The position numbers and the translations under genes are program-made. Source: a virus. From it: a stretch of 64,000 bases of DNA. Positions within the stretch are counted from its first letter, which is position 1; the number at the start of each line of letters is the position of its first letter. Below are positions 1-64,000 of this stretch, piece by piece. A model generated the notes under the pieces. That model did not search any database. It was not told the DNA's origin and was given only the letters and a program-made list of their open reading frames with translations. The stretch lies in the IMG/VR virus record IMGVR_UViG_3300022231_000029. One strand, written 5' to 3'.

Positions 1-3
1 TCT

Positions 4-276
4 TCATGCTGGCACCGCCGAATTATCCCAGCATTCTTCGAGAGCTTTTACTTTGAGAATCTTGCCCCAGAGAGTCCCACCATCAAGCTTTACCATCTGA
101 ACATAAAGCAGATATTCCTCTCCTCTCGTAAGGTCTAAATCAATCCGACCGCGCAAGATAACCTCCTTAAGAAGTTCACCAGCAAAGACTCCCTTGAAGT
201 GGAAATAGTAATTGTTCTCATCAGAGCTATAGGGACTAATGCGAACACACTTAGAAACGATGATGATGTTTTTCAT
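4..276 (-). CDS. hypothetical early protein (90 aa)
   Basis: ORF in overlapping minus-strand operon; start overlaps stop of upstream gene. Confidence 0.7.
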   Translation of the reverse strand: MKNIIIVSKCVRISPYSSDENNYYFHFKGVFAGELLKEVILRGRIDLDLTRGEEYLLYVQMVKLDGGTLWGKILKVKALEECWDNSAVPA

Positions 277-632
277 CCGAACACCACTTCCTTAAAGAGA
301 CAAAGTTGAAGAAAGACATCACCTGTGTCTGCATCCTCGTTTTCATTCATGAAGTCGGCATAGTGCTGAGGATACTTCTCTGCCATGAGCTTTAAGGCAT
401 TGTCGATTTCAGCGCGCGCGACCCGATATTCAAGTCCAGAGCCCTCCTCGACTTCTTCGTCGATATAAGCAATGAAGCCTCCACACAGCATATAGTTGTA
501 ATAGGAAAATTTCTTCTCCTCTTCAATGAGCGGACGAATTTTGTTGCACCAATAAGTTGAGCCTCCCTCAACGGCACAGATAAACAGGTCTGCAATTCTT
601 GAGTCTGGTACGTTTATATTTATAGTAGTCAT
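273..632 (-). CDS. conserved phage early protein of unknown function
   Basis: AGGAGG RBS; EGGSTYW and DADTGDVFLQLCLFKEVVFG motifs resemble a phage hypothetical family. Confidence 0.75.
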   Translation of the reverse strand: MTTININVPDSRIADLFICAVEGGSTYWCNKIRPLIEEEKKFSYYNYMLCGGFIAYIDEEVEEGSGLEYRVARAEIDNALKLMAEKYPQHYADFMNENEDADTGDVFLQLCLFKEVVFG

Positions 633-643
633 TTGAATTCCTC

Positions 644-922
644 CTACGCGAGCTTCGCGACGATTTTGTAGTTATCAACATTGGCCGCAGGAACTTCCCA
701 GCCGAAACATGAACCGGATACCATGGCCTCAATATGCGCGGCAGATACTCCCCAACTAGCATTCATCTTGTCTGCCAGTTCTTGAGAAGTAATCATCGGC
801 GCGGGATAGAATCCCATCTCTCCGGTCTTGATGATAATGAAGCTTCCGTCATACGGATGAGGGGCCACGCATTTCTGGGGAAGCTTAGCAATGTTTTGTT
901 GTGCAGTTGAGTTCGTAATCAT
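644..922 (-). CDS. hypothetical protein with EAMxxGSxFGWxxPxA motif
   Basis: start moved to ATG 922 (ATGA overlap with upstream stop); motif recalled from phage/MGE early proteins. Confidence 0.65.
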   Translation of the reverse strand: MITNSTAQQNIAKLPQKCVAPHPYDGSFIIIKTGEMGFYPAPMITSQELADKMNASWGVSAAHIEAMVSGSCFGWEVPAANVDNYKIVAKLA

Positions 923-1371
923 GATTGTTTCTCCTCTTCGTTCCAAAGTTTAAGACATTGTTCGCACTTGATAGCTCCCCACGTTTCGTCAATCCATTTA
1001 CCGGGATGCGCGGCCCTTTCTACTTTTGAGAATCGTTCGCGGTTCTTTCCGCAAAGGATAGTTCCGGCCAGTGGCCCGGTGAGTGAAATATGAGTCAGCT
1101 TCTCACGGTCTGGTGTATCGGTGACAATATTCTCAGTGTGAATAGTCAGTGTGCCATGAGTGCTATGATATCCAGTGCATTCAAAGACTACGCCGCTTTC
1201 TTTGTTCTGGAGCATGAAGATGCGGGAGCCTCCCCAGCCACCGTCACGACCATTTAAAACACGAAAAGGCGAATGCTCCTCAACGAGCTTTCGATAATCG
1301 CCTGACTTCGTTTCGATCTTCTTAGGGCCGACATACATATAATCGGCAAAGCCTGAAATCATGATTTCCAT
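919..1371 (-). CDS. hypothetical protein with C-terminal Cys motif
   Basis: AAGGAG RBS before ATG 1371; CG...CEQC. Confidence 0.65.
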   Translation of the reverse strand: MEIMISGFADYMYVGPKKIETKSGDYRKLVEEHSPFRVLNGRDGGWGGSRIFMLQNKESGVVFECTGYHSTHGTLTIHTENIVTDTPDREKLTHISLTGPLAGTILCGKNRERFSKVERAAHPGKWIDETWGAIKCEQCLKLWNEEEKQS

Positions 1372-1381
1372 TTGGTACTCC

Positions 1382-2158
1382 TTATCCGCAGTAGCCGTCT
1401 GCGATGTTGATATATTCATCTAAAAACTTAGGGTGCTTCACTTTATTGATCTGTTTTGTCCTGATGGTCTTGCCCACTTCTCTTTCGAGCTTCGCCATCT
1501 TTAAGGCGAGTTCCGGGCGCAGGATAGCGGCCTGTTGATGTTCACCGATCCGACCGTTCACACAGAACACGCATGAGAGGCGAGAGAATCCCAGACTGTA
1601 AACGTGATGGGGGACTTGTCCCGCTTCTTTGATTTCTTCAAGGACTTCCGCCGTTGAATAATCGAAGAGAGGAAGCCAATCAAAAATCATGTGATCTGGG
1701 AACTTTCTTTTTCTGGTCATCTCGGAAAGCTGAAAAGGTTCCTTTTCAGCTCTACGCTTAGACTCTTCTGCGCGCATACCTGTGGCGTTCACAGCGGTCT
1801 TTAAACCGTGTTTTGTCATGTAGTCGTGGATGAATGCTTCGATGGGTACGATCTTCAGAAAGTCAGTGCAAAACTGATTGTTACCGGACGGGATGCGCTT
1901 GTACTTTCTGACCATATCAAAGAAAGTCATTTCAGAACGGACGACATGAACGGGGAGCCCGAAGGAATTCTTTTCTATCCAGTGGTGCATAGGCTCCCAT
2001 TCCATTTCTCCAAGGTCGGAGTGAACGAGGACAATGCGCCCCTTGAATCCCAAACGGATAAGCAGGGCCAGCATGGCCTGAGAGTCTTTTCCCCCGGAGT
2101 GAGAGACAAAGATAACTTGGGCAGTTTGAATGTCGAGCGGGACAGTGATTTTTTTCAT
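1382..2158 (-). CDS. PAPS reductase-family (PP-loop) protein
   Basis: SHSGGKDS PP-loop, CTDFLK, GMRAEESKRR, GFSRLSCVFC; start moved to ATG 2158. Confidence 0.88.
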   Translation of the reverse strand: MKKITVPLDIQTAQVIFVSHSGGKDSQAMLALLIRLGFKGRIVLVHSDLGEMEWEPMHHWIEKNSFGLPVHVVRSEMTFFDMVRKYKRIPSGNNQFCTDFLKIVPIEAFIHDYMTKHGLKTAVNATGMRAEESKRRAEKEPFQLSEMTRKRKFPDHMIFDWLPLFDYSTAEVLEEIKEAGQVPHHVYSLGFSRLSCVFCVNGRIGEHQQAAILRPELALKMAKLEREVGKTIRTKQINKVKHPKFLDEYINIADGYCG

Positions 2159-2225
2159 GGTGTTTTCTCTATTCGTTGTTCTATTCAAAAGTCGGCCAGG
2201 GGAAGGCTCCCCCAGCCTAGGCCTG

Positions 2226-2768
2226 TTATCCTGTGTACTCGATATAGTAGTAAGTGCCGTTCCGGTAGAAGCTTGTGCCATCTAGTTCTTTCATCCATCT
2301 TTCAAAGTCAAAGTAGAAAGAGAGATTGTTATCCTGAAGCATCTTGTAGGTGTCCGGGTTGTAGTTCTCCATGACTTCCATTCCGAGGCAATCCATAGAG
2401 TGAGAGTCAGTGTAAATAATCATGTCTTCAAGCTTTGAATCAATATCGTAAGCGGTGGTTCCGATGTAATGCCAGCCGACTACTTCTGCGAGGAGTTCGA
2501 TTTTCTCGATCTTGTCAGAGTCCCACGTTTCTACGATTTCAAAGAAGTCTTCCAAGGAAACCCGATCTAAGAGTTCTTGATTTCCCTCTCCATCAATGAA
2601 TTGATATTCGTACTCCTCAACCGTGCCGCCCCAGCTATTCTTGTTCTTGGCGTATTTCTCTTCATATTCGGCCATGGTGGTGAAGTAGAAGCCTGTTGCC
2701 TCTATGTCATAGGGTTGAGCGTGAAGAGTGACCAGAGGGCGAGGAGCAAGGTTTTCTGCGGCTGACAT
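2226..2768 (-). CDS. ardA: ArdA-like antirestriction protein
   Basis: acidic 180 aa; TLHAQPYDI-x-A-x-GFYF, EEYEYQFIDG, C-terminal YFDFERW. Confidence 0.7.
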   Translation of the reverse strand: MSAAENLAPRPLVTLHAQPYDIEATGFYFTTMAEYEEKYAKNKNSWGGTVEEYEYQFIDGEGNQELLDRVSLEDFFEIVETWDSDKIEKIELLAEVVGWHYIGTTAYDIDSKLEDMIIYTDSHSMDCLGMEVMENYNPDTYKMLQDNNLSFYFDFERWMKELDGTSFYRNGTYYYIEYTG

Positions 2769-2869
2769 AATCTATTCCTTTTGCCGACTCTGCGGCATCT
2801 ATTCGTTAAAACACTTGGGGAACTTCCCCAGCATATCGAGAGTAAAAATCAGTTGAAAAGTATATCTTT

Positions 2870-2898
2870 ATTGTCTCAAAAGATTTTGAACCTGTCAA
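2870..2898 (-). promoter_or_regulatory. sigma70-like early promoter
   Basis: TTGACA-17 nt-GACAAT (with TGn extension) on minus strand upstream of the ArdA-like operon. Confidence 0.6.
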
Positions 2899-2910
2899 CG
2901 TAACTACCTG

Positions 2911-3183
2911 AAATACCTAGGAGCTACCCCATGGTGTACGGGTTCTAGGGGTTAACCGGGCACCCCCTTACGCAAGGGGGAATAGATCTGGTAGATGCCA
3001 GGGCAGGGTGGTACTAGGGGTAGATACCCCCTACGCCCAGGGGTTACATATAAAAGCCCCGGTATTACCTAGGGAATTGCCCTATATGTAGCTCCTAGCA
3101 TGAGGGGGTATCTGAGAGCATAGGGTCACAGTACCCCCTTATATATGGAGCTCCAGGAGTAACCCCATGGGGTATGGGGTAGC
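2911..3183. repeat. non-coding G/C-run region dense in inverted repeats (origin/terminus/packaging candidate)
   Basis: perfect IR pairs 2917-2927/3088-3098, 3022-3032/3103-3113, 2923-2932/3174-3183; hairpin 2963-2980; no ORF. Confidence 0.7.
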
Positions 3184-3351
3184 CTTTTAGACGGTCATAT
3201 GGCCAGAAATCGGGATTTTTCAAGAAATTTTTCTACAAGTTTTTCACGAATATTTGCAGAAAGAAAAATCGACCCCATCTTATCAGAGGATAGGCTTTTC
3301 ATTCATTGCCTGTCTGTATAGACTTAAATCAATCGCTAAGGAGGGTTTTTC

Positions 3352-3750
3352 ATGAGTGGGACATATTTCGTAGTTAATCACGTCTCTGATCCGCTGAAGA
3401 CAGAGGGAATTGTAGAGAGTTATCAGATGGTGATGCTTGATCGCGGTCAAGGGCCTGAGCTTACTCGCCTCAATTTTGTTCACTGGCCAGAAATTCCAGT
3501 ACCGTTCGTGCATGAAGAGTTATCAGAAAATCTCGCGTTCTCTAATCTTTACGTCTCAGCTCTCGATGCTGGACAAGATGAAGAAGAGGAAGAACTTCCG
3601 GAAGCACCAATCGGTGAAGTCGATGAAGACGGGCTTGATGATGAAGGTAACGAATGGGTGTGGATTGCTGAAGAAGAGAGATGGAATCTCGTTGCACTCG
3701 CTCCTGATCCGGAGGATGATGAAGTAGAAGAAGATCAACCGGAAACGTAA
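3352..3750 (+). CDS. highly acidic protein (132 aa)
   Basis: AAGGAGG RBS; Asp/Glu-rich C-terminal half; followed by terminator. Confidence 0.8.
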   Translation: MSGTYFVVNHVSDPLKTEGIVESYQMVMLDRGQGPELTRLNFVHWPEIPVPFVHEELSENLAFSNLYVSALDAGQDEEEEELPEAPIGEVDEDGLDDEGNEWVWIAEEERWNLVALAPDPEDDEVEEDQPET

Positions 3751-3800
3751 GGCCGGGGATACTCGGTATATGATATCTTTCCACAAGTGGGAAGAAGTAA

Positions 3801-3826
3801 GGGGGAGTTTGCAACTCCCCCTTTTT
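3801..3826. terminator. intrinsic terminator between convergent genes
   Basis: GGGGGAGTT-tgc-AACTCCCCC then TTTTT. Confidence 0.85.
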
Positions 3827-3834
3827 ATTGGTGA

Positions 3835-4728
3835 TTACTCGACAGGTTCTCTGAATGGAAGTTCCATTTCTTCCATCTCTACTTCTTCCACGACTTTTCG
3901 TTTTGAAGCAGGGCCCTTGGTCTTCGGCATACGAAGTTCAAGATTCCAAAGCTGACGAACACGACGAACGAATTCTTCGCGAGTCGGCGCTTGTCTCATG
4001 ATCTTGAATTTTGTCTTCGCTGATTTTCCTTCAACACCAAGAAGATCCTGCGCCTTCATCGTTTTGTAGAGTTCACCGGACTTGATGAGGAAGAGATCAG
4101 AAATTGTTTTAAAGAAGATCACAGCAACGAACATTCTCACATAACGATTTTCTTCAACGCCAATGAGATAGTTAAACCATTCAGTATCATCCATGCCACG
4201 AGGACGTTGCTTATAGTTAAACGATGTCACTCTTTCGCGAGCAACTTTATCCTTACGCTTTCTCTGGCCATAAGAATTTCTGTCAGTGGCGGTCATGCGA
4301 AGATCGGATTCCAGGTAAAGCTGAACCAGGTTAATGATAGCTCCCTTGAAGCGAACCATCCTGGTCTTGAAGACTTTCTCAGAACTGATGTTTGCCTTGA
4401 GCATCTTGGTAACGGAGCCATCCTTATCCGCGCCCTCTCCTTCAACACCCAGGAGATCCGAGAGCCCATCATAAAATGACTGTGCGATTCTTGGAGTCTG
4501 GGGATTGTCTTTGGTATTATGGCCATCACCGATTTCACCGGAAGGAGTGAAACTGAAAAGGAAAGCATCCTTGCCGAGTTCTTGGACGACATCAGCAACA
4601 AACTCATCTTTACTGATATCCTTTCGGTTATCTTCAACCGAGAAAGCAATCTCTCCGAGTGCTTCGAAGATTTCTTTATTACCAAGTGGAAGAGTGACGT
4701 TTGTTTTCTGTCTCATTCTTTTTTTCAT
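3835..4728 (-). CDS. hypothetical protein (297 aa)
   Basis: long ORF coupled to upstream gene. Confidence 0.8.
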   Translation of the reverse strand: MKKRMRQKTNVTLPLGNKEIFEALGEIAFSVEDNRKDISKDEFVADVVQELGKDAFLFSFTPSGEIGDGHNTKDNPQTPRIAQSFYDGLSDLLGVEGEGADKDGSVTKMLKANISSEKVFKTRMVRFKGAIINLVQLYLESDLRMTATDRNSYGQRKRKDKVARERVTSFNYKQRPRGMDDTEWFNYLIGVEENRYVRMFVAVIFFKTISDLFLIKSGELYKTMKAQDLLGVEGKSAKTKFKIMRQAPTREEFVRRVRQLWNLELRMPKTKGPASKRKVVEEVEMEEMELPFREPVE

Positions 4729-5120
4729 CAGTGCTGTCCTATTTTATCCCGGAAGACAGAGTGCTTGGCCAGGAGGGTATTGGTTTCTGCGTTCACGCGA
4801 TCAAGTTCATATTCCAGGATCTTCTTCCATTCTTCATTCATGCGGAGAATGACCTTGGAGAAAATAAACCTGGAGAGAGATTCGCCCATATTTTTATCGC
4901 TCGTAATTTCAACCAAGTCAAATCGGTGAGGAGACTTGATTGAGTCAGCGACAGAGTAGAGCTTTTCAGTGGTGGTTGGATTATCGGAGAAGCGATAAAG
5001 AAAATTCATCCGGAACTCATGAAACTCAGTTTCACGGGCCATAGAATCTTCCATCTGGGATCTGATGTAGCTCACGACCTCATCAGCGAGATTCTTAGCG
5101 ATGAGTTCGATCGGTAACAT
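4728..5120 (-). CDS. hypothetical protein (130 aa)
   Basis: ORF in operon. Confidence 0.75.
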   Translation of the reverse strand: MLPIELIAKNLADEVVSYIRSQMEDSMARETEFHEFRMNFLYRFSDNPTTTEKLYSVADSIKSPHRFDLVEITSDKNMGESLSRFIFSKVILRMNEEWKKILEYELDRVNAETNTLLAKHSVFRDKIGQH

Positions 5121-5129
5121 CCCATGCTC

Positions 5130-5360
5130 CTATTCGTGTTCGTAATAGCGTTGTATGGCCCTTGTGGCAATCTGACGAAGATTATCTTTTGCTTTCGGAG
5201 TAATGCTGGACATAGCAAGAGCGCCTTCAATAAAGCGTTCAGGATTGACGTTCACTTCGATTCCCTGGATACCGTCAGATCCTTCCTCACGAGACTTGAG
5301 ATAAAGGTAGCTCGCAGAAAATCCAAAAGCGAGTAAACCTATGATCGTGGTCTTCTTCAT
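5130..5360 (-). CDS. small membrane protein
   Basis: N-terminal hydrophobic helix IIGLLAFGFSASYLYL. Confidence 0.7.
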   Translation of the reverse strand: MKKTTIIGLLAFGFSASYLYLKSREEGSDGIQGIEVNVNPERFIEGALAMSSITPKAKDNLRQIATRAIQRYYEHE

Positions 5361-5845
5361 ATTATTTTTTTTGCCTCTGCCACTTTTTTATCTTTCCCCG
5401 ACACCATCGTAAGCGCAACACCCAGGACAAGAACACCAAGTCCAACATACGCCATCGTCTTACCGCCCATCATGTCGTAGAAGCTCTGAAGTTTCGCTGA
5501 AACGGTGCTTGTGCCGGTGGCGGTAGAGACGGCGGTGCTCGTGGATGAGGACGAAGAAGTTTTAGTAGTGGTTGTTACGACAGGTGCAACGATATCACTT
5601 GGAAAGAGGCCCAGCTTGACCGCCACAGCGTTATCGACAATCCCGTTAACTGTCATGCCTTTTTGAGACTGAAACATTTTAACGGCGTTCTGAGTGTTCG
5701 CACCGAAGATCCCGTCAGCAACAAGTTTCGGAGTTGTTCCCCAAACGACTTTCGCATTCAGAGCATTTTGAACTTTCGTAACATGGGTTCCCTTATCTCC
5801 GATTTGCATATTCAGTCCTTTGAATGAGGCAGCGAGAATATTCAT
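5357..5845 (-). CDS. peptidoglycan-binding (PG_binding_1-like) protein with Thr/Ser linker and C-terminal TM helix
   Basis: GDKGTHVTKVQNAL...ADGIFGANTQNAVKMFQ...GIVD; C-terminal YVGLGVLVLGVALTMV. Confidence 0.85.
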   Translation of the reverse strand: MNILAASFKGLNMQIGDKGTHVTKVQNALNAKVVWGTTPKLVADGIFGANTQNAVKMFQSQKGMTVNGIVDNAVAVKLGLFPSDIVAPVVTTTTKTSSSSSTSTAVSTATGTSTVSAKLQSFYDMMGGKTMAYVGLGVLVLGVALTMVSGKDKKVAEAKKII

Positions 5846-5933
5846 TCCCGCTGCCGGAGGTTATCACGGAGTGGACACGGGCAGGCATCAGAACGAAGTG
5901 GGTAGTAGTCTTCGTTCCCGCGAACACTTGACA

Positions 5934-5942
5934 ATTATATCA
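5934..5942 (-). promoter_or_regulatory. extended -10 promoter element
   Basis: TG-A-TATAAT on minus strand upstream of the PG-binding gene. Confidence 0.45.
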
Positions 5943-5949
5943 AACAAAT

Positions 5950-6519
5950 TCAATAGAGGTACTGAAACCTGATAACTTCTGCGCCAGTGAGACCGGAAAC
6001 CACAGAAGAGGCTGAGAGAAGAGTTAAGGTATTATCTGTAATCGAATAATCGTCACCCTCGACGAATATCACCGGCGCAGCTCCGGCCACAGAACAGAAC
6101 ATAGAATCGGCAAGAGGGGAGAAAGAGAGAGGGATATCAATGTCGGACACGACAGGGCCCGTAAGATCGAAGGACTCTTTCTGAGATCTCCTCACGAGTG
6201 AATTGAGTTCCTGGACGCTATTCTGAAGATCCGCAATAAAGTTATTGAGAGAATCAACCGAGCTGGCCAGGAGTCCAACGGCATCAGAAAGTGCTGCGAC
6301 TTCTGTTGAAATAGAATCGACTCCGGATTGAAGAGCAAGGCTTCCTGATCCAGACACCACGGGAAGAGACGCGAACTGAATGATATCTCCGGAAGTGACC
6401 TGGAGAATATTCACATCGCCAGTATTGGCAAAATTTCTCGCGCGAAGGTACTGAGCATTGTCCAGACGAATCTGTGTGCCACCGATGGATGAGGAATTGA
6501 TAAACTTCCCGGAGATCAT
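5950..6519 (-). CDS. spike/vertex protein (shared N-anchor, coiled coil, shared C-terminal domain)
   Basis: IRLDNAQYLRARNFANTGDVNIL matches N-terminus of ORF 22687; central heptads; C-domain like ORFs 6522 and 22104. Confidence 0.65.
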   Translation of the reverse strand: MISGKFINSSSIGGTQIRLDNAQYLRARNFANTGDVNILQVTSGDIIQFASLPVVSGSGSLALQSGVDSISTEVAALSDAVGLLASSVDSLNNFIADLQNSVQELNSLVRRSQKESFDLTGPVVSDIDIPLSFSPLADSMFCSVAGAAPVIFVEGDDYSITDNTLTLLSASSVVSGLTGAEVIRFQYLY

Positions 6520-6521
6520 GG

Positions 6522-6809
6522 TTACACCTTCTTGTAAACGAATTTGAGCTGGTCGCCGACAACAAGAGTTGCAGCATACGAGCTGGCGCTGAAGTTCACC
6601 ACGTTTCCACTCAGAGAGATGTTATCCAGGACACTTCCTCCAACAACGAGAGCAAGAATGTTCTGTACGTTGACGGGAGTTTGAGAGAGTGTCACTTCTT
6701 TATCAGCAACCTGGTCAGCATCAAGAGTGATCATCGGCTCAAAAACTGTTTTGTCTTCTGCTGGCGGTGGTGATCCGTTCTGTGGCCCAAAATAAATTCT
6801 GGAGTTCAT
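6522..6809 (-). CDS. small spike-associated protein (stand-alone C-domain paralog)
   Basis: ITLDADQVADKEVTL...GDQLKFVY resembles C-termini of ORFs 22104 and 22687. Confidence 0.6.
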   Translation of the reverse strand: MNSRIYFGPQNGSPPPAEDKTVFEPMITLDADQVADKEVTLSQTPVNVQNILALVVGGSVLDNISLSGNVVNFSASSYAATLVVGDQLKFVYKKV

Positions 6810-6812
6810 CTC

Positions 6813-7148
6813 TTACCCCACTGAATCATCCCAACTGATAACAATCGGGGTGCCATTCGGGTTATGAACGTAAACACTCTGAGGGCCATCAAGATCAATC
6901 GCTCTGTTCCCTCCGAGAGGGAATCCTTCCGTCTCGATATCCGTATCATCACCACGCTTGTAGCGAATAAGGTTTGCGAGAGTGCCATCATTATTATAAA
7001 TGGTGAGCGCAGTCCTCTCCGGAAGTTCAGGACGAAGTTCGATCGTTTCGCCAGCACCTACTTCAGTGTTATTTTCAAAGCTCACGCGAGTTGCTGGACG
7101 TGGCTTGATTCGTGAATTCGGAAAACTTGCAAGATCAACAAATGGCAT
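6813..7148 (-). CDS. small beta-rich capsid protein (penton-like single jelly roll, inferred)
   Basis: start moved to ATG 7148 (GGAGGA RBS); RTALTIYN...GFPL pattern; last of the capsid paralog cluster. Confidence 0.5.
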   Translation of the reverse strand: MPFVDLASFPNSRIKPRPATRVSFENNTEVGAGETIELRPELPERTALTIYNNDGTLANLIRYKRGDDTDIETEGFPLGGNRAIDLDGPQSVYVHNPNGTPIVISWDDSVG

Positions 7149-7149
7149 A

Positions 7150-7722
7150 TTATCCTCCGATCTTGTAGTTGTTCGCTTTGCTGATCGAGCGTAAGTATCC
7201 TTTGAAACGGACACCCATCACTTGAGGCACAATGCTTGAGTTCGTGAGATACCACTTGAGCGACTGTCCTTCCAGAATGCGAAGGTTACACTCAATCATG
7301 TTCTCGTTTGAAAGGTCTGGCCCAACACCAAGAGACATGCGGTATGGAACTTTCTGCGGATTAGCAAGATCAGTCGGTGTACCGTGATACGGAAACACGC
7401 GAATGTCATTCAGCTTTGGAATGAATTCAGTCTGGTCAGCAAACTGAGCATCAGTATAAATACCGTATGCCGTGATGATTGCTTCCCATCCTTTCGGAGG
7501 CGCGAAGTTGATGAAGAGTTCTTCTGTAGTTCCGGAAGAAGCTTCAGCGACACGTCTTACGTCGAAAGACTGCCCATTCTGAGGAATGTTGATGAAGGGA
7601 TTCGAAAGTTTCTCCCCGACCATTTCAAAAAGTTGCGAGTAATCGCCACCTTTAAAAGCGTCGAGAATTTCCTTGATCGAAAAACGTCCCTGGAGGACGT
7701 TATCGGGTCTTTGATTCTTCAT
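7150..7722 (-). CDS. single-jelly-roll capsid protein paralog
   Basis: beta-rich; PPKGWEAIITAY, ILEGQSLKWYLTN, VRFKGYLRS; AAGGAGG RBS. Confidence 0.5.
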   Translation of the reverse strand: MKNQRPDNVLQGRFSIKEILDAFKGGDYSQLFEMVGEKLSNPFINIPQNGQSFDVRRVAEASSGTTEELFINFAPPKGWEAIITAYGIYTDAQFADQTEFIPKLNDIRVFPYHGTPTDLANPQKVPYRMSLGVGPDLSNENMIECNLRILEGQSLKWYLTNSSIVPQVMGVRFKGYLRSISKANNYKIGG

Positions 7723-7732
7723 TCATTCCTCC

Positions 7733-8398
7733 TTAACCTGTTACGAGGTTAGTGAGGTCTTGCTGTCCTTCGATACGGATTCTGTAGCCTTTGAAGATCA
7801 TGAACACAACAAAGTTTCTTGCAGAGTTGTTGTTCACGAGATCAATCTGAAGCTGCTGAAGCGGCATGAACATCATCGGACGATCAGGCAGGAACGGCTG
7901 GAAAGGTGCTCCGATCTGATCGAGCGGAACATAGTTGTCCTGGTAAGCGCGAGATGAAGATCCGTCAATCAAGGCAAAGCGAAGGCCATTGGCATCACCG
8001 TTACCGCTGATGTCGCGTGGGTTAATGTATTCGATTGTTGGTGTGACAGAATCGAAGTCTACGGCGAAAACAACTTTCACCATCTCTGTCCACACGAATG
8101 CAGCTTCCTGGGTGACTTCGAAGCTGATCTGTTGTTGACCACCGTTTGCTTCGAGCACATCAGAAGTAGCACAGAAGAAGAATGGCCAGATCACGTTGTT
8201 GATCGTGAGGGCATCTCCTGATGCGAGGTTCTTCAGATACTTCGCCCCGCCCGTCGGTGCGTTCACATATTGAGAGCGAACGTCATTTGCGGCCTGAAGG
8301 CGAGTATTTCTGATTTCCATGTCACGCTTCAGTTTATTCAACTGATCAACGTCCAGGGATTGAAGATTAATTTTGTTTCCTGTTGTTTCATCGGCCAT
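7733..8398 (-). CDS. single-jelly-roll capsid protein paralog
   Basis: WPFFF...FEVTQEAAFVWT...LIDGSSSRAYQDNYVPL...FKGYRIRI; colinear with ORF 8410. Confidence 0.55.
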   Translation of the reverse strand: MADETTGNKINLQSLDVDQLNKLKRDMEIRNTRLQAANDVRSQYVNAPTGGAKYLKNLASGDALTINNVIWPFFFCATSDVLEANGGQQQISFEVTQEAAFVWTEMVKVVFAVDFDSVTPTIEYINPRDISGNGDANGLRFALIDGSSSRAYQDNYVPLDQIGAPFQPFLPDRPMMFMPLQQLQIDLVNNNSARNFVVFMIFKGYRIRIEGQQDLTNLVTG

Positions 8399-8409
8399 AA
8401 AGCCCTCCC

Positions 8410-9081
8410 TTATCCGTTATGCTTCTGGAACATAGTTTTAAGAACAACGTCTGGACGCTGAATTCTTACTCGTGCTCCGTAGAGGGTGAAGTTCTGTGTA
8501 CCAACACCTTCAGTCTCGATATTAACGCCGGTAGGAAGCCAGCATTTGAGTTCAAGCATTGCTTGTGCTGATGGGTACAGAAGATATGGAACAGGAAGGT
8601 CAAAGAAGTAACCCTTCGATGGAAACACTTGAAGAGGTACTGGTTTGTCCATGAACTGTCTTGATGATTGCATATCGCGGAGAATGAGACTCAAAGGAGC
8701 TTCAAGCCCGGCAACACCGGCATCTTCGCAATCGCGATAGATACGAGTGACAAGAAATGCTGATTCGTTTGTGACCTTGAAAGACTTCTCGGCACGGAAA
8801 TTACTATTCCATGTCGGATCTGTCCCAAGATCGAAATCCACCTCATAGAAGAATCCCCACTGAACAGCGTTGATATCGCCTACGTTCGATGGGATCAGTT
8901 CCGGTGGAAGGATGTTATTCAGGTGGCGCTCAAGAGCGTTCTGTTTAACAGATGGTTGATCAAAGAGAGTGTTCGCACCTTTCTCCGCTTTCTGGAGACG
9001 GCGCTCTACGGAACGATTTTCTTTGATAGATGAATCGAGTGAGAGGATGTCAGCAATGAGTTGCTGTTTTTGATCTGCCAT
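8410..9081 (-). CDS. single-jelly-roll capsid protein paralog
   Basis: WGFFY...FKVTNESAFLVT...LRDMQSSRQFMDKPVPL...LYGARVRI; start moved to ATG 9081. Confidence 0.55.
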   Translation of the reverse strand: MADQKQQLIADILSLDSSIKENRSVERRLQKAEKGANTLFDQPSVKQNALERHLNNILPPELIPSNVGDINAVQWGFFYEVDFDLGTDPTWNSNFRAEKSFKVTNESAFLVTRIYRDCEDAGVAGLEAPLSLILRDMQSSRQFMDKPVPLQVFPSKGYFFDLPVPYLLYPSAQAMLELKCWLPTGVNIETEGVGTQNFTLYGARVRIQRPDVVLKTMFQKHNG

Positions 9082-9143
9082 AAAATTCCCTTTCTTCAAA
9101 GCTCTCACTTTTTCCAAAGCGGGCTTTATTCAAAGAGGTTGAT

Positions 9144-9168
9144 AAAAGTAGGGGAGCCGAAGCTCCCC
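9144..9168 (-). terminator. intrinsic terminator after major capsid gene
   Basis: GGGGAGC-ttcg-GCTCCCC then TACTTTT. Confidence 0.8.
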
Positions 9169-9183
9169 CACCAGGAAAAGAGA

Positions 9184-9783
9184 TTACTGAACCGGACGAC
9201 GGAGAAGACCCTTGAGCTGCGCAACGAAGCGGAGCGGATAGTTCGCACTCGGAGTCATAGCAGTGATCTGGCCAGAAGAAGCGCCTTCTACTTTCCAGAG
9301 CATGTAGAACTGAGTGAGAGGGCCGATATCAAGAGCCTGGTTCCCTTGGAACATAACAGGGTTGATATTCGCATCACCGTACTGAACGTAAGAATCAACT
9401 GTATCAGTGTCACCAGCGAGGGCAACCTGATGGCGGATTTTCGCGTTCACGAGGCGAAGCGGAGATTCCCAGTATTGCTTCTCAGCGAGCCAGAGCTGAA
9501 CGAACGAGTAGTTCGCGTAAAGAGCGAGAGCTTCGCGCTTAGCTGGATCGTTAGAAGAAGCATCAACCTGGATGCCCATGATACGGAAAGACTTGTTACG
9601 CTCAAGCTGTCCGTTACCACGGAGGTTTGAGAGAACAAGCGACTTACCTTGTGAGTTAGAGAAGAACTGACGCTCTTCCGTAACAACAGACGCGCTTGTG
9701 ATTTCAAGCGTGTCGTAAAGTGGTTGTTTGATCTGGTCACGAAGGGCAACACCGCCAACTTCGTTCAACTGTGTAGAAGCCAT
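9184..9783 (-). CDS. major capsid protein, single-jelly-roll type (inferred)
   Basis: QPLYDT motif, beta-strand pattern, terminal LKGLLRRPVQ; own promoter, AAGGAGG RBS and terminator. Confidence 0.6.
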   Translation of the reverse strand: MASTQLNEVGGVALRDQIKQPLYDTLEITSASVVTEERQFFSNSQGKSLVLSNLRGNGQLERNKSFRIMGIQVDASSNDPAKREALALYANYSFVQLWLAEKQYWESPLRLVNAKIRHQVALAGDTDTVDSYVQYGDANINPVMFQGNQALDIGPLTQFYMLWKVEGASSGQITAMTPSANYPLRFVAQLKGLLRRPVQ

Positions 9784-9882
9784 TTTTTCCTCCTTGAAAG
9801 GGATTTGCTTCGAAATAAAAAGAAATCAGTTTCTTCTTACGCCGGGTTCTCAGTTCTAGGATTGATACGCCCAACGATTTTT

Positions 9883-9916
9883 ATTGTATGCGGTTGCAAA
9901 AAAATTGCAACCGCAT
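9883..9916 (-). promoter_or_regulatory. capsid-gene promoter embedded in a 12-bp perfect palindrome
   Basis: TTGCAA(9910-9905)-16 nt-TACAAT(9888-9883); IR ATGCGGTTGCAA/TTGCAACCGCAT. Confidence 0.6.
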
Positions 9917-9928
9917 TTTTGTCACGTC

Positions 9929-11686
9929 TTAGAAATCAGCTTCTTCTTCACCATCATCATAGCTCACCTCGAAAGCAGAACCGAGGGAATCAGGATTTCT
10001 CGGAGCTGTCGGGATAGGGCCAGCGGAATCGAAGTCAGCATCTTGCATGTACGATCCAGACATCGGAGTAGTGATGTACCCGCCGAAGTCAGCATCAGTG
10101 ATTCCTTCCGGAGCACCGAAGTCAGACGAGTGGTAAGCACCCATCTGTGGAACAGCGATGATACCGCTCATCTGTGGAACCGCGATGATTCCCGAGAGAG
10201 CAGTCTGAGAACCGGCCATCTGAGCTGCTGCGAGGTAGAGTGATGTACCGAGGTTCACCACTGAAGCACCGATCACACCTTTAGCAATCGCCTTCGCTCT
10301 CTTATTACCTACGAAGTGATGAGCAGCACCAGCGATAGCGAGTGGAAGAATCGCATCGAAGTTCTTAGAAAGGAATGCGCCGAGAACCGGGATCTTAGCA
10401 ACAGATGTTTTCACTGTTGGGAAGAATTTTGTCATGGCATGTTTGATACCTTGAATAGCAGCACCACCAGCGAGGAGCCCACCGGCTTCCGCAAGTTCAT
10501 GACCAAGGTAATCCTGTGTGAAATCTTCGATTTTCTTCATAGCTCCTCCGAAAGATGGATTTGATTTAACTTTATGTTTTTTCGATTTATAAGAACGCTT
10601 CTTCTTAGAAGCTTTCTTAGATACAGACGGATGCGAAGAAGAAGCTTTCACTTTTCTGCGCTTCGAAGACTTTCTCTTCTTCGATTTTTTCTTTGTCGGT
10701 TTCTCTTCAGCGGCCATCATAGCAGCGGCCTTCTTAGAAACTTTGCGACGGTCGCCCCCGTTAGAAGATTTTTTCTTCGAGCCTTTACGCTTAGAAGATT
10801 TACGAGCTTTCTTTTTAGAAGCTTTTTTCTTCTTACGCTTAGGATTCTCACCAACGATCACCGATGGGTTAGATGCGATGATAGGGTTTGACTTCTTCTT
10901 GTGCGAACGACGCTTAGAAGCTTTCGCCCCTTTACGCTTATGAGTACGTCTCTTCGAAGAAGACTTACGAGCTTTACGCTTGATAGACTTTTTCGGAGTT
11001 ACTTTTTTCGCGGATTTTTTTCTCTTGTGGGTTTTCATCTTTTTAGATGACTTCACCTTTCTCGTCTTCTTGGCCACTTTCGCCGCCTTTTTCTTACGTT
11101 TTTTCTCGCCAGGAAGTTTGACGGATTTTACTTTTTTCGCTGAAGAGTTGAGCTTCTTGTAAAGTGCTTTGAGTTTCTTCTCAGCGCGCTTAACATCAGA
11201 TGCTTCTTTCTTCATCTCTCTGCGAGCTTCAGCTTCAGACATATCAAGGGAACGAACGTACCCTTTGTCTTTCATCTTCGCTTCTTCTTTCTTAAGCTTT
11301 TCAATGCGCCCACGAATTGTTTTCGTGAGATGCTCTTTCACCTTCTGAGCGGCCTTGAGTTTCTTCTCAACACCCTGGACGTTCTTTGCTTTCGAAAGAT
11401 CGTTCACAGCTTTGTTGAGTGTGCTGAAAGCTTTATCGGTTTCTTTCTGAGTGAAAACTTTCACCTTACCGATAACGATGGATGGGCCCTTGTTAGGGAT
11501 CTGTTTTTTAGCTCCGACCGGAAGACCTTTTGCGAGTCTTTCTTCGAGGGTCATCAGTCTTGAGCCACCTCCCTGCTTGCGATACACAGCAGAGGTAGGG
11601 TTCTTTTTGCGTTTTCTGAGAGAGCGCATAGGTTTCTCCTTCCTTTTTTTGCGAGACGGATTATTGTAAAAAATCTGTAAGTCCAT
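9929..11686 (-). CDS. Lys/Arg-rich putative genome-condensing core protein precursor with membrane segment and acidic tail
   Basis: H1/protamine-like KKxSK tracts, seven NP motifs, hydrophobic helices, SGIIAVPQM repeat, DADFG motifs. Confidence 0.7.
   Translation of the reverse strand: MDLQIFYNNPSRKKRKEKPMRSLRKRKKNPTSAVYRKQGGGSRLMTLEERLAKGLPVGAKKQIPNKGPSIVIGKVKVFTQKETDKAFSTLNKAVNDLSKAKNVQGVEKKLKAAQKVKEHLTKTIRGRIEKLKKEEAKMKDKGYVRSLDMSEAEARREMKKEASDVKRAEKKLKALYKKLNSSAKKVKSVKLPGEKKRKKKAAKVAKKTRKVKSSKKMKTHKRKKSAKKVTPKKSIKRKARKSSSKRRTHKRKGAKASKRRSHKKKSNPIIASNPSVIVGENPKRKKKKASKKKARKSSKRKGSKKKSSNGGDRRKVSKKAAAMMAAEEKPTKKKSKKRKSSKRRKVKASSSHPSVSKKASKKKRSYKSKKHKVKSNPSFGGAMKKIEDFTQDYLGHELAEAGGLLAGGAAIQGIKHAMTKFFPTVKTSVAKIPVLGAFLSKNFDAILPLAIAGAAHHFVGNKRAKAIAKGVIGASVVNLGTSLYLAAAQMAGSQTALSGIIAVPQMSGIIAVPQMGAYHSSDFGAPEGITDADFGGYITTPMSGSYMQDADFDSAGPIPTAPRNPDSLGSAFEVSYDDGEEEADF
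10142..10195 (-). repeat. 27-bp in-frame tandem repeat (SGIIAVPQM x2)
   Basis: CATCTGTGGAAC(A/C)GCGATGAT(A/T)CC unit duplicated. Confidence 0.85.
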
Positions 11687-11702
11687 TACTTCCCCTCCAA
11701 AA

Positions 11703-12095
11703 TTAACCGATGATACCTTTCAGATTGCGTATGGCGGCGAGATCCGAGTTCTCGTCGATTTCAAGGAGCCTCGAATCATTATACGCAACATTCGGATTTA
11801 CTAAAATAAGAAAAGGTGAATCCTTCAAGTGGTAGAGAACTGTAGGGCCCGAAAACTTATGATCCCACAACACCTCAAGGTCTTCCTGATCTCTGGAGTT
11901 CACGCGAATATATGTGATGTTCGGCACGAAACCAATCAGGTCAACTTTGTTTGACCGGAGAAGCTTTTCGTATTTCACACCCTCTGGAGAAGATTTTCCT
12001 TTCTTGAAGATCCGGACAGCTTTCAGAACGGCCTCAAGAACTATCGATCTTTGCTTGCCACTTCCCCACATAAGAATGTTTGCCCACTTCATCAT
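11703..12095 (-). CDS. small virion-module protein
   Basis: ORF within late operon; ends GIIG. Confidence 0.7.
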   Translation of the reverse strand: MMKWANILMWGSGKQRSIVLEAVLKAVRIFKKGKSSPEGVKYEKLLRSNKVDLIGFVPNITYIRVNSRDQEDLEVLWDHKFSGPTVLYHLKDSPFLILVNPNVAYNDSRLLEIDENSDLAAIRNLKGIIG

Positions 12096-12098
12096 GGA

Positions 12099-12776
12099 TT
12101 ACTTCCCGAGCCCAACGGCCTTCAACGCCTTCTCATTGATTCTCTCACCAATGAGACCACGATTTTTATACGCGAGATATCCAACACCGATGGCAGCAAC
12201 ACCCAACACCAGTGGAAGATTTCCCGCCACAAATGAAATGATCTTTGCGCCACCGGATACCGTGTTTGAAACAACGGATGCGGTAGTCTGAACAACAGAG
12301 TTAACGGTCTTCGCCGTATCCTTGGCCACCAGCTTCGTAGCATCCCAATATGTCCACTTGACATTAGTAGGGTTGATGAAGGCAGACGCAATCGACTTCC
12401 TCGAAGGAAGCATATTTTTATTCGAAGAGAAAGACTTCAAAAGAGAAGCTTTCACCTTGTCAGCAATCGAAGAGTTCGTGAGATAAGAAAAACCAACATC
12501 CCGAAGAAAGTCTTGGTAGTCCTCATCTGAGATCGTAGACGTATAAGCAGCATCAAGCTTCAGAGCATCCACAAACTGAGCATACGTAGCAGAAGGCTTC
12601 AGATCATTATAAAGACTTTGAATCCAGTTCTGACCCGCGACCAGCTCCTGAGCCGGAGTAAATGTTTTCGAAGATGATGAAAACCAATCAAGAGGATTCA
12701 GTGAGAATCCCATCGTTCCGAAGTCACTATTTGTGACAGGAGCGCCGACACCACCAAAATCCATTTTCTTTGTCAT
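12099..12776 (-). CDS. tail-anchored virion membrane protein with DFG leader
   Basis: MDFGG and SDFGTMG motifs; C-terminal TM LPLVLGVAAIGVGYLAY. Confidence 0.75.
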   Translation of the reverse strand: MTKKMDFGGVGAPVTNSDFGTMGFSLNPLDWFSSSSKTFTPAQELVAGQNWIQSLYNDLKPSATYAQFVDALKLDAAYTSTISDEDYQDFLRDVGFSYLTNSSIADKVKASLLKSFSSNKNMLPSRKSIASAFINPTNVKWTYWDATKLVAKDTAKTVNSVVQTTASVVSNTVSGGAKIISFVAGNLPLVLGVAAIGVGYLAYKNRGLIGERINEKALKAVGLGK

Positions 12777-12817
12777 GAGATAATCCTTTAGCTCAAACGA
12801 TTTCTATTGTATCACCC

Positions 12818-14962
12818 TTAGTCATCGGTTGCAACGTAGGCAAGCCCAGCGATCACAGCAGCGAGCCCGACCAGCACTCCAGCACCGGCACCCTTCTTCT
12901 GTCCAAAATTCAGGTTAATTTGATCAATCATTCCATCCGTAGGAGGAAAGTCCGGATAATATCCAGGGTAACGATCGTAAAGAAATGGAATCAGTGATGG
13001 CCCAAACTTCTGGATAAGGTCATCCCAATTCGTCTTCGCAACCGCATCAGCAATGTTTCCTGGAGTTCTTCCCGCCTCATCAAGAACATTCTCCACCGCC
13101 TGGCCAGTCTCTCGAACAACATTGTCAGCGATCTCAGAAACATTCTCCGGTGTTCGCTGAATCTCATCAGCAACATTATCAACCGCCCTCACTGTCTCAC
13201 GTCCGACATTCGTTGCGACCTCCGCAGCGTTGTCCTGAGTGCGTACAGCTTCATCCACGACGTTAGAGGCACCACGCGCCGACTCGCGAGCAATGTTCGT
13301 CGCAATCTGGGCAATGTTCTCCGGAGTTCTCGCCGTCTCAGAAGCAATCGCCTTGGCAAGCTTGGCAAGGTTTTCAGGTGAACGTCCAATTTCATCCAGG
13401 ACGTTCGATCCGATATTGGCAAAGTTTCCTGGAGCGCGTCTCATCTCATCAAGAAAGTTCTGCCCCATGTTCGCGAGAAAATTTGTATCCGATGATCCAG
13501 GAACAATCGAAATCTTTGACATGGCATTTGCCACTTGCTGAGCAATCTTTGCCCAATCAGTGTTATAAAGATCGGCCAGGTGAGCGTAAGTAATCGGAAG
13601 ACCTGTCTCTTTCTTCACAAGATAATCGACATAGTTCTGAAACTCTTTATCATGAATATCACTCATGGCATCCATGAGCGTTTTATCAGATCCCGGAACC
13701 TGAGAGAGCGTAGTTCCTGCCGACATGATGAGCTTTGCGGTAAAGGCACTATCAACCCATCCCTGCTTTACAGCTTCTTTCACTGTCTCAGATTTTGCTT
13801 CCCGAATCGCGGCCTGTTTTGAAACATCCTTGGCAAGATCCGTTGTCGCTGATTCAGCAAACTTTTCCATGCTTCCATAATTAAGTGATGAAGCATAAAG
13901 AACACCAGCAGAAAGCGCCGTTCTTCCGAGAACAGTTCCATTGAGCCCCGTCTCGTCACCGATATAATTTACCGCCATACCTTTAGCAATGTTCGATATG
14001 GCCGCACTGATAGTTCCGGCCGAAACAACAGTGAGATAAATCTTAAGTCCATCAATGATCCTGGATTTCCAATCAATCTGACGATCATGGTAAATATCAT
14101 CCGGAAGCGCCATGAGATTTTGACCGGACGTAATGAGTCCTCCAGAATATTTATCAAGGGTCATAATGAATGGCCCTAGAATCGCATCCTTCTTTAAAGT
14201 GTTGATGACAGCATTATCAAACTTCCCCACTTCCTTGTATGGAATAAGGGCGATCTGGCCATAGGCCTTCATGCCTTCGAGAATTTCTTTATCAGTAAGC
14301 TTTCCCTGAAATGTCTTATCCGGAATATCCATCACCTCTTCAAGCTTCTCGCGAATTGATGCCGGAAGAATAGGCATGACAGTGACATCGACAACAACAT
14401 TGATCGGACGCCACACAACTTCATTCACAACATTGCGAGCAATCCGGAACGCAGGACGAGCGACATTCTTATATGTGTACTCAACAGCGTTCGATGTCTC
14501 TTTTACAATGTTATGAGCGATCTCACCCGCCGTCTGAGTAATCTTTGAAATCGTTGGGCCAGGCTTTGTGACAACATTCTCTAAAGTAAGGATTCCGTCA
14601 GAGACAAAGTTTCTGATATCCGGAGGAAGAACACTCAAGGCAACATTTTTCGCCGCCGAATAAACATCCTCAGTGAAAGATCCGACTCCCTTCACAACCT
14701 TAAGAGCAGGCTCAGCAATCTTCGCCACTTCTTTAGCGACCTGGGAAACAAATTTCCCAAGCGATCGAAAGGCCTTACTCACGGCCTTCTTAATACTCTT
14801 AAACCATCCACCCATCTGCTGAGAACCATCATCGACAACTTCATAGTCACTATGAAGATGATAAACGTGCATGTATCGCTTCATGGCAGTCTTCTCAGGC
14901 ATTCTGCCGAGACCATCATAAAATTTGATCTTTGAATTTCTGCTTTTAGGAACAATGATCAT
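12818..14962 (-). CDS. large amphipathic-repeat virion membrane protein (714 aa; DNA delivery/scaffold candidate)
   Basis: QMGG followed by WFKSIKKAVSKAF amphipathic helix; 11/22-aa helical repeats; C-terminal TM. Confidence 0.7.
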   Translation of the reverse strand: MIIVPKSRNSKIKFYDGLGRMPEKTAMKRYMHVYHLHSDYEVVDDGSQQMGGWFKSIKKAVSKAFRSLGKFVSQVAKEVAKIAEPALKVVKGVGSFTEDVYSAAKNVALSVLPPDIRNFVSDGILTLENVVTKPGPTISKITQTAGEIAHNIVKETSNAVEYTYKNVARPAFRIARNVVNEVVWRPINVVVDVTVMPILPASIREKLEEVMDIPDKTFQGKLTDKEILEGMKAYGQIALIPYKEVGKFDNAVINTLKKDAILGPFIMTLDKYSGGLITSGQNLMALPDDIYHDRQIDWKSRIIDGLKIYLTVVSAGTISAAISNIAKGMAVNYIGDETGLNGTVLGRTALSAGVLYASSLNYGSMEKFAESATTDLAKDVSKQAAIREAKSETVKEAVKQGWVDSAFTAKLIMSAGTTLSQVPGSDKTLMDAMSDIHDKEFQNYVDYLVKKETGLPITYAHLADLYNTDWAKIAQQVANAMSKISIVPGSSDTNFLANMGQNFLDEMRRAPGNFANIGSNVLDEIGRSPENLAKLAKAIASETARTPENIAQIATNIARESARGASNVVDEAVRTQDNAAEVATNVGRETVRAVDNVADEIQRTPENVSEIADNVVRETGQAVENVLDEAGRTPGNIADAVAKTNWDDLIQKFGPSLIPFLYDRYPGYYPDFPPTDGMIDQINLNFGQKKGAGAGVLVGLAAVIAGLAYVATDD

Positions 14963-14965
14963 GAT

Positions 14966-17137
14966 TTAAACCTTGATGTTGAAAAGTTCCAGGAGGGCGT
15001 TAGTGAATGCAATCTCAGAAACCTTGTCAGCGACAAGTGCCGTAGCGATGTTCTGCTCCATGAGAGTAACTTTTGCCAGGAGTGTTTCCACAGCAACTTT
15101 TACATCCGGTCTCAAGTACCAGTTCGGATTCTCATTCACCCATTTTTGAAGAGCATCGGAAGGAAGGCCTCCCTCCATCGTAGCTCGCTGAAGAAGATAT
15201 TCGTAAGTAGGAGTAGGAATTTTTTCAAGCTCAGTATCAGCGATTGTTTTGAGTTCGTTCTTCGCGATGAATTCCGCATCAGACATGAGAACACTATTGG
15301 CCATAATGACTTCAGCGTTCACCTGATCCTGATAAACTTTATTCTGAGCGCGGATAGCTTCGTTCTGAGCAAAGATCCCGGCACTGGACTGAGCATTCTT
15401 CTTGAAGTCTTCAACCAGCGCCATTTCAAGTGCTGTGAATGCTCTCCAATATTCGTAGCCATTCTCGTAATAGAAAATACCCGTCTTCATTTTTCTTTCA
15501 AATTCAGCGAGTGCTGCTGGCCCTGAAATAATCGCCTGGCCCTGAAGGTATCGCTGGTATGCTTGATTGAAAGCGTAGTCGTTCTTATCTTTGTATGATT
15601 TCAGGAAAGCATCAATCTCCGTCATGGCCTTTCCCCAGGCCACAACTGATTCAAGCTGAAGTTCAGCAAGATACTCATACGCACCGATAGGCCCCTGAGA
15701 AACCGGATGAAGAAAAGGGAATTCCGATCCGTCATCATCTTTAGAGAACCAGCGAGTTTCATCCACGTAAGGAGAAGTGCTGATGACGACTCTGCGGGAG
15801 TAGATGATCTTACTTCCGATGTCGGAGCGAAGAGCGGCCACTGATTCCTGGAGATAGATGAGATTTTCCAGAAGATCAATGATGGAGTCCGGGAACTGAA
15901 TGAACTGAAGCTCATAGAGGCTTGTGGCATCAGAATACAGAAGACCATTTCTTACGCGCAGATCTCCGAAAGCGATTGCATTTGGATAATAAGGAGGGAA
16001 AGAAAACTGCGCCACGTTCTTGTCGTAGAAATCTTTCTTTCGAAGATTAAAAAGATTCGACCCATCGTAAGCAGAAAGAGAGTAATATGTTTTCCCGCTC
16101 ACGACGTATGGATAGTTCTTCCACGGGTAGGTGTAACTCTTCCCATTCGGAAGTGCGACCGTTCTCAGTTGATACCACTGATAGTATCCTTCAAGAGTTT
16201 TACTAATGGCCTGAGAATATGTTCTTCCAGAAGAGTCAGCAAGAGTAATGGATGCTGGAGCAGTTCCGGAGTAATTGAGATAATAGTTTGGTTCAAAGCA
16301 TGAGACAGCAGTGGTCTTCACATCGTTAACGATCTTGGCAGAAGCGAAGAGTTCCTTCGATTCATTTGATTCGACCTTGGCATTGATGACAAAAGCCCCT
16401 ACATAACCCAGAATCGCTTCACAGCGAATGATTTCAGGGACAGTATCAACCTGGAGATCCACGCGATAAACGTAAGCGAGCATCGGTGTAAGACTTTCAA
16501 CACCTGTGTACTTCATTTTGTCTGAAAGCATTGGCACAGTTTGATAATTCACCGGAACAGAAAATTCCTTCCCGATGGATGTCTCATAATCAGTGGCGAG
16601 GAGCTGTGGGCGCTTAGGAGTTACGAATGGTGTATTGAAGCCGTTCGTTTGAGTAGGGAGGACATTGATGATACAGTACCCCACCGAGTCTGGGCCTGCG
16701 CTGGGATACTTTGATGGATTTCTTGTGATATAAGAAACCCAATTCTTATTTTCAATCTCATCGAAAACAACTTTCAGAGCATCTTGCTGAATGCTGTTTT
16801 GCCAGTTGAAGGCAAGAGAATTTCTTTTGCAATACGCCCAGAGTTCTTCGGCCGCGGTGATATACCATGATGCCGGAAGATCGAAGACTTCAACAATTCT
16901 GTCGTAGCTTGTGACTTTGCCCGCAGTAGAGAAAACGGGATTGAGAAGAGAAAAGAGTTTCAACTTCTTCAGCTTAATCATCGCTTCGGCGGTGAGGTCG
17001 ATGTTTCCATAAAACATGGCGCTGAAGCGAACGTCATCAATCTCTTTTAAAATACGAACCCGGTGCCAATCAGCTACATGCTGAGCAACACCGAGTTCTT
17101 GAATCTTTGATTGATTGAGGTCAAAAGGAACGAGCAT
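14966..17137 (-). CDS. large virion protein of unknown function (723 aa)
   Basis: long ORF in late operon, Tyr/Pro-rich beta core and helical C-terminus. Confidence 0.75.
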   Translation of the reverse strand: MLVPFDLNQSKIQELGVAQHVADWHRVRILKEIDDVRFSAMFYGNIDLTAEAMIKLKKLKLFSLLNPVFSTAGKVTSYDRIVEVFDLPASWYITAAEELWAYCKRNSLAFNWQNSIQQDALKVVFDEIENKNWVSYITRNPSKYPSAGPDSVGYCIINVLPTQTNGFNTPFVTPKRPQLLATDYETSIGKEFSVPVNYQTVPMLSDKMKYTGVESLTPMLAYVYRVDLQVDTVPEIIRCEAILGYVGAFVINAKVESNESKELFASAKIVNDVKTTAVSCFEPNYYLNYSGTAPASITLADSSGRTYSQAISKTLEGYYQWYQLRTVALPNGKSYTYPWKNYPYVVSGKTYYSLSAYDGSNLFNLRKKDFYDKNVAQFSFPPYYPNAIAFGDLRVRNGLLYSDATSLYELQFIQFPDSIIDLLENLIYLQESVAALRSDIGSKIIYSRRVVISTSPYVDETRWFSKDDDGSEFPFLHPVSQGPIGAYEYLAELQLESVVAWGKAMTEIDAFLKSYKDKNDYAFNQAYQRYLQGQAIISGPAALAEFERKMKTGIFYYENGYEYWRAFTALEMALVEDFKKNAQSSAGIFAQNEAIRAQNKVYQDQVNAEVIMANSVLMSDAEFIAKNELKTIADTELEKIPTPTYEYLLQRATMEGGLPSDALQKWVNENPNWYLRPDVKVAVETLLAKVTLMEQNIATALVADKVSEIAFTNALLELFNIKV

Positions 17138-17154
17138 GAGAAGTGCTCCTGAAG

Positions 17155-17562
17155 TTAGTAGTCATCACCACGTTTCAGGAAAAAGAATACACCAAGAGCA
17201 AGTGCGCCGCCAATAGCGAGTTTCTTTTTGCCAGAAACAGCAGTAGTGGAGCTTGTTGCTTTCGCCACATCATCTGATGTCACAGGAGCGGAAGAAACGG
17301 TTTGCGTAGAGCTTGCTGTCGTCGCATCTTTTTGCATCATGAGAGTTTCAGAGAGAGCTTGCTTCTGATCATCATCAAGGTCATGCACCGATACCGGATC
17401 TTGTGAGTAAAATTCCATATCATCGGAATACTCCATTCCCATTCCGCCAAGAGGAGCACCGGGCTCCATCATTCCAGGCTCGCGATTGGCAATCCGGTAT
17501 TTCGTAAGTTCTTTCAGCTTGTCAGTGGGCGCTTGAAAGTCGCCCATGGTATATTTTCTCAT
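17155..17562 (-). CDS. tail-anchored virion membrane protein
   Basis: MGDF and LGGMG motifs; C-terminal TM LAIGGALALGVFFFL. Confidence 0.75.
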   Translation of the reverse strand: MRKYTMGDFQAPTDKLKELTKYRIANREPGMMEPGAPLGGMGMEYSDDMEFYSQDPVSVHDLDDDQKQALSETLMMQKDATTASSTQTVSSAPVTSDDVAKATSSTTAVSGKKKLAIGGALALGVFFFLKRGDDY

Positions 17563-17572
17563 TCAGAACTCC

Positions 17573-17989
17573 TTATTTTTTGATTACCTTGTAGATAACT
17601 GCCAGAGCAAGGAGTCCTCCGAGGACAGACGCGCCGATGATGATAGGGCCCTGATACTGAGTCCAGAATGATGGCCCTGTCGCCACGTAGCCAGCAGGAA
17701 GAACACCGGTAGGAAGAGTTCCTGTGGCCTGATATTGTGCTGCCTGCTCCGGAGTGAGTGTCACTTGAGATGTTTTTCCGTCTGCACCAGCGATATTGAG
17801 AACGAATTTCTCAACGGCCTTTGTAACAGCTTTCGTTGCTGACTTCTGAGCAGAGTCAACAGTCTTACTCACAAGATCAGACCAGAAATCACCCATGCCA
17901 CCAAAGTCACTTGAAACAACATTCGTGCCAATGCCCGCCATTGTGTATTTTTTCACAAGCGAGGGTTTTACCAATCTTGGTGATTTCAT
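17573..17989 (-). CDS. tail-anchored virion membrane protein
   Basis: SDFGGMGDFW motif; C-terminal TM followed by basic residues. Confidence 0.75.
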   Translation of the reverse strand: MKSPRLVKPSLVKKYTMAGIGTNVVSSDFGGMGDFWSDLVSKTVDSAQKSATKAVTKAVEKFVLNIAGADGKTSQVTLTPEQAAQYQATGTLPTGVLPAGYVATGPSFWTQYQGPIIIGASVLGGLLALAVIYKVIKK

Positions 17990-18436
17990 TTAGACCTTCT
18001 TTTTAAATGTGTTGAAAAGCCCAAGCGCCGTGAGAATTGTCAGTCCTGCTGCAACCGGGATAATGACGATTTTGTACTTAGAAAAAATTTCTGCTACTGA
18101 TGCCATAACAGTATCAGTGACTGCCTTCTGAGCATTCGGATCAGTACCAAGCTTCGATCCAACAACATTCGTGAGAGCAGTCGTAGCACCAGACTGAAGA
18201 GTTGTCTTTACTGTCTCAGCACCTTTGTCACCAAAGATAGCGGAGAAGATATCGTTGGCAGACGTTCCCATGCCCGATGTTCCTGGAGTATAAAAATCAC
18301 CAGACGTATAGGAGATCCCGCCAAAGTCAGCATCACCCATCCCTTTTTTCTTCACTGGAAAATAAGGCATAGGCTTTGGCATTGGTCTTGGCATACCTCT
18401 TGGAACTGCACCGAAATCACCTGAGTTACATTTCAT
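17990..18436 (-). CDS. tail-anchored virion membrane protein
   Basis: SGDFGA, GMGDADFGG, SGMG motifs; C-terminal TM. Confidence 0.75.
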   Translation of the reverse strand: MKCNSGDFGAVPRGMPRPMPKPMPYFPVKKKGMGDADFGGISYTSGDFYTPGTSGMGTSANDIFSAIFGDKGAETVKTTLQSGATTALTNVVGSKLGTDPNAQKAVTDTVMASVAEIFSKYKIVIIPVAAGLTILTALGLFNTFKKKV

Positions 18437-18448
18437 ATTTTGTCTCCT

Positions 18449-19042
18449 TTAGACTGCGAATTCTTGGCCAGAAGCTGACTTCATTTCAAACCCGATGGGA
18501 CGATCCTTGACGATAGCATCCAGGACAAGACGTTTCACCGGGCCCGGATTCATTGTATCAGTAATGTTGCGTTCATAGACGACAACATAGATGTGATTGA
18601 AAGATTGAGACTTATCGGAGTATCGAACACAACAAAAGACCGGCCGGATGCCAATACTCATGAGAAGAGTCGCGATGAGAAGAGACATGTCATCACAGTC
18701 ACCCATGGCATACCCAACATCGGCCATCATCTTGATCATCATATCCGGAGTCTGAAGCGACTCCGTGCCGACAGGATCTTTTACATAACGAATGTTTTTT
18801 TGAACAAATGTACCAATCGCTCTTGCCTCATCAAGATAGTGATGAGAAGGAATTTTTTCGTAGTTCAGGATATTGGTAGCAAGACGCTTAACGAGAGCAC
18901 TTTGAGAATACTCCTGAGCAAGCTTTTTCATGACAGCGACAGTATCAAGGTTGCCCTTGATACCGTCACCGACTTTACTTATTGTTTGATCAGGAAGTTT
19001 ACCGAGATTCTGGAGAGGTCGCTTTCTGGGAAAGATAATCAT
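18449..19042 (-). CDS. transglutaminase-like cysteine protease (putative maturation protease)
   Basis: catalytic triad pattern GDCDD...FNHIYV...VLDA; IRYVKDP motif. Confidence 0.85.
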   Translation of the reverse strand: MIIFPRKRPLQNLGKLPDQTISKVGDGIKGNLDTVAVMKKLAQEYSQSALVKRLATNILNYEKIPSHHYLDEARAIGTFVQKNIRYVKDPVGTESLQTPDMMIKMMADVGYAMGDCDDMSLLIATLLMSIGIRPVFCCVRYSDKSQSFNHIYVVVYERNITDTMNPGPVKRLVLDAIVKDRPIGFEMKSASGQEFAV

Positions 19043-20849
19043 GGTAGTCCTTCAGGTAGTTTCGGAGCTCCGGAACATCTGGAAGGCTGTACTGTCTGAA
19101 TGCGATGTCGTAGATTTCGTCCACGGTCAACACAGTCAGAGCAGATTTCAGATCAATCCCTGTCGCACTGAAGGCATTGATCGTTGCATCACCAAGATTC
19201 CCGGAAGTGAATTGATTCTGAAGAGCATGAGCGATCAATGGAACACATGTATCGACCACTTTTTTCTTCAGCTCAAGGTCATTCCCGATTTTACCAGTTT
19301 CCGGACTTGACGCAACCGAAGTTTGAGTAGTTGTCTTCTTAGCTCCGGTCTTCACACCAGAAGCAGCGGGTTTCGGAGTCGCAACAACTTGTTTTGCCGG
19401 AGTTGCTGGTGTGACGGTTGATTTCGATTCAACTGGTCTTGCTGGTGCCGGACGCACAGTTGTCGGATTCGCCGACTGCGCTGGTCGTGGAGTTTCTTTG
19501 CGGTATGAAGGCTGCGCCGGAGCTGCCGGAAGTGCCTGACGTGCTGGTTGCGGTGTCGGTGGAGCGAAATGTTGAGCGGCACCACCGCCTCCCTGGCCAG
19601 CAGCGAACATAAGTGGCGCGATTTTGCCGAGATTATCCAGGACAGATTCGACAACACCACGAGGACGTTGCTCACCAGCGCCTTCATCAGCAAGTTCTTT
19701 CGCCATAGTTTGAAGCTTCAGACCAAAATCAAGTCCATCCTGGCGAGTCTTGTTGAGCATTTCAAACATTTTCACAGCATCGAACTCATTATCGTTCTTT
19801 TTGTTACTCATCTCATGGAGCTGTTGACGGAAATCTCTCGCCTGTTCTTGAGTCATGGTCGTGATCTTTTCAAGCATCCGATCGGTATCACGTCTCATAT
19901 CTTGCATCATCGTGGCGAAGTTCTTATTAGACTCCATGATGAGAGTCATTGTTTGCTGACTCTGTTGTTGCATCATCTGAAGAATTCCGTTCATTCCGCC
20001 ATCGTTTTTAGGAGCAAGTGCGGCCTGAAGGACGGTAGCGAGAACATTCATGTTACCTTTTTCAGCTTCTTTCATAAGTTCTCTCTCTTCCTTTCTTCTT
20101 TCGCGATCTTGTTCTTCACGGATACGATTTTCTTCCATGAGACGTTCGATCATGAGATTTGTTGATTCTTGTGTTTGCTGTGACATAGTTGAGAAGGTTG
20201 AAAACATCTTCTCAAAGCGAACATCTTCTTGTTGTTGCTTTTGCTGCTCGACTTTTGCCACTTCTTCCGGTCTTGGTGCTGAAGGTGCAGCAACAGACAT
20301 GGATTGCTGCTTAAGAAATGTTCCTTTGATGTCGTCACGAAGAACAATCTGATAATGTCCTTCGCCGTGATCTTTCTGAAGCTTTTCTTCGGAGTATGGT
20401 GTGCGAATAGTGGCCACAAAGTGCCCATTCTTCTTGATTTGGAATCGAATAGGGACTCCGGCCTTAATTTTCTCATCAGCAAACGAGAAAATATCCTTCT
20501 GGCGCGGAGAATAGGTAAGATCAGATGTATCTTCCTCTTCTTCCTCCTCTTCTTCCTCATCGAATCCGAAGCCGCCTACGGATTCTTCCTCTTCGTCGTC
20601 TTCGCCGCCAAAAGCGCCGAAAACTGCACCAGATTCTTCATCTTCATCGAGTTCAAGATCCTCGGAAGGGTCATAATCCGGATTTAATGACGTTTCCTGG
20701 GCCACTTTCGCAGCAACTCGCGTGGAAACCTTGCGAGCTTCCTTTTCTACGGTCTTCTTCACCGCTTTTTTTGCCGCACGGGCCGCAATTTGCGCGATCT
20801 GCTCGTTCTTTTTTGACTTCGACCGCTCTGACACTGCCGTTCTTCCCAT
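18999..20849 (-). CDS. large low-complexity late protein (basic, acidic, coiled-coil and Pro-rich blocks)
   Basis: first ORF of late operon; AGGAGG RBS. Confidence 0.8.
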   Translation of the reverse strand: MGRTAVSERSKSKKNEQIAQIAARAAKKAVKKTVEKEARKVSTRVAAKVAQETSLNPDYDPSEDLELDEDEESGAVFGAFGGEDDEEEESVGGFGFDEEEEEEEEEDTSDLTYSPRQKDIFSFADEKIKAGVPIRFQIKKNGHFVATIRTPYSEEKLQKDHGEGHYQIVLRDDIKGTFLKQQSMSVAAPSAPRPEEVAKVEQQKQQQEDVRFEKMFSTFSTMSQQTQESTNLMIERLMEENRIREEQDRERRKEERELMKEAEKGNMNVLATVLQAALAPKNDGGMNGILQMMQQQSQQTMTLIMESNKNFATMMQDMRRDTDRMLEKITTMTQEQARDFRQQLHEMSNKKNDNEFDAVKMFEMLNKTRQDGLDFGLKLQTMAKELADEGAGEQRPRGVVESVLDNLGKIAPLMFAAGQGGGGAAQHFAPPTPQPARQALPAAPAQPSYRKETPRPAQSANPTTVRPAPARPVESKSTVTPATPAKQVVATPKPAASGVKTGAKKTTTQTSVASSPETGKIGNDLELKKKVVDTCVPLIAHALQNQFTSGNLGDATINAFSATGIDLKSALTVLTVDEIYDIAFRQYSLPDVPELRNYLKDYHDYLSQKATSPESR

Positions 20850-20886
20850 ATATCCTCCTTGATGGTGACGTATTGCCTATAAAGTA

Positions 20887-20915
20887 ATAATGGGGATACC
20901 TTAAGAAGGTGTCAA
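20887..20915 (-). promoter_or_regulatory. late-operon promoter
   Basis: TTGACA-17 nt-CATTAT on minus strand. Confidence 0.5.
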
Positions 20916-20941
20916 TGGGATGACATAAATAAACCGTCTTT

Positions 20942-21002
20942 AACGCCACTTCAACGCCATTTAACTGCCATTTAAACAATTTTAAACGCCAGAAAAACGC
21001 CA
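20942..21002. repeat. helically phased AACGCCA repeat array
   Basis: AACGCCA at 20942, 20953, 20985, 20996; AACTGCCA at 20963; spacing about 11 bp. Confidence 0.7.
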
Positions 21003-21235
21003 GAGGTGGAGTAATTCGTTTCAAATTTATATCTATGTATGTCTTGGCATAAATTTGTGATAGGCTTTTCTTGAAAAACCGCGAGGGGTGCTTGTTTTGC
21101 GAAAGTGAATCAGGCTTAACCTAGATCGGATGAGTGGGCGACGGCCCGTGCGACGGCAAACTCATTCGTGCCAAGGGGATACCTACAGAGAGACCCGACG
21201 AAGTTACCGATTGAATGGCATGGTGATGGAGGGTG

Positions 21236-21269
21236 AAAAAAGGAGACAGCGGGATGTTCACTGTCTCCT
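21236..21269 (-). terminator. intrinsic terminator
   Basis: AGGAGACAG/CTGTCTCCT stem followed by T-run on minus strand. Confidence 0.8.
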
Positions 21270-21274
21270 CTCGA

Positions 21275-21538
21275 TTACTGAGCTGCGGGTGGCGCTGTAA
21301 CAGCGGCCATAATGCGATCGACTTCTTTCTGGCCTACGTGATTGATGAGAAGAAGATCACCGTGGGATCTCGCTCCGGCAAATGTGCTGATTGAGCCTTC
21401 AGCATCTGCAACAGCGATTACGTACCCAGCAGACTTCGACTCTTCAAGTACGGCCTTCAATTTGTCTACGATCTGAACCGACTTCACCACTTCTGGTGCT
21501 TTCGCTGCAGGCGAAGACTTGTCTTTTTTCTTTGCCAT
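21275..21538 (-). CDS. hypothetical protein (87 aa)
   Basis: GGAGG RBS, terminator downstream. Confidence 0.75.
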   Translation of the reverse strand: MAKKKDKSSPAAKAPEVVKSVQIVDKLKAVLEESKSAGYVIAVADAEGSISTFAGARSHGDLLLINHVGQKEVDRIMAAVTAPPAAQ

Positions 21539-21547
21539 AAATCCTCC

Positions 21548-21964
21548 TTAAAGATTGGCGATATTGCCTTTCGTATCGACCTTGATAATTGAGAAATTCG
21601 AGAGAAGCTTTACTTGCAAAGACATGAACTCGATAGCGCCCATGTTGAGAAAGAAAAAGTTCTTATCTGCACAGTCTATCCGAGTCTTGCCGTTTTCGCA
21701 TTCAGAAAACTTCAAAACTGAGAGAGCAGAAATAGTGTGATAGATGATGGACTCTTTGCCGCCGATCATGACGGGTTCTTCAATGATGTAAACGCCGCAT
21801 TTAATATCGACAGGGACAAAGCTCTGGGTCTTTTCGCCAGAGAGCCCCACTGTAGGAACATTTTCCCATTTGACCTGTGGATCACGTTTACCAGGATCTT
21901 TAAAGGTCAAGAGTTGCTGAAGAAAAACCTTACCCGTCTTATCGACATTCATCCGGATATACAT
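21548..21964 (-). CDS. hypothetical protein (138 aa)
   Basis: AAGGAG RBS. Confidence 0.7.
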   Translation of the reverse strand: MYIRMNVDKTGKVFLQQLLTFKDPGKRDPQVKWENVPTVGLSGEKTQSFVPVDIKCGVYIIEEPVMIGGKESIIYHTISALSVLKFSECENGKTRIDCADKNFFFLNMGAIEFMSLQVKLLSNFSIIKVDTKGNIANL

Positions 21965-22036
21965 ATCTACTCCTTTTTCTATTCCCTCCAGATCGTATCT
22001 ATCAGGGTTTCAGGTTGACAAGAATAATTTAGCAAT

Positions 22037-22064
22037 TTGCCACAAGGAGAGGACGTGATAACAT
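22037..22064 (+). promoter_or_regulatory. promoter of spike/fibre operon
   Basis: TTGCCA-16 nt-TAACAT with TGn extension. Confidence 0.45.
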
Positions 22065-22103
22065 TTTGACAGCTATTCATTTTGAACCAAAGGACGGTCA
22101 TAT

Positions 22104-22583
22104 ATGGGTTTTTCCGAAAGAATTGGTGCCACAGGTGACTCGCTCCGGATCAAGAACAATGAATGGTATATCGCGAGAAGCTTCAATCAGCAGACGGACA
22201 TCAAGGTTTTCCGGGTAAATGAATCAGATGAAATCGAGTTCTTTTCTGTTCCTGGCATTGCTGGAGATAAATTTGTTCTCATGTCTCAGTTCGAAGAACT
22301 TGAGGAAAGAGTTGCGATTCTCGAAGCAATCGTTGAATCGATAACCGCCGGGAATATCAACATTGTGCCATTCACTCTGTCTCCGGTTGAGATTTCTGCG
22401 AAATCTGTTACACTACCTCAAGCTCCCCTTCCCGGCACTGCTCTTATCATGCCAGCCTCAGGTATCCCACAGCTTCAGAATGTTAATTTCCAGGTAACAG
22501 GCACAACTGTAAGCTGGAGTGGGTATGAATTAGAAAACCAGTTTGCTGACGGCGACAAAATCAAAATCATTTATATGTTCTAA
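22104..22583 (+). CDS. short spike protein (shared N-anchor, coiled coil, shared C-domain)
   Basis: LRIKNNEWYIARS...DEIEF aligns with N-terminus of ORF 22687; C-terminal GDKIKIIY. Confidence 0.65.
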   Translation: MGFSERIGATGDSLRIKNNEWYIARSFNQQTDIKVFRVNESDEIEFFSVPGIAGDKFVLMSQFEELEERVAILEAIVESITAGNINIVPFTLSPVEISAKSVTLPQAPLPGTALIMPASGIPQLQNVNFQVTGTTVSWSGYELENQFADGDKIKIIYMF

Positions 22584-22686
22584 GGTCTTCCGGGTATAAT
22601 AGACGCATGACAAAGATCACTCTCATGATGGGGTGATCTTGAAATTTTTCTTCTCACTGTCCTATGTCATTCCAAAGGAGGGAATA

Positions 22687-24585
22687 ATGGGATTTATCGA
22701 AAAAAAGTATATTGGCTCAAACCAGGTTGGTACGAGTCAGATCAGACTTGAAAACAACTCTGCACTTCGCGCTCGCAATGCTGCGAACACTGCTGATGTT
22801 GACTTAATGGAGCTTGATCCATCGGATCTTCTCCAATTTCTCTCGCATCCATATCTTCCAGGAAACGCTAGTCAGCCGCTCCAAGCAACGGCCATGCAAC
22901 AAGTTCTCCTGCTTGATGGCTCACAGCCGATGGAAGCTGTTCTTGATATGGGCGGAAATCAGATCAAGGAAGTTGCAAACCCTACTGATCCATTCGATGC
23001 TGTAACACTCGATTACCTTCAAACGGTGACAAGTGATTTTGCTCACACGAATCTTGATAACCTTGTTGGCCCTACGCAGATTCCTGCGGGTGTGATCCTC
23101 GGCTCACTTGAGACGAACTCAACTTTCGGCGAAGGTTTCATTATCTCAACTTCGCCGCAAACTTCATCGGCATCAGGTTCTATTTCGCTGTACTCCGGTA
23201 CTGTTGAAGGGAACTTTATCTCCGGGGGCGCGGTTCTTTCATCAGGTGCTAACACTAATGCTTCGATGGCCTCTGCGACCACAGCGGCAACAGGTACAGC
23301 AGGTGTTACATCCGGTGATGTGGCCGGTACTCAAGGTGCTTCTGGTACAGTGATTGTCCTCTCGGGTGCAATCGCATCTGGCGTAACAGGTCGCTCAGGA
23401 GCTGTGACAGTTGGATCTGGTAACAACTCCGGTACAGGTGTTTCTGGAGCAGTCTCTGTGTCGTCAGGGTTTGCAAGCTCAACAACATCAGGAAACGTCT
23501 CGGTCAACACAGGGAAGTCAGTCACTGCTGCTTCTGGTATCATCAACGTATCTTCTGGTGGTATCAGTAACGTCGGCGTAAACAACACGGCAAACAACAC
23601 TGCGACAGGTGCTCTGAATATCTTCTCTGGAGATATCGGTACAGGTGCTGCTGCCTCTACAGCAGTAACAGGTGTTGTAACACTGAGATCAGGTTCGTCC
23701 CTGGGTCTTGGTAACACAGGTAACGTGACTGTTGTATCGGGTCTTATCTCGAACGCAACATCATCTGCAGTTACCGGAAACCTGAATCTCAACACAGGAT
23801 CACATGCGGGTCTTGGAGCTACAGGTAACGTAAATGCTGGTTCAGGTAGTATCTCAAATACTTCTTCAACAGCATTCACTGGTACAGCAAACCTCTTCTC
23901 TGGATCTCATGCTGGTGATGGTTCATCTGGATCTGTGAACGTCAGCTCTGGTTCTGTGACAAAAGCGACCAACACAAGCGCGTCTGGATATATCCTCATC
24001 AACTCCGGAAACTCTTTGGGCCTTGGTGCAACCGGATCTGTGAGCATGCAGTCTGGTCAGGTGTCGAACGCTTCTTCATCTGCTGCAACAGGTAATGCAA
24101 ACATCTTTACTGGTAACAACTCTGGTACTGGTAACTCTGGTAGCATTACAATCAGCACAGGTACAGTAACATCAGGAACAAGAGGTAGTATCACTCTCTC
24201 CGGTTCTTCGATGGACGTAAGCGGAATGCAGATCCACAATCTTGCTGATCCTTCATCAGCTCAAGATGCTGCGACGAAGGCGTATGTTGATGCCCAGATT
24301 ACATCAGGTGTTGACTTTGAAGTTCAGAAAATCACACTTAGCCCAACTGACATCACGAACCAATACGTTGATCTCGCGTTCAAAGCGATTCCAAGCTCTG
24401 TTCTCATCAACTCTGATCGCGTGGCACTGAACGTATCGCAATCTGCTGATGCAGACTTCGATTTCTTACAGAACAACGGTGGTTCAGTAACTCGCCTCGT
24501 GTTCCAAGGGCCATCAGCAACTGGCGGTGGCCAGGATCTCGTAAGCGGCCAGATTCTTTTTGTTAGCTATGTGAAATTGATCTAA
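22687..24585 (+). CDS. long trimeric beta-helical spike/fibre protein
   Basis: start moved to ATG 22687 (AAGGAGGG RBS); trimeric neck motifs NPTDPFDAVTLDY and DPSSAQDAATKAYVD; many (S/T)GxVxLxSG repeats. Confidence 0.8.
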   Translation: MGFIEKKYIGSNQVGTSQIRLENNSALRARNAANTADVDLMELDPSDLLQFLSHPYLPGNASQPLQATAMQQVLLLDGSQPMEAVLDMGGNQIKEVANPTDPFDAVTLDYLQTVTSDFAHTNLDNLVGPTQIPAGVILGSLETNSTFGEGFIISTSPQTSSASGSISLYSGTVEGNFISGGAVLSSGANTNASMASATTAATGTAGVTSGDVAGTQGASGTVIVLSGAIASGVTGRSGAVTVGSGNNSGTGVSGAVSVSSGFASSTTSGNVSVNTGKSVTAASGIINVSSGGISNVGVNNTANNTATGALNIFSGDIGTGAAASTAVTGVVTLRSGSSLGLGNTGNVTVVSGLISNATSSAVTGNLNLNTGSHAGLGATGNVNAGSGSISNTSSTAFTGTANLFSGSHAGDGSSGSVNVSSGSVTKATNTSASGYILINSGNSLGLGATGSVSMQSGQVSNASSSAATGNANIFTGNNSGTGNSGSITISTGTVTSGTRGSITLSGSSMDVSGMQIHNLADPSSAQDAATKAYVDAQITSGVDFEVQKITLSPTDITNQYVDLAFKAIPSSVLINSDRVALNVSQSADADFDFLQNNGGSVTRLVFQGPSATGGGQDLVSGQILFVSYVKLI

Positions 24586-24593
24586 GTCTTCGA

Positions 24594-24622
24594 GGGGAGG
24601 AGGAGACTCCTCCCCTTTTTTT
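24594..24622 (+). terminator. intrinsic terminator
   Basis: GGGGAGGA/TCCTCCCC stem then T7. Confidence 0.85.
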
Positions 24623-24653
24623 GCCTTTTTGACTTTATGTTAGGAGGTTCTTC

Positions 24654-24911
24654 ATGACAGTAAACAAGGTACAACCTCAATATATCTCTGATGAAATAGC
24701 CAGAGATAACGAAGTCCCCGCCTTTGCTCGTGCCACAGTTCTTACGGGGCTTTCACTCGCAACAGGGGGCACGATTTCTGCTGCGAACACGATGCTCGAA
24801 GCATTCGGAAAACTTCAATATCAAATCACAAATTTCTCATACAATATCGACGGCGGTACTCCAAGTAGTACATTCGTCGTCGGAGCATCTATTAATGGAG
24901 GGACACCGTAA
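24654..24911 (+). CDS. small fibre-associated protein
   Basis: AGGAGG RBS; TAATG coupling to next gene. Confidence 0.7.
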   Translation: MTVNKVQPQYISDEIARDNEVPAFARATVLTGLSLATGGTISAANTMLEAFGKLQYQITNFSYNIDGGTPSSTFVVGASINGGTP

Positions 24912-26110
24912 TGGCACAAACAATTCAATTACGAGGTGGTACAGCAGCGGAGTGGTCACTGGCCAATCCGGTTCTGGCCTCACGAGAGATGGGAGTTGAG
25001 ACTGATACAGGTCAATTCAAAATCGGGAACGGGGTTTTGGCCTGGAGTGCTCTTCCTTACGGAGGTCTTGAAGGGCCAGCACAAACTGATGCTATTCAAG
25101 ATTTTGGTGATGGGAATGATGCCAACTTAACAATTTCATCCGGAGTCGTTACTCTCACCCAAGATACTTATTATCAGAATCTTACTATTAGTGGCACGGG
25201 CCAGCTAATCACAAACGGATTCAGAGTATTTGTAAAAGGGAATCTTGACCTGAGTAATGCTCCTCAATTCGCTATCGTGGCAAGAGCATCAGCAAACGGA
25301 AACAATGCTACTAACCAAACGGCCGGAGCTGGTGGAGCTGCAGTTACTGCAGGAACACTTGGAGGGACAGGTGCCGGAGGAGCAGGAGCAACGGGTGTTG
25401 TAGGGGCCGGAGCGCAAGCAGCAGCACCTACCGCTGTCTCTCCTTCAAATGGAGGATCTGGTGGCGCAGGAGGAGCAGGCGGGCTAGGCTCAGGCGGGGC
25501 CGGTGGTGCATTAAGGGCCGGAGCGGCAGCTTCTCTTCCTCTTGAATTTGCGCGCTTCACTTATGACCTGATAAGAGGTGTTACTCTTGTTCAAGGCGGA
25601 GCTGGAGGCGCTGGCGGATCATCAGGCGGTGGTGACGGTACTAACCTTGGTCGCGGCGGAGGCGGCGGAGGAGCTGGCGGAGGGATTCTCGCTATCTGGG
25701 CGAAGACAATCACAACTTCCGTTTCAACTCCTTCAAGCGTTATTGCAGCGATAGGAGGAAATGGCGGTAACGGTGGCGCAGCAGTCGCAGGAAACGCCGG
25801 AGGCGGCGGTGGCGGCGGTGGCGGCGGTGGCGGATACTGTCTCATCTACTATCAAACTCGCGTAGGGCCCACAGTTACGAACGGTATCAACGCAAGCGGT
25901 GGTACTGGAGGTAACGGTTCAAACGGAGCAGGAACAGGAGTCGGAGGAGTTGGAGGAACAGGAGGAACAGGTGGAAGGATTAGGCTCTACCTCACACTCA
26001 CTCAGTCCTCATCCTCTATTGTTGGATCAACAGGTACGGCCGGAAACGCAGCTTCTGGTAATACTGGTGGTGTAGGAGGCGCTGGCGGATCAGCGTTATT
26101 AAATTTATGA
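24911..26110 (+). CDS. glycine-rich fibre with Mtd-N/hyaluronidase-N-like anchor domain
   Basis: IQLRGGTAAEW...NPVLASREMGVETDTGQFKIGNG...W..LPY; GGxGG-rich body. Confidence 0.8.
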   Translation: MAQTIQLRGGTAAEWSLANPVLASREMGVETDTGQFKIGNGVLAWSALPYGGLEGPAQTDAIQDFGDGNDANLTISSGVVTLTQDTYYQNLTISGTGQLITNGFRVFVKGNLDLSNAPQFAIVARASANGNNATNQTAGAGGAAVTAGTLGGTGAGGAGATGVVGAGAQAAAPTAVSPSNGGSGGAGGAGGLGSGGAGGALRAGAAASLPLEFARFTYDLIRGVTLVQGGAGGAGGSSGGGDGTNLGRGGGGGGAGGGILAIWAKTITTSVSTPSSVIAAIGGNGGNGGAAVAGNAGGGGGGGGGGGGYCLIYYQTRVGPTVTNGINASGGTGGNGSNGAGTGVGGVGGTGGTGGRIRLYLTLTQSSSSIVGSTGTAGNAASGNTGGVGGAGGSALLNL

Positions 26111-26493
26111 TTATCACAATTCTCGACAGTAATCAGAATGAAGTAGCTGTCATCACCGTTGATGACGATACAACGCCAGAACAAGTAGAAAAAATCAAAG
26201 CGTTGTATGCTCCTCGACCAAAAACAATGAGCGATATTGTTTCAGAGAAGATCAAACACTTTAGGTCTCTTGCTCCTGAACTCCTCGTTGCTGTTTACAC
26301 GCAAAATACTCTTTCAGGGATGTCGACTGCACAATCAGACGCGCTCTTTGAGTATCTTGCCGATGTTATTCTTCGAGTATCTGAAGGGGCCTGGCCATCG
26401 GCACTCTATCGTCTGAACCAAAAAGCTCCGACAGCAGATTGTCCCCAGGAAATGATTGATCGTTGGAAACAAATGATCGTTGAACGACTTTAA
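26107..26493 (+). CDS. fibre assembly/chaperone-like protein (tentative)
   Basis: ATGA-coupled to fibre gene. Confidence 0.55.
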   Translation: MIITILDSNQNEVAVITVDDDTTPEQVEKIKALYAPRPKTMSDIVSEKIKHFRSLAPELLVAVYTQNTLSGMSTAQSDALFEYLADVILRVSEGAWPSALYRLNQKAPTADCPQEMIDRWKQMIVERL

Positions 26494-26498
26494 ACGAG

Positions 26499-27092
26499 GT
26501 GATGATTATGAAGGATTTCGTTCAAAGAATTTTTTTCAAGACTGTTTCTTTCTGCTCGTATCACATTGGTCGAATCTATGCGCCATACGCACGAAAGCTG
26601 ATCACAGGATCAGATCTTCGTGCGATGCTGGCGGTGGGAATCCAGGATGGAGACATCCTGGTTTCTCGCACCAATGGAGAACTCGCGAATGTCGCTATTC
26701 CTGGAGTGATGTCTCATCTTGGAGTCATTGAGGGCCAGACTGTTTACGAAGCATCAACAACAGGTGTCCGAAACGTAGATATTATTGATTTCTTCATCAA
26801 TAAGGATGTCATTGCTGTTCTTCGTCCGAACTTCATGACTCCGGAGCAGATTGCTCTCCAGATGTCGTACCTGAAAGCTCAGATCGGCAAGCCTTATAAC
26901 TATGATTTCAAGTTCTCAGAAAGCGATGACAAGTTCTATTGCACGGAACTCGGATATAAATCCATTGTTTTCGGGAATAAAGAATCTCCCTTCACCCTGA
27001 GACGCCGCCTCGGCGTCTTAACTGTTTCACCAGACGACTTCTATAAAGCGCAAAAGAAGTTTATAATGGTCTGGAAATCAAAATCCCTCTAG
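26499..27092 (+). CDS. permuted papain-like NlpC/P60 (YiiX/YebB-like) hydrolase
   Basis: GDILVSR...MSHLGV...VYEA...IGKPYNYDF...FYCTELG (His before Cys). Confidence 0.85.
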   Translation: MMIMKDFVQRIFFKTVSFCSYHIGRIYAPYARKLITGSDLRAMLAVGIQDGDILVSRTNGELANVAIPGVMSHLGVIEGQTVYEASTTGVRNVDIIDFFINKDVIAVLRPNFMTPEQIALQMSYLKAQIGKPYNYDFKFSESDDKFYCTELGYKSIVFGNKESPFTLRRRLGVLTVSPDDFYKAQKKFIMVWKSKSL

Positions 27093-27104
27093 TAAGGAGA
27101 AGAT

Positions 27105-29708
27105 ATGGCCCTTTTAACAATCCCTTCTGAACCAATCAAGGGAGAAGAACTCTCATTCGCTCTTGATGTCAGTGATCTCTCTGCCCTCATCCCACAATCC
27201 TACTATGCAGCTCAAAATAACTGGTCAAAAGTTCTTGTGCTCTACAAGGCATATTTCGGAAATCAATTGATCGGGCTGAGTTTTTATCCAAACAACACCG
27301 ACTCAATTCCTGCGACTACAACAGTGGCAGAAAATGCGAGAAGCCTTTTTAGAGTTAACTCGATCATTGTTTATGACAAGCAAAATGGCTACTACATCCT
27401 GGAGTCTTCTGACATTCCTGGAGTGGATGCTTATAACATCGTATTCCCTTCCAGTGGAGCGGCGTTCTTTCCTTTCTCCGGAAGCCAGACTTACGAGAAG
27501 ATGGGACAGGACGAAGACTACCTCTACACAACATCAGACGATGTTATCTCGTATGATTCAATCGCAATGTTTCATGCACCTTTCACCGATGATACAGGTG
27601 TCATTGTAAACGCACTTCAGAATATCGTGAATCAGTTTGAGACACTGACTTATAAGTTCAGTGCTGACATGACGAAGATGTATGCCATCGGAAGATACGG
27701 AACGACGTTTGCTGGTAAGGCACTTCCTCCTGTGACGACAGGGCCTAACTATACAGCGAACCCTCCGCGATTTATTGAAGTGGACGTGGGCACAAAAAAT
27801 GTGACATGGCTTTGTGACATCCAGGACACAGCGATCCCAAATACTGTGAATGATTTTTTCATCGACTTCAATCACAACATTGCTGTCTTCTTCTTTGTGA
27901 ATGGCGCTTCTGCGATTGCTTCGTACAATCTCGCAAACAACACAAGACTCTGGCAGAATGCTACAAACAATGAATCGTGGCTGAAGGGCTTTGATATCTA
28001 TCCGGATCACTTCCTCACTTATGTGGCGACTTATCCAGGAACTTCTTACTCACAGAGAACACTCACGAAGATTCACAAGCTCACCGGAGCTGTGGCATCT
28101 ATCGCTACTCAGCCGAATGCGCCAGTAGGAGCGTTTTTTTCTACACCAGCATGGGATATGACTCCTGATAGAGCGAAGGCGTATATCAGCTATTACGATG
28201 GCTCAAACTATGCTGCCATTTACGATGTCGCTTCAGATACATGGCAAGGAAATGCCACCATCAGTCTGTCTGAAGGTGGAAACAGCATGAGTCAGATGAC
28301 GATCACGGAAGATTTCGTATTTTTTCAGAAAGGGACTTCTTCTCCTTATCTTATTAAGTATGATCTCGCACTCGTGAAAGATCCTTCGTTTCCGGGCCAC
28401 GCTTCTCAGATGTCTTCACCGATCTTTGCTGATGATGAAAATATCTATTTCAGATCCAATACCAGCTATGTGAAAAAAGCAAATGTTCTGACAGGGGTGA
28501 TTGATACATCATACCTGGGCTTTGTTGGCGCTGGTGCTGAAATGTGCCAGCTCATTGATGGGAAGCTCATGGTGAGATCCCTCGCTTATTTCGGTGTGAT
28601 AAACTGTCTCTACACCAATCCACCAGCAGCGAATACGAAAGCGCAAGTTCTCGCCAAGGTCGATAAGGCCACAAGAGAAATCGTAAACCTCATTCAACCA
28701 GGAATCGACTTCTTCCGAAGCGACTATAATGAAGTGGGACTTCTCACGAGTCCTATCATTAACGGAAAAGTTCTGAGTCAGAGCTTGAGTGGACAATTTC
28801 TTTGTTACAACACTGTTACTCAGGCAGCGGATTCGGGCTGGCCACTGTTTAATGCTTTTGCTGACGGAGTGAATGCTCTCGTTGATGGCGATTGGGTTTA
28901 TTTTGCGATTCCAGGAACTCCCGCCACAACGATGAACGTAACTGACGGAAGTGGAACATTTGCGATGACAACACTTCTGGCGAGATTCAGTCTTTCCACA
29001 AAACTCGTGGATCAATCTTTTGAGCCGGTGTTCGCATCAAATCTAAACACTGGAAGAATCTCTATTTCGACCACTGATGAATACATTTATCTTTCAACCA
29101 CGGGAAGCCCGTCTCTCATTGCACGAGTGAAAAAATCTGATCAGTCGGTTCAATACATCACTGCCGGGGATCTCGGGCTCACTGGAACTTTGCGCGGGAG
29201 ATTCCGTTTCTATCAGTATGATACGAATAAAATCTCATTGGTTCTCGATAGAGTTCCAGGAGCGGGTGGCGGTGGTTCAGGCCCGGCGTTTGTTCTGGCG
29301 GGAAATAAGCCGTATATGAATTATGTCGAATCGACACTGGCACTTGATCCAGTTCAGCCGACAGGTATGGCACTCTTTTCTGAAGCGGTTTTCAATCCGA
29401 CAAATAAAGAGTTTGCTGGCCGGATGCAAACTTATACAGGAGTGTCCTGGAGTACGGAATATCTCGCTTATTATGGAATTCCTACAAACACTCAAAATCT
29501 TGTCCAGGATGTATCGAGCCCGACTCTCACAACCGGAAATAGTTTCCCTCTTTTATGGCCCAATCAGAACCCGACATTGAGATATATGCAGCCGGATGGC
29601 GCGGGTTATATGGTTTACATCTTCGGGACCGTCATGCTTGATTATCAGCTTTATAATGGTGTGATGAGAATGGAGCCCTTCGGGATTTCCAACAACGGTG
29701 ACACATAA
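27105..29708 (+). CDS. large beta-propeller-like protein (receptor binding candidate, 867 aa)
   Basis: AAGGAG RBS; repeating short beta-strand pattern with aromatic residues. Confidence 0.65.
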   Translation: MALLTIPSEPIKGEELSFALDVSDLSALIPQSYYAAQNNWSKVLVLYKAYFGNQLIGLSFYPNNTDSIPATTTVAENARSLFRVNSIIVYDKQNGYYILESSDIPGVDAYNIVFPSSGAAFFPFSGSQTYEKMGQDEDYLYTTSDDVISYDSIAMFHAPFTDDTGVIVNALQNIVNQFETLTYKFSADMTKMYAIGRYGTTFAGKALPPVTTGPNYTANPPRFIEVDVGTKNVTWLCDIQDTAIPNTVNDFFIDFNHNIAVFFFVNGASAIASYNLANNTRLWQNATNNESWLKGFDIYPDHFLTYVATYPGTSYSQRTLTKIHKLTGAVASIATQPNAPVGAFFSTPAWDMTPDRAKAYISYYDGSNYAAIYDVASDTWQGNATISLSEGGNSMSQMTITEDFVFFQKGTSSPYLIKYDLALVKDPSFPGHASQMSSPIFADDENIYFRSNTSYVKKANVLTGVIDTSYLGFVGAGAEMCQLIDGKLMVRSLAYFGVINCLYTNPPAANTKAQVLAKVDKATREIVNLIQPGIDFFRSDYNEVGLLTSPIINGKVLSQSLSGQFLCYNTVTQAADSGWPLFNAFADGVNALVDGDWVYFAIPGTPATTMNVTDGSGTFAMTTLLARFSLSTKLVDQSFEPVFASNLNTGRISISTTDEYIYLSTTGSPSLIARVKKSDQSVQYITAGDLGLTGTLRGRFRFYQYDTNKISLVLDRVPGAGGGGSGPAFVLAGNKPYMNYVESTLALDPVQPTGMALFSEAVFNPTNKEFAGRMQTYTGVSWSTEYLAYYGIPTNTQNLVQDVSSPTLTTGNSFPLLWPNQNPTLRYMQPDGAGYMVYIFGTVMLDYQLYNGVMRMEPFGISNNGDT

Positions 29709-29739
29709 AAAAGAAAGGGCCTCATTCGAGGCCCTTTTT
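29707..29739. terminator. bidirectional terminator
   Basis: AAAGGGCCTC-attc-GAGGCCCTTT flanked by A- and T-runs. Confidence 0.85.
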
Positions 29740-29777
29740 ATTACATGCAGGTCAAACACTTTGCCGAGTAGAGAGAC

Positions 29778-30194
29778 TTATTTATTAATACATTCTTTTA
29801 CGTAATCTTCAAGAACTTCTGTGGCCCTTGTCCCGAGTGTTCTTTTTTTCGAACCATCCTGCTCAAAGAAATTAAAGCCTTTCTGATCTTCATAAAACTT
29901 CAGGCCCTTGACGAGCTTCTTGAACATTCTGTCATGTTTTGAACTCATCTCTTCTTTTTCTTGCTGGAGGATCAGAATTTCTGTATCTCGCTTTGCAGTT
30001 TCAATTTTCTGTGCTTTAACCTCTTCATCCTTCACAACACAGGCCCCCCGAAATCCGGCGCGAAGAATCTCTTTCATCTTCTGGATATTCGGATGAGTCA
30101 TATCGACTCCGGCGAATTTTTCCTCAACATATCTTTTAAAGAACTCATCAAACAATTCAGCATTTGTCATACGGTAAACTCCTTGCTCTGACAT
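29778..30194 (-). CDS. hypothetical coiled-coil protein
   Basis: ORF at end of early operon. Confidence 0.7.
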   Translation of the reverse strand: MSEQGVYRMTNAELFDEFFKRYVEEKFAGVDMTHPNIQKMKEILRAGFRGACVVKDEEVKAQKIETAKRDTEILILQQEKEEMSSKHDRMFKKLVKGLKFYEDQKGFNFFEQDGSKKRTLGTRATEVLEDYVKECINK

Positions 30195-30204
30195 TGATTA
30201 TACC

Positions 30205-30504
30205 CTACCCCAGCTCGCCGAGCCATGCCCATTCACGCTCGATGCGATCCTTATAGCGGCTGTATGGCCAGATGAATGAGATAATGGCCGGATCACCGCT
30301 GTTTTTGGGGTTTAAATGAATTAATTCCTCATAAGGCTTCTGATAGATGGCCTCAACAGCATCCCTCTTTAAACAGCGAACAAAGCGTTTCTTCTTAACC
30401 TGGATGATGGTGAGAACCCGATAGTATCCGTCTTCAGTTAGGAAGACTTGTGGATGGCCATACCGAAATGAACGGGAATTTACGACATAGCGTTGAGAGG
30501 GCAT
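30205..30504 (-). CDS. hypothetical protein (99 aa)
   Basis: GAGGAG RBS lies inside the terminal hairpin of element A. Confidence 0.65.
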   Translation of the reverse strand: MPSQRYVVNSRSFRYGHPQVFLTEDGYYRVLTIIQVKKKRFVRCLKRDAVEAIYQKPYEELIHLNPKNSGDPAIISFIWPYSRYKDRIEREWAWLGELG

Positions 30505-30509
30505 TAGAG

Positions 30510-30629
30510 GCTCCTCTGGAGCATCGTCGCCTTCGGCTCCATCGCGCTTCGCTTATCATCGGCTTCGCCTCCATGATGCGCCTTTGGCGCTGATAAGCCT
30601 CGGAGAGGCGCGATAAGGAACGCAGTTCC
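30510..30629. mobile_element. hairpin-arm element A (empty cassette)
   Basis: ATCGC-hp-TTATCA (30541-30558) and TGATAA-hp-GCGAT (30591-30614) arms with the same spacers as element B; no cargo ORF. Confidence 0.7.
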
Positions 30630-30639
30630 GCCATTTTTT

Positions 30640-31071
30640 TCATTCATCTTCTCTCTCCTTTCTCACATTGTTGGCCTCGCGAAGAATGCTCATAACTTCT
30701 CCCGGAAGAACATCCAGGTCGCGAGCTATATAATTAAGCATCAGGGAATAGTCATTCTCAGCAACAAGCACGAGAGCGTTTCCGTTTTTATCCTCAAACG
30801 GCGGCATCTTATCAAATGTCACAACGATCTTCTCAGGGATCTGGTGAAAGACCTGGATGGGCGCATTCAGAATGATTGTCCCATTATGAGGAAGATCCGG
30901 ATTCTTGAAGTCTGTAACGATTCTCCCATTCGGAAGCCTGACTTCCCAATCATCGGCGTTGTTGTCAACAGTCGTGAAGGTGAGATTGTAGGTAGAAGTG
31001 ATCCAGCCACTTCCCGGCCAGGACTTTCTCCGGAGAGGAAGAAAGGTTGATTCTGCTTCAGTCTTTGTCAT
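30640..31071 (-). CDS. hypothetical protein (143 aa)
   Basis: overlapping operon ORF. Confidence 0.7.
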   Translation of the reverse strand: MTKTEAESTFLPLRRKSWPGSGWITSTYNLTFTTVDNNADDWEVRLPNGRIVTDFKNPDLPHNGTIILNAPIQVFHQIPEKIVVTFDKMPPFEDKNGNALVLVAENDYSLMLNYIARDLDVLPGEVMSILREANNVRKEREDE

Positions 31072-31295
31072 ACGCCCGCCTTATTTAAAAGAGCATCAAT
31101 CGTTCTTTGTAATCGTTTATTCTCTGATACCAAACTTGCAAGGGCCGAACTCGGATTATGAGGATAAAAGATAAAATTATCGAGTTGAATTTCTCTAACA
31201 TTGTCATATCTCCAAACGATCTGCTCAATCACTGGAGGCACCTGAATAGATGTTTGGTGACGTTCACCATCTTTAGTAACAACAATGAGATACAT
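31068..31295 (-). CDS. hypothetical protein
   Basis: overlapping operon ORF. Confidence 0.65.
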   Translation of the reverse strand: MYLIVVTKDGERHQTSIQVPPVIEQIVWRYDNVREIQLDNFIFYPHNPSSALASLVSENKRLQRTIDALLNKAGV

Positions 31296-31556
31296 TTAAA
31301 CCTCACCGTTATCAAAGATGAAATTCGTGCGAACATACGTCTCTTTGAAATCTGTGATTTTCACTGTTGATTCGACCGGATTATATTTCCCGCTAAAAAG
31401 ATCTTCAACGTCGCAATAATAATCATAGACCACATACTCGCTTCCGATGTATTTCAGAATGCAGAATCCGGTGGAATCTCTCCGTTGATACACTCGCCCG
31501 ACTGTAAGAATTTCGATTGATAAATCAAGATCACCCGCTCTTCCTGTAGGATTCAT
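31296..31556 (-). CDS. hypothetical protein
   Basis: overlapping operon ORF. Confidence 0.65.
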   Translation of the reverse strand: MNPTGRAGDLDLSIEILTVGRVYQRRDSTGFCILKYIGSEYVVYDYYCDVEDLFSGKYNPVESTVKITDFKETYVRTNFIFDNGEV

Positions 31557-32149
31557 TAGAAACCTCTCTCTTTTCGTGCTTCAGCATAAGCACCGTTGAT
31601 TTTCACAGCGTCCTCAGTCTTTCCACCGCGATCAGGATGGTGTTCTTTAAGTTTGTCTTTCCACGCATCCATGATTTTAGCTACAGGAGCATTTCTGAAT
31701 ACTCCGAGAACGTCCCACCAGTTTTCTTGTCCTGGTTCTTTCGGCGCTTCAAGCTGCGCAAACCCTGAGAACGCTTGTTCAAGCATATCCGAAGACCCCC
31801 AGCGTTCAATGCCACGAATAGCATCAATGGTCTTTGAGATGGCGTGAAGGTTATCTTCAACCTTTCTCCACCTGTCACAGGCAAAGACCATTTGCTTTTC
31901 CTTATATGTGAAATACACGGCAGCACCGTGATCATGGAGCCCGGAGTAGTTCGCATACGGAAGATTATCCGCTTTGAGCGGGACGTTTGTGGAAATGACG
32001 ATGTTCTTTGCACCCATAAGACGCAGTTGTTTTACGAGTGAATCCCGGACAGCACCAAACTTCACGGAGAAGCGGGAATCCTTGGGGTACTTCGTCCGGT
32101 TCTGGCCCAATGGCCATTTTAGGGGGAAGTTTTCTGTTGATGCGATCAT
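31556..32149 (-). CDS. phage J-domain (DnaJ-type) protein
   Basis: C-terminal WWDVLGV...HHPDRGG...INGAY; N-terminal PLKWP...AVYF...ACDRW. Confidence 0.9.
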   Translation of the reverse strand: MIASTENFPLKWPLGQNRTKYPKDSRFSVKFGAVRDSLVKQLRLMGAKNIVISTNVPLKADNLPYANYSGLHDHGAAVYFTYKEKQMVFACDRWRKVEDNLHAISKTIDAIRGIERWGSSDMLEQAFSGFAQLEAPKEPGQENWWDVLGVFRNAPVAKIMDAWKDKLKEHHPDRGGKTEDAVKINGAYAEARKERGF

Positions 32150-32448
32150 AATTTTACCTCTGCGATAATAAATGGTGAATCTTCATATTTATGTCCAGCA
32201 AGCTCGATAATGCGAGTAAGTGTCAAGGTATTGTTATAAGTCATGTACTCAGACGGAACACGATTACAGACAAAGCTCAAGACGCTTTCTGTGCTGTAGG
32301 TCTTTTTCTTATCCGGAAACTGCTCAATCGCCGGGAAATCTGATTTCTGGTACTGAGGAGAATATTCAAATGCAAGGTCATCATCCCAGCGTTGAATGGT
32401 TCCGACATGGAGTTTGTCATTTAGAACAAGATAAGTTTGTTCATTCAT
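32146..32448 (-). CDS. stand-alone HipA N-terminal subdomain (HipS-like) protein
   Basis: HVGTI...FEYSPQY...FP...SFVCNRVPS pattern; no kinase domain attached. Confidence 0.6.
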   Translation of the reverse strand: MNEQTYLVLNDKLHVGTIQRWDDDLAFEYSPQYQKSDFPAIEQFPDKKKTYSTESVLSFVCNRVPSEYMTYNNTLTLTRIIELAGHKYEDSPFIIAEVKL

Positions 32449-32729
32449 ACGATGTAACTCTCCATACGACTAAGCTTCTGCATTTGTCTTAGTCTTGATG
32501 GCTCAACAAAAGTAGGAACAGGTTTTCCGTTGATGATTTCATGAATTTGTTTCCCAGCAATATCAAACTTGGTGAGACACCCATGAATAGAAATGATATA
32601 CATCCCTTCTTCTTTGGTATCGAGAATATTTCTCACTTCGTTTTCTACCATCAGAGCGGCGTATGCCATTCGGTTAACCGGGGCATGGCAAACGTCTTCT
32701 TTCGTCAGCATTCTTGATTCTTCGCTCAT
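32445..32729 (-). CDS. hypothetical protein
   Basis: ATGA-coupled ORF. Confidence 0.65.
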   Translation of the reverse strand: MSEESRMLTKEDVCHAPVNRMAYAALMVENEVRNILDTKEEGMYIISIHGCLTKFDIAGKQIHEIINGKPVPTFVEPSRLRQMQKLSRMESYIV

Positions 32730-32935
32730 TGTTTTTCCTTCAGATCCTCAATAAGTGAATCAATGCTTTCCTTGCACTTCTCCAGAAATTCCACGTCGTG
32801 AGTTCCATCAACGTAGTTAATGGGTTTATTGTTCCCCGTGCGGCAGATCACGAGATACTTTCTTTTGTTTCTCCTCAGAGCACCCGTGATGTGATTCATG
32901 ATGACTTCAGTTTTGTTGTTTGCGATGTCGAGCAT
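32726..32935 (-). CDS. hypothetical protein
   Basis: start moved to ATG 32935 (AAGGAG RBS). Confidence 0.6.
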   Translation of the reverse strand: MLDIANNKTEVIMNHITGALRRNKRKYLVICRTGNNKPINYVDGTHDVEFLEKCKESIDSLIEDLKEKQ

Positions 32936-32936
32936 T

Positions 32937-33341
32937 TTATTTCTCCTTGATGCGATAACGAACGTGACACAGCTTAGAAACGACTTCCGGAAGTGAGCGA
33001 TAAATGCGATGAGCTTCACGAGCGGTCATCCACATATCGCTTTTAAAGATTGATCCTGGTTGATCACCCATGACTCCGTATTGAGCATTGAAGAAGATGG
33101 AATACTCCATCCCGTCAACTTCATCCTCTGAAGCATCAAAGGATTCAAAATTGAATCCGGCACAGAACCCCGCTACGAAAGCAATGATCTCGTCCTGGGT
33201 GAGACCGCGCTCGTAGTTTTTACCTATGGACAAGTTGTAGACCCAGACAGGAATTTCCTTCCGGGTCTTTGTGTAGTTATCCAGGTGATCAGACGCGAGC
33301 TTTTTCAGCGCCGCATTTTTGCAGACTTCTTCTTTTGACAT
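32937..33341 (-). CDS. hypothetical protein
   Basis: operon ORF. Confidence 0.65.
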   Translation of the reverse strand: MSKEEVCKNAALKKLASDHLDNYTKTRKEIPVWVYNLSIGKNYERGLTQDEIIAFVAGFCAGFNFESFDASEDEVDGMEYSIFFNAQYGVMGDQPGSIFKSDMWMTAREAHRIYRSLPEVVSKLCHVRYRIKEK

Positions 33342-33568
33342 TTTCTATTCCTTTGTCTTTTCGTTTTCTTCATCTTCAACCGTCTTCGAAATTCAAGCTT
33401 CAACCAGTTCTTCAGTCTTTTCTCAATCCACTGCCGAGATTCTGTCCTATGGGACTTCCCGGAGTCAAGAACATAGTTACCCATGAACTTATAAGAAAGA
33501 CCCTCGCGGATCTTTCTGATTTCTACAATGACCTTACCGCTTGGAGAAATATAATGTCCACCCTTCAT
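33305..33568 (-). CDS. basic hypothetical protein
   Basis: ATGA-coupled ORF. Confidence 0.5.
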   Translation of the reverse strand: MKGGHYISPSGKVIVEIRKIREGLSYKFMGNYVLDSGKSHRTESRQWIEKRLKNWLKLEFRRRLKMKKTKRQRNRKCQKKKSAKMRR

Positions 33569-34041
33569 TTGCCCTCCAATCTTAATTCTGTTCCAGAATC
33601 CTTCTCTCCCTTGGAAGTCTTTTCGGGCAAGCCCGAAGACTTCGCTCGTCCGAGACGGCTTTGTGCTTGCTCTTCCGTCTCCAGAGCATAGGTGTGGGGT
33701 GCCACTTTTCTGACGATACGATCGCCATGAGGACGTTTGCCAGTGAGTTTTATCGTGATCTCAATCTCTTCCCCGTCCATATCCCAGCCGGTTTTATCGA
33801 GGAGGTCACGGAGGGTGACATTTCCTTTTACCGGACAATCTTCTGGCCAGGAGACATTGTTGGGATAAGGGATATAGCTTTTGGCATCCGTCTCCCCCGC
33901 GAAATAGTGATGGATCACAACATTGAAGGACTGCTGCTTGGTGAACTCGTACTCCGGAATGATCAACCCGCACAAGTTGCAGTGACGAAATCCCTTCTTC
34001 TGAGAGTCCAGGTGAGTGTTTCCGCATTTAGGACATTTCAT
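33565..34041 (-). CDS. Zn-ribbon-containing protein
   Basis: CPKC...CNLC. Confidence 0.7.
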   Translation of the reverse strand: MKCPKCGNTHLDSQKKGFRHCNLCGLIIPEYEFTKQQSFNVVIHHYFAGETDAKSYIPYPNNVSWPEDCPVKGNVTLRDLLDKTGWDMDGEEIEITIKLTGKRPHGDRIVRKVAPHTYALETEEQAQSRLGRAKSSGLPEKTSKGEKDSGTELRLEGK

Positions 34042-34412
34042 GTTAAATCCTTTGGATCAATTCCATATTTTTCGCAAATCGCATTAATTCTGCCCCAGAG
34101 ATGTTTGGGTGCCCATTCCGCAAGACCCAGGATTTCTGTGAGGTCTTTTTTAAACTCTGACATATCCGTAACCATTTCAGAGCCCATGATGCCCTTGATG
34201 TCTTCTTCATGGCGAATCTTTCTTCTGATCTCATCCATGCTCATGGTGTGAACAAAGATCCGCTGATATTCATGGGGATGATCCGGGCAAAAGTCCAGAA
34301 ACTTCCACTCATAGCCGCCATTGGAGCCATAGGTGTTTTCGTTAATGAACATGGAGAAATCATCCTCTCCAGGAATTGCTTTCATATAACCAATTACTTC
34401 AAAGTCTCTCAT
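34038..34412 (-). CDS. hypothetical protein
   Basis: ATGA-coupled ORF. Confidence 0.7.
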   Translation of the reverse strand: MRDFEVIGYMKAIPGEDDFSMFINENTYGSNGGYEWKFLDFCPDHPHEYQRIFVHTMSMDEIRRKIRHEEDIKGIMGSEMVTDMSEFKKDLTEILGLAEWAPKHLWGRINAICEKYGIDPKDLT

Positions 34413-35059
34413 AGAAGCCTTCTTTGTTTCTTGATCTCGGCAATGCCATCTTCCAGGAAGTCTTTCATTCCAGGTTCCATAGAGGTGACAGCAGCTTCCT
34501 GCATTTTCGTGATGACATAATCCAAGAGCTCATCCATCTGATCACTCCAGAACTTCTTCGTAGGATCGAACACTCGGCTGACTTCTTTTTCAAGGTAAGC
34601 GATTCGTTCGTCTTTCCTTGCAAGCTCCTGGCGACATTCGCTAATCAAATGCTCTCGCTCTGTCGTGTGATGCTTTTCCATCGTCCTGGTGGTCTGATAC
34701 ATGTTCCCGTGATCATCCTGGAGAATTTCGATTTTCTTCTCCAGGTTTTCAATCTTTGCTGCCTGTGCATTCCAGATAGCATCGGCCTTGCGAAGCTTCT
34801 CTTCCGTTTCCTGGAGCTTGATCTGTTTTTGATAAAGAGCTTCCTTGAAGTCTTCACAGAGCTTTTCAAGGGCCTTCACAGAGTGCTCCCCCTTGCCTTT
34901 ATAGAAAGGCTCCGGCACACGATTTCTCCAATCCGGAACTACCGATGCGCATTCGTCACACATACAGCCTTGTGGATGACTACTTCCTGAAGTTGATACA
35001 TAACCACAATGCTCACATCCTCCATCGGGAGTGTAAGCACCACATTTAGAACAAGTCAT
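34409..35059 (-). CDS. Zn-finger plus coiled-coil protein
   Basis: CSKC..CEHC..CMCDEC then heptad region. Confidence 0.7.
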   Translation of the reverse strand: MTCSKCGAYTPDGGCEHCGYVSTSGSSHPQGCMCDECASVVPDWRNRVPEPFYKGKGEHSVKALEKLCEDFKEALYQKQIKLQETEEKLRKADAIWNAQAAKIENLEKKIEILQDDHGNMYQTTRTMEKHHTTEREHLISECRQELARKDERIAYLEKEVSRVFDPTKKFWSDQMDELLDYVITKMQEAAVTSMEPGMKDFLEDGIAEIKKQRRLL

Positions 35060-35361
35060 TACTCTCTCCTCTTTGAAAGTTCACTGTTTCCGAAATCTAT
35101 CGCGATATCATGCTCTATGGCCGTAACCATTTCCTTGAGCTTTCTCAGCTCTTCCCCATGTTCATGAAACTTTGTGAACACAGTCTGGTAAGGGTTATTC
35201 ATGAAGTAGCAAAGGTTTCCGTAGCCGCTTCCTGGCCAGTATTTGCAGTAAGCATCAATCATTGCTACAGCATCATCAAGTGATTCACAGGCATGGATAC
35301 CCTTAACGACTTCCATGATGGTGAAATACTCAACGTCTTTATATTTCCAAGGGTTTTTCAT
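35059..35361 (-). CDS. hypothetical protein
   Basis: start moved to ATG 35361 (ATGA overlap, GGAGG RBS). Confidence 0.65.
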   Translation of the reverse strand: MKNPWKYKDVEYFTIMEVVKGIHACESLDDAVAMIDAYCKYWPGSGYGNLCYFMNNPYQTVFTKFHEHGEELRKLKEMVTAIEHDIAIDFGNSELSKRRE

Positions 35362-35714
35362 TTGATTGCCTCCGCTTTCTTCAGTTGTTCGCTCGCAAAG
35401 TGAGCATATTCTCCCCGCGACCAATGGCCAGCAGAGATTTTCTGCATTCCATCCTTCAGGGTAAGGTAACGATCCGCCCAGACGTTCCTTTCCTTCCTCA
35501 TGTCATCGTGCATTCCGAAGAGTTCGATGTTTTTTCGGTTTGCTTTTACGAGGTCGAGGCGAGTGTCCTCCGCCATTTGTTTCAGCTTCGAAATCTCGTC
35601 ATCCTGGTCTTCGATGAGCTTAATCAGCTCTGGGAGCATGGCAATGTCTTCACCTGCAAGAGATCTGATATTTAATTCCATCTTGAGCCCATCAAGAATT
35701 GTAGTCTTGTTCAT
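35358..35714 (-). CDS. coiled-coil hypothetical protein
   Basis: ATGA-coupled ORF. Confidence 0.7.
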   Translation of the reverse strand: MNKTTILDGLKMELNIRSLAGEDIAMLPELIKLIEDQDDEISKLKQMAEDTRLDLVKANRKNIELFGMHDDMRKERNVWADRYLTLKDGMQKISAGHWSRGEYAHFASEQLKKAEAIK

Positions 35715-35977
35715 CTTCTTTTCCTCACTTCCTCAAGGATCGTATCCGCCATAGCGGTACAGTCTTTATTTCCGTACTTCCGGAGGATTTCGATTTCTTC
35801 TCTCAGCATTCCGAGTTGCGCTTTAAAAGAGATGGCCTGGCGAACCCAATACGCTTTACAGAAGCAGTCTGAATGAAATTCTCCGCAACTGTTACAGAAA
35901 CCATCCTCTGAAAGTTGCATCTCCTTGTTCTCGCCAGACATATACCAGCGAACGTCTTCCTCTACTCGTAAGCTCAT
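35711..35977 (-). CDS. hypothetical protein with Cys/His cluster
   Basis: start moved to ATG 35977 (GGAGGAG RBS); CNSCGEFHSDCFC. Confidence 0.65.
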   Translation of the reverse strand: MSLRVEEDVRWYMSGENKEMQLSEDGFCNSCGEFHSDCFCKAYWVRQAISFKAQLGMLREEIEILRKYGNKDCTAMADTILEEVRKRR

Positions 35978-36180
35978 TGCTCCTCCGAAGTTTTGAGATT
36001 GATGTACCCAATCACCATGTTCATCTTCTCGACACTTTCCATCACACATTGAGCGACGGAGTACCCCATGAAGTTTTCCGAAGTCTTTGCTGATTCCGCT
36101 GATGCGATCAGCTTGTCGCGTTTCTCTTCCAGGGCCTCCTGGATCATGATGAGGGTAGCTTTGTCGAAATTAACGAGCAT
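35974..36180 (-). CDS. hypothetical protein
   Basis: start moved to ATG 36180. Confidence 0.55.
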   Translation of the reverse strand: MLVNFDKATLIMIQEALEEKRDKLIASAESAKTSENFMGYSVAQCVMESVEKMNMVIGYINLKTSEEQ

Positions 36181-36838
36181 AATCTTTCTCCTGTCTTGAA
36201 CCAACACAATATTCATGAACTTCAGCTTCCCGGCGATATACGGTGTAGCCCATCCCATCAGTCGGGCGTTTCACCATGTATGCGCCGTTAGCATCCATAT
36301 ATTTCACTTCGACGATCGTTCCTCGGTGCATTTCCCAGAGAGCGAGCCCAGGAAGTGTTACGTCGATACGAATCTTTAAGAGAGAAATGAGTTCAGCATC
36401 TTCAAGATCAATCCATACCAACTGGTTGTGGTAGTCGCTAATGTAATAACCTCCAACACAGACCTCTTCGAGATTGTAGAAGAGACCGTTGCCTTTATCG
36501 CGAATAAGGCGATGGCCATTGCTCCGTTGAGGGGCCTGTGGATAGAAGGCCTCTACTTTCCGCTTTGATTCTTTATTCGCAAAAGGCTTCCATTTGAGAA
36601 ACTGCTCAACCCGGGAAGATTCAATGAGCCATACCAAGGCGTTCACGAATGCCTCAAGCCCCTTCTCAGCGAGAATTGCGGGGGAAAGTGCCGCTGTTGC
36701 GAGAAGATCACCCATCGTTGCATCCTCGATTGAAACGATTTTTATTTTAGCTATGTCTTTGTCCATCAACCGGAGCCACCAGACTGCGAGATTGAACACA
36801 AGCCATACGCTGATAACGATTGTTATGACTAAGCTCAT
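36170..36838 (-). CDS. membrane protein with soluble C-terminal region
   Basis: start moved to ATG 36838; N-terminal TM helices paralogous to ORF 36835. Confidence 0.65.
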   Translation of the reverse strand: MSLVITIVISVWLVFNLAVWWLRLMDKDIAKIKIVSIEDATMGDLLATAALSPAILAEKGLEAFVNALVWLIESSRVEQFLKWKPFANKESKRKVEAFYPQAPQRSNGHRLIRDKGNGLFYNLEEVCVGGYYISDYHNQLVWIDLEDAELISLLKIRIDVTLPGLALWEMHRGTIVEVKYMDANGAYMVKRPTDGMGYTVYRREAEVHEYCVGSRQEKDYAR

Positions 36839-37110
36839 TTCTCTTTCCTTTTCATGAAAGGTCTCCACTGGAGAACCCTTGATTCTGAGATCCATTTGAA
36901 TAAGTACATCAGGAGAATGCAGACGAACCAGACAATGCTCACAGGTATCGAAACGATGATGAAAGCAGAGTGGCCAAGGATCTGTCCCAGAGTTTTTTCT
37001 CTCCAATGGGAATAGACAGTATAAATGTCTATCGAGTCAGTGGCGACGATGATGGCGCACACTGAAACAGAGATGACGAGACTGAAAAAGATAATATTCC
37101 CGATAATCAT
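36835..37110 (-). CDS. small membrane protein
   Basis: two TM helices; ends SRVLQWRPF. Confidence 0.7.
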   Translation of the reverse strand: MIIGNIIFFSLVISVSVCAIIVATDSIDIYTVYSHWREKTLGQILGHSAFIIVSIPVSIVWFVCILLMYLFKWISESRVLQWRPFMKRKEK

Positions 37111-37412
37111 AAATCTCCTTTTAAGACGAAATGACGATCACTTTGATAATGAGTTGTGATGAGTGCTTTGTTTTGCATACGGCGAAGAATTGTTCCGGCC
37201 TTCATGAGAAGCACCGACCATCCAGGAAGAGATTTATTTCTTCCCACGCGACGACCGGGCTCCCAGAGCTTATTGTCTGGCCAGAGATGACGAGCTACTT
37301 CCCACGCAGATACGCCGGAATAACCCTGATGGTTAATTTCTTTGTGATACTTCTTTTTCTCTTTGATGAATGCGAGAACTTTTTCCTGAGTCGGAGTAAT
37401 TTGTCTTTTCAT
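37107..37412 (-). CDS. winged-helix-like DNA-binding protein
   Basis: ITPTQEKVLAFI...VSAWEVARHLW...ILRRMQNKALI. Confidence 0.55.
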   Translation of the reverse strand: MKRQITPTQEKVLAFIKEKKKYHKEINHQGYSGVSAWEVARHLWPDNKLWEPGRRVGRNKSLPGWSVLLMKAGTILRRMQNKALITTHYQSDRHFVLKGDL

Positions 37413-37585
37413 TTGTCTATTCCTGTTAAATACGAGACTGAACCTTTGTTCAGCGGGATCAACTTCATTCGAAGGCGGTTTTGATCCACTTAAGGGATTA
37501 CAAGTTCCTCTATCCCGAAATCAACGATAAAAAATTCAACCTGATTTGAAAACTTAATTATTATGTCTAAGTGGCAGAAATCGGG

Positions 37586-37849
37586 TCAAATATAAATTAT
37601 CTTTTCGTTCTCATCATCTCTTATTTGAACTTTGGGCCAGTAGTTCCATCCGCATTCGCATTGAAACATGAGATTATTTACTTCTGATACAAACATACGC
37701 TTGAGAGCATAGGTATGCAGTTCTCGGGAAATATCATCCGGGGAATCAAGACGAAATTCGCCGAAGCCGTAAACAATCTGGGAAATCTGTTTTGTTAATT
37801 GAACCCCGCAGCTCTCACACTCTTTATGAACTTCATTATACATCCCCAT
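37586..37849 (-). CDS. Zn-binding hypothetical protein
   Basis: start moved to ATG 37849 (GGAGG RBS); CESC...CECG. Confidence 0.65.
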   Translation of the reverse strand: MGMYNEVHKECESCGVQLTKQISQIVYGFGEFRLDSPDDISRELHTYALKRMFVSEVNNLMFQCECGWNYWPKVQIRDDENEKIIYI

Positions 37850-38225
37850 CTTTATCCTCCCACTTTTCAAAATATTCATGAGCGCGTTCTGAGAGACAGT
37901 AAAGCCGGAGCTGTGGATCTTCGTGCTTATGAGGCATCTTCGTATTGTCTTCCACCATCTGAAGCACTCTCTCCGCTTCTGAGAGACGATATTTGAGCTG
38001 ATCAAGCTCCACTGCCTGATCCACTGAGAGTTGAATGAACTCTCTTGTATCGGGAGATATGGCCTCTACAAGTTGTTTCAGCTCTCCACTCTCCAGGACT
38101 CCGACCTCATGATACCCGATAACACACCCAAGGCAGTACGTCCCGAAAACGTAATCAGGGCCCTCAACGATGGTTGCGGAAATCCCATGCTTCACTTCAT
38201 GGCCACAAGTTGCGATTATTGTCAT
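37836..38225 (-). CDS. hypothetical protein
   Basis: start moved to ATG 38225 (ATGA overlap). Confidence 0.65.
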   Translation of the reverse strand: MTIIATCGHEVKHGISATIVEGPDYVFGTYCLGCVIGYHEVGVLESGELKQLVEAISPDTREFIQLSVDQAVELDQLKYRLSEAERVLQMVEDNTKMPHKHEDPQLRLYCLSERAHEYFEKWEDKDGDV

Positions 38226-38515
38226 TCGACACTCCATTTTTCTGTGTAAGCTTTCGCACGTTCGATGTTCTTTTTGTCATTGTAGTACCCGATGTTCATA
38301 CATGTGCAATAAACAGTCTTTCCGGATATCTTAGCAGGACAAAAATCTGCATGGTCATGAGTGAGAAGAAAGTCAGTGATGACAGCATTGGCCTCTTCTA
38401 CTTGTCTTGTCATATCGAGAAGACACTGAACGTATTTCTTTTCAATCTCCCAGAAATTGTTCGAGACTTCTTCCAGCTCATTGATGATCTTCTGGGTCTT
38501 TTCCTGAATACTCAT
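38222..38515 (-). CDS. hypothetical protein
   Basis: ATGA-coupled ORF. Confidence 0.65.
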   Translation of the reverse strand: MSIQEKTQKIINELEEVSNNFWEIEKKYVQCLLDMTRQVEEANAVITDFLLTHDHADFCPAKISGKTVYCTCMNIGYYNDKKNIERAKAYTEKWSVE

Positions 38516-38829
38516 CTCTCCTCCTTCCGGACATACCCAACAGCAGGATCATAATAATGAAGCCCGCCATCTTGCTCGCTGAGCATATCTTCAGAGAAGA
38601 GGAGACCTACGATCCTGGATAATTGTTTTGCTTTACAGGCGATGGTAGCGGCCTCTTGTCGCTTCACAAAGCGATTATGGCTCGTGAGAAACCCTTGACT
38701 ATCAGCTTTCTGGCAAAACAGCTTATCCTGATCCGTGATCTGTCTAATGCAGTCGGCATGACGGGCCCCAAGATAGATTGTTCCTTCTTTGTCCTTCACA
38801 GCGGCGTGAGTGATGTATTCGAGAGTCAT
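38512..38829 (-). CDS. conserved phage hypothetical protein
   Basis: ITHAAV...GARHADC...QGFLTS..RFV.RQEA...LFSED pattern. Confidence 0.7.
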   Translation of the reverse strand: MTLEYITHAAVKDKEGTIYLGARHADCIRQITDQDKLFCQKADSQGFLTSHNRFVKRQEAATIACKAKQLSRIVGLLFSEDMLSEQDGGLHYYDPAVGYVRKEER

Positions 38830-39146
38830 GTGTACCTCCCGTCATTTGGGATTTCTCGAAAATATTTGTTATAATGTCCTCGCCCGGCATAACCCGCCAT
38901 CTGCCCAGGAAATACTACTGTACCGCCGCACCAGTTGTTTTGACAGTTGCAATCAATCCAGGCCAGTCTTAAAGCACCATGGCCAGGACTTCCTTTTTCT
39001 TTGTCGTCAGGGTCGTGAACAAAGATAGATCCTTTCGGATGATCAGGAAGATCGAAGAGAGTTTCGAAGGCACGAAAGTATTTATGCTTAATCTCGGGAA
39101 TAACCAGTTCGCCGACATAGTTTCCTTTCTCGTCGTAGACTTTCAT
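38826..39146 (-). CDS. hypothetical protein
   Basis: ATGA-coupled ORF. Confidence 0.65.
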   Translation of the reverse strand: MKVYDEKGNYVGELVIPEIKHKYFRAFETLFDLPDHPKGSIFVHDPDDKEKGSPGHGALRLAWIDCNCQNNWCGGTVVFPGQMAGYAGRGHYNKYFREIPNDGRYT

Positions 39147-39319
39147 TCTTCCTCCAGCGTAATAGTTACGTTTTTATGAATGCACACTTCGCCGTTTCTG
39201 CCCTGGACAGGAATCCCGTCCCGGTTTCCGCAAGCGGAAAGGTGGTCGCTGCGCACTTTCGCGAGATAGCTCACCAGGATGACGAGCAAAGTTCCAAGAA
39301 TGATTAACACATATCTCAT
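39143..39319 (-). CDS. small membrane protein (58 aa, not in ORF track)
   Basis: translated by hand: MRYVLIILGTLLVILVSYLAK...; ATGA overlaps at both ends; GGAG RBS. Confidence 0.6.
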   Translation of the reverse strand: MRYVLIILGTLLVILVSYLAKVRSDHLSACGNRDGIPVQGRNGEVCIHKNVTITLEEE

Positions 39320-39618
39320 ACAGGCTCTCCTTTGATTGCTGGTTGAGTAGGATCAACTCGACCCTCAAAGCTTCCTTCATAAGGGCATTTCCCGTGACTG
39401 GTGATGACGATTTCGCCGAGACCCTGTTTGATGAACGTCTCATGCTCATCAACCTTCACTTCCCAGACATCAATAGTGATTTCTGTTGCTAGGTGTTGGT
39501 ATTTCACAAAGTCCTTCACCCACTTCGCATCATCCGGAACGGGTCGGCCGCGCTGGATTTCAATTAACTTTTTCAATCTGATCTCCTGTGTATGAAAGAA
39601 GTGGTCTTCCACTTTCAA
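39316..39618 (-). CDS. hypothetical protein
   Basis: operon ORF. Confidence 0.6.
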   Translation of the reverse strand: MKVEDHFFHTQEIRLKKLIEIQRGRPVPDDAKWVKDFVKYQHLATEITIDVWEVKVDEHETFIKQGLGEIVITSHGKCPYEGSFEGRVDPTQPAIKGEPV

Positions 39619-40372
39619 TGAGTTTTAAAACATTATCATGATCTTCGAGAGCTTTGAACTTGTGAGCGAGCTTGCACATACCGATCAGCAGATCATGAAA
39701 GAACTGTGCTGACTTATGTGAGTAAGGCATTTCAACAGTGCCATAATCCGGCTTACTAAGCTTGAATCCGTTAAGTTTCACCATGATTCCGAACTCGTGA
39801 TCCGTGCGAAGATGACTGTAGTCATCACACAGAAGTTCTTTGTGGCCACATGGAGATTCATATTTAATTTCAGTGCTACCGTCTTGAGTGATCTTACAAA
39901 AGACTTCTGCGTAAACATTTACCGAATAAGACTCAGTAGTGCTGAGAGCATGATTGTCGCCATACCACTCACCCATTTTCTTTTTGTTGTAATCTTCATC
40001 ACTAATGGCCGTAGATTCAAATCTCCCATCGTTGTAACGATAGTAGGAGACATTTGAATGAACCTTATAGAGGATGACCAATTCTTTATGAACACCGGAT
40101 GCTCCAATGCGATTACAAATAATCTTAAGTGTTCCTTCCAGATCGTGAAGAGTGCTAGTTGTCAGGTTGTTATGGTTCCGTCCAGACAGGCTAACTTTAT
40201 AGCGATCTTTCGCGTCCAATTCTTTCAGATATGATTCAGCGAATGGCATGAACTCGTCAGGAATTTTGAAGTAAAACTTTCCGGCGGCATCAATATTGAT
40301 ATCCCCTTTCAAGGTTACTCTTCCTCCAGCAGCTTTGTTTGCGCCTGTAGCAAATGACTTTAATCTTGGCAT
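39560..40372 (-). CDS. hypothetical protein (270 aa)
   Basis: start moved to ATG 40372 (AAGGA RBS). Confidence 0.7.
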   Translation of the reverse strand: MPRLKSFATGANKAAGGRVTLKGDINIDAAGKFYFKIPDEFMPFAESYLKELDAKDRYKVSLSGRNHNNLTTSTLHDLEGTLKIICNRIGASGVHKELVILYKVHSNVSYYRYNDGRFESTAISDEDYNKKKMGEWYGDNHALSTTESYSVNVYAEVFCKITQDGSTEIKYESPCGHKELLCDDYSHLRTDHEFGIMVKLNGFKLSKPDYGTVEMPYSHKSAQFFHDLLIGMCKLAHKFKALEDHDNVLKLIESGRPLLSYTGDQIEKVN

Positions 40373-40400
40373 TTCTATTCCTTTGTCTTTTCGTTTTCTG

Positions 40401-40715
40401 TTACTTGCTCGCGAGACAGTCCCCACCCGTGTTGTAAGCGTCCCATGCAAGCTCACAAGTATTTTTATCGCTACAGTTGAAGCAAGTAAACTCTTTCTTT
40501 GCTTCTTCAACGTCAGCACTTCTTGTCACACCTTCTCCGATAGCGAGGGCCACCCAATTATTAACTTGCTCTTCCGTTGGCGGTGTTTTAAGAACCCATT
40601 CCGTGTAACGATTGCACACCGGGCATTTCACCTGTTTATGAGTCTTGCTCTTTTCCTTTGCCCACTCGTGCCAATCGGCATATCCCTTTGGCCCTTGGGG
40701 AGTGCAGCAGCTCAT
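40401..40715 (-). CDS. Cys-rich hypothetical protein
   Basis: CPVC and CFNC...C...C. Confidence 0.65.
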   Translation of the reverse strand: MSCCTPQGPKGYADWHEWAKEKSKTHKQVKCPVCNRYTEWVLKTPPTEEQVNNWVALAIGEGVTRSADVEEAKKEFTCFNCSDKNTCELAWDAYNTGGDCLASK

Positions 40716-41089
40716 ACTTGCTCCTCGCGAGGAAATTTGTTCTTATCAAAACGATTCAAAAGAAAGTCGATCTTCTCCACCATACTCTTTCTTCCGTTTT
40801 TGGAAGACCAGTCGAAACGATCCTGGATGTAATCCATGACTCGCGGAAGATCGAACTCTTTACAAACCTTGCAATCATTTAAGATCTTTGTGATCTCGCT
40901 GATTACCCGAACTTCCTCATCCATCGGAAGTCCCTGAATGATTCCTTTCTGAATGCGGATTTCAATATCCCATGTTTTCAGAAAGACACTGGCCATACCA
41001 CGAAACTTTGCGACTTCATCTTTGTCGCTAGACTTGTGAAGCCCTTCCATGATTTCCATCATGTGTTTGAACATTTGATTATTGATCAT
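40712..41089 (-). CDS. hypothetical protein
   Basis: GGAGG RBS. Confidence 0.7.
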   Translation of the reverse strand: MINNQMFKHMMEIMEGLHKSSDKDEVAKFRGMASVFLKTWDIEIRIQKGIIQGLPMDEEVRVISEITKILNDCKVCKEFDLPRVMDYIQDRFDWSSKNGRKSMVEKIDFLLNRFDKNKFPREEQV

Positions 41090-41299
41090 TTAATCCTCCG
41101 TTACAGCAGAAATGTCAGGACAACGATTGTATCCGCAAGTACACCACCATTCGCGATGTACCGGATAGATCGGAATATGCCACTTCCAGATTTTTCGACA
41201 TTCGATTATTTCAAAGCATGAGATATGGTGATACTCACCGCGAAGGTTCGCTTCGGTCTTCAGAAGGCAATGCCACCAGACCTTTATCCAGGAAATCAT
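41090..41299 (-). CDS. small Cys/Trp-rich protein
   Basis: start moved to ATG 41299 (ATGA overlap). Confidence 0.55.
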   Translation of the reverse strand: MISWIKVWWHCLLKTEANLRGEYHHISCFEIIECRKIWKWHIPIYPVHREWWCTCGYNRCPDISAVTED

Positions 41300-41616
41300 T
41301 TTTTCTCCAGGTCTGCCCAATCAGGGCCAAAGAGTTTGTACTTCAAGCACTTCACCCAGGCCGCATCCGCAACCTGTGTGTTGTGATAAGTCTTGTCAGC
41401 GAAGTCGATAGCATTCTGAAGAGTCTTGATCGAAATGAAAATCTCGCCATCTCTCGCCATCATCTCTTCGCAATTTGAAAGAAGACGCGAGAGACGATAA
41501 TCCGGAAGATGAAACTGCGTGTGATCGTCTGAGATATAATCAAAGACAAACTCGCTGTTGAGCTTCCCAAGACGCTCTTTCAGATTTTTTGTGTACTCAC
41601 CCATTTCTGTTTTCAT
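41296..41616 (-). CDS. hypothetical protein
   Basis: ATGA-coupled ORF. Confidence 0.65.
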   Translation of the reverse strand: MKTEMGEYTKNLKERLGKLNSEFVFDYISDDHTQFHLPDYRLSRLLSNCEEMMARDGEIFISIKTLQNAIDFADKTYHNTQVADAAWVKCLKYKLFGPDWADLEKK

Positions 41617-42203
41617 GCGCCTCCTAAGATTTCATTGAGCTTAAGCTCGCCGAGAGCGCGACGGAGCTTCCCCATGTCAGCTTCGTAAAGACGTTGCTTC
41701 TCACGCAGATCAATCACGTTCTGTTCTGTTGCCTGACGAGCGGATTGAAGCCTTTGAATCGTGTCGTTCTTTTCAGTGACCGTTTTCTGAAGATCCTTGA
41801 TGATCTCTTCGTCCTTAGAGCATTTCTCTTCGATGTCAGACTTTTCCTTTGCGATACGATGGATGGAAATCGCCATGTCGCTGATCACATCAGAGGCCAT
41901 ACGTCCGACTAGGGCGAAAGTTCTTTTCTGAACAGTCGAAACAGACTTGTTGTGATACTGCATTCCGTAACTGGAATTATTCTCCGTCCAGTTTTCAGTA
42001 TGAGTTTTCGTCGTGTCTTCCTGGAAGCACTGGAGAATTTTCACATTGTGAAGCTCATGCTTTCCTTCCTGGAGTTCAACATAATTGAAATCCACAAAGT
42101 CTGAAGGAGAGACACGTCCCTCCTCCTTCAGTTTTTCGTTATATTGCTTGATCACTTCATCCGGAGTAGGAAGTTTCAATGCGTCGTTGAGTAACCCGTG
42201 CAT
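41613..42203 (-). CDS. coiled-coil hypothetical protein
   Basis: GGAG RBS; long C-terminal heptads. Confidence 0.7.
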   Translation of the reverse strand: MHGLLNDALKLPTPDEVIKQYNEKLKEEGRVSPSDFVDFNYVELQEGKHELHNVKILQCFQEDTTKTHTENWTENNSSYGMQYHNKSVSTVQKRTFALVGRMASDVISDMAISIHRIAKEKSDIEEKCSKDEEIIKDLQKTVTEKNDTIQRLQSARQATEQNVIDLREKQRLYEADMGKLRRALGELKLNEILGGA

Positions 42204-42213
42204 AACTTCTCCC

Positions 42214-42570
42214 TTATTCCGTGATGACAGAAAGAATTTCGTCTTCTTTCATGATCACATACGTTTCATCGCCAAACTTTACATCCGTTCCCGACCACTG
42301 TCCGAATACCACCGTGTCTCCCGGATTCACCGTGAGAGGGATCACTGATCCGTCCTTCTGGCGATGCCCAGGCCCCACCGCGATCACTTTCCCACGGCCC
42401 GGCTTGTCCTTGTGACTATCCGGAATGATAATCCCTCCAGGAGTTTTTGTTTCTGACTTCTCACGCTGAATAAGAACACGATCTGCTACTGGTTTGAAGT
42501 GGCAATCAGGAGTCTTCGACTCCATCGCGCTTCGCTTATCAGTGGCTTCGCCACAAATTGTGTTTTCCAT
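42214..42570 (-). CDS. groES: co-chaperonin GroES (Cpn10) with N-terminal extension encoded by a hairpin arm
   Basis: KPVADRVLI...TPGGIIIPD...GKVIAVGPG...V.PGDTVVFGQWSGT...MKEDEILSVI. Confidence 0.95.
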   Translation of the reverse strand: MENTICGEATDKRSAMESKTPDCHFKPVADRVLIQREKSETKTPGGIIIPDSHKDKPGRGKVIAVGPGHRQKDGSVIPLTVNPGDTVVFGQWSGTDVKFGDETYVIMKEDEILSVITE

Positions 42571-42990
42571 AATTACTTGCTCCTTTCAATGAATGATGAA
42601 AATTTGATTAATCCTGATTCCACAGATGGAATCATTTCCTGAATTGATTTGTAAAGAGGATCAGAAGAGAACTCTTCTTCCATTATTTCCATCTGAGTTT
42701 TAAATTCATACAGCGAACCTTTTGCATATCCCAGATAAACCAACAATGCTTTAAAAGAAGAATCTCTCCCCACTCCTTCAGAAATGTTGGAAGAAATGGA
42801 AACGGATGATCTCAGCATTTGCTGCCCGATTGAAAACTGATCTGCTCTATCCATCGTCTTGAAAAGTTTTCGAAAGGCTTTTGCTAAATTTACCGAATCT
42901 GCATATACCGACATTTCCGAAAGTTTCATAAATCCTCTATGCGCCTTGGCGCTGATAAGCGAAGCGCGATGGCAACGCAGTTGCCTGATC
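42504..42990. mobile_element. hairpin-arm cassette B carrying a four-helix-bundle gene
   Basis: 18-bp perfect IR 42524-42541/42953-42970; each end reads hp-TGATAA-GCGAAGC-GCGAT-hp-TGAT outward. Confidence 0.75.
42573..42929 (-). CDS. four-helix-bundle protein (23S rRNA IVP / Avd-like family)
   Basis: DQFSIGQQMLRSSVSISSNISEG...AKGSLYEFKTQ. Confidence 0.88.
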   Translation of the reverse strand: MKLSEMSVYADSVNLAKAFRKLFKTMDRADQFSIGQQMLRSSVSISSNISEGVGRDSSFKALLVYLGYAKGSLYEFKTQMEIMEEEFSSDPLYKSIQEMIPSVESGLIKFSSFIERSK

Positions 42991-42995
42991 CCCGG

Positions 42996-43355
42996 CTAAT
43001 CGAACAATAATTTTGATGCTGCTTTAGCTGCCACTCCACCCACTGCCGTACCCACAGCAATATCCATCGCCGTAGGGCCTCCAGCAACTTGCCTAGGGCC
43101 CGATGGTCTCTCCGGAGGAAGCGTAGGGGGTTTTGCTCCGAACTCGTCTCGGGTGTTTCTCATGCAGTATGCGAAAGCTGAACTCGGGTTATGAAAGTCG
43201 CCAATGCAACTCTCAAAATAAGCTTTCTCTACCACAGACAGCGCGCTGAAATATTGCATCTGATTCACCGTCATGCGATCTCTCCACGTAAGCTCAGGGC
43301 CATCATTCCCGCAGCTCACCAATACGATAAGCATCATCCAGATAATCGGCTTCAT
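42996..43355 (-). CDS. lipoprotein
   Basis: signal peptide with lipobox LVSC. Confidence 0.75.
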   Translation of the reverse strand: MKPIIWMMLIVLVSCGNDGPELTWRDRMTVNQMQYFSALSVVEKAYFESCIGDFHNPSSAFAYCMRNTRDEFGAKPPTLPPERPSGPRQVAGGPTAMDIAVGTAVGGVAAKAASKLLFD

Positions 43356-43669
43356 TCTCCGTCCTCCATTGTGTTATGAATAAATTGTCGTGAAAGCTTC
43401 ACGAGCGAAAATACTTTTTTGTTTTCTTTGAACTGAATGCCCATCTTGCATGGTGAAGACTGATACAAACGAACTTCAGCGAGCTGGGCAACAATCGCCT
43501 CCAGGTCTTGATTTCGTTGTTCGAGCTTTCTGATGTGATCGTACACCCGAGGAAGGATCTCAGTCGCCGGTGCCGAAAGCTTTTGAAGAAACTCTTCCTT
43601 TTTCACGAAAAGAGGGATCATGTTTCTCTCAAAGAGCCAGTCGAAAAATTTGCGCCAATCGAATCCCAT
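43352..43669 (-). CDS. hypothetical protein
   Basis: GGAG RBS; ATGA-coupled to lipoprotein gene. Confidence 0.65.
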   Translation of the reverse strand: MGFDWRKFFDWLFERNMIPLFVKKEEFLQKLSAPATEILPRVYDHIRKLEQRNQDLEAIVAQLAEVRLYQSSPCKMGIQFKENKKVFSLVKLSRQFIHNTMEDGE

Positions 43670-43809
43670 GTCTATTCTCCTTGTCTATTCTCGAAAAGCT
43701 TATCGAGACGGTCTCTCACCCGTCAAATAAAAAGTAGAGTGAGCGAAATCTTTTGAGCTTGCTCAATAAGATTTCCGAGCGAGACTTTGATAGCGGCGTA
43801 GCCGAAACG

Positions 43810-43840
43810 AAAAAAGGGGCGCATGGCCCCTTTTCTTTTT
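43810..43840. terminator. intrinsic terminator
   Basis: GGGGC-gcatg-GCCCC flanked by A- and T-runs. Confidence 0.75.
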
Positions 43841-43858
43841 CATCAATGTGAAGAGTGT

Positions 43859-44209
43859 TTAGATTTTGACAGATGAACCGAAAACATCATCCGGTGAAAA
43901 TTGCCCAAGTGTGCATGACGCGAGATCAACCTTCCAAGTCATGACCATCGGGATCTTGTCTTCCTTCTTGCCCTTGAGCTTCAAGCTGACATTGAAAAAG
44001 ACCGGGATAAAGCTCTGGCCATCAACCACAAAAACATTCTCCGGATATTTGATATCTGTCGCGACCGCTGTCCCGTTACCGCCAGATACCTCCATAGGAC
44101 TCTGGACGACCTTTAAAATGCCTTCCCGAAATACCTCAATGTCACACGAGGCCCGCGCCATGGAAAGAGTCATAACGATAAATGTGAATGCAATAAGGAT
44201 AAGTTTCAT
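43859..44209 (-). CDS. secreted/periplasmic protein
   Basis: start ATG 44209; signal peptide MKLILIAFTFIVMTLSMARA; RBS in terminal hairpin of cassette C. Confidence 0.7.
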   Translation of the reverse strand: MKLILIAFTFIVMTLSMARASCDIEVFREGILKVVQSPMEVSGGNGTAVATDIKYPENVFVVDGQSFIPVFFNVSLKLKGKKEDKIPMVMTWKVDLASCTLGQFSPDDVFGSSVKI

Positions 44210-44213
44210 GGGA

Positions 44214-44684
44214 CTCCTTTGGAGAAAAGCCTTCGGCAACAGTGGCTTCGCCACAAAAGCCTTCGGCAATAAGTTATTTATTATTGTAGGACTCGATGAT
44301 TTTGTATAGTTGCACTTTTATCGCATTGGTTTCACTGATTAATTCCTTCGCGTTGACCCCAGCATCTTCATCCAGAATCATTAATTGAGAAATAACCTCA
44401 CATGATGAGCTGTAAGCATAATTCAAGAAGGTGAGCGTTTGAGCTTTTGAATTTCTCCCAAACCCTTCAGCAATATTTGACGAGATAGAAATCGCAGCAC
44501 GAATTATCTGTGAACCGATGGTAAACTAATCGAGCTTATCCATCGACTTCACCATCGCACGAATCTTCTTTGCGTTTCGAATCGCATCTTTAAATACTGG
44601 TGAGTTCAATTCCTTTGCCATAATTATTCCTAGATTGCCGAAGGCTTTTGTAGCGAAGCTACTTTTGCGCCAATGGCGCTTTTT
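44214..44684. mobile_element. hairpin-arm cassette C carrying an interrupted four-helix-bundle gene
   Basis: arms ATT-GCCgaaGGC-TTTT-GT(A/G)GCgaaGC(T/C)AC-T(T/G)TT-hp-TTTT in inverted orientation; compensatory stem changes. Confidence 0.75.
44274..44621 (-). pseudogene. four-helix-bundle gene with one in-frame TAG (44526-44528)
   Basis: translated by hand: MAKELNS...MDKLD*FTIGSQIIRAAISISSNIAEGFGRNS...YNNK; frame intact across the stop. Confidence 0.8.
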
Positions 44685-44890
44685 GCCTTCTGATCCATCT
44701 TCCCCCAACTCTTTCTGCCAATCATCACTTCCAGACAGTTATTCATGATTTCCGAAGAGTGCTGTACCTGAGCAGAAGTCTTTTCTTGAATCGTCGTCGA
44801 TCCGACGTAGATTCCGAAGAGAAAAGACAGAACCATCAAAAAGCAACACAGTCTGTGCCCCTTTGGGATCGGATTGCAGTGCTGGCTCAT
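44630..44890 (-). CDS. small membrane protein whose C-terminus is encoded by the cassette C arm
   Basis: start 44890 (ATGA overlap); TM LCCFLMVLSFLFGIYVG; ends KSAIGAKVASLQKPSAI. Confidence 0.55.
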   Translation of the reverse strand: MSQHCNPIPKGHRLCCFLMVLSFLFGIYVGSTTIQEKTSAQVQHSSEIMNNCLEVMIGRKSWGKMDQKAKSAIGAKVASLQKPSAI

Positions 44891-45078
44891 AAGTGTGCTC
44901 CGATCACTTGAAGGATAACCGCGAGTGCGAGCATGAAACCGCAAACGCGGGCCTCTGCATCCGTAGTCAATCCATGATCTTTACCCGTCATGATCCCGGC
45001 CGTGATGTAGCAACTAGCCGCTACAAAGTGGCAGATGAATTCAATGAATCCCCTGTCGATCGTAAACTCAATGTGCAT
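44887..45078 (-). CDS. two-TM membrane protein
   Basis: hydrophobic helices; AGGA RBS. Confidence 0.6.
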   Translation of the reverse strand: MHIEFTIDRGFIEFICHFVAASCYITAGIMTGKDHGLTTDAEARVCGFMLALAVILQVIGAHL

Positions 45079-45457
45079 ACTGACCTCTTATTCCTCTCAA
45101 CGTCACAAGAAGCTGTTTGCGAGAAGTGACTGCTTTCTTCTTGATGAGCTTTATAAAATGATCTTGAAACATGGGTGGCATGACTGTGATCTCATAGGCC
45201 ATATTGAAGTCTGATTTCGCGTCCTGGAGAATTTTTCTCCATGTTCCGCCGATCGTTGCTACTTTCTTTAAGCGGTGAACCTGTGACTTGCTGATACTAA
45301 GATAGGCAGCAATTTTTCTTTCCGAAAATTCTTTCGAGAGCTTCAGCACTTTATCTGCCGTCTCGAAGTAATCTTCAGGAAGTCTGGTCGTGCAAACTTT
45401 GTTTTTTACTTTTACAGTTTCGAACTTTTCTCTGAGTTCTGTGATAATAGCTTCCAT
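45068..45457 (-). CDS. HTH DNA-binding protein (ParB/KorB DNA-binding-domain-like)
   Basis: SERKIAAYLSISKSQVHRLKK followed by short helices. Confidence 0.6.
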   Translation of the reverse strand: MEAIITELREKFETVKVKNKVCTTRLPEDYFETADKVLKLSKEFSERKIAAYLSISKSQVHRLKKVATIGGTWRKILQDAKSDFNMAYEITVMPPMFQDHFIKLIKKKAVTSRKQLLVTLRGIRGQYAH

Positions 45458-45468
45458 TCATTTGTCCT

Positions 45469-45494
45469 TAAAAAAGAAAGGGCACAAGGCCCTT
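45469..45494 (-). terminator. intrinsic terminator
   Basis: AAGGGC/GCCCTT stem followed by T-run on minus strand. Confidence 0.6.
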
Positions 45495-45497
45495 ACT

Positions 45498-45665
45498 TTA
45501 TTTTGTTGAGATCATTTTCTTGAAGACTGAGAGTGCTTCCGGAAGAGTGAGAGTTTTCAGAACCAGCCCCAAACAGCGGATCACTTGCTTGATCTCACCA
45601 ATGTTCAGATTCTTTTTCCCGCCTTCAATTGCCGCTACCTTCTTCGCCAGTTCGTTCAGATTCAT
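45498..45665 (-). CDS. HU-like small protein, helical dimerisation part only (55 aa, not in ORF track)
   Basis: translated by hand: MNLNELAKKVAAIEGGKKNLNIGEIKQVIRCLGLVLKTL...; AAGGAGG RBS; terminator downstream. Confidence 0.55.
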   Translation of the reverse strand: MNLNELAKKVAAIEGGKKNLNIGEIKQVIRCLGLVLKTLTLPEALSVFKKMISTK

Positions 45666-45999
45666 TTGTGCCTCCTTCGGCGTTAGTCTGACATTTCGTA
45701 TTCTTTAAAACTTCTTCTGTTAAAATACTTGGATGAAATTCACTCGCTGTAAAGCCGCACTTTCCACATCTAAAGTTAGGATTCATAAACCCTTGATTGT
45801 GGTCATAAGGACAACAAAGGTAGCGAGTGAGACGTTCCAGCCGCAGATATTGATTCTCGTTTCTTCCCTCAAGGTTGCCGATCTCAGTTAATTTTAACCA
45901 GATCACGCCTTTCAGATGTTCAATCGTTTTATCTTTCTGCCAATTTTCCCAGACCTCATAGATCATAAATCCGACGATGATAATTTCAAACATTCCCAT
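45625..45999 (-). CDS. membrane-anchored protein with Cys cluster
   Basis: N-terminal TM; CCPYDH...CGKC. Confidence 0.6.
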   Translation of the reverse strand: MGMFEIIIVGFMIYEVWENWQKDKTIEHLKGVIWLKLTEIGNLEGRNENQYLRLERLTRYLCCPYDHNQGFMNPNFRCGKCGFTASEFHPSILTEEVLKNTKCQTNAEGGTNESERTGEEGSGN

Positions 46000-46195
46000 T
46001 TTTATCTCCTGGAAGCGGAAGCTTCACTCTTTGAATTTCTTCCCATTTCAGATTTCTCTCAACACCATGATATCGAAATCCATAATACATTCCATCAGTC
46101 TCCGGAATGCTATCAAGCTCAATTTTTTGAGCGAAAAGAATGATCTCCCCATTCTTCACTTCGATCTTAATGTCGCTGATCATTTCATGAGACAT
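45986..46195 (-). CDS. hypothetical protein
   Basis: operon ORF. Confidence 0.55.
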   Translation of the reverse strand: MSHEMISDIKIEVKNGEIILFAQKIELDSIPETDGMYYGFRYHGVERNLKWEEIQRVKLPLPGDKNGNV

Positions 46196-46319
46196 AACTA
46201 CTTCCAGGAAGCGATAGCTACCGCGATTGCTTTACAAACTCCCACGACCGTATCACCCACAATCAGGAAAAGAAAAAACGTCAAAAATGGGTGCTCTCCG
46301 GCAAAGTCAAAAAAGTCTT

Positions 46320-46514
46320 TCATACTTCTTCTCCTGGAATAGGTGCTGCTTCAGCAATAGCGTGAAGCTGTTTTGTGACTTCTCGGAGAACCTGAATCCC
46401 CTCAAGACACTGATCGACTTCTTCCTGCGGAAGAGCGCCATCATTCACAGATAAGTCTCTTTCAGCAGCGTCGAGAATTTTAAAAACGATATCACTTGAT
46501 AATGCTGGCATCAT
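46320..46514 (-). CDS. hypothetical protein
   Basis: GGAGG RBS. Confidence 0.55.
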   Translation of the reverse strand: MMPALSSDIVFKILDAAERDLSVNDGALPQEEVDQCLEGIQVLREVTKQLHAIAEAAPIPGEEV

Positions 46515-46523
46515 GTCGCCCTC

Positions 46524-46724
46524 CTATTCGTTTGCACCACGGATAATTCTAAATCCTGTTTTACTTAATTTCTTCCGGAAGTCCTTATCCTCCAGACGGC
46601 GAGAAACTTCTTCGATCATCAGATCCTCGTCGGCATGTTTCAAAACTTCAGCTTCTTTTTCGCGTCTTTGTCTTCGCTCCAGGGCGATAACAAAAGATCG
46701 TTCTCCATCGTATTGCTGACACAT
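46524..46724 (-). CDS. hypothetical protein
   Basis: AGGAG RBS. Confidence 0.55.
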   Translation of the reverse strand: MCQQYDGERSFVIALERRQRREKEAEVLKHADEDLMIEEVSRRLEDKDFRKKLSKTGFRIIRGANE

Positions 46725-47010
46725 AATTTCTCCTATGGAAGCTTCATGTTCTTTTTCAAGTTTTCGAAAAGTTCATTGTCGTTCAGTTCATCACATTTGG
46801 TTTTGACTGTTCTGATTCTTGTATTCATGTTGTAGGCCCTCCGCAAATCATCTCAAGGTAAAATCCTCTGAGATATGTCATGATCTCAGCGATAGTGGGA
46901 AGAGTCTTCTTCACGCGCCGATATTTTTCTTCGCCAGTTCTAATGAGAATGCAAATGGAGTAATGTCCATTCCATCTTCCCGGACTGTGTATCCGTGGAA
47001 GTCAACGTAA

Positions 47011-47292
47011 TCAAGATTCTTGTCTTTCATTCTTTGCGCGAGCATATCCGGCCTGGTAGAAGTCGTAGTTTGTCCATCCCTCGGAGAACTGCGTGTCCTC
47101 CAGGAATTTGTCTGCTGTCGTGAGGAAAGGTGTCGGGTTAAAGTAACATGTCCCCACCTTCACCGGATCACATCTCCAGAGATAGTCCTGATAATGATCA
47201 AGATAATACTTGTAGCATTCACCCCATACGGGAAATGTCACCATCCGGGTATTTCTTCCTTTGATGACCACCGATAAAGTCCAGAGAATCAC
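47011..47292 (-). CDS. hypothetical protein
   Basis: operon ORF. Confidence 0.55.
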   Translation of the reverse strand: MILWTLSVVIKGRNTRMVTFPVWGECYKYYLDHYQDYLWRCDPVKVGTCYFNPTPFLTTADKFLEDTQFSEGWTNYDFYQAGYARAKNERQES

Positions 47293-47295
47293 TTC

Positions 47296-47523
47296 CTACC
47301 TCTCATTCCACCATGTCAATAAAGCGATCACCAAAATGTTAAAAAGGAAGATACCGCTGGAGACTCCCATCCATATTGAAAACCATGAAAAAATCTCGCC
47401 ACCAAAAATCATCCAAAAAGATGGGACGACGAAAGAGAGTGCAGCATTCAGCATGATTCCTGGAGTTACCCAATCATGCCAAAATTGTCCTAGCCAGAAA
47501 TTCCAATAATATTTTCTTCCCAT
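47296..47523 (-). CDS. two-TM membrane protein
   Basis: start moved to ATG 47523 (TAATG overlap); Trp/Phe-rich. Confidence 0.6.
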   Translation of the reverse strand: MGRKYYWNFWLGQFWHDWVTPGIMLNAALSFVVPSFWMIFGGEIFSWFSIWMGVSSGIFLFNILVIALLTWWNER

Positions 47524-47696
47524 TAATTCCCCCTCACTGGTTTTGTAATCCACATTAGAAATTCCCGATCCGACATATTCCAGAGGCAATCCTCATTGAG
47601 CGCATCCATAGTGAAGCGATTGATGAGAAACTGCCCCACACGCTCATGCTTTGACAGGCGAAAGATTGTCCACGCTATTTTTAGTCTTAGTAACAT
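47523..47696 (-). CDS. small hypothetical protein
   Basis: start moved to ATG 47696. Confidence 0.45.
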   Translation of the reverse strand: MLLRLKIAWTIFRLSKHERVGQFLINRFTMDALNEDCLWNMSDREFLMWITKPVRGN

Positions 47697-47916
47697 TTTT
47701 CTTCTCCTGACGTTGTTCGAGCTCGAAAACCATCTTGTTGGCACATGCCTGAAGAGCCTTCGCCACTTCCAGATCGGTCGTAACCATTCCTCTAAAGTCG
47801 CAGCGTTCACCTTGTTTCCCAAAGTAGAATCCGACAGCGTTTCCGGACTTCACTGTTCTCAAAACCCCGTCAGCTTCATAAACATAGTCCAGAGAGATAC
47901 CTCTACTCTTACTCAT
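47644..47916 (-). CDS. hypothetical protein
   Basis: ATGA-coupled ORF. Confidence 0.6.
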   Translation of the reverse strand: MSKSRGISLDYVYEADGVLRTVKSGNAVGFYFGKQGERCDFRGMVTTDLEVAKALQACANKMVFELEQRQEKKNVTKTKNSVDNLSPVKA

Positions 47917-48581
47917 TTCAATCCCCTTTTAATGATCGTATCAACGTAAGTGAGAATTTGTTCCTTCGAAGACTTATCCTTTTCAAGACTCTCTTCTGAC
48001 ATGTATCCCGGAGGAAGAACATCCCAGATTTCAAACCCGACATGCTGGTTCTTCGAGTTGCCGAGCTGGCCCGAGCCCCACATCTTGATGTAATGGCTTC
48101 CAATGAAAGCTCTCCATCTCATCGCATCTCGCCGAAGATCATCAAGTGACTGGCCATCAAGATTTTGCCGGTCAACCGCCAGCTCAGCAAAACCACCAGC
48201 ACCATTCGACGCTGATTTGATTTCGATGCCTTTTTCTTTCTCAAGCTTGCGGATATCACCCGAAGCCGCTTCAAGTGCTGGAGTCAACTTGACCATGTCT
48301 TCATGCCTGATGACTTTCTCACCCGGTTTTACAAAAAGAATCTCAAATGAAGCATGCTCTCCACTCATCGCCATCAGTTCGCTGATGCGTTCAGAAGCGG
48401 CCTTCTTCGCCGCGATTTCCGATGATGCTCTCACGGTGATGGAATCCGATGCCGCATATCCATTCACCTGATAAGTCACCGACCAATCCTTCGTGAAGAT
48501 ATCTTCGAAGTTGGAGTCATACTTTTCAATATCCGTTCTGAGAGACGCAACCTCAGTCACTCCATTTCGATTTGTTCTCAT
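47913..48581 (-). CDS. hypothetical protein (222 aa)
   Basis: ATGA-coupled ORF. Confidence 0.7.
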   Translation of the reverse strand: MRTNRNGVTEVASLRTDIEKYDSNFEDIFTKDWSVTYQVNGYAASDSITVRASSEIAAKKAASERISELMAMSGEHASFEILFVKPGEKVIRHEDMVKLTPALEAASGDIRKLEKEKGIEIKSASNGAGGFAELAVDRQNLDGQSLDDLRRDAMRWRAFIGSHYIKMWGSGQLGNSKNQHVGFEIWDVLPPGYMSEESLEKDKSSKEQILTYVDTIIKRGLK

Positions 48582-48766
48582 TGGTAATACCCAAACATCG
48601 CCACGCCAGCACAGATTGTTGCGATTGCCGCAACAAAATGAAACACCACTTTACCAAGCCCTTCCGATGTACTGAGAGTCATGAATGACCATCCATGATA
48701 AGCACCGTTAAGAAGCAATACCACCTGAAACCAAACCAACGCGATAATACTCATTTGAAACGTCAT
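48578..48766 (-). CDS. two-TM membrane protein
   Basis: hydrophobic helices. Confidence 0.55.
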   Translation of the reverse strand: MTFQMSIIALVWFQVVLLLNGAYHGWSFMTLSTSEGLGKVVFHFVAAIATICAGVAMFGYYQ

Positions 48767-48774
48767 AAAATCTC

Positions 48775-48963
48775 CTATTTTCCAAGGTTATCTGAAATCA
48801 TTTGTAAAAAAATCACCAGGCCAACAAGAATCGCCACCAGGTATTGCCCCTTCACCCAATTATTAATAAAGCTGATGATGGCCACAATCGCAATCACCGC
48901 CATAAGAGCAAGAGACATCGCAAAGATTCCGTATTGTAAAATAGCTCCCACCTCGTATGACAT
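48775..48963 (-). CDS. two-TM membrane protein
   Basis: hydrophobic helices. Confidence 0.6.
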   Translation of the reverse strand: MSYEVGAILQYGIFAMSLALMAVIAIVAIISFINNWVKGQYLVAILVGLVIFLQMISDNLGK

Positions 48964-48966
48964 CGC

Positions 48967-49410
48967 TTATCCCTGGATATTATTTTGTTCAAAGTAAGCA
49001 AGCATCTCTTCTTCATTGGCACCATTCTCCACCATCTTGATGCCATTGATGACTTCCTGGTATCGCTTTTCCATCGCCTGAAGAAACGCCTCAGTCAGTG
49101 CTGAATTTTTATGCAGATTTTTTCTGGCACTCGTTGTCCCGTCCAGCATATTCACCATGAGCATCTTGTACGCCTCACGCACGTTGGCGCGAAGGCGAGC
49201 ACCCTCTCTATAGCTCTTACTCATCACTTTATACGAGCCAAGCTGAGCGACACTCCAGTTCATCACCATCATCACAAGAAAGGCCGTAACCGGGTTCTTT
49301 GTCTCAGCAAGAATCAGAACACCCACGATCAGCATTGCCACAAGTTCCGGGATCACGGACTTCATTCCGTCGATCGCGTCCATAAAGAGTTCTTTCTGGG
49401 TTCTTTTCAT
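48967..49410 (-). CDS. membrane protein (147 aa)
   Basis: two TM helices then soluble helix; TAATG overlap. Confidence 0.7.
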   Translation of the reverse strand: MKRTQKELFMDAIDGMKSVIPELVAMLIVGVLILAETKNPVTAFLVMMVMNWSVAQLGSYKVMSKSYREGARLRANVREAYKMLMVNMLDGTTSARKNLHKNSALTEAFLQAMEKRYQEVINGIKMVENGANEEEMLAYFEQNNIQG

Positions 49411-49919
49411 TATCTGTTCTCCAGGTCGGTGAGTTGCTTTTGAAGCGACTCATTTAAGTTTTGTGCATGTTCCACTTTCGCCTTCCCTACGATCACATGA
49501 TCCTTTGGAATCGGCGGTGGTTCCGTCATGGAAATCTTTTCCCGATGAAGGCGAAGCTCCCATGATTGCCCAATGTCATACAAGGCATTGTCATCATGCT
49601 TTCTCGTCGGAAGATGACTCCCGAGATATGCCGTAAGACCCTTGATCCCCCGAATCGTTGGCCAGTTAAGTTGTGGCCAGGACTTGAAGATGATCTTCTG
49701 CTGTCTGATGATTTCATCGACAGTGAAAAGCATTGTGATCATTGAAAGCCCGGAAACGCGATTGCCAATTTCATTCAGGCGAACCGTCCAGCAAACTTTC
49801 TTGTCTTCAATGTAATAAGAAATCCACACCTTGTTGTCGGTGCTGAAGTTCTCAGTGCCAGACTTCAAGATTGAAAATCGGCGCTCACCCCTCGCCCGCT
49901 CAAGCTCCATCTTTTCCAT
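49410..49919 (-). CDS. hypothetical protein (169 aa)
   Basis: GGAG RBS. Confidence 0.7.
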   Translation of the reverse strand: MEKMELERARGERRFSILKSGTENFSTDNKVWISYYIEDKKVCWTVRLNEIGNRVSGLSMITMLFTVDEIIRQQKIIFKSWPQLNWPTIRGIKGLTAYLGSHLPTRKHDDNALYDIGQSWELRLHREKISMTEPPPIPKDHVIVGKAKVEHAQNLNESLQKQLTDLENR

Positions 49920-49920
49920 A

Positions 49921-50151
49921 TCAGCTCTCCCCTTTTTCCAGAATTTCCCGGACGATTCTATTTACTGCAATAACGTATTCTTCATGAAGCGGATCAATGC
50001 GCCCGCCTCTCTCCCAAGTGAGATCATATAAAATGTCGTGACACAATTCCAAGGCCGAAAGTGTCGTGAACATAAATGAATATGCGGTAAGTGGATTCTC
50101 AGCTAACTTTCGAAGAAGAACTTCTCTATTCTTTTCTTGTGTCTTTTCCAT
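49921..50151 (-). CDS. hypothetical protein
   Basis: operon ORF. Confidence 0.6.
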   Translation of the reverse strand: MEKTQEKNREVLLRKLAENPLTAYSFMFTTLSALELCHDILYDLTWERGGRIDPLHEEYVIAVNRIVREILEKGES

Positions 50152-50327
50152 ATCACTACCGGCACGTCCTTTATCGGAAACAAAATACCAAAATCGTGGA
50201 GATCGTCATCACTCAAGAATGCTGACATTTGTTCCTCTCCATCTAACCGATAGATCAGAATGGATTTCTCGTTTCGGATAACTATTTCGCCGGTCAAGGC
50301 AAGATAAACCTGGATCGCGTCCTTCAT
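50103..50327 (-). CDS. hypothetical protein
   Basis: first ORF after intergenic AT-rich region. Confidence 0.5.
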   Translation of the reverse strand: MKDAIQVYLALTGEIVIRNEKSILIYRLDGEEQMSAFLSDDDLHDFGILFPIKDVPVVIWKRHKKRIEKFFFES

Positions 50328-50400
50328 AAGGTTCAGTATATGCGAAAAAGGTCTTCAGAAATAAAACGTCGAAATTAAAATCTATTCTGGTCTATCGTTT

Positions 50401-50428
50401 AGAAAGAGAGGAGGGCGAACCCTCCTCC
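50401..50428 (-). terminator. intrinsic terminator
   Basis: GAGGAGGG-ttcg-CCCTCCTC then TCTTTCT. Confidence 0.75.
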
Positions 50429-50437
50429 CGGAATCAA

Positions 50438-51250
50438 TTACTGAGCGAGAAGACCAGCAACATCACCCTGGCCGCGGTCAGCTTCGAGGGCCATAAGGCG
50501 CTCGTAGTTTGAACGAGTAGCTTCTTCTTTTGATACAGAAGTAGCATCGCTAGACTCGTGCGGAGTCGGAGCGTTGAGAGAGTTGATACAACCCTTGATG
50601 AAAGAGTTGAAACGAACTGAATCAGCAGTCTTCACCTGGAAGACGTGAGCAGCGTTACCCTTCGTGATCTCAAGGTTGAACTCTTGCTTAAGACGCTCTT
50701 TACCTTCGATTTTCCCAACGTAGCTGATACGAACCATTGGATCAGCTTTCACAAGCGATGGAGTCGCAGCATTCGTAGGAATTTTCTCAAGGATACGAAG
50801 AGTCGGAGATGCCCAGATACCGAACTCTTTTCCGTTGAGGTCGCGGAACTTGTAGTAAGAGTTGTAGTAGTAGAGATTCTTCTCTGTACGGAACTCTTTC
50901 CAGTTTTCTTTCTGCTCTTTAGCGAAGATGTGAACTGTACCGAGGAGGTACGCTGTGATCACAGTTCCAGCGCGAAGACCCATACCGCCAGCTACGAGAA
51001 GCGGAAGGTTTTGCTGTTCTGGTTTTGCGTCAACGAAGTTAACGTCACCAGCAGCAGACGCAGAAGACGCGAGTGAAGCGAGGATGTCGAGATTTCCCTG
51101 AACTTCTTCAGTTGTCATCGTCGAAAGTTCAGCAACTTCTTCTGCCGAGAGAGAACCGAGAACTGCCGCCTGTGCTGGTGTCAGTGCTGCGAGAACTTCT
51201 GCTGCGAGAGCTGGAGTGCCTGCTTGTTGATCTTGTTGTTTCTTACCCAT
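50438..51250 (-). CDS. OB-fold single-stranded DNA-binding protein (tentative)
   Basis: start moved to ATG 51250 (AGGAG RBS); FGIWASPTLRIL...VRISYVGKIEG...HVFQV; own terminator. Confidence 0.45.
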   Translation of the reverse strand: MGKKQQDQQAGTPALAAEVLAALTPAQAAVLGSLSAEEVAELSTMTTEEVQGNLDILASLASSASAAGDVNFVDAKPEQQNLPLLVAGGMGLRAGTVITAYLLGTVHIFAKEQKENWKEFRTEKNLYYYNSYYKFRDLNGKEFGIWASPTLRILEKIPTNAATPSLVKADPMVRISYVGKIEGKERLKQEFNLEITKGNAAHVFQVKTADSVRFNSFIKGCINSLNAPTPHESSDATSVSKEEATRSNYERLMALEADRGQGDVAGLLAQ

Positions 51251-51300
51251 GTGATATCTCCTAAAAAATCTCCTCAGAACCATTCCGGGAGCGTTGTTGA

Positions 51301-51603
51301 TTATTTCTTCTTCCAATCACCAAGTAACATTGCTGGTACGAGAATGACAAGAATCGGTAATGTGACTTCTATAAAATCTAAAATACTTTCGTGATACTTC
51401 TTTTCGATGTTCCATTCAGTCATCTTTCTGAGAGAAATAATTTCCCAAGCAGGTCGGTTTGACAATGGGGTGTAATCAAAAAGTTCAAACTTTTTTCCAC
51501 AATACTTTGTTTCTCGATAGATACACGGGGTTTCTGGAGCGAGAAATCCGCTCACGGCTTCGCCGTTGCTCGCATCTTCGATGCTGCTTTTACATGTGCT
51601 CAT
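51301..51603 (-). CDS. membrane protein whose N-terminus is encoded by the cassette D arm
   Basis: ATG 51603 overlaps TGA of four-helix gene; MSTCKSSIEDASNGEAVSGF from arm; C-terminal TM. Confidence 0.6.
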   Translation of the reverse strand: MSTCKSSIEDASNGEAVSGFLAPETPCIYRETKYCGKKFELFDYTPLSNRPAWEIISLRKMTEWNIEKKYHESILDFIEVTLPILVILVPAMLLGDWKKK

Positions 51604-52001
51604 CTCTTTAATGTCTTGTGAAATGTTTTCAGTTTCATGCTCAGATCTTCGATCTTTGCGAGCAAGCCTTCGCATTCTGCTTTAAAGGAAGGATACAGAA
51701 GAATCGTTGCTTCGATCTGGCAATATAGTTCAGAACATGATCCGTTTGCGATAGATATAAACCTTGCAAAATCAAGATCAGAATTCTTTCCGCTTCCTTC
51801 TGCTATATTGGAAGGAATCGACAATGCTGCGCGATTCATTTGAGAGCAAAGATTATAAACTTCCTCCCTCGGAAGACCTCTTGATAATTTATAAATCTCT
51901 GTCAGGAGACTCATGCTTTCTTCATAAATTTTTAATTTTTTAAATCTCATCATTTGTCCATTCGTAGCAGCGCCGGAGGCGCAAGCAGCAGCGATAGCTG
52001 C
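51537..52001. mobile_element. hairpin-arm cassette D carrying a four-helix-bundle gene
   Basis: both ends read AGCA-hp-(A/G)AGCA-hp outward; loops GAA/GAA and GGA/GATA. Confidence 0.65.
51600..51953 (-). CDS. four-helix-bundle protein (23S rRNA IVP / Avd-like family)
   Basis: FKKLKIYEES...LPREEVYNLCSQMNRAALSIPSNIAEGSGKNSDLDFARFISIANGSCSEL. Confidence 0.92.
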   Translation of the reverse strand: MMRFKKLKIYEESMSLLTEIYKLSRGLPREEVYNLCSQMNRAALSIPSNIAEGSGKNSDLDFARFISIANGSCSELYCQIEATILLYPSFKAECEGLLAKIEDLSMKLKTFHKTLKR

Positions 52002-52022
52002 AAGCTGCCTCCCCTGCTGTTT

Positions 52023-52418
52023 TCAGATTACATTTTCCATTTTCACTTCAGCAAGACACTTCGTGATCTCTTCATGAAGCCCGCTTCGAAGAGAAGTGAT
52101 TGAAATGGCCGCATGATTATCAGTGGCATTCTCTAGCTGGCAAAGAGTCTCATACATTCTCTTTGCTTTCATAAGAAGATCGAAATTGAAAGTTCTTCGA
52201 TCATCACTCATGAGAAAACTTTGATAGTCACCAAAGCTTGCCATGAGTTTGTTTTCGAAATTTTCAACTCCTTCCTTTCCTCCGGAAATATATTTGATGA
52301 GTCTCATGTTGATGAGTTCATCCTGAATTCCCAGATCTGTGCCGTTCGTAGAAATCTTTCTCCGAAACTCTTCTTGAGACTTTTCAAATTCTTCTTTTGT
52401 GTAATCCGTGACTGCCAT
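52023..52418 (-). CDS. hypothetical protein
   Basis: GGAGAGG RBS. Confidence 0.7.
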   Translation of the reverse strand: MAVTDYTKEEFEKSQEEFRRKISTNGTDLGIQDELINMRLIKYISGGKEGVENFENKLMASFGDYQSFLMSDDRRTFNFDLLMKAKRMYETLCQLENATDNHAAISITSLRSGLHEEITKCLAEVKMENVI

Positions 52419-52442
52419 AACCTCTCCGTGGTTGATTGATAA

Positions 52443-52898
52443 TTAAATGCGTACCGTAGTGTCTGAGAGCCCGAGTGAATCCGCTCTGTCGTAAGGGAAG
52501 ACTCTGATCTCGATCTCCTGAATTTCCTTGTAGCTGTTGAGAAGATTTTCCATCGCAAAGCTCATCACCATCAGATGCGGGTGATGATAGATTTGATTCG
52601 GCCAGGACAAACGAACAAGGGCCGGCATCGAACAGGGAGAACCGACGAATGCCGGAAGTTCTACCATGGATGACTTCTGTCCTTCTCCGCACACCTTTGG
52701 TTCAGCATCAGCATAGTAAGCTGTCATGAACATGTCTCGCTCCGTGCCCTCGTTCGGGATCAGAACAACGAGATCCGCATGGGAGTTCCCATCGTAGGCG
52801 CTGTCTTGATAAGACACGGACTTTCTTACAACTTTACAGCGAAAGTTATATTCCCGTTTCTTTAACTCTTCTTTGTAATCATAGAATTCCACGCTCAT
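52443..52898 (-). CDS. hypothetical protein
   Basis: GGAGG RBS; first gene of leftward operon. Confidence 0.7.
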   Translation of the reverse strand: MSVEFYDYKEELKKREYNFRCKVVRKSVSYQDSAYDGNSHADLVVLIPNEGTERDMFMTAYYADAEPKVCGEGQKSSMVELPAFVGSPCSMPALVRLSWPNQIYHHPHLMVMSFAMENLLNSYKEIQEIEIRVFPYDRADSLGLSDTTVRI

Positions 52899-53012
52899 GT
52901 TACCCTCCGTGAATAAACATTATTTGAATTGCGTTAAATGTGCTAAAATATCATTCCCACATGGCAAGCGTCCCAAAGTGGCCAAGCACTTGTCAATAAG
53001 GAGTATTCCGTC

Positions 53013-53261
53013 ATGAAGATCGAACTCGCTTCACTCACCCCCTACATTCTTTTCATCTTCGGGCTCATCATTACCTACATAGGATGGACAACGAAGAAGA
53101 TCCTGGAAAATATCGAAGCCGCCATCAAGGCGACCGCCAAAAAAGTTGACTATCACGATCGGCACATCACTGAAATCTTTGGAACCCTCAAACTTCATGA
53201 AAACAAATTCGATACCCTCAACGATCGAATTGATGAACTCAGGAAATCTGATAAGATTTAA
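53013..53261 (+). CDS. holin-like protein (one TM plus coiled coil)
   Basis: AAGGAG RBS; directly upstream of lysozyme. Confidence 0.5.
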   Translation: MKIELASLTPYILFIFGLIITYIGWTTKKILENIEAAIKATAKKVDYHDRHITEIFGTLKLHENKFDTLNDRIDELRKSDKI

Positions 53262-53287
53262 AGAGAATTGAAGATCAAGGTGGATCG

Positions 53288-53983
53288 GTGAATTACAAGG
53301 ACGCAATCAATAAGGTTCTGGAGCATGAAGGTGGGTTTGTAAATAACCCGCTCGATAAAGGCGGCGCTACCAATTGGGGTGTCACTCAAGAGACCTACAA
53401 CAACTACATGACCTATATCACCGGGAAGCCTTATGTTTCCACGGTTGCTGAAATTCAGGCCATGCCTCTTGATACCGCCATCAAAATCTACAAGCTCTTT
53501 TATTGGGATGTCATCTGGGGCGATAAAATCAAAAAGTATTCTGTCGCTGCTGCCATCTTCGATCAAGCTATCAACCGTGGCCCTGATGCCGCTTTGAAAC
53601 AAGCGCAGAGAGTTCTGGGGATCACCCAGGATGGACTGATGGGTAACAATACCCTTACAGCTCTCAACAATGCTACCGCCACCACGGACTCAGAAGCAAA
53701 ATTTCTCAGTAGCTACCTCCAGGAATCAATTCTGGCCTACAATACAATCGTCAAAAATAACCCATCTCAGTCTGTGTTCTTGAATGGCTGGCTGAAGAGA
53801 GTTGAATCTCTCCGAAGCTATGTGAATTCATACATAGGCTCCATTAACGCCACCACTGTCGGAATCGGTCTTGGGGTTGTCATTCTCCTGGCAGGTAGCT
53901 TTTTACTTTACTCAAAACGTGACGTGATTGCTGGCTACTTTAATAAGACCAGTGCTCCGGCACAAGTAACGAAGGCCGCATAA
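53288..53983 (+). CDS. glycoside hydrolase family 108 lysozyme with PG-binding domain and C-terminal TM helix
   Basis: LEHEGGFVNNPLDKGGATNWGVTQ; FDQAINRG; QSVFLNGWLKRV; TM VGIGLGVVILLAGSFLLY. Confidence 0.9.
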   Translation: MNYKDAINKVLEHEGGFVNNPLDKGGATNWGVTQETYNNYMTYITGKPYVSTVAEIQAMPLDTAIKIYKLFYWDVIWGDKIKKYSVAAAIFDQAINRGPDAALKQAQRVLGITQDGLMGNNTLTALNNATATTDSEAKFLSSYLQESILAYNTIVKNNPSQSVFLNGWLKRVESLRSYVNSYIGSINATTVGIGLGVVILLAGSFLLYSKRDVIAGYFNKTSAPAQVTKAA

Positions 53984-54336
53984 TGGAAACAAGACTCGCC
54001 GTAAAAGTGAAATCCGTCGTCGCTGTCATGAAAGTGAAAATTTTCAGCAAGACCGGATCTCGCGTCTTCACCGTTGATGATATTGATTTTCCATCAATGA
54101 TCTATTTCAAGGTTCCAGTGTACTTTGACTTCGACAACTATCTTCACGAGTATGAAGACTCTATCAATACAATCATCGCTCGTAACATCGAGGCGATGAC
54201 CGGCGAAATCAAGAGACGCGCCAAGAAAGCGAAAGTCATGGTTCCAGATGGAGTTGAATTCACCCTCATGAATATCTACTCCGAGAAAGAAGCTAAGAAA
54301 GAAGGAATCGCTCAGTGGAAAACAGTGGAGGAGTAA
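53983..54336 (+). CDS. hypothetical protein
   Basis: TAATG-coupled ORF. Confidence 0.7.
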   Translation: METRLAVKVKSVVAVMKVKIFSKTGSRVFTVDDIDFPSMIYFKVPVYFDFDNYLHEYEDSINTIIARNIEAMTGEIKRRAKKAKVMVPDGVEFTLMNIYSEKEAKKEGIAQWKTVEE

Positions 54337-54503
54337 CCGTGGACTACGAAGCTGAAAAGCTCAAGATCCAGAGGATGCAGATGTATCTTCAGTTCGTGAG
54401 CGTTCTCTCAAGCTGTGTTCTTCTCTACGTCCTCATTTCCGGGCGCGCGAAGACCAATCCTTATACTATCGAAGATGATCAAGATTTTTCAGGAGACGAG
54501 TAA
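54315..54503 (+). CDS. small membrane protein
   Basis: single TM; true start may be GTG 54339 (GGAGGAG RBS). Confidence 0.55.
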   Translation: MENSGGVTVDYEAEKLKIQRMQMYLQFVSVLSSCVLLYVLISGRAKTNPYTIEDDQDFSGDE

Positions 54504-54947
54504 ATGAAAGCGACCATGGGCCATTTCGGAGAAGCAACCGACCCTTCTACCCTTTCCCCGAACATCGTCTCTGCTGCTACCAACCTGGCCGATCAATCTA
54601 TTGATCGTTCCCTGGCCCAGGCAGAGTCTCTTTTGAAGTCTCAGGAAGTTCAGGCCTTCATTGAACAGAATGGACTTGCTCCTTATATCCAGGATCTCAC
54701 CAAAGAACGTGTGAAAACATTCCTGGCGCTCTTTGGCTTGTGGTCTGTGTATAAGTTCATCAAGTCACCCATCGGGCTCGCTTGCGTAGGCGGTGCCGCT
54801 CTTTACGTCATGACCGGCAATAAAGATAAGGTCGTCGCTAAAGTCGCTGATAAAGTCGGTACGGCCACAGTAAACGCCAATATTGCGTCTACCGCTACCA
54901 CCATCACGTCAACAGGGGAGTCGTCCAGTGAAGTCAGTAAAGCTTGA
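54504..54947 (+). CDS. membrane protein with MGHFG leader
   Basis: MKATMGHFGE; two hydrophobic helices. Confidence 0.7.
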   Translation: MKATMGHFGEATDPSTLSPNIVSAATNLADQSIDRSLAQAESLLKSQEVQAFIEQNGLAPYIQDLTKERVKTFLALFGLWSVYKFIKSPIGLACVGGAALYVMTGNKDKVVAKVADKVGTATVNANIASTATTITSTGESSSEVSKA

Positions 54948-55071
54948 TCTCACGTTCTACTTCATCGCCTTGGGGATATTCGGTGTTTACTATTATAATC
55001 GGAAAAAGAGTACCCCATCATCTACTTCTCAGGTCGCCGGGGAGTATTCCAGCTTCGGTGTTCGGGGATAG
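54928..55071 (+). CDS. small membrane protein
   Basis: GTG 54928 with GGGGAG RBS; TM FYFIALGIFGVYYY then NRKK. Confidence 0.55.
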   Translation: MKSVKLDLTFYFIALGIFGVYYYNRKKSTPSSTSQVAGEYSSFGVRG

Positions 55072-55232
55072 CACAAATGGCCCATCCTTGGGCCTCACTC
55101 ATCCATAAGCGACAATCTTCCTTGATTATTCCCTCATTATAACTCATATCATCCATCACATTCTTACAAATTATCTCCGGTGAGTATCTTTGTCGTATAA
55201 TAGAACGAGAAATTATATCCCCGGAGGGACGT

Positions 55233-56894
55233 GTGAACTCATCTGATCTTTTCTTCAAAACCATTCGATCAAACCCCACTGATGACGAATTCGAAAGAGA
55301 AACGATTCGAGAAGGAACCACAAAAATTTCAGACCCGGAATCAGGATCTTTCGTCCTGGTAAAAAAAGTGAAAGGAAAATATGAGTGCTGGCCAGAAGGC
55401 GATCAATTCAAGATCACCAAGCACCCCAATCGCAGTCAGGCCTTTTCATGGTCAAACGCCTATCTCCGGAAAGTAAAAAGAAATCCCGTCAAGAAAATCA
55501 AATCGAAAAAAAGAATTTTAAAAAAGAATAATCCTAGCACATGGAAGGAAGAAGGATTCATTCTTCAATCACAAGGCATATCCGCTGGCACATCCTATCG
55601 CAAGCTAACCATCATCGCTCTCACTCCCGACGATGGCGACAAAAGAGAAATGGCCGGCCAGTATCGGTTTATATCTAAAGACGGAGAAGATCACATCTCT
55701 GTTCAGGATTCTTTTACGATTGATAAATTTCAACGTAAAGGCCTTGCGAGTGCCGCCTATTCAATGGCCGAAAAAATTTTCGGTAAAAAAATAGAGCCCT
55801 CAGACTCTTTCGGCGCTCAAACCGAAGATGCAAAAAAATTGTGGAATCGCCCGAACAGGCCATTTGGAAAATCAAACCCTAAGAAATTATCTTTATCCGA
55901 GAAAGAATTTTCTGATCTTTACGACAAACATGACGGCTACTACCCCGCCATGGCAAAAGACCTGGGCTGGTGGGACAAGAAAGAATCTACCCACCTCACC
56001 CAGCTCGCCGAAAGAAGAAACTGGCTTGAGAAGTATCCACCAAAGAAAGTCGATAAGAACCATGACGAGTATTCCGATGATGTCATCACTCTTTATGGAC
56101 AGGACTGGTCAATCGAAAAAATTGCCAAAAAGATCCGCATCCCGATTGCTGACGTGAAAGAAGTTTTGATTAAAAATAAAATAAAGATTCGTGATCAATT
56201 CAAGAAAAGAAGTAACCCAAGACTCATCAGCGTTCGTGCCACTGCTCTGAAATATATTCCTGCTCTCGCTGATTGGTACTCAAAGCTTCTCGCTACGAAA
56301 AACAAAGAAGACTCCATCAAGTTCATTCAGCAGATCATCTGGCTCCAGGGACTCTTTTTCTATGCGCCATCGAATGCCCTGATGACTGCACTTATGTTCA
56401 ATCACCTTTTTGATACGCCATCGAAAATGGACATGAAGCTCATGGTTGAATCGACAATGAAGTATTGTAATGATTCCGTTGATGACGTGATCTTCTTTCT
56501 TCAGGCAGTTTCTGAAAAGCCTGACACGTATGCCTCAAAAGTTCTTTCCATCTTTTCCGGGAAAGAATCTCGCATTCCTGGTGTGTCTTATGAAGAGATT
56601 CTGAAGATGATGACTCGTGACTATGTTATCAATTTCCTCGACCTGTCTCCTTCTGCAGCTCTCATCTACTGCACAAACTTTATTCGCTCAACCGAGATGG
56701 CGGGAGAAAGTGTAGGGCCTCTGAAAAATTCAATTCTTGAAAGACTCCTTGAGCGCATGAAGCTTTCCGGCGACGATCCTATGAGCGAAGAAATTAAAAC
56801 CATGATCAATGACCAGTTCATTGGTGCGGAAAGAATGATTGCTGAATCAACTGAAATTATCTCATCAATAGGAGTATCAAATGAGCGAAATTAA
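55233..56894 (+). CDS. multidomain NP-delimited protein with GNAT-like and HTH-like modules
   Basis: five basic-x-NP motifs at domain borders; FQRKGLASAAY...QTEDAKKLW (GNAT); WSIEKIAKKIRIPIADVKEVL (HTH). Confidence 0.75.
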   Translation: MNSSDLFFKTIRSNPTDDEFERETIREGTTKISDPESGSFVLVKKVKGKYECWPEGDQFKITKHPNRSQAFSWSNAYLRKVKRNPVKKIKSKKRILKKNNPSTWKEEGFILQSQGISAGTSYRKLTIIALTPDDGDKREMAGQYRFISKDGEDHISVQDSFTIDKFQRKGLASAAYSMAEKIFGKKIEPSDSFGAQTEDAKKLWNRPNRPFGKSNPKKLSLSEKEFSDLYDKHDGYYPAMAKDLGWWDKKESTHLTQLAERRNWLEKYPPKKVDKNHDEYSDDVITLYGQDWSIEKIAKKIRIPIADVKEVLIKNKIKIRDQFKKRSNPRLISVRATALKYIPALADWYSKLLATKNKEDSIKFIQQIIWLQGLFFYAPSNALMTALMFNHLFDTPSKMDMKLMVESTMKYCNDSVDDVIFFLQAVSEKPDTYASKVLSIFSGKESRIPGVSYEEILKMMTRDYVINFLDLSPSAALIYCTNFIRSTEMAGESVGPLKNSILERLLERMKLSGDDPMSEEIKTMINDQFIGAERMIAESTEIISSIGVSNERN

Positions 56895-57258
56895 TCCCGA
56901 CTCTAAAGAATCTGAAATTGCTCAAAATCTTTTTGCTGGTGGAGTAAACGCCAGCGCAAAACTTTTGATTGCCTTGGGAGAGATGAAGCTGCCCTTCCTG
57001 AAACTCCCCATCATCAATCAACTCTTCTGTTATGTGATCAATAAAATGGCCGGCAAGGTGAGCGGCGAGGGTGAACTTCATATCAGCTTCAAGTTTATTG
57101 ACGATGATGGAGCCGAGAGAAATGGACAGTACAAAGATTCTTTGGAAAGATTGAACCAGGTCGAAGCCGATCCAACTGCTACACAGGAGCAAAAAGATGA
57201 AGCACTCAATGAAACAATTCAGCACATGGGTAATGCTATTCGTTTCCCTCGCCGTTAG
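56881..57258 (+). CDS. hypothetical protein (i-spanin-like position)
   Basis: AGGAG RBS; overlaps lipoprotein gene; C-terminal coiled coil. Confidence 0.55.
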   Translation: MSEINPDSKESEIAQNLFAGGVNASAKLLIALGEMKLPFLKLPIINQLFCYVINKMAGKVSGEGELHISFKFIDDDGAERNGQYKDSLERLNQVEADPTATQEQKDEALNETIQHMGNAIRFPRR

Positions 57259-57661
57259 TTGTGCAAGGGTTCCGGTTAAAGATACTGAGTGGTGCGGGGA
57301 TCTCGCCGAACAAGGTGCCGCTTGTTTTCATACTCACAATGAATCACAGAGACGTGTTCCGAAAGCTGAGTGGGATAAAGAAAGAAAAGGAATGTTCTGC
57401 ACGAAGTCTGATAACTTCATTGAATGGCAGGCCATCATTCTGAAGCTTTGTCGTGCTTCCGGAAATCGCTGTACGTTTGAAGATAAGAAAAAGATCGTTG
57501 CCTTCTTCGGAAGAGTGAAGGATTTCTCCGGTGAGCAGTACGCATTCTCTCTTGAGCTGATGGAAAAAAATATTCAGCTTGATCAGGATCTCAACGAGAT
57601 AGAAAGGGATATTGAAGATGTTGAGCAGCAACTTGACAGGGATGGTGTCTCTTTGATGTGA
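57197..57661 (+). CDS. Cys-rich lipoprotein (o-spanin-like)
   Basis: lipobox LAVSC; multiple Cys; overlaps upstream gene. Confidence 0.65.
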   Translation: MKHSMKQFSTWVMLFVSLAVSCARVPVKDTEWCGDLAEQGAACFHTHNESQRRVPKAEWDKERKGMFCTKSDNFIEWQAIILKLCRASGNRCTFEDKKKIVAFFGRVKDFSGEQYAFSLELMEKNIQLDQDLNEIERDIEDVEQQLDRDGVSLM

Positions 57662-57686
57662 TACTCCCGTAACAAGGAGTAGACAC

Positions 57687-57926
57687 ATGCTTGAGCTTCA
57701 AAATTCTGAAATCGAACTTGCGCGAATTTTTATTCTTGGATTATTTCTCGGATGGATCTCGCGCAAGTATCTCAAGGGCCATGGCCGCCACACACCATGG
57801 ACAATCATCACCAACATGAAATATCCGTTCATGAACATCAGTCGAAAAGAATTGAAGGTTGAAATGCTGACCAAGCGAACGGAACTTTCATGCTTGCATG
57901 AAAAAGTTTCTGAGCGCGGGAAGTAA
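57687..57926 (+). CDS. small membrane protein
   Basis: AAGGAG RBS; TM IFILGLFLGWI. Confidence 0.6.
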   Translation: MLELQNSEIELARIFILGLFLGWISRKYLKGHGRHTPWTIITNMKYPFMNISRKELKVEMLTKRTELSCLHEKVSERGK

Positions 57927-58219
57927 TTCTGGAACAGAATTTTGGAAAAAGGATAAAAAGTAAGAGACTTTTTAGGGCCCCTTACTTTTTGCCGAACGAC
58001 GGAGATAGCCGCACGGGTTACGCAAGTATTATTGCACCATGCGTTCATTTGGAGTGTCAATATGAATTTTATTTCACAGGAATGGGGAAACCTGACTACT
58101 GGTGGCAAGATTTACATTGCCTTCCAGACGCTCTATTTGGTCGCAGGAGCGTTTTTCCTGTACGTCCAGTGGCAGATTCTCAAAGAGCTTAAAAATCGCC
58201 GATAGGCTATAATAAAGGA

Positions 58220-58444
58220 ATGAAGGCGCTGGTAATCTCACTTGCCCTAATCACACTCTATGATCCGAACACCATCATTTGTTCAATCTCTGAAAACTCG
58301 TATCACTGTGAAGAATATCGTGAATCTCTTCCTGATTCTTATGGTTATGATACCGAGTATCTTGAAGATGTTATCCACGTTCATTTCCCTCTTGATCCTG
58401 GGGACGATCGGCACGGTGCTTTACCTTATGATTCTGGAGAATAA
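58220..58444 (+). CDS. small secreted acidic protein
   Basis: TATAAT at 58208-58213 and AAGGA immediately upstream; hydrophobic N-terminus. Confidence 0.55.
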   Translation: MKALVISLALITLYDPNTIICSISENSYHCEEYRESLPDSYGYDTEYLEDVIHVHFPLDPGDDRHGALPYDSGE

Positions 58445-58453
58445 ACCGGACTG

Positions 58454-58491
58454 AAATAAAAAAGGGAGTCATTCGACTCCCTTTCTTTTTT
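58454..58491. terminator. bidirectional terminator
   Basis: AAAGGGAGTC-attc-GACTCCCTTT flanked by A- and T-runs. Confidence 0.85.
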
Positions 58492-58517
58492 CTCAAACGT
58501 ACTAGTGGCTCACATCA

Positions 58518-58967
58518 CTATTTCGTCGGACGCTTAAGAACTGCACCTACAATGTCGATGATAGATACCACAACTTTCCCGATTCCTGGAAGCTTTTTTA
58601 CCAGGTCGAGTAAGTTGGCCGCTGCACCAGCAGCATATCCGGTTGCAATCGCCGCGAGGAACGTCTCAAGCGTGAACGGCTTCACCATAACAAGGGATGC
58701 GACCAAACAAAGAATAGGCGCGATCCAAGGCTTATATTCTTTCGCCACCTTGTCCCAATACGGAGCAAGGGCCGAATTCTTCACTGTACCAACAATCAAG
58801 AAAAGAACGCTGGCAATTCGCGCCTGTGATGAGAGCCCTTTCCAATCATGGAAAAGCGCCACGGCATACCCGAAGATATCTGAGATGGTCTCAGTCTGCG
58901 GAGGCTCGGTCTGCCCGAATGTCAGACCAGAAACGAGAAGCAAGAAACCTGTAACGAAAAAGAGCAT
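58518..58967 (-). CDS. multi-TM membrane protein (holin-like)
   Basis: start ATG 58967 (GGAGGA RBS); signal-like N-terminus plus three or four hydrophobic helices. Confidence 0.65.
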   Translation of the reverse strand: MLFFVTGFLLLVSGLTFGQTEPPQTETISDIFGYAVALFHDWKGLSSQARIASVLFLIVGTVKNSALAPYWDKVAKEYKPWIAPILCLVASLVMVKPFTLETFLAAIATGYAAGAAANLLDLVKKLPGIGKVVVSIIDIVGAVLKRPTK

Positions 58968-58986
58968 ATTTCCTCCTTGAAAGGTT

Positions 58987-61284
58987 TTACTCATTGAGAC
59001 GGAGCGGAACAGTGTCGAAGCCGCCCTTCACGATCTTTCTCTTGGTATAATAACCCTGAAGCTTCTTTATCGAAACATTATACTCGCTTTTCAAATACTT
59101 CTTCTTCTTTCCTGTCTTTTTAAGGTGCTCTGCTTCTCTGCGTTCGTCAACCTTTCGTTTTATCGTAGGGTCGTTTTTCATAGTAACAAACTCACCCATT
59201 CTGAGGGCCGTCTTGAATGTCGCAAATTTCGGCTTCTCCACCACCGAGATATTTCCGTTGTCTCCCTGGAGGTATTCCATGAAGTCCTCCATCGTAAAAG
59301 CATTTCGAATACTCTTGTAATCGAATCCCTTCATCGTGAGCTTCATCGGTTTTGCTTTCCCGTCTTCATCAATGATCCCTTCATTCACATACGTCTTAGG
59401 AAGAAGGAAACACGCTGATCGACACTTATATTCAAGCTTCATGGCACCCAGCTCTTTACCCGTATCCATCGGCTTATTCGTAAAACATGAATCCGTATCC
59501 GCATAATATATGTGCTCGTATCCCGTTAACACAAATTGCTTGTGAAGATGGATACGAGAATAACTTGTCACAAAACACGCGATAGCCGGATTTGAGAACA
59601 TCGTCTTCGACTTCTCTGGCTTATCCGCCAGACGTAAGTATCCATGAGGAGTTTCGATCTCAGCAATCAAAATAACTTTACTATCTTTGCCGTCATCAAT
59701 CACAAGTTTCGATCGGTCTTTATTAATTCCCATTCTTCCGTAACAAGAATTCATAATGAGCTTCATCACCATCTGAGTCACGTTATCTCCGCGCTCTTTG
59801 GCCTCTAGCCTCATTTGATAAACTGTCTCAACGAACTTTTTAAACATGAAGCCCGCATTCTCGAAAGCAGCACCTTCATAATACTCCAGGATCTCACATC
59901 CCAAAGTCTTCGCATATTCAAGCTCTGCCTTTGTCCAATGACCAGAGAACACTCCGACCGGGAAGATAAGACGTTCCTCTCTCTTCACAGGAAGAGGAGG
60001 AGCATAGATGTTCTCAGGCACTCTCACTTTACAATGCCAGATGGCCATATCGTGTGAGTCGTATTCTTTCTTCCCCTTCATCCAACCCAGGAACTTATTC
60101 GGAAACTCATGGTTTGCCATGGCCCAAGGAAAGAGACTATTCACATCGTAGTAATAAAGCCAATCACTCTCATCTATGTCGCTATCAAAGATCGGTTTAA
60201 AGACTTCCGTTCTTCCGCCGAAATATGCCTGGCGAACAAAGCCATCGACGTTTCCTTCATGAAGAAAAATATCATCATCCGGAAGTGACTCAAGATCGTG
60301 ATCCATGAACAATCGAAACACTTCCACGGCTTGAGAAGCTGTCGTCCACTTTTTCTTGCAGGATGAAATGAGAGGAGCATTAAAGAACGCTGTAATACAT
60401 TGATGCAAGCTTTTACAGTCATGGTGAAGATAAGTAAGAAGATCTTTCTTCTTGAAGATCGGATAAGTCATCTCCTCAAACCAATCGTTGTAAACCACTT
60501 CTTTCTTCTTATTGAGCTTCTGCATATACGGAGCAACATAGGACAGTTTTCCTACATGCGGGAACAGTGCAAACCTTTCGGTGTTCCAATACCTTAACCT
60601 GTCAGATCTACCTCTTATGGACTTCGTTAATCTGGTTACTTGTTTTTTCGAATAAAAGACCACACATCTTTCATCTTTCATCATGTCATCAAGATAATCA
60701 ATTTCATTATAAACTTGCTTGATGAAAAGGAAGTCCATCTCTCCCTTGAGAGTTTCAACATTGAAAGCTTTCGTGAGATTGGCCAGGCCAAATGGAAGAA
60801 GAGCTGCTGAATCACGGAAGGTAATCTTAATCGGCAACTCCAGGCCATACTGCTCTTGCTTGTCTACAGTGAGAGTCGCATCGAATGAAAGAAGTGAGGG
60901 CCCTCTGGGAATGATATTCTCAATCAGGACTTCTCCTGAGAGGAATAAAGACTGAAGGAAGAATAGAAAGTCAAACTTACCTCCGAAGTGAGCAACAAAG
61001 TTTTTAATCCCTTTCTCAGATGCAAGCCTAAAACATCGAATCATCAATGCCTTGATGTCATTCGTTTCGAGCCAGTCTTCTTTCATCTCTTCATCAACCC
61101 AATAAAGCTCCCCGCAAATGTATTCAATCCAATCCTGTGTCTCAATATCAATCGTCGCAAAATCAGGAACAGATGTTTTCTGTGAAGATGACTCTGGTTT
61201 AAAAGGACGCAACTTTACTGGCGAGTACCATTCTCGAAATCGCGTAAAAAATGTTTTCTTCCTTCCGGAGCGTGTTCTTTTCAT
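58987..61284 (-). CDS. polB: protein-primed family B DNA polymerase (pPolB)
   Basis: Exo I DIET, Exo II AHFGGKFD, Exo III YLHHD; YFGGRTE; DVNSLFP; TPR1-like insert; KLIMNSCYG; YADTDS; PKTY. Confidence 0.93.
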   Translation of the reverse strand: MKRTRSGRKKTFFTRFREWYSPVKLRPFKPESSSQKTSVPDFATIDIETQDWIEYICGELYWVDEEMKEDWLETNDIKALMIRCFRLASEKGIKNFVAHFGGKFDFLFFLQSLFLSGEVLIENIIPRGPSLLSFDATLTVDKQEQYGLELPIKITFRDSAALLPFGLANLTKAFNVETLKGEMDFLFIKQVYNEIDYLDDMMKDERCVVFYSKKQVTRLTKSIRGRSDRLRYWNTERFALFPHVGKLSYVAPYMQKLNKKKEVVYNDWFEEMTYPIFKKKDLLTYLHHDCKSLHQCITAFFNAPLISSCKKKWTTASQAVEVFRLFMDHDLESLPDDDIFLHEGNVDGFVRQAYFGGRTEVFKPIFDSDIDESDWLYYYDVNSLFPWAMANHEFPNKFLGWMKGKKEYDSHDMAIWHCKVRVPENIYAPPLPVKREERLIFPVGVFSGHWTKAELEYAKTLGCEILEYYEGAAFENAGFMFKKFVETVYQMRLEAKERGDNVTQMVMKLIMNSCYGRMGINKDRSKLVIDDGKDSKVILIAEIETPHGYLRLADKPEKSKTMFSNPAIACFVTSYSRIHLHKQFVLTGYEHIYYADTDSCFTNKPMDTGKELGAMKLEYKCRSACFLLPKTYVNEGIIDEDGKAKPMKLTMKGFDYKSIRNAFTMEDFMEYLQGDNGNISVVEKPKFATFKTALRMGEFVTMKNDPTIKRKVDERREAEHLKKTGKKKKYLKSEYNVSIKKLQGYYTKRKIVKGGFDTVPLRLNE

Positions 61285-61305
61285 TTGTCCATTCAGTTTA
61301 AAAAA

Positions 61306-62568
61306 TTACTTCAGGAGACGTTCTATCATAAACCCTGCGATCATGTAACCAGCAGAATGATTCAGTCTCACATATCGTGCCATGGCCGGAATCAATCCGG
61401 ATACCAATTCATTCACAAGCATATCCAGGTCGCGCTTTGTTTTTACTTTTCTTCTTACCGTCGAATAGCCATGACCCGTTCTTTTTTCTTTTCTCTTGTC
61501 ATGATACTCTGTCGGGATAACCCCTCTGCGACTAACCAGTGGCACCACTACACGGATCGCGTATTCAGGATCTTCTCCAGGTTTGAAAACGCCCTTTCGA
61601 ATAGCTTCATTAAAGACTGATTCAATATCGTTCCTAAGTTTAGAGAAAGCCTTTTCAGAATTCTCCTTGTTTCCTAGTGCCTCATTAGCTTTAATCATGA
61701 TGTTCTTATCATAATCAACTGTGATCTGAGCAAAGGCCGTCTGGCGATCCTTTTCAACAATTAATCCATTCTCAATAACCGCGATAGTCGGCTCATTCTT
61801 TCTTCTTTCTCTCTGATGATTGAAAACCTCTTTATACTTGATTTCGACATCGCCCTCGACATCAGAATCAATGCTCACTTCTTTTTCCTGGAGCATACGA
61901 CGATACTTTTCATCTTCGCCTATTCTCGCTCTCTTCCCTTTCTTTTTTTTCACCAGCTCAAGAGAAACTAACTTTCTTTTAAAGTCCTCGTTTGCAATCA
62001 AGTGAGGAGCATGTTTATAACCTCTCCACATTTTTTGCAAAAAACGATTAATACGACTATCCGACCACTTCTGGTTTTCATAATCAAGTTCATCCACCAA
62101 GACTCGCGCCAACTGAGCTTCAAACTGCTTCTTCGTTAAAGTAACTCTCGGAGGCTTCGGAACATCAGGAAGTTTTAATTCCTTGACCTCTTCCTCAACT
62201 TCAACCTTCTCTTCAACAACCTCGACAGGCTTCTTTGATTTTTTCTTCGAAACTTTTTTTGAAACTTTCTTCGCTTTCTTTTCAGGCTTCTTTTCTTTGA
62301 CAACTTTCTTCGGCTGGATTTCCTGCGCGAGGATGTCAGTGTACGTCTCGATGAACATTTCTTTTGCTGACTGCGAGCGAACGCCGCCAGGAAAGAATTC
62401 TGGTTCATCGGTAAATCTCTTCCAGGAAGATCGAGGAGACTTCCTGTAGAAGATATGAAATGCCTTGGCGTTCTTGAAATCATCAGAACCAAGGCGAACT
62501 AATTTTTTGGATGTTTTGGTACTACCGGAGCGTAACCCGTATAACCAAAAGCTAAATTCTATGTGCAT
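61306..62568 (-). CDS. basic 420-aa protein (terminal protein candidate)
   Basis: immediately upstream of and co-oriented with pPolB; Lys-rich. Confidence 0.45.
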   Translation of the reverse strand: MHIEFSFWLYGLRSGSTKTSKKLVRLGSDDFKNAKAFHIFYRKSPRSSWKRFTDEPEFFPGGVRSQSAKEMFIETYTDILAQEIQPKKVVKEKKPEKKAKKVSKKVSKKKSKKPVEVVEEKVEVEEEVKELKLPDVPKPPRVTLTKKQFEAQLARVLVDELDYENQKWSDSRINRFLQKMWRGYKHAPHLIANEDFKRKLVSLELVKKKKGKRARIGEDEKYRRMLQEKEVSIDSDVEGDVEIKYKEVFNHQRERRKNEPTIAVIENGLIVEKDRQTAFAQITVDYDKNIMIKANEALGNKENSEKAFSKLRNDIESVFNEAIRKGVFKPGEDPEYAIRVVVPLVSRRGVIPTEYHDKRKEKRTGHGYSTVRRKVKTKRDLDMLVNELVSGLIPAMARYVRLNHSAGYMIAGFMIERLLK

Positions 62569-62590
62569 TCAATCCCGTCTATTCAGTCTG

Positions 62591-62621
62591 AAAAAAGACT
62601 CCGGGGTTTGCCCGGAGTCTT
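62591..62621 (-). terminator. intrinsic terminator
   Basis: AAGACTCCGGG/CCCGGAGTCTT stem followed by T-run on minus strand. Confidence 0.8.
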
Positions 62622-62655
62622 AGTATATCTCTGGCCCTAGAAGGGCCGTCAAGGC

Positions 62656-63135
62656 TTACCACTCGTCGTCGTCTTCCTCTTCTTCTTCCTCTTCCTCGTC
62701 CTCGTCGTAATAATCATCATCTTGGTCGTCGTCATCGTAATCGTCGTCATCACCGTCATCATCGTAACCATAATCGTCAATTTCTTCTTCCTCTTCTTCC
62801 TCGTAACGGGAAGAAGGATTTACCTTGACATTCGCGGATGCAATGTGCTTGTTGAGCTGTTTTGTCATATCCATCATGAAGATCGAGCCAGCGGGAACCT
62901 TCAGGGTCTTGCTCCCCATTTTCGCTGTCTTCGAAGGCTTCAAGATCGTCTTCAGAGTAGCATCAAGCTTGATGAACCGGGCATTACCTGGAACCTGAAG
63001 CTTTTTCTTCTTGATGTATGCCCAGATTTTTTTAGTGACATCAGTTCTCGGCATAGGGCCCTTACCGATGACTGCGGCCAGAGCGGTGGAAATTTTCACC
63101 GGCTTCTTCAACGCACTCCCTTTCTTCTTGCTCAT
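62656..63135 (-). CDS. SWIB/MDM2-domain protein with very acidic C-terminal tail
   Basis: LKKPVKISTALAAVIG...MPRTDVTKKIWAYIKKKKLQ...IKLDATLKTI...IFMMDMTKQLNKHI; poly-D/E tail. Confidence 0.88.
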   Translation of the reverse strand: MSKKKGSALKKPVKISTALAAVIGKGPMPRTDVTKKIWAYIKKKKLQVPGNARFIKLDATLKTILKPSKTAKMGSKTLKVPAGSIFMMDMTKQLNKHIASANVKVNPSSRYEEEEEEEIDDYGYDDDGDDDDYDDDDQDDDYYDEDEEEEEEEEDDDEW

Positions 63136-63419
63136 AAACTCTCCTTGAGTTTTCGATATTCCGCCAGGTCAACTACTGACCCTTTGTTCGTTTCGTAAAG
63201 TTGATCGACTCCGTGAATCTTGAAAACTTTAATCGCCTCACGAATGAGAAAATTAAACTCTCCCGTCTGGTTCACATTCCCCAGCGCCATGATCGCAGAG
63301 TAAAGTTTTTTAACGGCCGCTTTTTTTCTTGATCGCGACCCGTGCCCCTTTGATTTCATTTCCCGCCTCATCAATGATAGTCGCCGTGAAAGGCGCAGAA
63401 TTTTTAGATAACCAATCAT
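63132..63419 (-). CDS. hypothetical protein (start uncertain)
   Basis: ATGA-coupled to SWIB gene. Confidence 0.5.
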   Translation of the reverse strand: MIGYLKILRLSRRLSLMRREMKSKGHGSRSRKKAAVKKLYSAIMALGNVNQTGEFNFLIREAIKVFKIHGVDQLYETNKGSVVDLAEYRKLKESL

Positions 63420-63516
63420 TCACCCATGATGGTGTAACCTTGGCCACTCCTCCCTGCTCGTCGATATATTTTGCGAGCTTGGTTGTGAGGTCTTTCATAA
63501 TCATCGCGAACATCAT
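63310..63516 (-). CDS. hypothetical protein
   Basis: ATGA-coupled ORF. Confidence 0.55.
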   Translation of the reverse strand: MMFAMIMKDLTTKLAKYIDEQGGVAKVTPSWVNDWLSKNSAPFTATIIDEAGNEIKGARVAIKKKSGR

Positions 63517-63818
63517 TTCAATAACTCCTTGTTCTCGTCGAATGTCTTTAATGCTGACATTTTTACTAACTTCATGTCGATAGTAAAAATAAGAAATGCG
63601 ATCATCCCCAGATCTTTTTCAGCAGTCGTTTTTGAAACGAAATGGATGATGTTTTCGCCGAATTCTTTTTCGAGGTTGAACACCTTGATCTGATCGACGA
63701 TCGTGTAGAGGAAAAGTTCTTTGTCTGACAGGTTCAACTTTTCTCGTTTCTTCGGATGAAACGATAAGAGGAGAAGGCCGTCGAGTTCTGAATCTGTCAT
63801 TTTTTGATAACTTCTCAT
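63513..63818 (-). CDS. hypothetical protein
   Basis: operon ORF. Confidence 0.6.
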   Translation of the reverse strand: MRSYQKMTDSELDGLLLLSFHPKKREKLNLSDKELFLYTIVDQIKVFNLEKEFGENIIHFVSKTTAEKDLGMIAFLIFTIDMKLVKMSALKTFDENKELLK

Positions 63819-63843
63819 GTATCAATTATGGTCAGATGTTTAT

Positions 63844-64000
63844 TTAGAAGTCTATATCATCCGGTGCAAAAGGTAAGTTTGGCTGAAAATGTGCCTTCCC
63901 CTCAGTCTTCGGTTTCTCTTTTTCCTTCCTGGTTCCAATATAATGAATCACTTCATCCTTATCGAGTTCTACGACTCTATCACTCAGGATTACAAAGTAT
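63844..64000 (-). CDS. partial ORF (3' end) with SSB-like acidic tip
   Basis: translated by hand: ...HFQPNLPFAPDDIDF-stop; 5' end lies outside window. Confidence 0.6.
   Translation of the reverse strand, partial: YFVILSDRVVELDKDEVIHYIGTRKEKEKPKTEGKAHFQPNLPFAPDDIDF

Follow-up and report, generated by a model that had tools for sequence, protein, structure and literature searches.

A recurring DFG peptide on membrane and core proteins in a widespread group of tailless-type phages

Several late proteins encoded in a viral DNA window of 64,000 nucleotides (the whole stretch analysed; IMG/VR record IMGVR_UViG_3300022231_000029) carry a short terminal peptide containing Asp-Phe-Gly (DFG), and the operon that encodes them also encodes a Cys-His-Asp enzyme with a transglutaminase-like fold. 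The question raised by this locus is what the peptide does and whether the enzyme acts on it. The window represents a new and widespread group of tailless-type phages of 40-80 kb, in which the DFG peptide is common to small membrane proteins and a DNA-condensing core protein and in which the transglutaminase-fold cysteine enzyme is always found near the DFG-tagged genes.

Every DFG string quoted in an earlier note on this DNA was located in the reading frame to which it had been assigned. The 148-aa protein at 17990..18436 (minus strand) has a C-terminal membrane helix at residues 123-141 and contains the strings NSGDFGAV (residue 7), GDADFGGI (residue 37) and TSGDFYTP (residue 47); its N-terminal part runs from MKCNSGDFGA through the module ADFGGISYTSGDFYTPGTSGMG to the helix NDIFSAIFG. 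Orthologues begin with MKCSGDFGS in locus L001 and MKCMGDFGA in L005, and the module is also kept in L002 and L004. The 138-aa protein at 17573..17989 (minus strand), again with a C-terminal membrane helix, carries VSSDFGGMGDFWSD at residues 28-35, its module MAGIGTNVVSSDFGGMG being followed by the amphipathic helix DFWSDLVSK. Residues G19, G21, D28, F29 and G30 are invariant among five orthologues of this family (alignment A3) despite unequal leader lengths. The 135-aa protein at 17155..17562 (minus strand), which has a C-terminal hydrophobic helix, starts with the variant MRKYTMGDFQ (string TMGDFQAP at residue 8); with MKVINDFQG in L001 and MKIDCDFED in L005, this tag is weaker than the others.

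Two DFG copies are present in the leader (MDFGGVGAPVTNSDFGTMG) of the 225-aa protein at 12099..12776 (minus strand; strings KKMDFGGV at residue 6 and TNSDFGTM at residue 18), where they precede FSLNPLDWFSS; this protein also ends in a membrane helix. Twelve of the 15 sequences aligned for this family (alignment A2) have [DH]FG and one more row has the variant GDF-GF, while G23 ahead of LDWF is invariant and leader length is variable. Two orthologues have a short leader lacking the motif, which is therefore dispensable on some carriers. An HFG variant of the tag opens the 147-aa membrane protein at 54504..54947 (plus strand; MKATMGHFGE), which lies 36 kb away and adjoins a GH108 lysin. This form, MK-x-x-MGHFG, recurs in L002 and L004, where 4-5 paralogous membrane proteins with coiled coils begin with MK[CRT]YMGHFG[QS]. 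Lys and Arg residues of the tagged membrane proteins lie mostly C-terminal to the membrane helix, which would allow the tags to lie on either face of the membrane.

The tag is C-terminal in the core-like protein at 9929..11686 (minus strand), which has 585 aa, is rich in Lys and Arg and contains hydrophobic helices. Its tail (nucleotides 9932-10201) contains MSGIIAVPQ twice, SSDFGA, DADFGG, DADFDS and a terminal EEEADF, with the strings HSSDFGAP, TDADFGGY and QDADFDSA beginning at residues 522, 533 and 551. One to three DFG copies were found in the last 120 residues in all ten loci that include the gene, and the free C-terminus follows ...[DE]xDF throughout the window's clade (six of six loci). 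Motifs are repeated 2-5 times in tails, as in L012, where three tandem QDFGS copies are accompanied by NFGS and ADFSG.

The core of the motif is [AS]-D-F-G-[GAS], frequently embedded in the modules G-[IV]-G-A-x-V-V-x-x-DFG-G-M-G and ADFGG[IV]SYT[ST]GDFxTPGTSG[LM]G; conserved modules around it span 15-22 residues. The pattern [DH]FG[GASTQ] occurs eight times in the 114 ORFs of the window (19,954 aa), against 1.2-1.4 expected, and eight copies were reached in none of 2000 shuffles. Seven of these copies lie in four short terminal segments; shuffling confined to these segments, at their local composition, predicts 0.07, and seven were reached in none of 20,000 shuffles. Taken bare, the DFG tripeptide shows just a modest proteome-wide excess (11 against 3.4 expected, about 3-fold) and MGG, with three copies, is not enriched in the window's proteome, so that the signal resides in context, position and conservation. 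Over 12 loci, DFG reaches 16.7 per 1000 aa in the core-protein C-tails against 0.27 elsewhere; a value of 6.4 per 1000 aa was obtained for the first 60 residues of proteins whose membrane helix is C-terminal.

The motif is kept in orthologues of six syntenic loci and in relatives down to 44-50% enzyme identity, and the leaders flanking it differ in length and sequence among orthologues and distant relatives alike. The D, F and G codons vary synonymously among the copies, which indicates selection on the peptide and excludes a DNA repeat. Within the window the motif is confined to proteins that have a membrane or hydrophobic helix, the distant 54504 protein among them, and none of the early-region membrane proteins carries it. 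Enrichment, terminal position and conservation thus agree with the earlier note, which had held that several late proteins share a terminal peptide and had made this depend on an excess over shuffled controls and on presence in relatives.

The 197-aa enzyme (18449..19042, minus strand; GDCDD...NHIYVVVY...LDAI) was assigned from its triad and predicted fold. Pfam PF01841 (Transglut_core) matches it with E 0.0064 and 17.2 bits, below the curated cut-off of 23, and matches 31 of the 38 family members at E<=0.1 (best 8.4e-8). None of the 38 homologues departs from C116, H150 and D175 or from D115, D117 and D118, in line with the Cys-His-Asp assignment made earlier. The AF2 model (pLDDT 88) finds its closest fold matches (Foldseek, VIA) in the putative protease 3kd4 (Z 12.0) and in TG3, FXIII and TG2 (Z 10-11) over 160-170 residues, followed by LapG (Z about 9), PNGase (Z 9) and PeiP (Z 8.6), with PeiW and the putative protease 3isr also matched. 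By fold it belongs to the transglutaminase-like superfamily, with a papain-like core, Cys at a helix N-terminus, and His and Asp on the strands after it. The enzyme has no signal peptide (N-terminus MIIFPRKRPLQNLG), no membrane helix, no cell-wall-binding repeats and no peptidoglycan-binding domain.

Its gene is sited in the morphogenetic operon, outside the lysis cassette, and in every locus it lies directly upstream of the genes for tagged proteins. Its start is overlapped by 44 nt by the 3' end of a gene for a 616-aa acidic, coiled-coil, Gln-rich protein (18999..20849, minus strand) that had no match in family searches; an overlap of 38-59 nt, always with the enzyme in the +1 frame, recurs in the window and in L001, L009, L010, L011, L012 and L013. 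The 616-aa protein has FG-rich acidic stretches too.

Among peptidases with this fold, LapG and DvhG (BTLCP, Peptidase_C93) share the Cys-His-Asp triad and acidic residues around the catalytic cysteine. In DvhG, D316 and E318 flank C317, and in LapG/DvhG the acidic residues beside the catalytic cysteine bind calcium (PMC13090378). The pattern D115-C116-D117-D118 corresponds in sequence to this acidic flank (D-C-D-D against D-C-E in DvhG). Both are sequence-specific endoproteases whose cut falls next to Gly, between small residues of a [T/A/P]AAG site that lies near the N-terminus of the adhesin, a surface protein (PMC13090378). LapG differs in its periplasmic location and its control by c-di-GMP via LapD, whereas the window's enzyme lacks a signal peptide, and in its site, [T/A/P]AAG with a targeting helix ahead of it. 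Membership of the LapG family proper was rejected, as PF06035 touches only two of the 38 members (E 0.022) and a signal peptide is missing. We propose that the enzyme is an active, virion-associated, LapG-like cysteine peptidase, whose coupling to the tag is possible and not required.

The virion type is indicated by a 199-aa protein (9184..9783, minus strand) whose family has 65 representatives at E<=1e-3. Its AF2 model (pLDDT 84) is a jelly roll and its best fold matches, with middling Z, are the viral jelly rolls SPV1 (Z 8.0), HHIV-2 (Z 7.0) and P23-77 VP17 (Z 6.3); it is thus modelled as a single jelly-roll capsid protein of the kind expected in phages of the P23-77 and SSIP-1 type. Jelly-roll capsid proteins occur alongside a protein-primed polymerase, and the tagged products are membrane or core proteins, which agrees with the earlier assignment of tagged late proteins to a tailless-type bacterial virus. 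The phage's lysins point to a bacterial host; a GH108 muramidase and a C92 amidase are encoded in the window together with two peptidoglycan-binding proteins.

The enzyme's only cultured relative is gp34 of SSIP-1 (Salisaeta icosahedral phage 1), the sole homologue among 50,697 phage records (E 2e-14 at 32.6% identity). SSIP-1 is a tailless phage with an internal membrane, and gp34 is annotated as a structural protein. Two genes after it, gp36 has a 17-aa leader, GMGDIWD and a C-terminal membrane helix, as in the 17573 family. By analogy with SSIP-1, and from at least five late proteins with C-terminal membrane helices, a lipid membrane probably lies under the capsid. The two phages differ in that gp34 has its own C-terminal membrane helix, that the DFG motif is absent from SSIP-1, that the SSIP-1 genome is a 43.8-kb circle without a protein-primed polymerase, and that its capsid proteins gp45 and gp46 have no detectable relation to the 199-aa family. 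The enzyme is also present without DFG in locus L008, and enzyme and tag are therefore separable.

We favour, with a probability of about 0.42, the reading that DFG serves these proteins in common as a tag for docking or for incorporation into the virion, a short recognition motif read by a common viral partner. DFG would mark proteins bound for the virion membrane and core layer, being displayed on the exposed N-termini of small membrane proteins with a C-terminal helix and on the disordered C-tail of the basic core protein. The partner reading it during assembly, for which a scaffold or the inward side of the jelly-roll capsid is the likeliest candidate, would sort and tether the tagged proteins to the growing shell, and the tandem copies in the core tail may allow multivalent binding. 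The docking role is favoured by the long modules, the tandem repeats and the C-terminal ...DF, which resemble a docking peptide more than they do a bare cleavage site; at 15-22 residues the conserved modules exceed what a protease site needs. The earlier note had left the choice between adenovirus-like maturation and a shared packaging tag, of which the tag is the better supported half.

A precedent for such docking is found in vaccinia virus, where a short aromatic N-terminal peptide of a membrane protein docks into the base of a jelly-roll capsomer and where the cysteine protease I7 later removes the N-terminal peptide of A17 at an Ala-Gly site. Residues 1-16 of A17 (Y3/Y6/Y7) bind the F-ring of D13 (PMC13672803). 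Vaccinia differs in being a eukaryotic virus with a double jelly-roll scaffold, in tagging one protein where a whole set is tagged here, in using a Tyr-based peptide instead of Asp-Phe-Gly, and in the fold of I7. A second parallel, for the core protein, is provided by E. coli SSB (...DDDIPF) and T7 gp2.5, basic DNA-binding proteins with an acidic disordered tail ending in Phe, which plugs into a partner's pocket. These have a replication role, a single motif without repeats and no homology to the core protein.

It is possible, though doubtful, that the peptides are instead propeptides, cut by the transglutaminase-fold enzyme at a Gly-rich junction ([FML]-G-[GAS] or (M/L)G) as a LapG-like protease in the assembling particle, so that amphipathic helices are exposed and the core matured, in convergence with adenovirus AVP/pVI or poxvirus I7/A17. 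The invariant triad with D-C-D-D around its nucleophile, the fold neighbours 3kd4, 3isr and LapG, the position of the gene, the structural annotation of gp34, the Gly-rich context of the tags and the presence of other peptidoglycan enzymes in the window are all consistent with this, as is the leader, which varies in length yet keeps an invariant Gly ahead of a conserved helix. Cleavage at some tags, however, which lie at residues 3-9, would remove almost nothing; a scissile site needs no long modules, tandem repeats or terminal ...DF; the enzyme occurs without DFG; and PeiW and PeiP, the sole phage transglutaminase-fold enzymes of known function, act on the cell wall.

Related (M/L)G(G) motifs, also claimed earlier, bear on the same point. 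They exist as described and, in three protein families, keep a position directly ahead of an amphipathic helix, but they show no enrichment in the window. The 714-aa protein at 12818..14962 (minus strand), which lacks DFG, has a conserved N-terminal domain, QQMGG, a basic amphipathic helix and a C-terminal membrane helix from residue 693; its orthologues have SSMDG-FRIKI, GTMG-FKLRI and ESMGWG-FKIKI at the QQMGG position. Two observations favour cleavage: the (M/L)G-plus-helix element stays with the enzyme where DFG is lost (L008 and, as GMGDIWD, SSIP-1 gp36), and L009 16466, a distant paralogue, starts straight with the helix and has no leader.

Adenovirus packages a cysteine protease that trims the precursors of core and membrane-lytic proteins at Gly-rich sites, exposing an amphipathic helix, and whose consensus is (M/L/I)xGG-x or (M/L/I)xGx-G. 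The likeness to adenain with pVI, pVII and pX is one of concept, with a Lys/Arg-rich core protein in the enzyme's operon. Of the adenovirus-type sites suggested earlier, only QMGG in ORF 12818 fits (M/L/I)xGG, and the consensus is matched loosely. A clan CE protease of adenain type was ruled out by the transglutaminase-like fold and by the lack of any C5, C57 or Ulp1 match in window ORFs of at least 190 aa; the two enzymes are unrelated in fold, as the earlier note had stated.

An unlikely alternative is that the enzyme is a virion-borne peptidoglycan peptidase, like PRD1 P7 or PeiW/PeiP, that the small membrane proteins downstream with amphipathic helices form a genome-delivery or membrane-remodelling apparatus, and that DFG, unrelated to the enzyme, is a docking tag or a self-associating Phe-Gly sticker co-condensing late proteins. 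In PRD1-type phages the delivery genes comprise a lytic enzyme followed by small membrane-protein genes, which the gene order here resembles; the fold matches to PeiW and PeiP, the membrane helix and structural annotation of gp34 with gp36 two genes downstream, and the FG-rich stretches of the 616-aa upstream protein fit as well. PeiW and PeiP of methanogen viruses share fold and triad with the window's enzyme but carry N-terminal pseudomurein-binding repeats, target the archaeal cell wall and serve lysis, whereas the latter is a bare catalytic domain in a morphogenetic operon, lacking signal peptide and membrane helix in a window already supplied with a muramidase, an amidase and peptidoglycan-binding proteins. 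Its conservation (45-80% identity) and translational overlap with a morphogenetic protein suggest an assembly role.

Docking and cleavage might also be successive, and we consider such two-step morphogenesis, as in eukaryotic viruses, improbable: the DFG leader would dock membrane and core proteins to the shell, and a packaged protease would then remove the leaders at the Gly-rich junction, freeing amphipathic helices and core. If true, bacterial tailless viruses of a large and uncultured lineage would have arrived, on an unrelated protease fold, at a convergent equivalent of AVP/pVI in adenovirus and I7/A17/D13 in poxviruses. That DFG is a functionless accident of Gly/Asp/Ser-rich low-complexity termini is scarcely credible, since, for all the Gly-rich segments and the merely 3-fold excess of the bare tripeptide, it is contradicted by the local-composition shuffles, the synonymous variation and the conserved position of the motif.

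A further strongly conserved product of the operon, a 130-aa protein ending in ...GIIG (11703..12095, minus strand), gave no lead in Pfam, PHROG or Atlas; synteny places it, in all loci, between the core protein and the tagged protein of 12099 type.

A total of eight copies of [DH]FG[GASTQ] were found in the 114 ORFs of the window, where 1.2-1.4 were expected and none of 2000 shuffles reached eight. The strings quoted in the earlier note were all found at the ORFs it named; the motif stands out from shuffled controls and, as described below, recurs in relatives. Seven copies lie in four terminal segments, against an expectation of 0.07, and seven was reached in 0 of 20,000 shuffles of these segments only, a procedure that preserves their Gly/Asp/Ser-rich composition. 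The bare DFG tripeptide is only about 3-fold enriched proteome-wide, and no enrichment of MGG was found in the window proteome. The codons used for Asp, Phe and Gly vary between motif copies, which rules out a DNA repeat and indicates selection on the peptide. The motif is real and selected as a peptide. Four other explanations were rejected: a lipoprotein signal (MKC is not followed by a lipobox, and paralogues do not conserve the Cys), N-myristoylation (there is no bacterial enzyme), an RTX or EF-hand calcium loop (the spacing is wrong) and a DNA-level repeat (synonymous sites differ).

Searches with a 723-aa late protein as query returned 13 relatives, from which six syntenic loci were taken (L001-L007), while the transglutaminase-fold enzyme of the late operon (18449-19042, minus strand) returned 170 homologues on contigs of up to 81 kb, from which four more distant loci were taken (L008-L011). 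Further copies (L012, L013 and L014) were found by a species-genome scan in bins assembled from metagenomes that bear the labels Cardiobacteriales, Pseudomonadota and Planctomycetaceae; as clues to the host these labels are weak, and they may reflect binning artefacts. Scans of IMG/VR with the 723-aa protein and with the enzyme gave zero relatives. A protein-primed polymerase is encoded in all four of the distant loci whose flank extends to replication genes. The gene order is constant in all loci: an acidic coiled-coil protein of 465-625 aa, the enzyme, a series of small proteins that have C-terminal membrane helices, large proteins, a conserved protein of about 130 aa (without a lead in an Atlas search), a Lys/Arg-rich core-like protein, a capsid protein of about 200 aa with the C-terminal end LLRRPVQ, and jelly-roll paralogues. 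The first 38-59 nt of the enzyme gene lie within the 3' end of the gene upstream, in the +1 frame in every case (window 18999-19042; L001 8114-8166; L009 10001-10053; L010 10001-10059; L011 10001-10044; L012 10001-10038; L013 10043-10083), and this overlap is kept in relatives down to 44% identity. It could represent plain translational coupling or the site of a frameshifted fusion product.

Orthologues of the tagged proteins carry DFG at equivalent places, and the distant loci carry it in the core tail. The N-terminus of the first small protein reads MKCNSGDFGA in the window, MKCSGDFGS in L001 and MKCMGDFGA in L005. In the family of ORF 17573, residues G19, G21, D28, F29 and G30 are invariant within [ML][AC]G[IV]G..V...DFG[GS](A)MG, with leaders of varying length. 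Members of the ORF 12099 family contain [DH]FG in 12 of 15 sequences, with a GDF-GF variant in one more row, and the Gly preceding LDWF is invariant. A common 22-residue module, ADFGG[IV]SYT[ST]GDFxTPGTSG[LM]G, characterizes the family of ORF 17990. ORF 54504, 36 kb distant, begins with MKATMGHFGE, and L002 and L004 have four or five paralogous coiled-coil membrane proteins, each starting with MK[CRT]YMGHFG[QS]. This expansion occupies L002 4047-7804 and L004 997-3496, and a C-terminal membrane helix is present on some of the paralogues only.

The tail of the core-like protein (ORF 9929) has the motif in every locus with that gene, including SADFGS, ADYGG and ADFGG in L009, three ADFGE in L010, two GADFG in L011, and three QDFGS plus QDFGH in L012; in the window's clade the tail ends in ...[DE]xDF in 6/6 loci. 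With 12 loci taken together, core C-tails contain 16.7 DFG per 1000 aa, and proteins with a C-terminal membrane helix 6.4 per 1000 aa within their first 60 residues, compared with 0.27 per 1000 aa outside these two regions. In the window the tag occurs solely on proteins with a membrane or hydrophobic helix, and the early-region membrane proteins are without it. In a positive-inside analysis of these proteins, Lys and Arg were located mainly after the membrane helix, and the tags may face either side of the membrane. Besides DFG, the core tail (window 9932-10201; the same tail in L001-L012) contains tandem M[SN]G[IV][ID]... repeats and a PRNP element; the repeats read MSGIIAVPQ (twice) in the window, M[NA]GVDYTP in L009 and MSGVDLT/MNGVDLT in L010.

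Directly after the tag region, (M/L)G(G) is followed by an aromatic/acidic amphipathic helix (DFWSDL, DIWDDI, LDWFSS, DIFSAIFG), and in the 714-aa membrane protein (12818-14962) QQMGG precedes a basic helix. This element persists without DFG in L008 (NMG-SLTDNLLDL, SEMG-WSFKDDF), L011 contains QMGG-IFDDLL, and the N-terminus of one L009 paralogue is the helix itself (MWDTITSLFG). The N-termini of the enzyme (encoded at 18983-19042) and of the 714-aa protein (encoded at 14888-14962) also have a common pattern, MII[FV]P[RK]... followed by [ND]-x-LG-x-[LM]-P-[DE], as in MIIFPRKRPLQNLGKLPD and MIIVPKSRNSKIKFYDGLGRMPE. The pattern is kept in L001, L002, L004, L005, L007 and many enzyme homologues and becomes MPI[LF]..P...LGN.P in distant clades; it may be a second incorporation motif.

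The Cys-His-Asp transglutaminase-like enzyme proposed earlier is borne out by 38 aligned homologues (mean column identity 44%), in which C116, H150 and D175 are invariant, as are D115, D117 and D118. Transglut_core is matched by 31 of the 38 members, and the sole match of the enzyme profile in a PDB sequence search was a weak one to a DRC7-type transglutaminase-like domain. Structural matches of the AF2 model (pLDDT 88) are 3kd4, a putative protease (Z 12.0), animal transglutaminases (Z 10-11), LapG (Z about 9), PNGase (Z 9) and PeiP (Z 8.6). Neither a signal peptide nor a membrane helix was found in the enzyme. LapG/DvhG proteases have a calcium site made of acidic residues flanking the catalytic Cys on both sides and cleave between the alanines of [T/A/P]AAG (PMC13090378). 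The invariant D-C-D-D of the enzyme has the same layout, a pattern match from which a LapG-like activity is putative. No further protease families were found in ORFs of 190 aa or more, except for a C92 amidase.

A cultured relative is available in SSIP-1 (Salisaeta icosahedral phage 1), which is tailless and has an internal membrane (PMC6356626). Its gp34, a structural protein according to the GenBank annotation, is the best viral structural match of the enzyme (BFVD I1ZBG7, E 2.5e-11) and its only tblastn match among 50,697 phage records (32.6% identity, E 2e-14), although gp34 has its own C-terminal membrane helix and the window's enzyme has none. Two genes downstream, gp36 has a leader of 17 residues, then GMGDIWD and a membrane helix at its C-terminus; the 17573-type protein of L001 contains the same seven residues, and 1 of 500 shuffles reached the score. 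An hhalign comparison of the 17573 family with gp36 was not significant, so the likeness rests on the seven-residue identity, the architecture and the gene position. The SSIP-1 genes gp34, gp35 and gp36 (21296-23201) resemble an enzyme-plus-membrane-protein module common to two otherwise unrelated internal-membrane phages. The GH108 lysin gp31 is shared with the window's phage (E 5e-20), whereas the capsid proteins have no detectable relation to those of the window (hhalign gave no significant match between the 199-aa capsid family and gp45 or gp46). DFG was not found in SSIP-1. An older module may thus be made up of the enzyme together with the MG-helix membrane protein, whereas the DFG tag is particular to the group described here.

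DFG has properties that fit a short linear docking motif recognized by a single shared partner: it lies in disordered Gly-rich termini, is part of conserved modules of 15-22 residues, occurs as tandem repeats in the core tail, forms a free ...DF end in one clade and is confined to membrane and core proteins, regardless of where these are encoded. The most economical role for such a tag would be, during assembly, to sort membrane and core proteins and tether them to the capsid or scaffold, for which the vaccinia A17 tail and the F-ring of D13 offer a structural precedent (PMC13672803). The protease model of the earlier note, in which the enzyme cleaves the leaders, is a serious rival, as the LapG-like signature and gene position of the enzyme, the variable leaders ahead of a Gly that does not vary and the paralogue whose N-terminus is the helix all agree with it. 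Strict coupling between enzyme and DFG is nevertheless opposed by loci in which the enzyme is present without DFG, by tags at residues 3-9, where cleavage would be almost pointless, and by modules much longer than a scissile site requires. As a third reading, the enzyme would be a cell-wall peptidase carried in the virion, and the small membrane proteins would act as a delivery apparatus; PeiW/PeiP and the membrane-anchored gp34 speak for it, but other lysins are present and the enzyme is without a wall-binding domain.

We know of no membrane-containing phage (PRD1, PM2, Bam35, P23-77, SSIP-1) that tags its virion membrane proteins with a common peptide, nor of one with a demonstrated maturation protease, and to our knowledge the sorting of viral proteins into the virus-specific membrane patch is still an open question in this field. 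The group described here offers a simple and conserved motif, open to mutation, on 5-8 proteins of each genome, a single conserved enzyme whose active site is clear, and a cultured relative, SSIP-1, with the enzyme and the GMGDIW element. With these at hand, both sorting and maturation become directly testable.

With this finding, a widespread group of undescribed phages is defined. The window belongs to a 72.8-kb contig of an undescribed phage encoding a protein-primed family-B polymerase (58987-61284; PF03175, E 1e-56), a PAPS reductase (1382-2281), GroES (Cpn10; 42214-42570, E 3e-33), a DnaJ-like protein under the Pfam cut-off (31556-32149) and fibre-like proteins (22633-26110), with a Peptidase_C92 amidase (26499-27092) within the fibre cluster. 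No tRNA genes were found in the window. A PG_binding_1 membrane protein is encoded at 5357-5845. The long late operon occupies about 5.1-20.8 kb on the minus strand. Its proteins are without a curated family in Pfam and PHROGs except for the weak Transglut_core match, and none of the DFG-bearing proteins matched either collection. On the plus strand, 53288-54947 holds a GH108 + PG_binding_3 lysin with a membrane helix (53288-53983), a 117-aa ORF, a 62-aa membrane ORF and the MGHFG-tagged membrane protein, and is a probable lysis cassette.

The 199-aa protein (9184-9783) was modelled by AF2 as a single jelly roll (pLDDT 84), whose best structural neighbours are the viral capsid jelly rolls of SPV1 (Z 8.0), HHIV-2 (Z 7.0) and P23-77 VP17 (Z 6.3). 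Since these values are middling, the fold is supported and the family is not. The neighbours include capsid jelly rolls from internal-membrane viruses. The window has four jelly-roll paralogues (ORFs 9184, 8410, 7733 and 7150). From five or more late proteins with C-terminal membrane helices, and from the SSIP-1 link, we infer an internal membrane in the window's phage. Finally, several capsid-module proteins (window 6813-9117 and 11703-12095) end in Gly (...YKIGG, ...NLVTG, ...QKHNG, ...KGIIG), as do those of relatives (...NSVG) and distant relatives (...TVVG, ...RFGG, ...GATG); Gly is the last residue in 4 of 18 late ORFs compared with 5 of 96 others (Fisher p 0.03).

Follow-up and report, generated by a model that had tools for sequence, protein, structure and literature searches.

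The prevailing view is that phages package their DNA naked and under pressure. A hallmark of jelly-roll viruses of eukaryotes, among them the adenoviruses, ascoviruses and giant viruses, is the possession of dedicated histone-like core proteins. The locus described here raises the question of whether a bacterial virus may carry a core protein of comparable kind. The window, that is the whole stretch of 64,000 nucleotides analyzed, stems from the IMG/VR virus record IMGVR_UViG_3300022231_000029 and contains on its minus strand an open reading frame for a 585-aa protein (P0001; 9929..11686, stop codon included). All features given below with coordinates lie on the minus strand unless noted otherwise. 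An earlier note had described this protein as a histone-H1/protamine-like precursor that condenses DNA, tethers it to an internal membrane and loses an acidic, self-neutralising tail on maturation, by analogy with adenovirus pVII/mu. The reading frame is genuine and uninterrupted by stops, its computed translation has a mass of 64.0 kDa and a pI of 10.6, and all the sequence features named in that note are present.

A basic chain followed by hydrophobic helices

The first 375 residues contain 38% lysine plus arginine and carry a net charge of +119, with a lysine to arginine ratio of about 3:1 in the basic region. Extreme Lys/Arg/Ser low complexity, previously attributed to about 370 residues, holds for residues 181-375 (10562..11146), which consist of 37% K, 17% S, 10% R and 9% A (47% K+R, net charge +86), but not for residues 41-180 (11147..11566), which are K/E/A-rich, have a net charge of only +21 and are, judging from their composition, probably helical. 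Residues 376-500 are rich in Ala, Gly and Leu, and residues 501-585 have a net charge of -14. The tail can hardly be called self-neutralising, as about -14 stands against +119 and the PRNP motif with the ..EEEADF end is limited to a close clade. Likewise, the proposed likeness to histone H1, protamines and adenovirus pVII/mu does not extend to the sequence level, where a Pfam search revealed no relationship.

The hydrophobic domain (residues 378-497; 10196..10555) comprises three conserved Gly-zipper-like helices, EAGGLLAGGA, ILPLAIAGAA and KGVIGASVVNLG. In the AF2 model this domain forms three to four helices or a helical bundle (pLDDT 65-79), while the tail is disordered. The membrane segment claimed earlier would correspond to these three helices. 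Among the relatives, 33 of 50 exceed a Kyte-Doolittle value of 1.6 in the homologous helices, whereas in the protein itself the maximum in a 19-aa window is 1.46, under the usual transmembrane mark of 1.6. The nearest structure-atlas neighbours of the C-domain are all membrane proteins, yet at a low score (TM <0.45).

The tail begins with the exact tandem repeat SGIIAVPQM (residues 498-506 and 507-515; 10142..10195), which has a family counterpart, G[IV]x[YFA][TV]PxM, in two to three copies. It continues as a disordered stretch with SSDFG, DADFG and DADFDS (residues 516-561; 10004..10141), in which DFG occurs at residues 522 and 533 and DADF at 531 and 549; ADFG is carried by 90% or more of the family. 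The protein closes with PRNP (residues 562-565) and the acidic end ..SYDDGEEEADF (residues 562-585 together; 9932..10003), with a net charge of about -8 after the NP of PRNP. All these tail elements were located as previously described. PRNP and the acidic end are confined to the close clade, within which the terminal Phe is nearly invariant, and the wider family ends in ..GQMG instead.

The protein is the founder of a large unannotated family. A C-domain profile retrieved 154 cluster representatives, 55 of them at E<=1e-10, and 11 close homologs were found. The shared plan consists of the leader M-D-L-Q-F-V-F-G-N-P, a K/R-rich region, [KR][KR]NP, the helical domain and an ADFG-rich tail. In long members the best 100-aa window of the basic region typically contains 41-72% K+R, and the length of this region varies about two-fold across the family. 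Searches of Pfam and PHROGs with the protein and nine of its neighbours gave nothing usable, the protein itself having no Pfam family at E<=0.01, and a Pfam search with 50 C-domains gave scattered chance matches and no consistent family. No match was obtained by tblastn of two C-domains against 50,697 GenBank phages or by sequence-profile search of the PDB with the C-domain and the neighbouring capsid-like protein. No relative appeared in IMG/VR scans with the C-domain, the capsid-like protein or the capsid-like alignment, or in a GTDB genome scan with the latter. Literature searches found no paper on the family or on an NP signal in phages. Since no library annotates the family, naming it would annotate at least 154 cluster representatives. 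Three apparently stand-alone C-domain genes (P0161, P0123 and P0109) were rejected as split genes and are assembly truncations: they begin 25-107 nt from a contig end (P0109 by position only), and in P0161 and P0123 the upstream frame is open and still reads ..RTNPLGG.. and ..RKNPIFGG...

Asn-Pro sites

Seven Asn-Pro (NP) dipeptides occur in the protein, at residues 9, 29, 267, 273, 281, 376 and 564, in the contexts YNNP, KKNP, KSNP, ASNP, GENP, KSNP and PRNP, in agreement with the earlier note. This number exceeds what composition accounts for, as 0.73 would be expected and none of 20,000 shuffles reached seven. The codons vary among the sites, with AAT or AAC for Asn and CCG, CCT, CCA or CCC for Pro, and therefore argue for selection at the protein level; a DNA-level motif is ruled out by the different codon usage at every site. 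Also rejected were ribosome skipping of the 2A type, because the protein lacks NPGP, and an N-glycosylation sequon, of which N-P-S/T is the non-acceptor form.

The first site closes the N-terminal decapeptide MDLQIFYNNP (11657..11686), for which the family consensus is M-D-L-Q-F-V-F-G-N-P, and the second lies within KRKKNP (residues 29-30; 11597..11602), whose family form is [KR][KR]NP with a short aromatic/hydrophobic patch (NPxxVYxKK), located 17-122 residues into the chain. A mid cluster of three sites, SNPIIASNPSVIVGENP (residues 267-282; 10841..10888), consists of short hydrophobic strands between the NPs and is retained in most close homologs. The seam NP (N376-P377; 10556..10561) lies immediately N-terminal to the C-domain. 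The conservation of NP positions among homologs, proposed earlier as a check, is strong: 111 of the 124 long members have an NP near residues 9-10 (within 6-14), and the Asn and Pro of the seam are the only invariant columns in an alignment of 50 diverse C-domains with a mean identity of 23%. Across the 124 members there are 497 sites against 68 expected (a 7.3-fold enrichment), and internal sites are preceded by K/R at position -1 in 71 of 98 cases and at -2 in 81 of 98.

The protein can be pictured as a string of modules, each beginning right after an Asn-Pro. Proteolytic processing at these seams, with a cut between N and P, is by a narrow margin the most likely reading, though at less than an even chance. 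The products would be a leader of 9 residues, basic pieces of the mu and VII type and a 19-kDa membrane piece and, in the clade of the present protein, an additional acidic peptide of 21 residues. A purely structural role of NP as an Asx-Pro hinge or docking motif is almost as likely. Cleavage between Asn and Pro has precedents. The NPTH motif of FlhB/YscU is cut in this way by asparagine peptide lyase activity. Other cases are RsgI and reovirus mu1/aquareovirus VP5, the latter at N42-P43 (PMC10328401, PMC9148132). What these systems share with the present family is an Asn-Pro, strictly conserved, where two functional pieces meet, and in the viral cases a capsid-associated protein releases a small N-terminal peptide. 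In contrast to the single site per protein in a folded pocket, however, the family has four to nine sites in basic, apparently disordered sequence, so that an external protease, or no cleavage, is as likely as self-cutting. In the present protein the sites fall into stretches of low complexity or low model confidence, with a pLDDT <50 at N376 in the AF2 model; this counts against self-cleavage, since Asn|Pro self-cleavage needs a folded pocket, although a fold around NP may arise only after assembly. The other late proteins show no avoidance of NP (48 observed against about 35 expected, two NP-rich proteins left out), and the dipeptide alone therefore cannot suffice as a protease site. As a new signal for processing or docking, the invariant basic-flanked seam is a simple candidate, and maturation at Asn|Pro, if true, would represent a new proteolytic signal.

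The late gene block and the virus

The gene order [~135 aa][K-rich gene][~195-aa jelly roll] is kept in close and distant relatives. The upstream partner in the window encodes a 130-aa protein ending in ..LKGIIG (11703..12095), for which a structure-atlas look-up returned uninformative, low-score leads only; a gene of about 130-145 aa is found directly upstream at the close loci and at two distant loci. The downstream partner encodes a 199-aa single-jelly-roll capsid-like protein (P0013; 9184..9783). A gene of about 192-199 aa directly follows the K-rich gene at all close loci and at most of the distant loci read; at one distant locus a small called ORF lies between the two. The intergenic gap in the window measures 145 nt and contains, just past the stop codon and before the capsid-like gene, a perfect 12-bp hairpin (9888..9916, not assigned to a strand) without a T-run on the gene strand.

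The capsid-like protein is the best conserved one of the block (37-84% identity). Its AF2 model (pLDDT 81) is a single jelly roll that was aligned by VIA-align to the capsid protein of SPV1 (Z 7.8, 143 aligned residues, rmsd 3.7), the capsid protein of HHIV-2 (Z 7.3) and VP17 of P23-77 (Z 7.0), all in the range below 8 that is rated middling; Foldseek gave a probability of 1.00 for the SPV1 match but an E-value of 5e-3. The high conservation and the jelly-roll matches make it reasonable to call this a capsid gene, as the earlier note did, while its designation as the major capsid gene lacks support. The best structural matches, SPV1, HHIV-2 and P23-77, are capsid proteins of membrane-containing viruses. 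A complex prediction for residues 495-585 of the tail with the jelly-roll protein returned a score of 0.00 and the tool verdict 'no answer', which weighs neither for nor against a contact.

The late block that includes the K-rich gene comprises jelly-roll proteins and several small membrane proteins; five jelly-roll proteins are counted. DFG peptides head small C-terminally anchored membrane proteins in the same block and in several homologs at related loci. The block also encodes a 197-aa transglutaminase-like (papain-fold) enzyme (18449..19042) with the conserved motifs GDCDD..NHIYV..LDAI and an intact Cys-His-Asp triad. Its match to a transglutaminase-core-like domain (E 0.006) falls short of the Pfam cut-off, and it retains 49% identity even with a distant relative; it is a candidate processing or cross-linking enzyme. 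The virus encodes a protein-primed polymerase and has a genome of about 73 kb, of which about 8.8 kb of contig lie beyond the window. The large late ORFs contain no HK97 capsid, portal or terminase family, and no ORF of the window has a Walker-A motif; a packaging ATPase may lie in the outer 8.8 kb. The virus is probably a tailless jelly-roll phage that contains an internal membrane.

A putative core protein and its alternatives

The reading that we favour, at somewhat less than an even chance, is that of a virion-internal, membrane-anchored polycation which neutralises or tethers the genome and is made as an NP-delimited modular precursor. The view of the earlier note that the protein combines a modular precursor, a polycation and a membrane-type anchor is a fair one in the light of the conserved layout and the location in the late block. 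Residence in the virion, DNA binding, membrane insertion, docking and cleavage are what we infer. The 365-residue polycation (about +119) would bind nucleic acid non-specifically and would neutralise or condense the linear genome of about 73 kb much as histone H1 tails, adenovirus VII, V and mu or ascovirus P64 do. The three Gly-zipper helices would keep the protein within the viral lipid layer or at its surface, and the disordered acidic-aromatic tail with its G-I-I-A-V-P-x-M repeats and ADFG motifs could dock onto another virion component.

Such a layout looks like a seemingly new bacterial-virus counterpart of the adenovirus DNA-packing core proteins. Adenovirus pVII, V and pX/mu are basic and neutralise a protein-primed linear dsDNA genome within a jelly-roll capsid; they include precursors trimmed by the virion cysteine protease, and protein V connects the core to the shell. 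Here, too, a polycation, a jelly-roll capsid block and a protein-primed polymerase are found, together with a papain-fold enzyme in the late operon. Unlike the three small adenovirus proteins, however, the present one is a single 64-kDa chain with a hydrophobic membrane-type domain in a virus of a bacterial host, it has no sequence similarity to them (no Pfam match, including Adeno_VII-type families), and its punctuation is N-P after K/R or F-G, whereas the adenovirus cut signal is (M/I/L)xGx-G or (M/I/L)xGG-x. Protein J of the microviruses, which has 20-40 residues, binds ssDNA by a basic stretch and ends in a short hydrophobic segment, similarly tethers the genome inside a jelly-roll capsid, but is far smaller and has neither a membrane partner, nor seams, nor a dsDNA genome to bind. 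The likeness of residues 181-375 to the Lys/Ser/Ala-rich low complexity of histone H1 tails is one of composition only; the protein has fewer Ala and Pro and lacks the winged-helix globular domain (no Linker_histone Pfam match). NPKK after the leader resembles the turn of SPKK/AT-hook-type repeats, but after the seam NP at the C-domain boundary comes FGGAM in place of basic residues. Protamines are below 15 kDa and dominated by arginine, in contrast to the lysine-dominated chain of 64.0 kDa. Of equal mass (64 kDa, unusually large) and likewise very basic is P64 of the ascoviruses, a virion protein that condenses the genomic DNA through its basic repeat domain, in a virus that also has an internal membrane (PMC6163548). 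It differs by its Arg/Ser repeats, its Cys-containing N-domain, the lack of a Gly-zipper domain and NP seams and its insect host, and homology was not detected, P64 being absent from all search results.

The orientation of the anchor bears on an unlikely alternative, in which the protein is a cement between shell and vesicle that does not touch DNA, attaches to the anionic head groups of the lipid and to the jelly-roll capsomers from beneath, and aids shell assembly on the membrane. By the positive-inside rule, a charge of +119 should keep the polycation on the cytoplasmic side of the membrane of the host, and after an inward pinch-off of the PRD1 type it would face the capsid and not the DNA, which counts against the favoured reading. 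The fixed gene order beside capsid genes and the resemblance of the capsid-like neighbour to the P23-77/HHIV-2 type of proteins fit this alternative. VP11 of the Thermus phage P23-77, which PMC12429598 describes as a basic (pI 10.6) minor capsid protein of 22 kDa, offers a model; a role of VP11 in assembly via lipid-protein interactions is reported, going by the title of a paper that PMC12429598 and PMC6356626 cite (Pawlowski 2015). VP11, compared here by description only, likewise belongs to a membrane-containing phage with single-jelly-roll capsid proteins, VP17 and VP16, whose fold the neighbour resembles, but it is soluble and lacks hydrophobic helices and NP motifs. At 22 kDa it is also a small protein, while 365 residues and +119 are far beyond the need of a glue. 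Moreover, the K/S/R stretch is almost devoid of the aromatic and hydrophobic residues that usually aid lipid binding, and a two-fold variation in the length of the basic region suits bulk charge better than a measured spacer.

Still less likely is a genome-delivery (pilot or ejection) protein, whose Gly-zipper helices would form a DNA conduit in the host membrane or a remodelled viral-membrane tube and whose polycation would accompany the DNA and shield it against host nucleases. The helices and the Gly/Met/Pro-rich tail resemble the membrane-entering segments of tape-measure proteins, the atlas neighbours are membrane proteins throughout, albeit below the low TM value given above, and basic proteins injected with phage DNA, such as the T4 internal proteins, are known. 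Yet no match to a tape-measure or pilot family emerged (Pfam on 50 members; PHROG), a 64-kDa chain with +119 is unlikely to pass a narrow conduit unless it is cut beforehand, and the sequence offers nothing to tell a conduit from a static anchor. The transglutaminase-like enzyme, whose triad is conserved across the group, would come into play if the protein were a substrate for covalent cross-linking of Gln to Lys into a chain-mail-like core, with NP as a turn or hinge; we regard this as improbable. Gln donors would be the leader M-D-L-Q and the family end ..GQMG, and the lysines those of the polycation or of capsid proteins. Gln4 is present in 76 of 103 aligned leaders, Q-M/L-G ends are common and lysine is in vast excess, but microbial transglutaminase-like proteins are mostly proteases or of unknown activity, the clade of the present protein lacks the ..GQMG end, and the invariance of NP is left unexplained. 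Marginally more improbable is a non-structural late protein, either a membrane-located assembly chaperone that gathers DNA or an unpackaged compactor of the host nucleoid: binding to DNA of any source would be expected of the polycation, and the anchor would place the protein at the cytoplasmic membrane, where viruses of this kind assemble, but a strict place in the capsid block and conservation together with the jelly-roll gene throughout a very wide family are what structural proteins typically show.

Returning to the membrane-anchored core protein, its conserved 64-kDa polycation and membrane-type anchor, shared by a large uncultured group of putative tailless, protein-primed phages of about 70 kb, suggest that charge-neutralised, membrane-tethered cores may exist also in bacterial members of the jelly-roll virus realm, which bears on the origin of adenovirus-like cores. 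A bolder extension, which we consider unlikely, is a large, so far undescribed lineage of bacterial jelly-roll viruses with protein-primed linear genomes of about 40-75 kb and adenovirus-like core maturation via [KR][KR]-Asn|Pro seams. The seams would be cut by the transglutaminase-fold cysteine enzyme, or through Asn cyclisation once the particle has assembled, with polycationic peptides of the mu/VII type released from the membrane-anchored precursor; an enzyme polyprotein at 55233-56894 would be cut at its NP seams as well. If true, no histone-like system that condenses the genome would have been described before in a phage with a membrane. Basic-flanked Asn-Pro seams also mark modular enzyme proteins of these phages.

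Composition and shared plan of the K-rich protein

The minus-strand ORF at 9929-11686 has 585 open codons and encodes a lysine-rich (K-rich) protein of 64.0 kDa with a pI of 10.6. Residues 1-375 contain 38% K+R and carry a net charge of +119, and the part of them from 181 to 375 (37% K, 17% S, 10% R) carries +86. Residues 376-500 are Ala/Gly/Leu-rich (net +5) and residues 501-585 acidic (net -14). The earlier note had described about 370 residues of extreme Lys/Arg/Ser low complexity, a description that fits residues 181-375, whereas residues 41-180 form a K/E/A-rich stretch that is probably helical. Its tandem repeat, PRNP site and acidic end were all found: SGIIAVPQM is exactly duplicated, and the tail contains two DFG, two DADF and one PRNP before the end ..YDDGEEEADF. 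Seven Asn-Pro (NP) dipeptides occur in exactly the contexts listed there; 0.73 are expected from composition and none of 20,000 shuffles reached seven. Their codons differ, so the constraint acts at the protein rather than the DNA level.

Neither the K-rich protein nor its neighbours were recognised by Pfam or PHROGs. A word-indexed search with residues 375-585 returned 11 homologs of 443-593 aa. The profile of their C-domain, the hydrophobic helical domain with its tail, retrieved 154 sequences from 1.84 billion cluster representatives at E<=1e-3, 55 of which also passed E<=1e-10. No relative was found in 50,697 GenBank phage records, IMG/VR, one genome per GTDB species or PDB sequences, so that the family is known solely from raw metagenome assemblies. 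Full-length members follow one plan of five successive elements: a leader M-D-L-Q-F-V-F-G-N-P, its NP within residues 6-14 in 111 of the 124 members that reach 350 aa; a K/R-rich stretch, some 200-430 residues long, whose best 100-residue window typically holds 41-72% K+R; a second NP, 17-122 residues in, with K/R at -1 in 71/98 and at -2 in 81/98 and a short aromatic patch after it; an NP immediately ahead of the C-domain; and the C-domain itself, with three hydrophobic helices (EAGGLxxGGA, VPVVGxxLPxLLxG and GKGLIGAxVVGxG) and a tail in which ADFG occurs several times and G[IV]x[YFA][TV]PxM is present in two or three copies.

Over the 124 members NP was observed 497 times against 68 expected, and a comparable enrichment was seen only for DF, from ADFG. 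When 50 diverse C-domains were aligned (mean column identity 23%), the N and P of the seam before this domain (N376-P377) were the only invariant columns. Conservation of the NP positions in homologs, a check proposed by the earlier note, is thus very clear. Only close relatives have the PRNP site and terminate in ..E-x-D-F; in the wider family the C-terminus reads ..GQMG or something close to it.

Short C-domain-only members were considered as possible split genes but are assembly truncations: those checked begin 25-107 nt from a contig end and, where DNA was available, the frame stays open upstream, with ..RTNPLGG.. or ..RKNPIFGG.. still legible. In this virus group contigs often break within the lysine-rich coding region (L008 1-100, L010 1-140 and the contig of the short member P0109), and the C-domain left at the contig end then passes for a short gene; assemblers seem unable to cope with the A-rich low-complexity DNA.

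Possible cleavage or hinge at the NP seams

Cutting every N|P bond would release a nine-residue leader (1-9, net -1), a 20-residue basic peptide (10-29, +11), a 27-kDa basic piece (30-267, +67), two tiny hydrophobic peptides (268-273 and 274-281, net 0 and -1), an 11-kDa basic piece (282-376, +43), a 19-kDa neutral membrane piece (377-564, -1) and a 21-residue acidic peptide (565-585, -8), a hypothetical pattern strikingly similar to that of adenovirus VII/mu. Cleavage of Asn|Pro by Asn cyclisation has precedents in RsgI (PMC10328401) and in reovirus mu1 and aquareovirus VP5 (PMC9148132). Those sites, however, lie in folded pockets and the NP sites of the K-rich protein in disordered sequence; moreover, NP is not depleted in other late proteins and no genes are split at the seam. 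Judged from sequence, cleavage is therefore possible but rather doubtful, and a structural role of NP as an Asx-Pro hinge or in docking is about equally probable. What probability remains falls to a DNA hook, in which NPKK would act like SPKK.

A candidate enzyme for the seams is encoded in the late block at 18449-19042. It is 197 aa long, matches the transglutaminase core at sub-threshold strength (E 0.006) and shows the Cys-His-Asp pattern GDCDD...NHIYV...LDAI, which is conserved. Its identity is 70% in the related contig L001 and 49% in the distant L009, where the K-rich protein is ~30% identical. It could be the protease for the NP seams; that it genuinely cross-links through the conserved leader Gln is less likely. 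Only one further protein of the window is NP-rich (55233-56894), with five NP against 1.0 expected, all in [KR/S]xNP context; its start ..DLFFKTIRSNP loosely recalls the leader MDLQIFYNNP. This is a lead suggesting that the motif reaches beyond the K-rich family.

Tests of membership in the H1, protamine and adenovirus core-protein families placed the K-rich protein in none of them. In its proposed working it is nearest to adenovirus V/VII/mu and ascovirus P64, and its tethering element may be likened to microvirus J or P23-77 VP11; as a putative virion polycation it would belong to a kind already known. The NP seam could be new in kind. The literature searches yielded no description of the family or of NP as a signal in phages.

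Proposed membrane anchor, docking tail and bound polyanion

AlphaFold2, run with a 12-sequence C-domain alignment, predicted three to four helices at residues ~380-490 (pLDDT 65-79) and disorder throughout thereafter. Hydropathy exceeds 1.6 at the three homologous helices in 33/50 family members, which makes a helical hairpin or bundle, embedded in or inserted into the membrane, plausible for the family; for this protein it is marginal, the Kyte-Doolittle maximum being 1.46 (19-residue window), under the usual 1.6. The Atlas structure neighbours of the C-domain are all membrane proteins, but at TM <0.45 they are only a lead.

The DFG of the tail recurs in small late proteins (12099-12776, 17573-17989 and 17990-18436) that have a single hydrophobic anchor at the C-terminus and carry an N-terminal DFG(G) peptide (MDFGG..SDFGTMG, SSDFGGMG, SGDFGA). 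The peptide is also found in several of their homologs in the related contigs L001-L004. DFG thus appears to be a short linear motif common to several membrane-anchored late proteins, and these peptides hint that all dock on a shared surface, which would most simply be the inside of the shell.

The sequence favours reading the K-rich protein as a three-part device, in which one part would bind polyanions non-specifically, a second would anchor the protein in lipid and the tail would dock. That the polyanion is the genome is close to an even call, leaning slightly against. Lipid-binding polybasic segments usually contain aromatic residues, which the K/S/R stretch lacks; its two-fold length variation, as for bulk counter-charge, and its match in size and charge to virion DNA condensers such as ascovirus P64 likewise point to the genome. 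P64 has 64 kDa and a pI of 12.2 (PMC6163548). By our arithmetic, a couple of hundred copies at +119 per chain would neutralise ~1/6 of the ~146,000 phosphates in a 73-kb genome. By the positive-inside rule the polycation would remain at the cytoplasmic side of the host membrane, and in PRD1 the vesicle is pinched off inward. Together these would place the basic region beneath the capsid instead of around the DNA, which would favour, if pinch-off is of the PRD1 type, a cement between capsid and membrane like P23-77 VP11. The latter has a reported pI of 10.6 (PMC12429598). Genome binding would need peripheral rather than spanning insertion, or closure of membrane and shell around pre-condensed DNA.

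Gene neighbourhood and the late block

The order [~750 aa][~700 aa][~210-aa membrane protein][~132 aa][K-rich gene][199 aa][222][216][195][107] is kept in 6/6 related contigs, namely those with gene tables (DNA for five), and the core trio [~135 aa][K-rich gene][~195 aa] also in very distant members. The best conserved protein of the block is the 199-aa neighbour (9184-9783, minus strand; 37-84% identity over 38 clusters), a predicted jelly roll (pLDDT 81). In structure comparison it comes closest to capsid proteins, namely those of SPV1 (Z 7.8), HHIV-2 (7.3), P23-77 (VP17, 7.0; also VP16) and HCIV-1; the scores are middling but the list is consistent. The 235-aa and 221-aa proteins downstream (7733-9117) are paralogs (26% identity over 160 residues, E 1e-5).

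The K-rich gene and the 199-aa gene are separated by 145 nt, within which a perfect 12-bp inverted repeat (ATGCGGTTGCAA..TTGCAACCGCAT, 9888-9916) follows the K-rich stop by 13 nt; the 199-aa gene has AAGGAGG as a strong ribosome-binding site. The T-run of the repeat is on the opposite strand only, so the hairpin may be RNA-stabilising or attenuating rather than a terminator.

No HK97 capsid, portal or terminase family was matched by the large late ORFs of the window, and no Walker-A (G/AxxxxGK[ST]) occurs in 111 greedy-selected ORFs. A packaging ATPase, not recognisable in these 64 kb, may be encoded in the remaining ~8.8 kb of the 72.8-kb contig. The window encodes a protein-primed family-B polymerase; adjoining the polymerase and terminal-protein genes is that of a 159-aa protein (62656-63135) that contains a SWIB/MDM2 domain (E 1.5e-19); the N-terminus of this protein is basic and its tail, of poly-Glu/Asp, closes with ..DDDEW. 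Such a chromatin-type domain is, to our knowledge, unusual for a phage. A Mtd_N-containing, Mtd-like receptor-binding candidate (24911-26110) is followed two genes later by a Peptidase_C92, a permuted papain-like amidase (26499-27092, E 2.5e-11).

Several late proteins (7150-9117 and 11703-12095) end in a conserved glycine, as seen by comparison with L001-L004 and L009: ..KHNG (235 aa), ..LVTG (221 aa), ..YKIGG (190 aa), ..SVG (133 aa) and ..KGIIG (130 aa). These endings are retained in close relatives, three of them also in the distant L009, and stand beside the ..GQMG end of the wider K-rich family.

Follow-up and report, generated by a model that had tools for sequence, protein, structure and literature searches.

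Genes of the PF05635/TIGR02436 four-helix-bundle family were first found inside the intervening sequences (IVSs) of 23S ribosomal RNA (PMC4990558; Ralph & McClelland 1993 as cited there). In the IVS of Coxiella burnetii helix 45, an ORF of this family lies in the loop of a 28-bp terminal-repeat stem that is cut by RNase III, and a mobile-element hypothesis has been proposed for it; RNase III cleavage is likewise reported for IVSs of Leptospira and others (PMC4990558). The family also shares homology with Avd, the accessory protein of diversity-generating retroelements (DGRs) (PMC10053308), yet, although large, it has had no assigned function since rRNA intervening sequences were described in 1993. 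In the literature we could search, no paper naming the pairing of this gene with complementary arms outside rRNA was found. Here, we describe three such genes in a phage genome, each boxed in by mirror-image arrays of tiny hairpins that sit at different places in related phages, and which hence look like a little-described insertable gene cassette.

The window analysed, a 64-kb stretch of a 72.7-kb phage contig, carries four sites, A to D, with the following parts.

30531-30632, no strand assigned: site A, a gene-less copy of the two arms of cassette B, intergenic between ORFs 30205-30504 and 30640-31071.
42505-42554, minus strand: cassette B, 3' arm (downstream of the gene on the sense strand), three mini-hairpins with GAA loops on the sense strand, joined by tags; it lies inside the first 23 codons of the GroES ORF 42214-42570, whose Cpn10 domain starts only at residue 25.
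42573-42929, minus strand: cassette B gene, PF05635/TIGR02436 four-helix-bundle protein of 118 aa.
42941-42989, minus strand: cassette B, 5' arm, starting right after the TAG stop of the upstream ORF 42996-43355.
44210-44273, minus strand: cassette C, 3' arm, hairpin GTGGC-GAA-GCCAC flanked by two copies of a 15-nt tag.
44274-44621, minus strand: cassette C gene, PF05635 family, interrupted by a TAG at 44526-44528 (probable pseudogene).
44622-44710, minus strand: cassette C, 5' arm (z = -2.6 and -3.2), with the 15-nt tag, hairpins GTAGC/GCTAC and GCGCC/GGCGC and TTTT/AAAA spacers; it overlaps the 3' end of ORF 44630-44944.
51554-51589, minus strand: cassette D, 3' arm, two GAA-loop hairpins with AGCA/GAGCA spacers, read as the N-terminus of ORF 51301-51603, which starts at an ATGA overlap.
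51600-51953, minus strand: cassette D gene, PF05635/TIGR02436, 117 aa.
51966-52001, minus strand: cassette D, 5' arm, AGCA, hairpin GCGCC/GGCGC, AAGCA, hairpin GCAGC/GCTGC.

The initial annotation had described three four-helix-bundle genes, each between inverted arms of short hairpins and fixed spacers, and this observation is confirmed. All three genes match PF05635 (E 1e-18 to 5e-29; bit scores of 67.8, 101 and 75.7 against a cut-off of 33.8) and TIGR02436 (scores of 71-101 against a cut-off of 24), above the curated cut-offs, and the RxxxSxxxNxxE motif of the family (cited in PMC3936711) is conserved, with R40, S44, N48 and E51 invariant across the 13 sequences aligned. A profile built from the alignment of this gene family matches the pentameric PDB entries 2GSC and 2RLD. 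At the in-frame TAG of C, its 49%-identical relative in the metagenome contig L090 has Lys. The gene of D is 67% identical to that in contig L109 and 46% to that in contig L110.

The two longest of 203 inverted repeats in the window are 44236-44270/44634-44668 (35 nt, 91%) around C and 42505-42542/42952-42989 (38 nt, 82%) around B. Of 106 GC-rich mini-hairpins in 64 kb (stem 5 or more, loop 2-4; about 69 expected from Markov shuffles), 17 lie in the roughly 500 nt of sites A-D, as do 10 of 17 hairpins with GNA/TNC triloops. The spacers are as first annotated, B using TGATAA and GATGG-type tags, C TTTT/AAAA, and D AGCA and RAGCA. On each strand the 5' arm carries TNC loops (mostly TTC) and the 3' arm GNA loops (GAA, GCA, GGA). 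In fold predictions, whole cassettes B and C form 33-58 long-range pairs enclosing the ORF on both strands. Cassette D is the exception: it has two hairpins on each side within 50 nt of the gene, which is very unlikely by chance at about 1.7 hairpins per kb, but its long-range helices, limited to the tags, are only 4 bp each and its cognate arms pair no better than non-cognate arms (z = +0.3). Counts of intrinsic terminators (hairpin followed by a T-run) and of sigma-70-like promoters are at shuffle level, and none lies on the sense (minus) strand in the arms.

Site A equals B-left (42514-42552) joined to B-right (42934-42985) with the ORF absent; 39 nt are 92% identical to the left arm and about 52 nt align to the right arm, and the site folds as helices interrupted by local hairpins. 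Compensatory differences from B keep every hairpin paired, namely a paired one-base deletion (GGCAAC/GTTGCC to GGAAC/GTTCC), a T-A to C-G swap, and a 2-bp stem grown to 5 bp. Within B, the outer hairpin of the 5' arm (GGCAAC/GTTGCC) differs from its partner in the 3' arm (GGAGTC/GACTCC), while the tags are complementary. By our count from the arm sequences, about 10 of 14 hairpin pairs differ between the two arms of a cassette.

Relatives of these genes in at least eight other phage-like metagenome contigs (L002, L003, L004, L007, L008, L090, L109 and L110) carry tag-plus-hairpin arms as well, with TNC loops upstream and GNA loops downstream; tags are shared within a cassette, and most hairpin stems differ between its two arms. 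Absence of such arms from homologues in related genomes had been named beforehand as grounds for rejecting the cassette family, and is not what is seen. Cognate arms pair better than non-cognate arms, with z about -3 to -4, in 7 of 11 cassettes. In a sample of 100 family genes from bacterial and viral loci of many phyla, the median upstream/downstream inverted-repeat score is 29.5, against 15 for mismatched loci and 16 for direct orientation, and 56 loci exceed the 99th percentile of the control, usually as inverted short tandem repeats, although this proportion may reflect the sample and the looser score used.

The signs of mobility are indirect. Between a gene for 152 aa and the ~100-aa/260-aa genes, four relatives hold a B-type cassette, the window holds a D-type cassette, L002 holds a gene-less comb (an array of tags and hairpins), and L110 holds neither; L109, L110 and the relative L111 carry the gene downstream of the 260-aa gene instead, whereas the B-type cassette of the window sits in front of groES. 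At C, a 349-nt and a 151-nt metagenome contig join 44209 to 44711 with 50 other bases in place of the 501-nt cassette (44210 to 44710). However, this filled versus replaced polymorphism rests on two short contigs of about 88% identity, whose two studies may hold the same data. No movement was observed, and neither a target-site duplication nor an enzyme was identified. A Pfam scan of ORFs of 160 aa or more in the window, which leaves out 8.7 kb of the contig and the host, revealed no reverse transcriptase, integrase or transposase, although many ORFs have no family match.

Based on these analyses, we propose, with moderate confidence, that these are phage-borne members of the cassette type whose published example is the ORF-bearing 23S rRNA IVS, i.e. 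a PF05635 gene held in the loop of a structure made by two complementary arms. In this phage clade each arm is a comb of short constant tags alternating with variable GC-rich mini-hairpins. Tags of the 5' arm would pair with tags of the 3' arm while the hairpins stick out, and one strand, as transcript and/or as displaced single-stranded DNA, would therefore fold into a helix broken by four-way junctions that brings the two borders of the cassette together. In this view gene plus arms behave as one exchangeable unit that is gained, swapped, stripped of its gene and lost at junctions between co-oriented phage genes. The repeated tags and the folded base of the structure presumably give the homology for copy-choice or recombination, and the cassette is likely tolerated because the arms stay stop-free and supply coupled start codons for the neighbouring genes. 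The anatomy, the conservation of structure over sequence, the recurrence in relatives, the different sites in relatives and the gene-less copies are established by our data, whereas which nucleic acid folds, how the cassette moves and what the protein does, including any binding of its own arms, are inferred. Counts of wobble pairs do not separate RNA from DNA folding, being 95 versus 102 across the family and 69 versus 55 in the phage clade.

The interpretation in the initial annotation, a compact mobile or regulatory cassette free of recombinase and reverse transcriptase whose protein binds its own hairpin arms, is supported in part. A real cassette family with structure rather than sequence conserved in its hairpins is upheld, as is polymorphism among relatives, whereas binding by the protein and movement without a recombinase remain hypotheses and the link drawn to DGR target hairpins is not shown. 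That the trait is family-wide, that its nearest published relative is the ORF-bearing IVS, and that the hairpin combs also occur without the gene and around other cargo in related phages had not been noted.

Alternatively, though we consider this unlikely, the arms may act mainly at the RNA level within the operon, as processing or stability structures, such as RNase III-type sites or protection from exonucleases, that set the dosage of the small gene and its neighbours, with a non-mobile cassette and differences between phages reflecting vertical descent with loss. This agrees with RNase III cleavage of the equivalent stem in the Coxiella IVS, with the co-orientation of the cassettes with their neighbours and the coupled ATGA starts carried by the arms, and with sense-strand folds being slightly more stable and holding slightly more G-U pairs (the 69 versus 55 above). 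However, the wobble bias is not significant, the same junction holds two different cassette types (proteins 26% identical) with different arms, or none at all, in related phages, near-identical arms occur at two loci 12 kb apart, and the helices between junctions are only 4-9 bp, which is short for RNase III unless they stack. No RNA run contains the sequence.

Less likely still, the element may act as single-stranded DNA, with the GNA-loop mini-hairpins forming in strands displaced during protein-primed replication and being recognised by a structure-specific factor, either the four-helix-bundle pentamer itself or an unseen enzyme, that cuts and rejoins at the comb, analogous to attC or REP/RAYT systems. 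Loops on the 3' arm of each strand are GAA, GCA, GGA and GTA closed by C-G, the class of exceptionally stable DNA mini-hairpins (reportedly characterized by Hirao and Yoshizawa in the 1990s), two copies of one arm in L008 differ only by GTA to GAA loops, stems are almost purely Watson-Crick, and the phage encodes a PF03175 protein-primed polymerase. Against this, no HUH, tyrosine or serine recombinase was found among the ORFs scanned, the bacterial relatives have heptamer arms without hairpins, and there is no biochemical evidence that this protein family binds or cuts DNA.

Least likely is that the combs are a general dispersed junction repeat of this clade that promotes shuffling of any cargo, comparable to REP elements or the promoter-stem-loop repeats of T4-type phages, with the four-helix-bundle gene just the commonest passenger: combs do flank a tRNA-Ser gene as direct repeats in L008, occur around other small genes in L004, where the 5' arm of the cassette recurs in front of an unrelated small ORF, and stand alone in L002, L008 and L110, and are therefore not exclusive to this gene, but in the window the only comb sites are the three genes and A, gene-less combs share tags with the cassette in the same genome (A/B; L110), and the pairing of this family with complementary flanks holds across phyla where the arms have quite different sequences.

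More speculatively, and improbable on present evidence, the four-helix-bundle pentamer may be a structure-specific reader of its own comb that, together with ordinary replication, here protein-primed strand displacement, drives copy-choice insertion, swapping and excision of the cassette without any dedicated recombinase or reverse transcriptase. This would explain rRNA IVSs, the operon cassettes and the phage combs as one kind of mobile element, and would give the Avd/IVS protein family a general function. With three divergent cassettes and a natural gene-less control in one genome, and relatives showing cassette swapping at one junction, this phage represents a compact test bed, and the constant tags, variable stems and GNA loops make specific predictions on binding and cleavage that bear on whether this is a new way for genes to move or an RNA-processing device.

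Compared to DGRs, the cassettes share a homologous pentameric four-helix-bundle protein, which suggests a nucleic-acid or polymerase partner. However, neither a reverse transcriptase among the ORFs scanned nor a TR/VR repeat pair (no fitting long direct repeat) was found in the window, and the genes are not next to the Mtd_N-domain gene. REP/BIME elements, REPtrons (a RAYT gene flanked by inverted REPs) and integron attC cassettes likewise have short imperfect palindromes conserved in structure more than in sequence, one gene bracketed by them, and dispersed gene-less copies, but here the enclosed gene is PF05635 and not an HUH transposase, no integron integrase was found among the ORFs of 160 aa or more scanned, and no GTAG-type or R/L-box signature was seen. 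The Gut-1 RNA motif (Rfam RF01706) resembles the arms in being an array of tiny hairpins with differing stems strung on a constant short linker, but its covariance model gave no hit at gathering score on the window, none at E up to 10 on 42450-44750 (cassettes B and C) and none at E up to 5 on L003, L004, L008, L109 and L110; the tags have different sequences and differ even between cassettes of one genome. The heptamer-armed PF05635 cassettes of the bacterial loci in our sample, to which the G-rich heptamer repeats of Xanthomonas/Nostoc (PMC4692102) may be compared, place a gene of the same family between complementary arms built from short repeated units, with G/purine-rich units upstream on the sense strand, and G-rich heptamer-like tracts also sit next to the start codon in L004, L008 and L109. 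In the window, in contrast, the host is a phage and the repeated unit is a tag plus a variable hairpin, not inverted arrays of bare 6-8-nt tandem repeats.

The ORF-bearing IVSs of Coxiella and Leptospira share with cassettes B and C, and only weakly with D, a PF05635 gene of about 120 codons in the loop of a stem made by terminal inverted repeats, in a compact element (about 430-500 nt) that is sporadic in distribution, has no known enzyme of its own and has been proposed to be mobile. Known insertions lie in 23S rRNA helices 9, 25 or 45, whereas no rRNA or any other Rfam family was detected in the window, and the cassettes lie between protein genes of a phage, including GroES. The arms are tag-plus-mini-hairpin combs giving four-way junctions rather than one 28-bp stem, they are read as parts of neighbouring ORFs, and three divergent copies plus one gene-less copy are present in one genome.

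The region under study lies in a block of small minus-strand genes of a phage-like contig of 72.7 kb, for which searches of the INPHARED phage records returned neither a DNA nor a protein match. Searches of IMG/VR yielded only distant relatives, and the genes neighbouring B gave nothing useful. The contig encodes a PF03175 protein-primed family-B DNA polymerase (58987-61284), a GH108 endolysin and a GroES (Cpn10). A size of about 72.7 kb is large for the replication mode associated with such a polymerase, and no tRNA genes are present in the window. Two strong terminator-like hairpins with the shared loop ATTC and A/T-run flanks, at 29707-29739 and 58459-58491, are reverse complements of each other, 28.7 kb apart, and are located at the borders of the minus-strand gene block. 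The sites considered here are as follows.

30531-30632: site A, the two arms of cassette B without the gene.
42573-42929, minus strand: gene of cassette B.
44274-44621, minus strand: gene of cassette C.
51600-51953, minus strand: gene of cassette D.

All three ORFs belong to PF05635/TIGR02436, with scores well above the curated cut-offs, yet they are only 26-34% identical to each other. A profile of their alignment matches the pentameric PDB entries 2GSC and 2RLD. The C gene carries an in-frame TAG at 44526-44528, where its 49%-identical relative in L090, one of the related loci, has lysine, and C is therefore probably a decaying copy.

Among 203 inverted repeats in the 64-kb window, the two longest are the pairs that bracket C (35 nt, 91%) and B (38 nt, 82%). 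GC-rich mini-hairpins are only modestly over-represented in the window as a whole, with 106 detected against about 69 in shuffled sequences. However, 17 of them, and 10 of the 17 with GNA/TNC triloops, fall in the roughly 500 nt of the four sites. Read on the sense strand of the gene, the 5' arm carries TNC loops (mostly TTC) and the 3' arm GAA/GCA/GGA loops, and because the arms are inverted the same is true of the other strand. Within a cassette, short spacers ("tags") of one arm are complementary to tags of the other, while most hairpins differ between the arms; in B the outer pair is GGCAAC/GTTGCC against GGAGTC/GACTCC, and in D all four stems differ. Whole-cassette folds of B and C give 33-58 long-range pairs that close the ORF in a loop, on either strand. 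In contrast, D is the weak case, as its hairpins are clearly non-random but its long-range helices are 4 bp each, and its own arms pair no better than arms taken from other cassettes. Single-arm DNA folds give only modest z-scores (-0.6 to -3.2), and the case rests on clustering, on pairing between arms and on comparison with relatives, not on folding energy.

Site A consists of the left arm of B (92% identity over 39 nt) joined to the right arm of B, with only a few bases where B has its ORF. The differences between A and B are telling: one hairpin lost one base from each half of its stem, one changed a T-A pair to C-G, and the minimal GC-GAA-GC hairpin grew into a 5-bp stem on one arm only. 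All of these keep local pairing, which shows that the segments are maintained as hairpins on each arm and not as one long duplex, in agreement with the succession of four-way junctions proposed in the initial annotation.

A protein search with B identified 52-61% identical proteins on phage-like metagenome contigs, and their DNA was analyzed together with loci found through a neighbouring gene and through IMG/VR (related loci are designated L002, L003 and so forth). In L002, L003, L004-6, L007, L008/9, L090, L109 and L110 the homologous gene again sits between combs of tag plus mini-hairpin, with TTC-type loops upstream and GAA/GTA loops downstream. The tags differ between phages, being CATG/CCAT in L008, CTATNG in L003, GCTTG/CAAGC in L109 and AACAT/ATGTT in L110. 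Cognate arms pair better than non-cognate arms, with z about -3 to -4, in 7 of 11 cassettes. This hairpin style is specific to the phage clade, as 12 of the 103 loci scored have three or more such hairpins in their flanks, and 10 of those 12 are from this clade. We also considered a link between protein type and tag sequence. B-type cassettes share YATGG/TATCAG-like tags, but D-type cassettes of 46-67% identity have different tags, and hence no rule can be claimed. In L004 (1281-1303 and 4866-4900), L008 (4075-4095) and L109 (1320-1345), G-rich heptamer-like tracts (GGGGAAC type, up to four G-runs) lie between the comb and the start codon, resembling the quadruplex-forming GGGNATC repeats described in Xanthomonas and Nostoc (PMC4692102).

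To assess the wider family, the 150 nt upstream of 100 family genes, from bacterial genomes of many phyla and from viral contigs, were aligned against the reverse complement of the 150 nt downstream. The median score was 29.5, as compared to 15 for flanks taken from different loci and 16 for the direct orientation, and in this sample and by this score 56 loci exceeded the 99th percentile of the control. The arms there are mostly inverted arrays of 6-8-nt tandem repeats, G/purine-rich upstream; this description relies on inspected examples, as our detector for tandem periodicity in the flanks was too strict and recovered 1 locus. Flanking complementary arms are thus a trait of the gene family, of which the phage combs are a variant.

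Synteny mapping provides indirect signs of mobility. Four relatives have a B-type cassette between a conserved '152-aa' gene and a '~100-aa plus ~260-aa' gene pair, whereas the window has a D-type cassette, with a different protein and different tags, directly in front of that same ~100-aa gene. L002 has only a gene-less comb at that junction (5179-5278), exactly where relatives have a full cassette, and carries its cassette 5 kb away. L110 has flanking genes 85% and 76% identical to those of L007, but neither comb nor gene at the junction, and carries a D-type cassette downstream of the 260-aa gene, as do L109 and L111. The B cassette of the window, with arms alignable to the B-type arms of those relatives and to the gene-less comb of L002, sits instead in front of groES. 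Furthermore, two short metagenome contigs of about 88% identity join 44209 to 44711 with 50 other bases in place of the whole 501-nt cassette C, while another contig keeps B in place at about 97% identity. One related metagenome contig joins sequence like the 5' part of gene B (window 37859 / 42821) to the region around 37859, suggesting that a B-like gene sits at yet another place in that relative. These data fit gain, exchange and loss of gene-plus-arms units but do not show movement directly, and we saw no target duplication and no enzyme; no RT, integrase or transposase was found among the ORFs scanned.

The arms are also integrated into operon translation and kept stop-free. The 3' arm of B lies within the first 23 codons of the GroES ORF (42214-42570), which has a good Shine-Dalgarno sequence before the ATG at 42570, while the Cpn10 domain starts at residue 25. 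The hairpin GGC-GAA-GCC in this extension reads Gly-Glu-Ala, as it also does in the downstream ORFs of D and L003. The 3' arm of D is read from an ATGA overlap as the N-terminus of ORF 51301-51603, and the same holds in L003, which has a different cassette type. The 5' arm of C is the 3' end of ORF 44630-44944, and in L109 and L110 the four-helix-bundle ORF itself reads on into its 3' arm.

Taken together, the hairpin-armed genes reported in the initial annotation are confirmed. Its interpretation is partly supported: the analysis supports the reading as a cassette and, indirectly, its mobility, whereas binding of the arms by the protein and a mechanism that requires no recombinase are inferences only. 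The comb may be a more general junction module, since in relatives combs also occur alone or with other cargo. In L008 (4500-4830), a tRNA-Ser(TGA) gene (4611-4700) lies between two direct copies of the four-hairpin 3' comb arm, with identical stems and two loops changed from GTA to GAA. In L004 (1214-1290, 4793-4866 and 5413-5510), the four-hairpin 5' arm of the cassette recurs almost identically 4 kb away in front of an unrelated small hydrophobic ORF, and a third comb with other stems lies in between, all three in direct orientation. Gene-less combs are further found at 19851-19954 in L002 and at 190-337 in L110, the latter sharing the tag AACAT/ATGTT with the cassette of that same phage. 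In this window, however, the comb occurs only with the three genes and at site A. A reading of the hairpins as terminators or promoters is rejected, as the arms carry no such signals on the sense strand. A diversity-generating retroelement is likewise rejected for lack of an RT and a TR/VR pair in the window, although a 399-aa protein (24911-26110) has an Mtd_N domain, the N-terminal domain of the Bordetella phage DGR target protein, followed by Gly-rich 9-nt-periodic repeats.

Two tests for strand-specific wobble pairing gave no signal separating RNA from DNA folding, with 95 G-T versus 102 A-C mismatches across the family and 69 sense versus 55 antisense G-U pairs in the phage clade, and no RNA run searched contained the sequence. 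Folding as DNA is favored by the loops, which are of the GNA class closed by C-G that gives very stable DNA mini-hairpins, by the two arm copies in L008 that differ only by GTA to GAA loops, and by the protein-primed strand displacement through which, judging from its PF03175 polymerase, the phage replicates. Among known RNA elements, no Rfam family, including Gut-1, matches. Folding as RNA is favored by the only studied relatives, the rRNA intervening sequences, in which the stem is an RNase III substrate (PMC4990558). Compared to these, what we describe is a phage-borne form of the intervening-sequence-type cassette in which the arms are hairpin combs.
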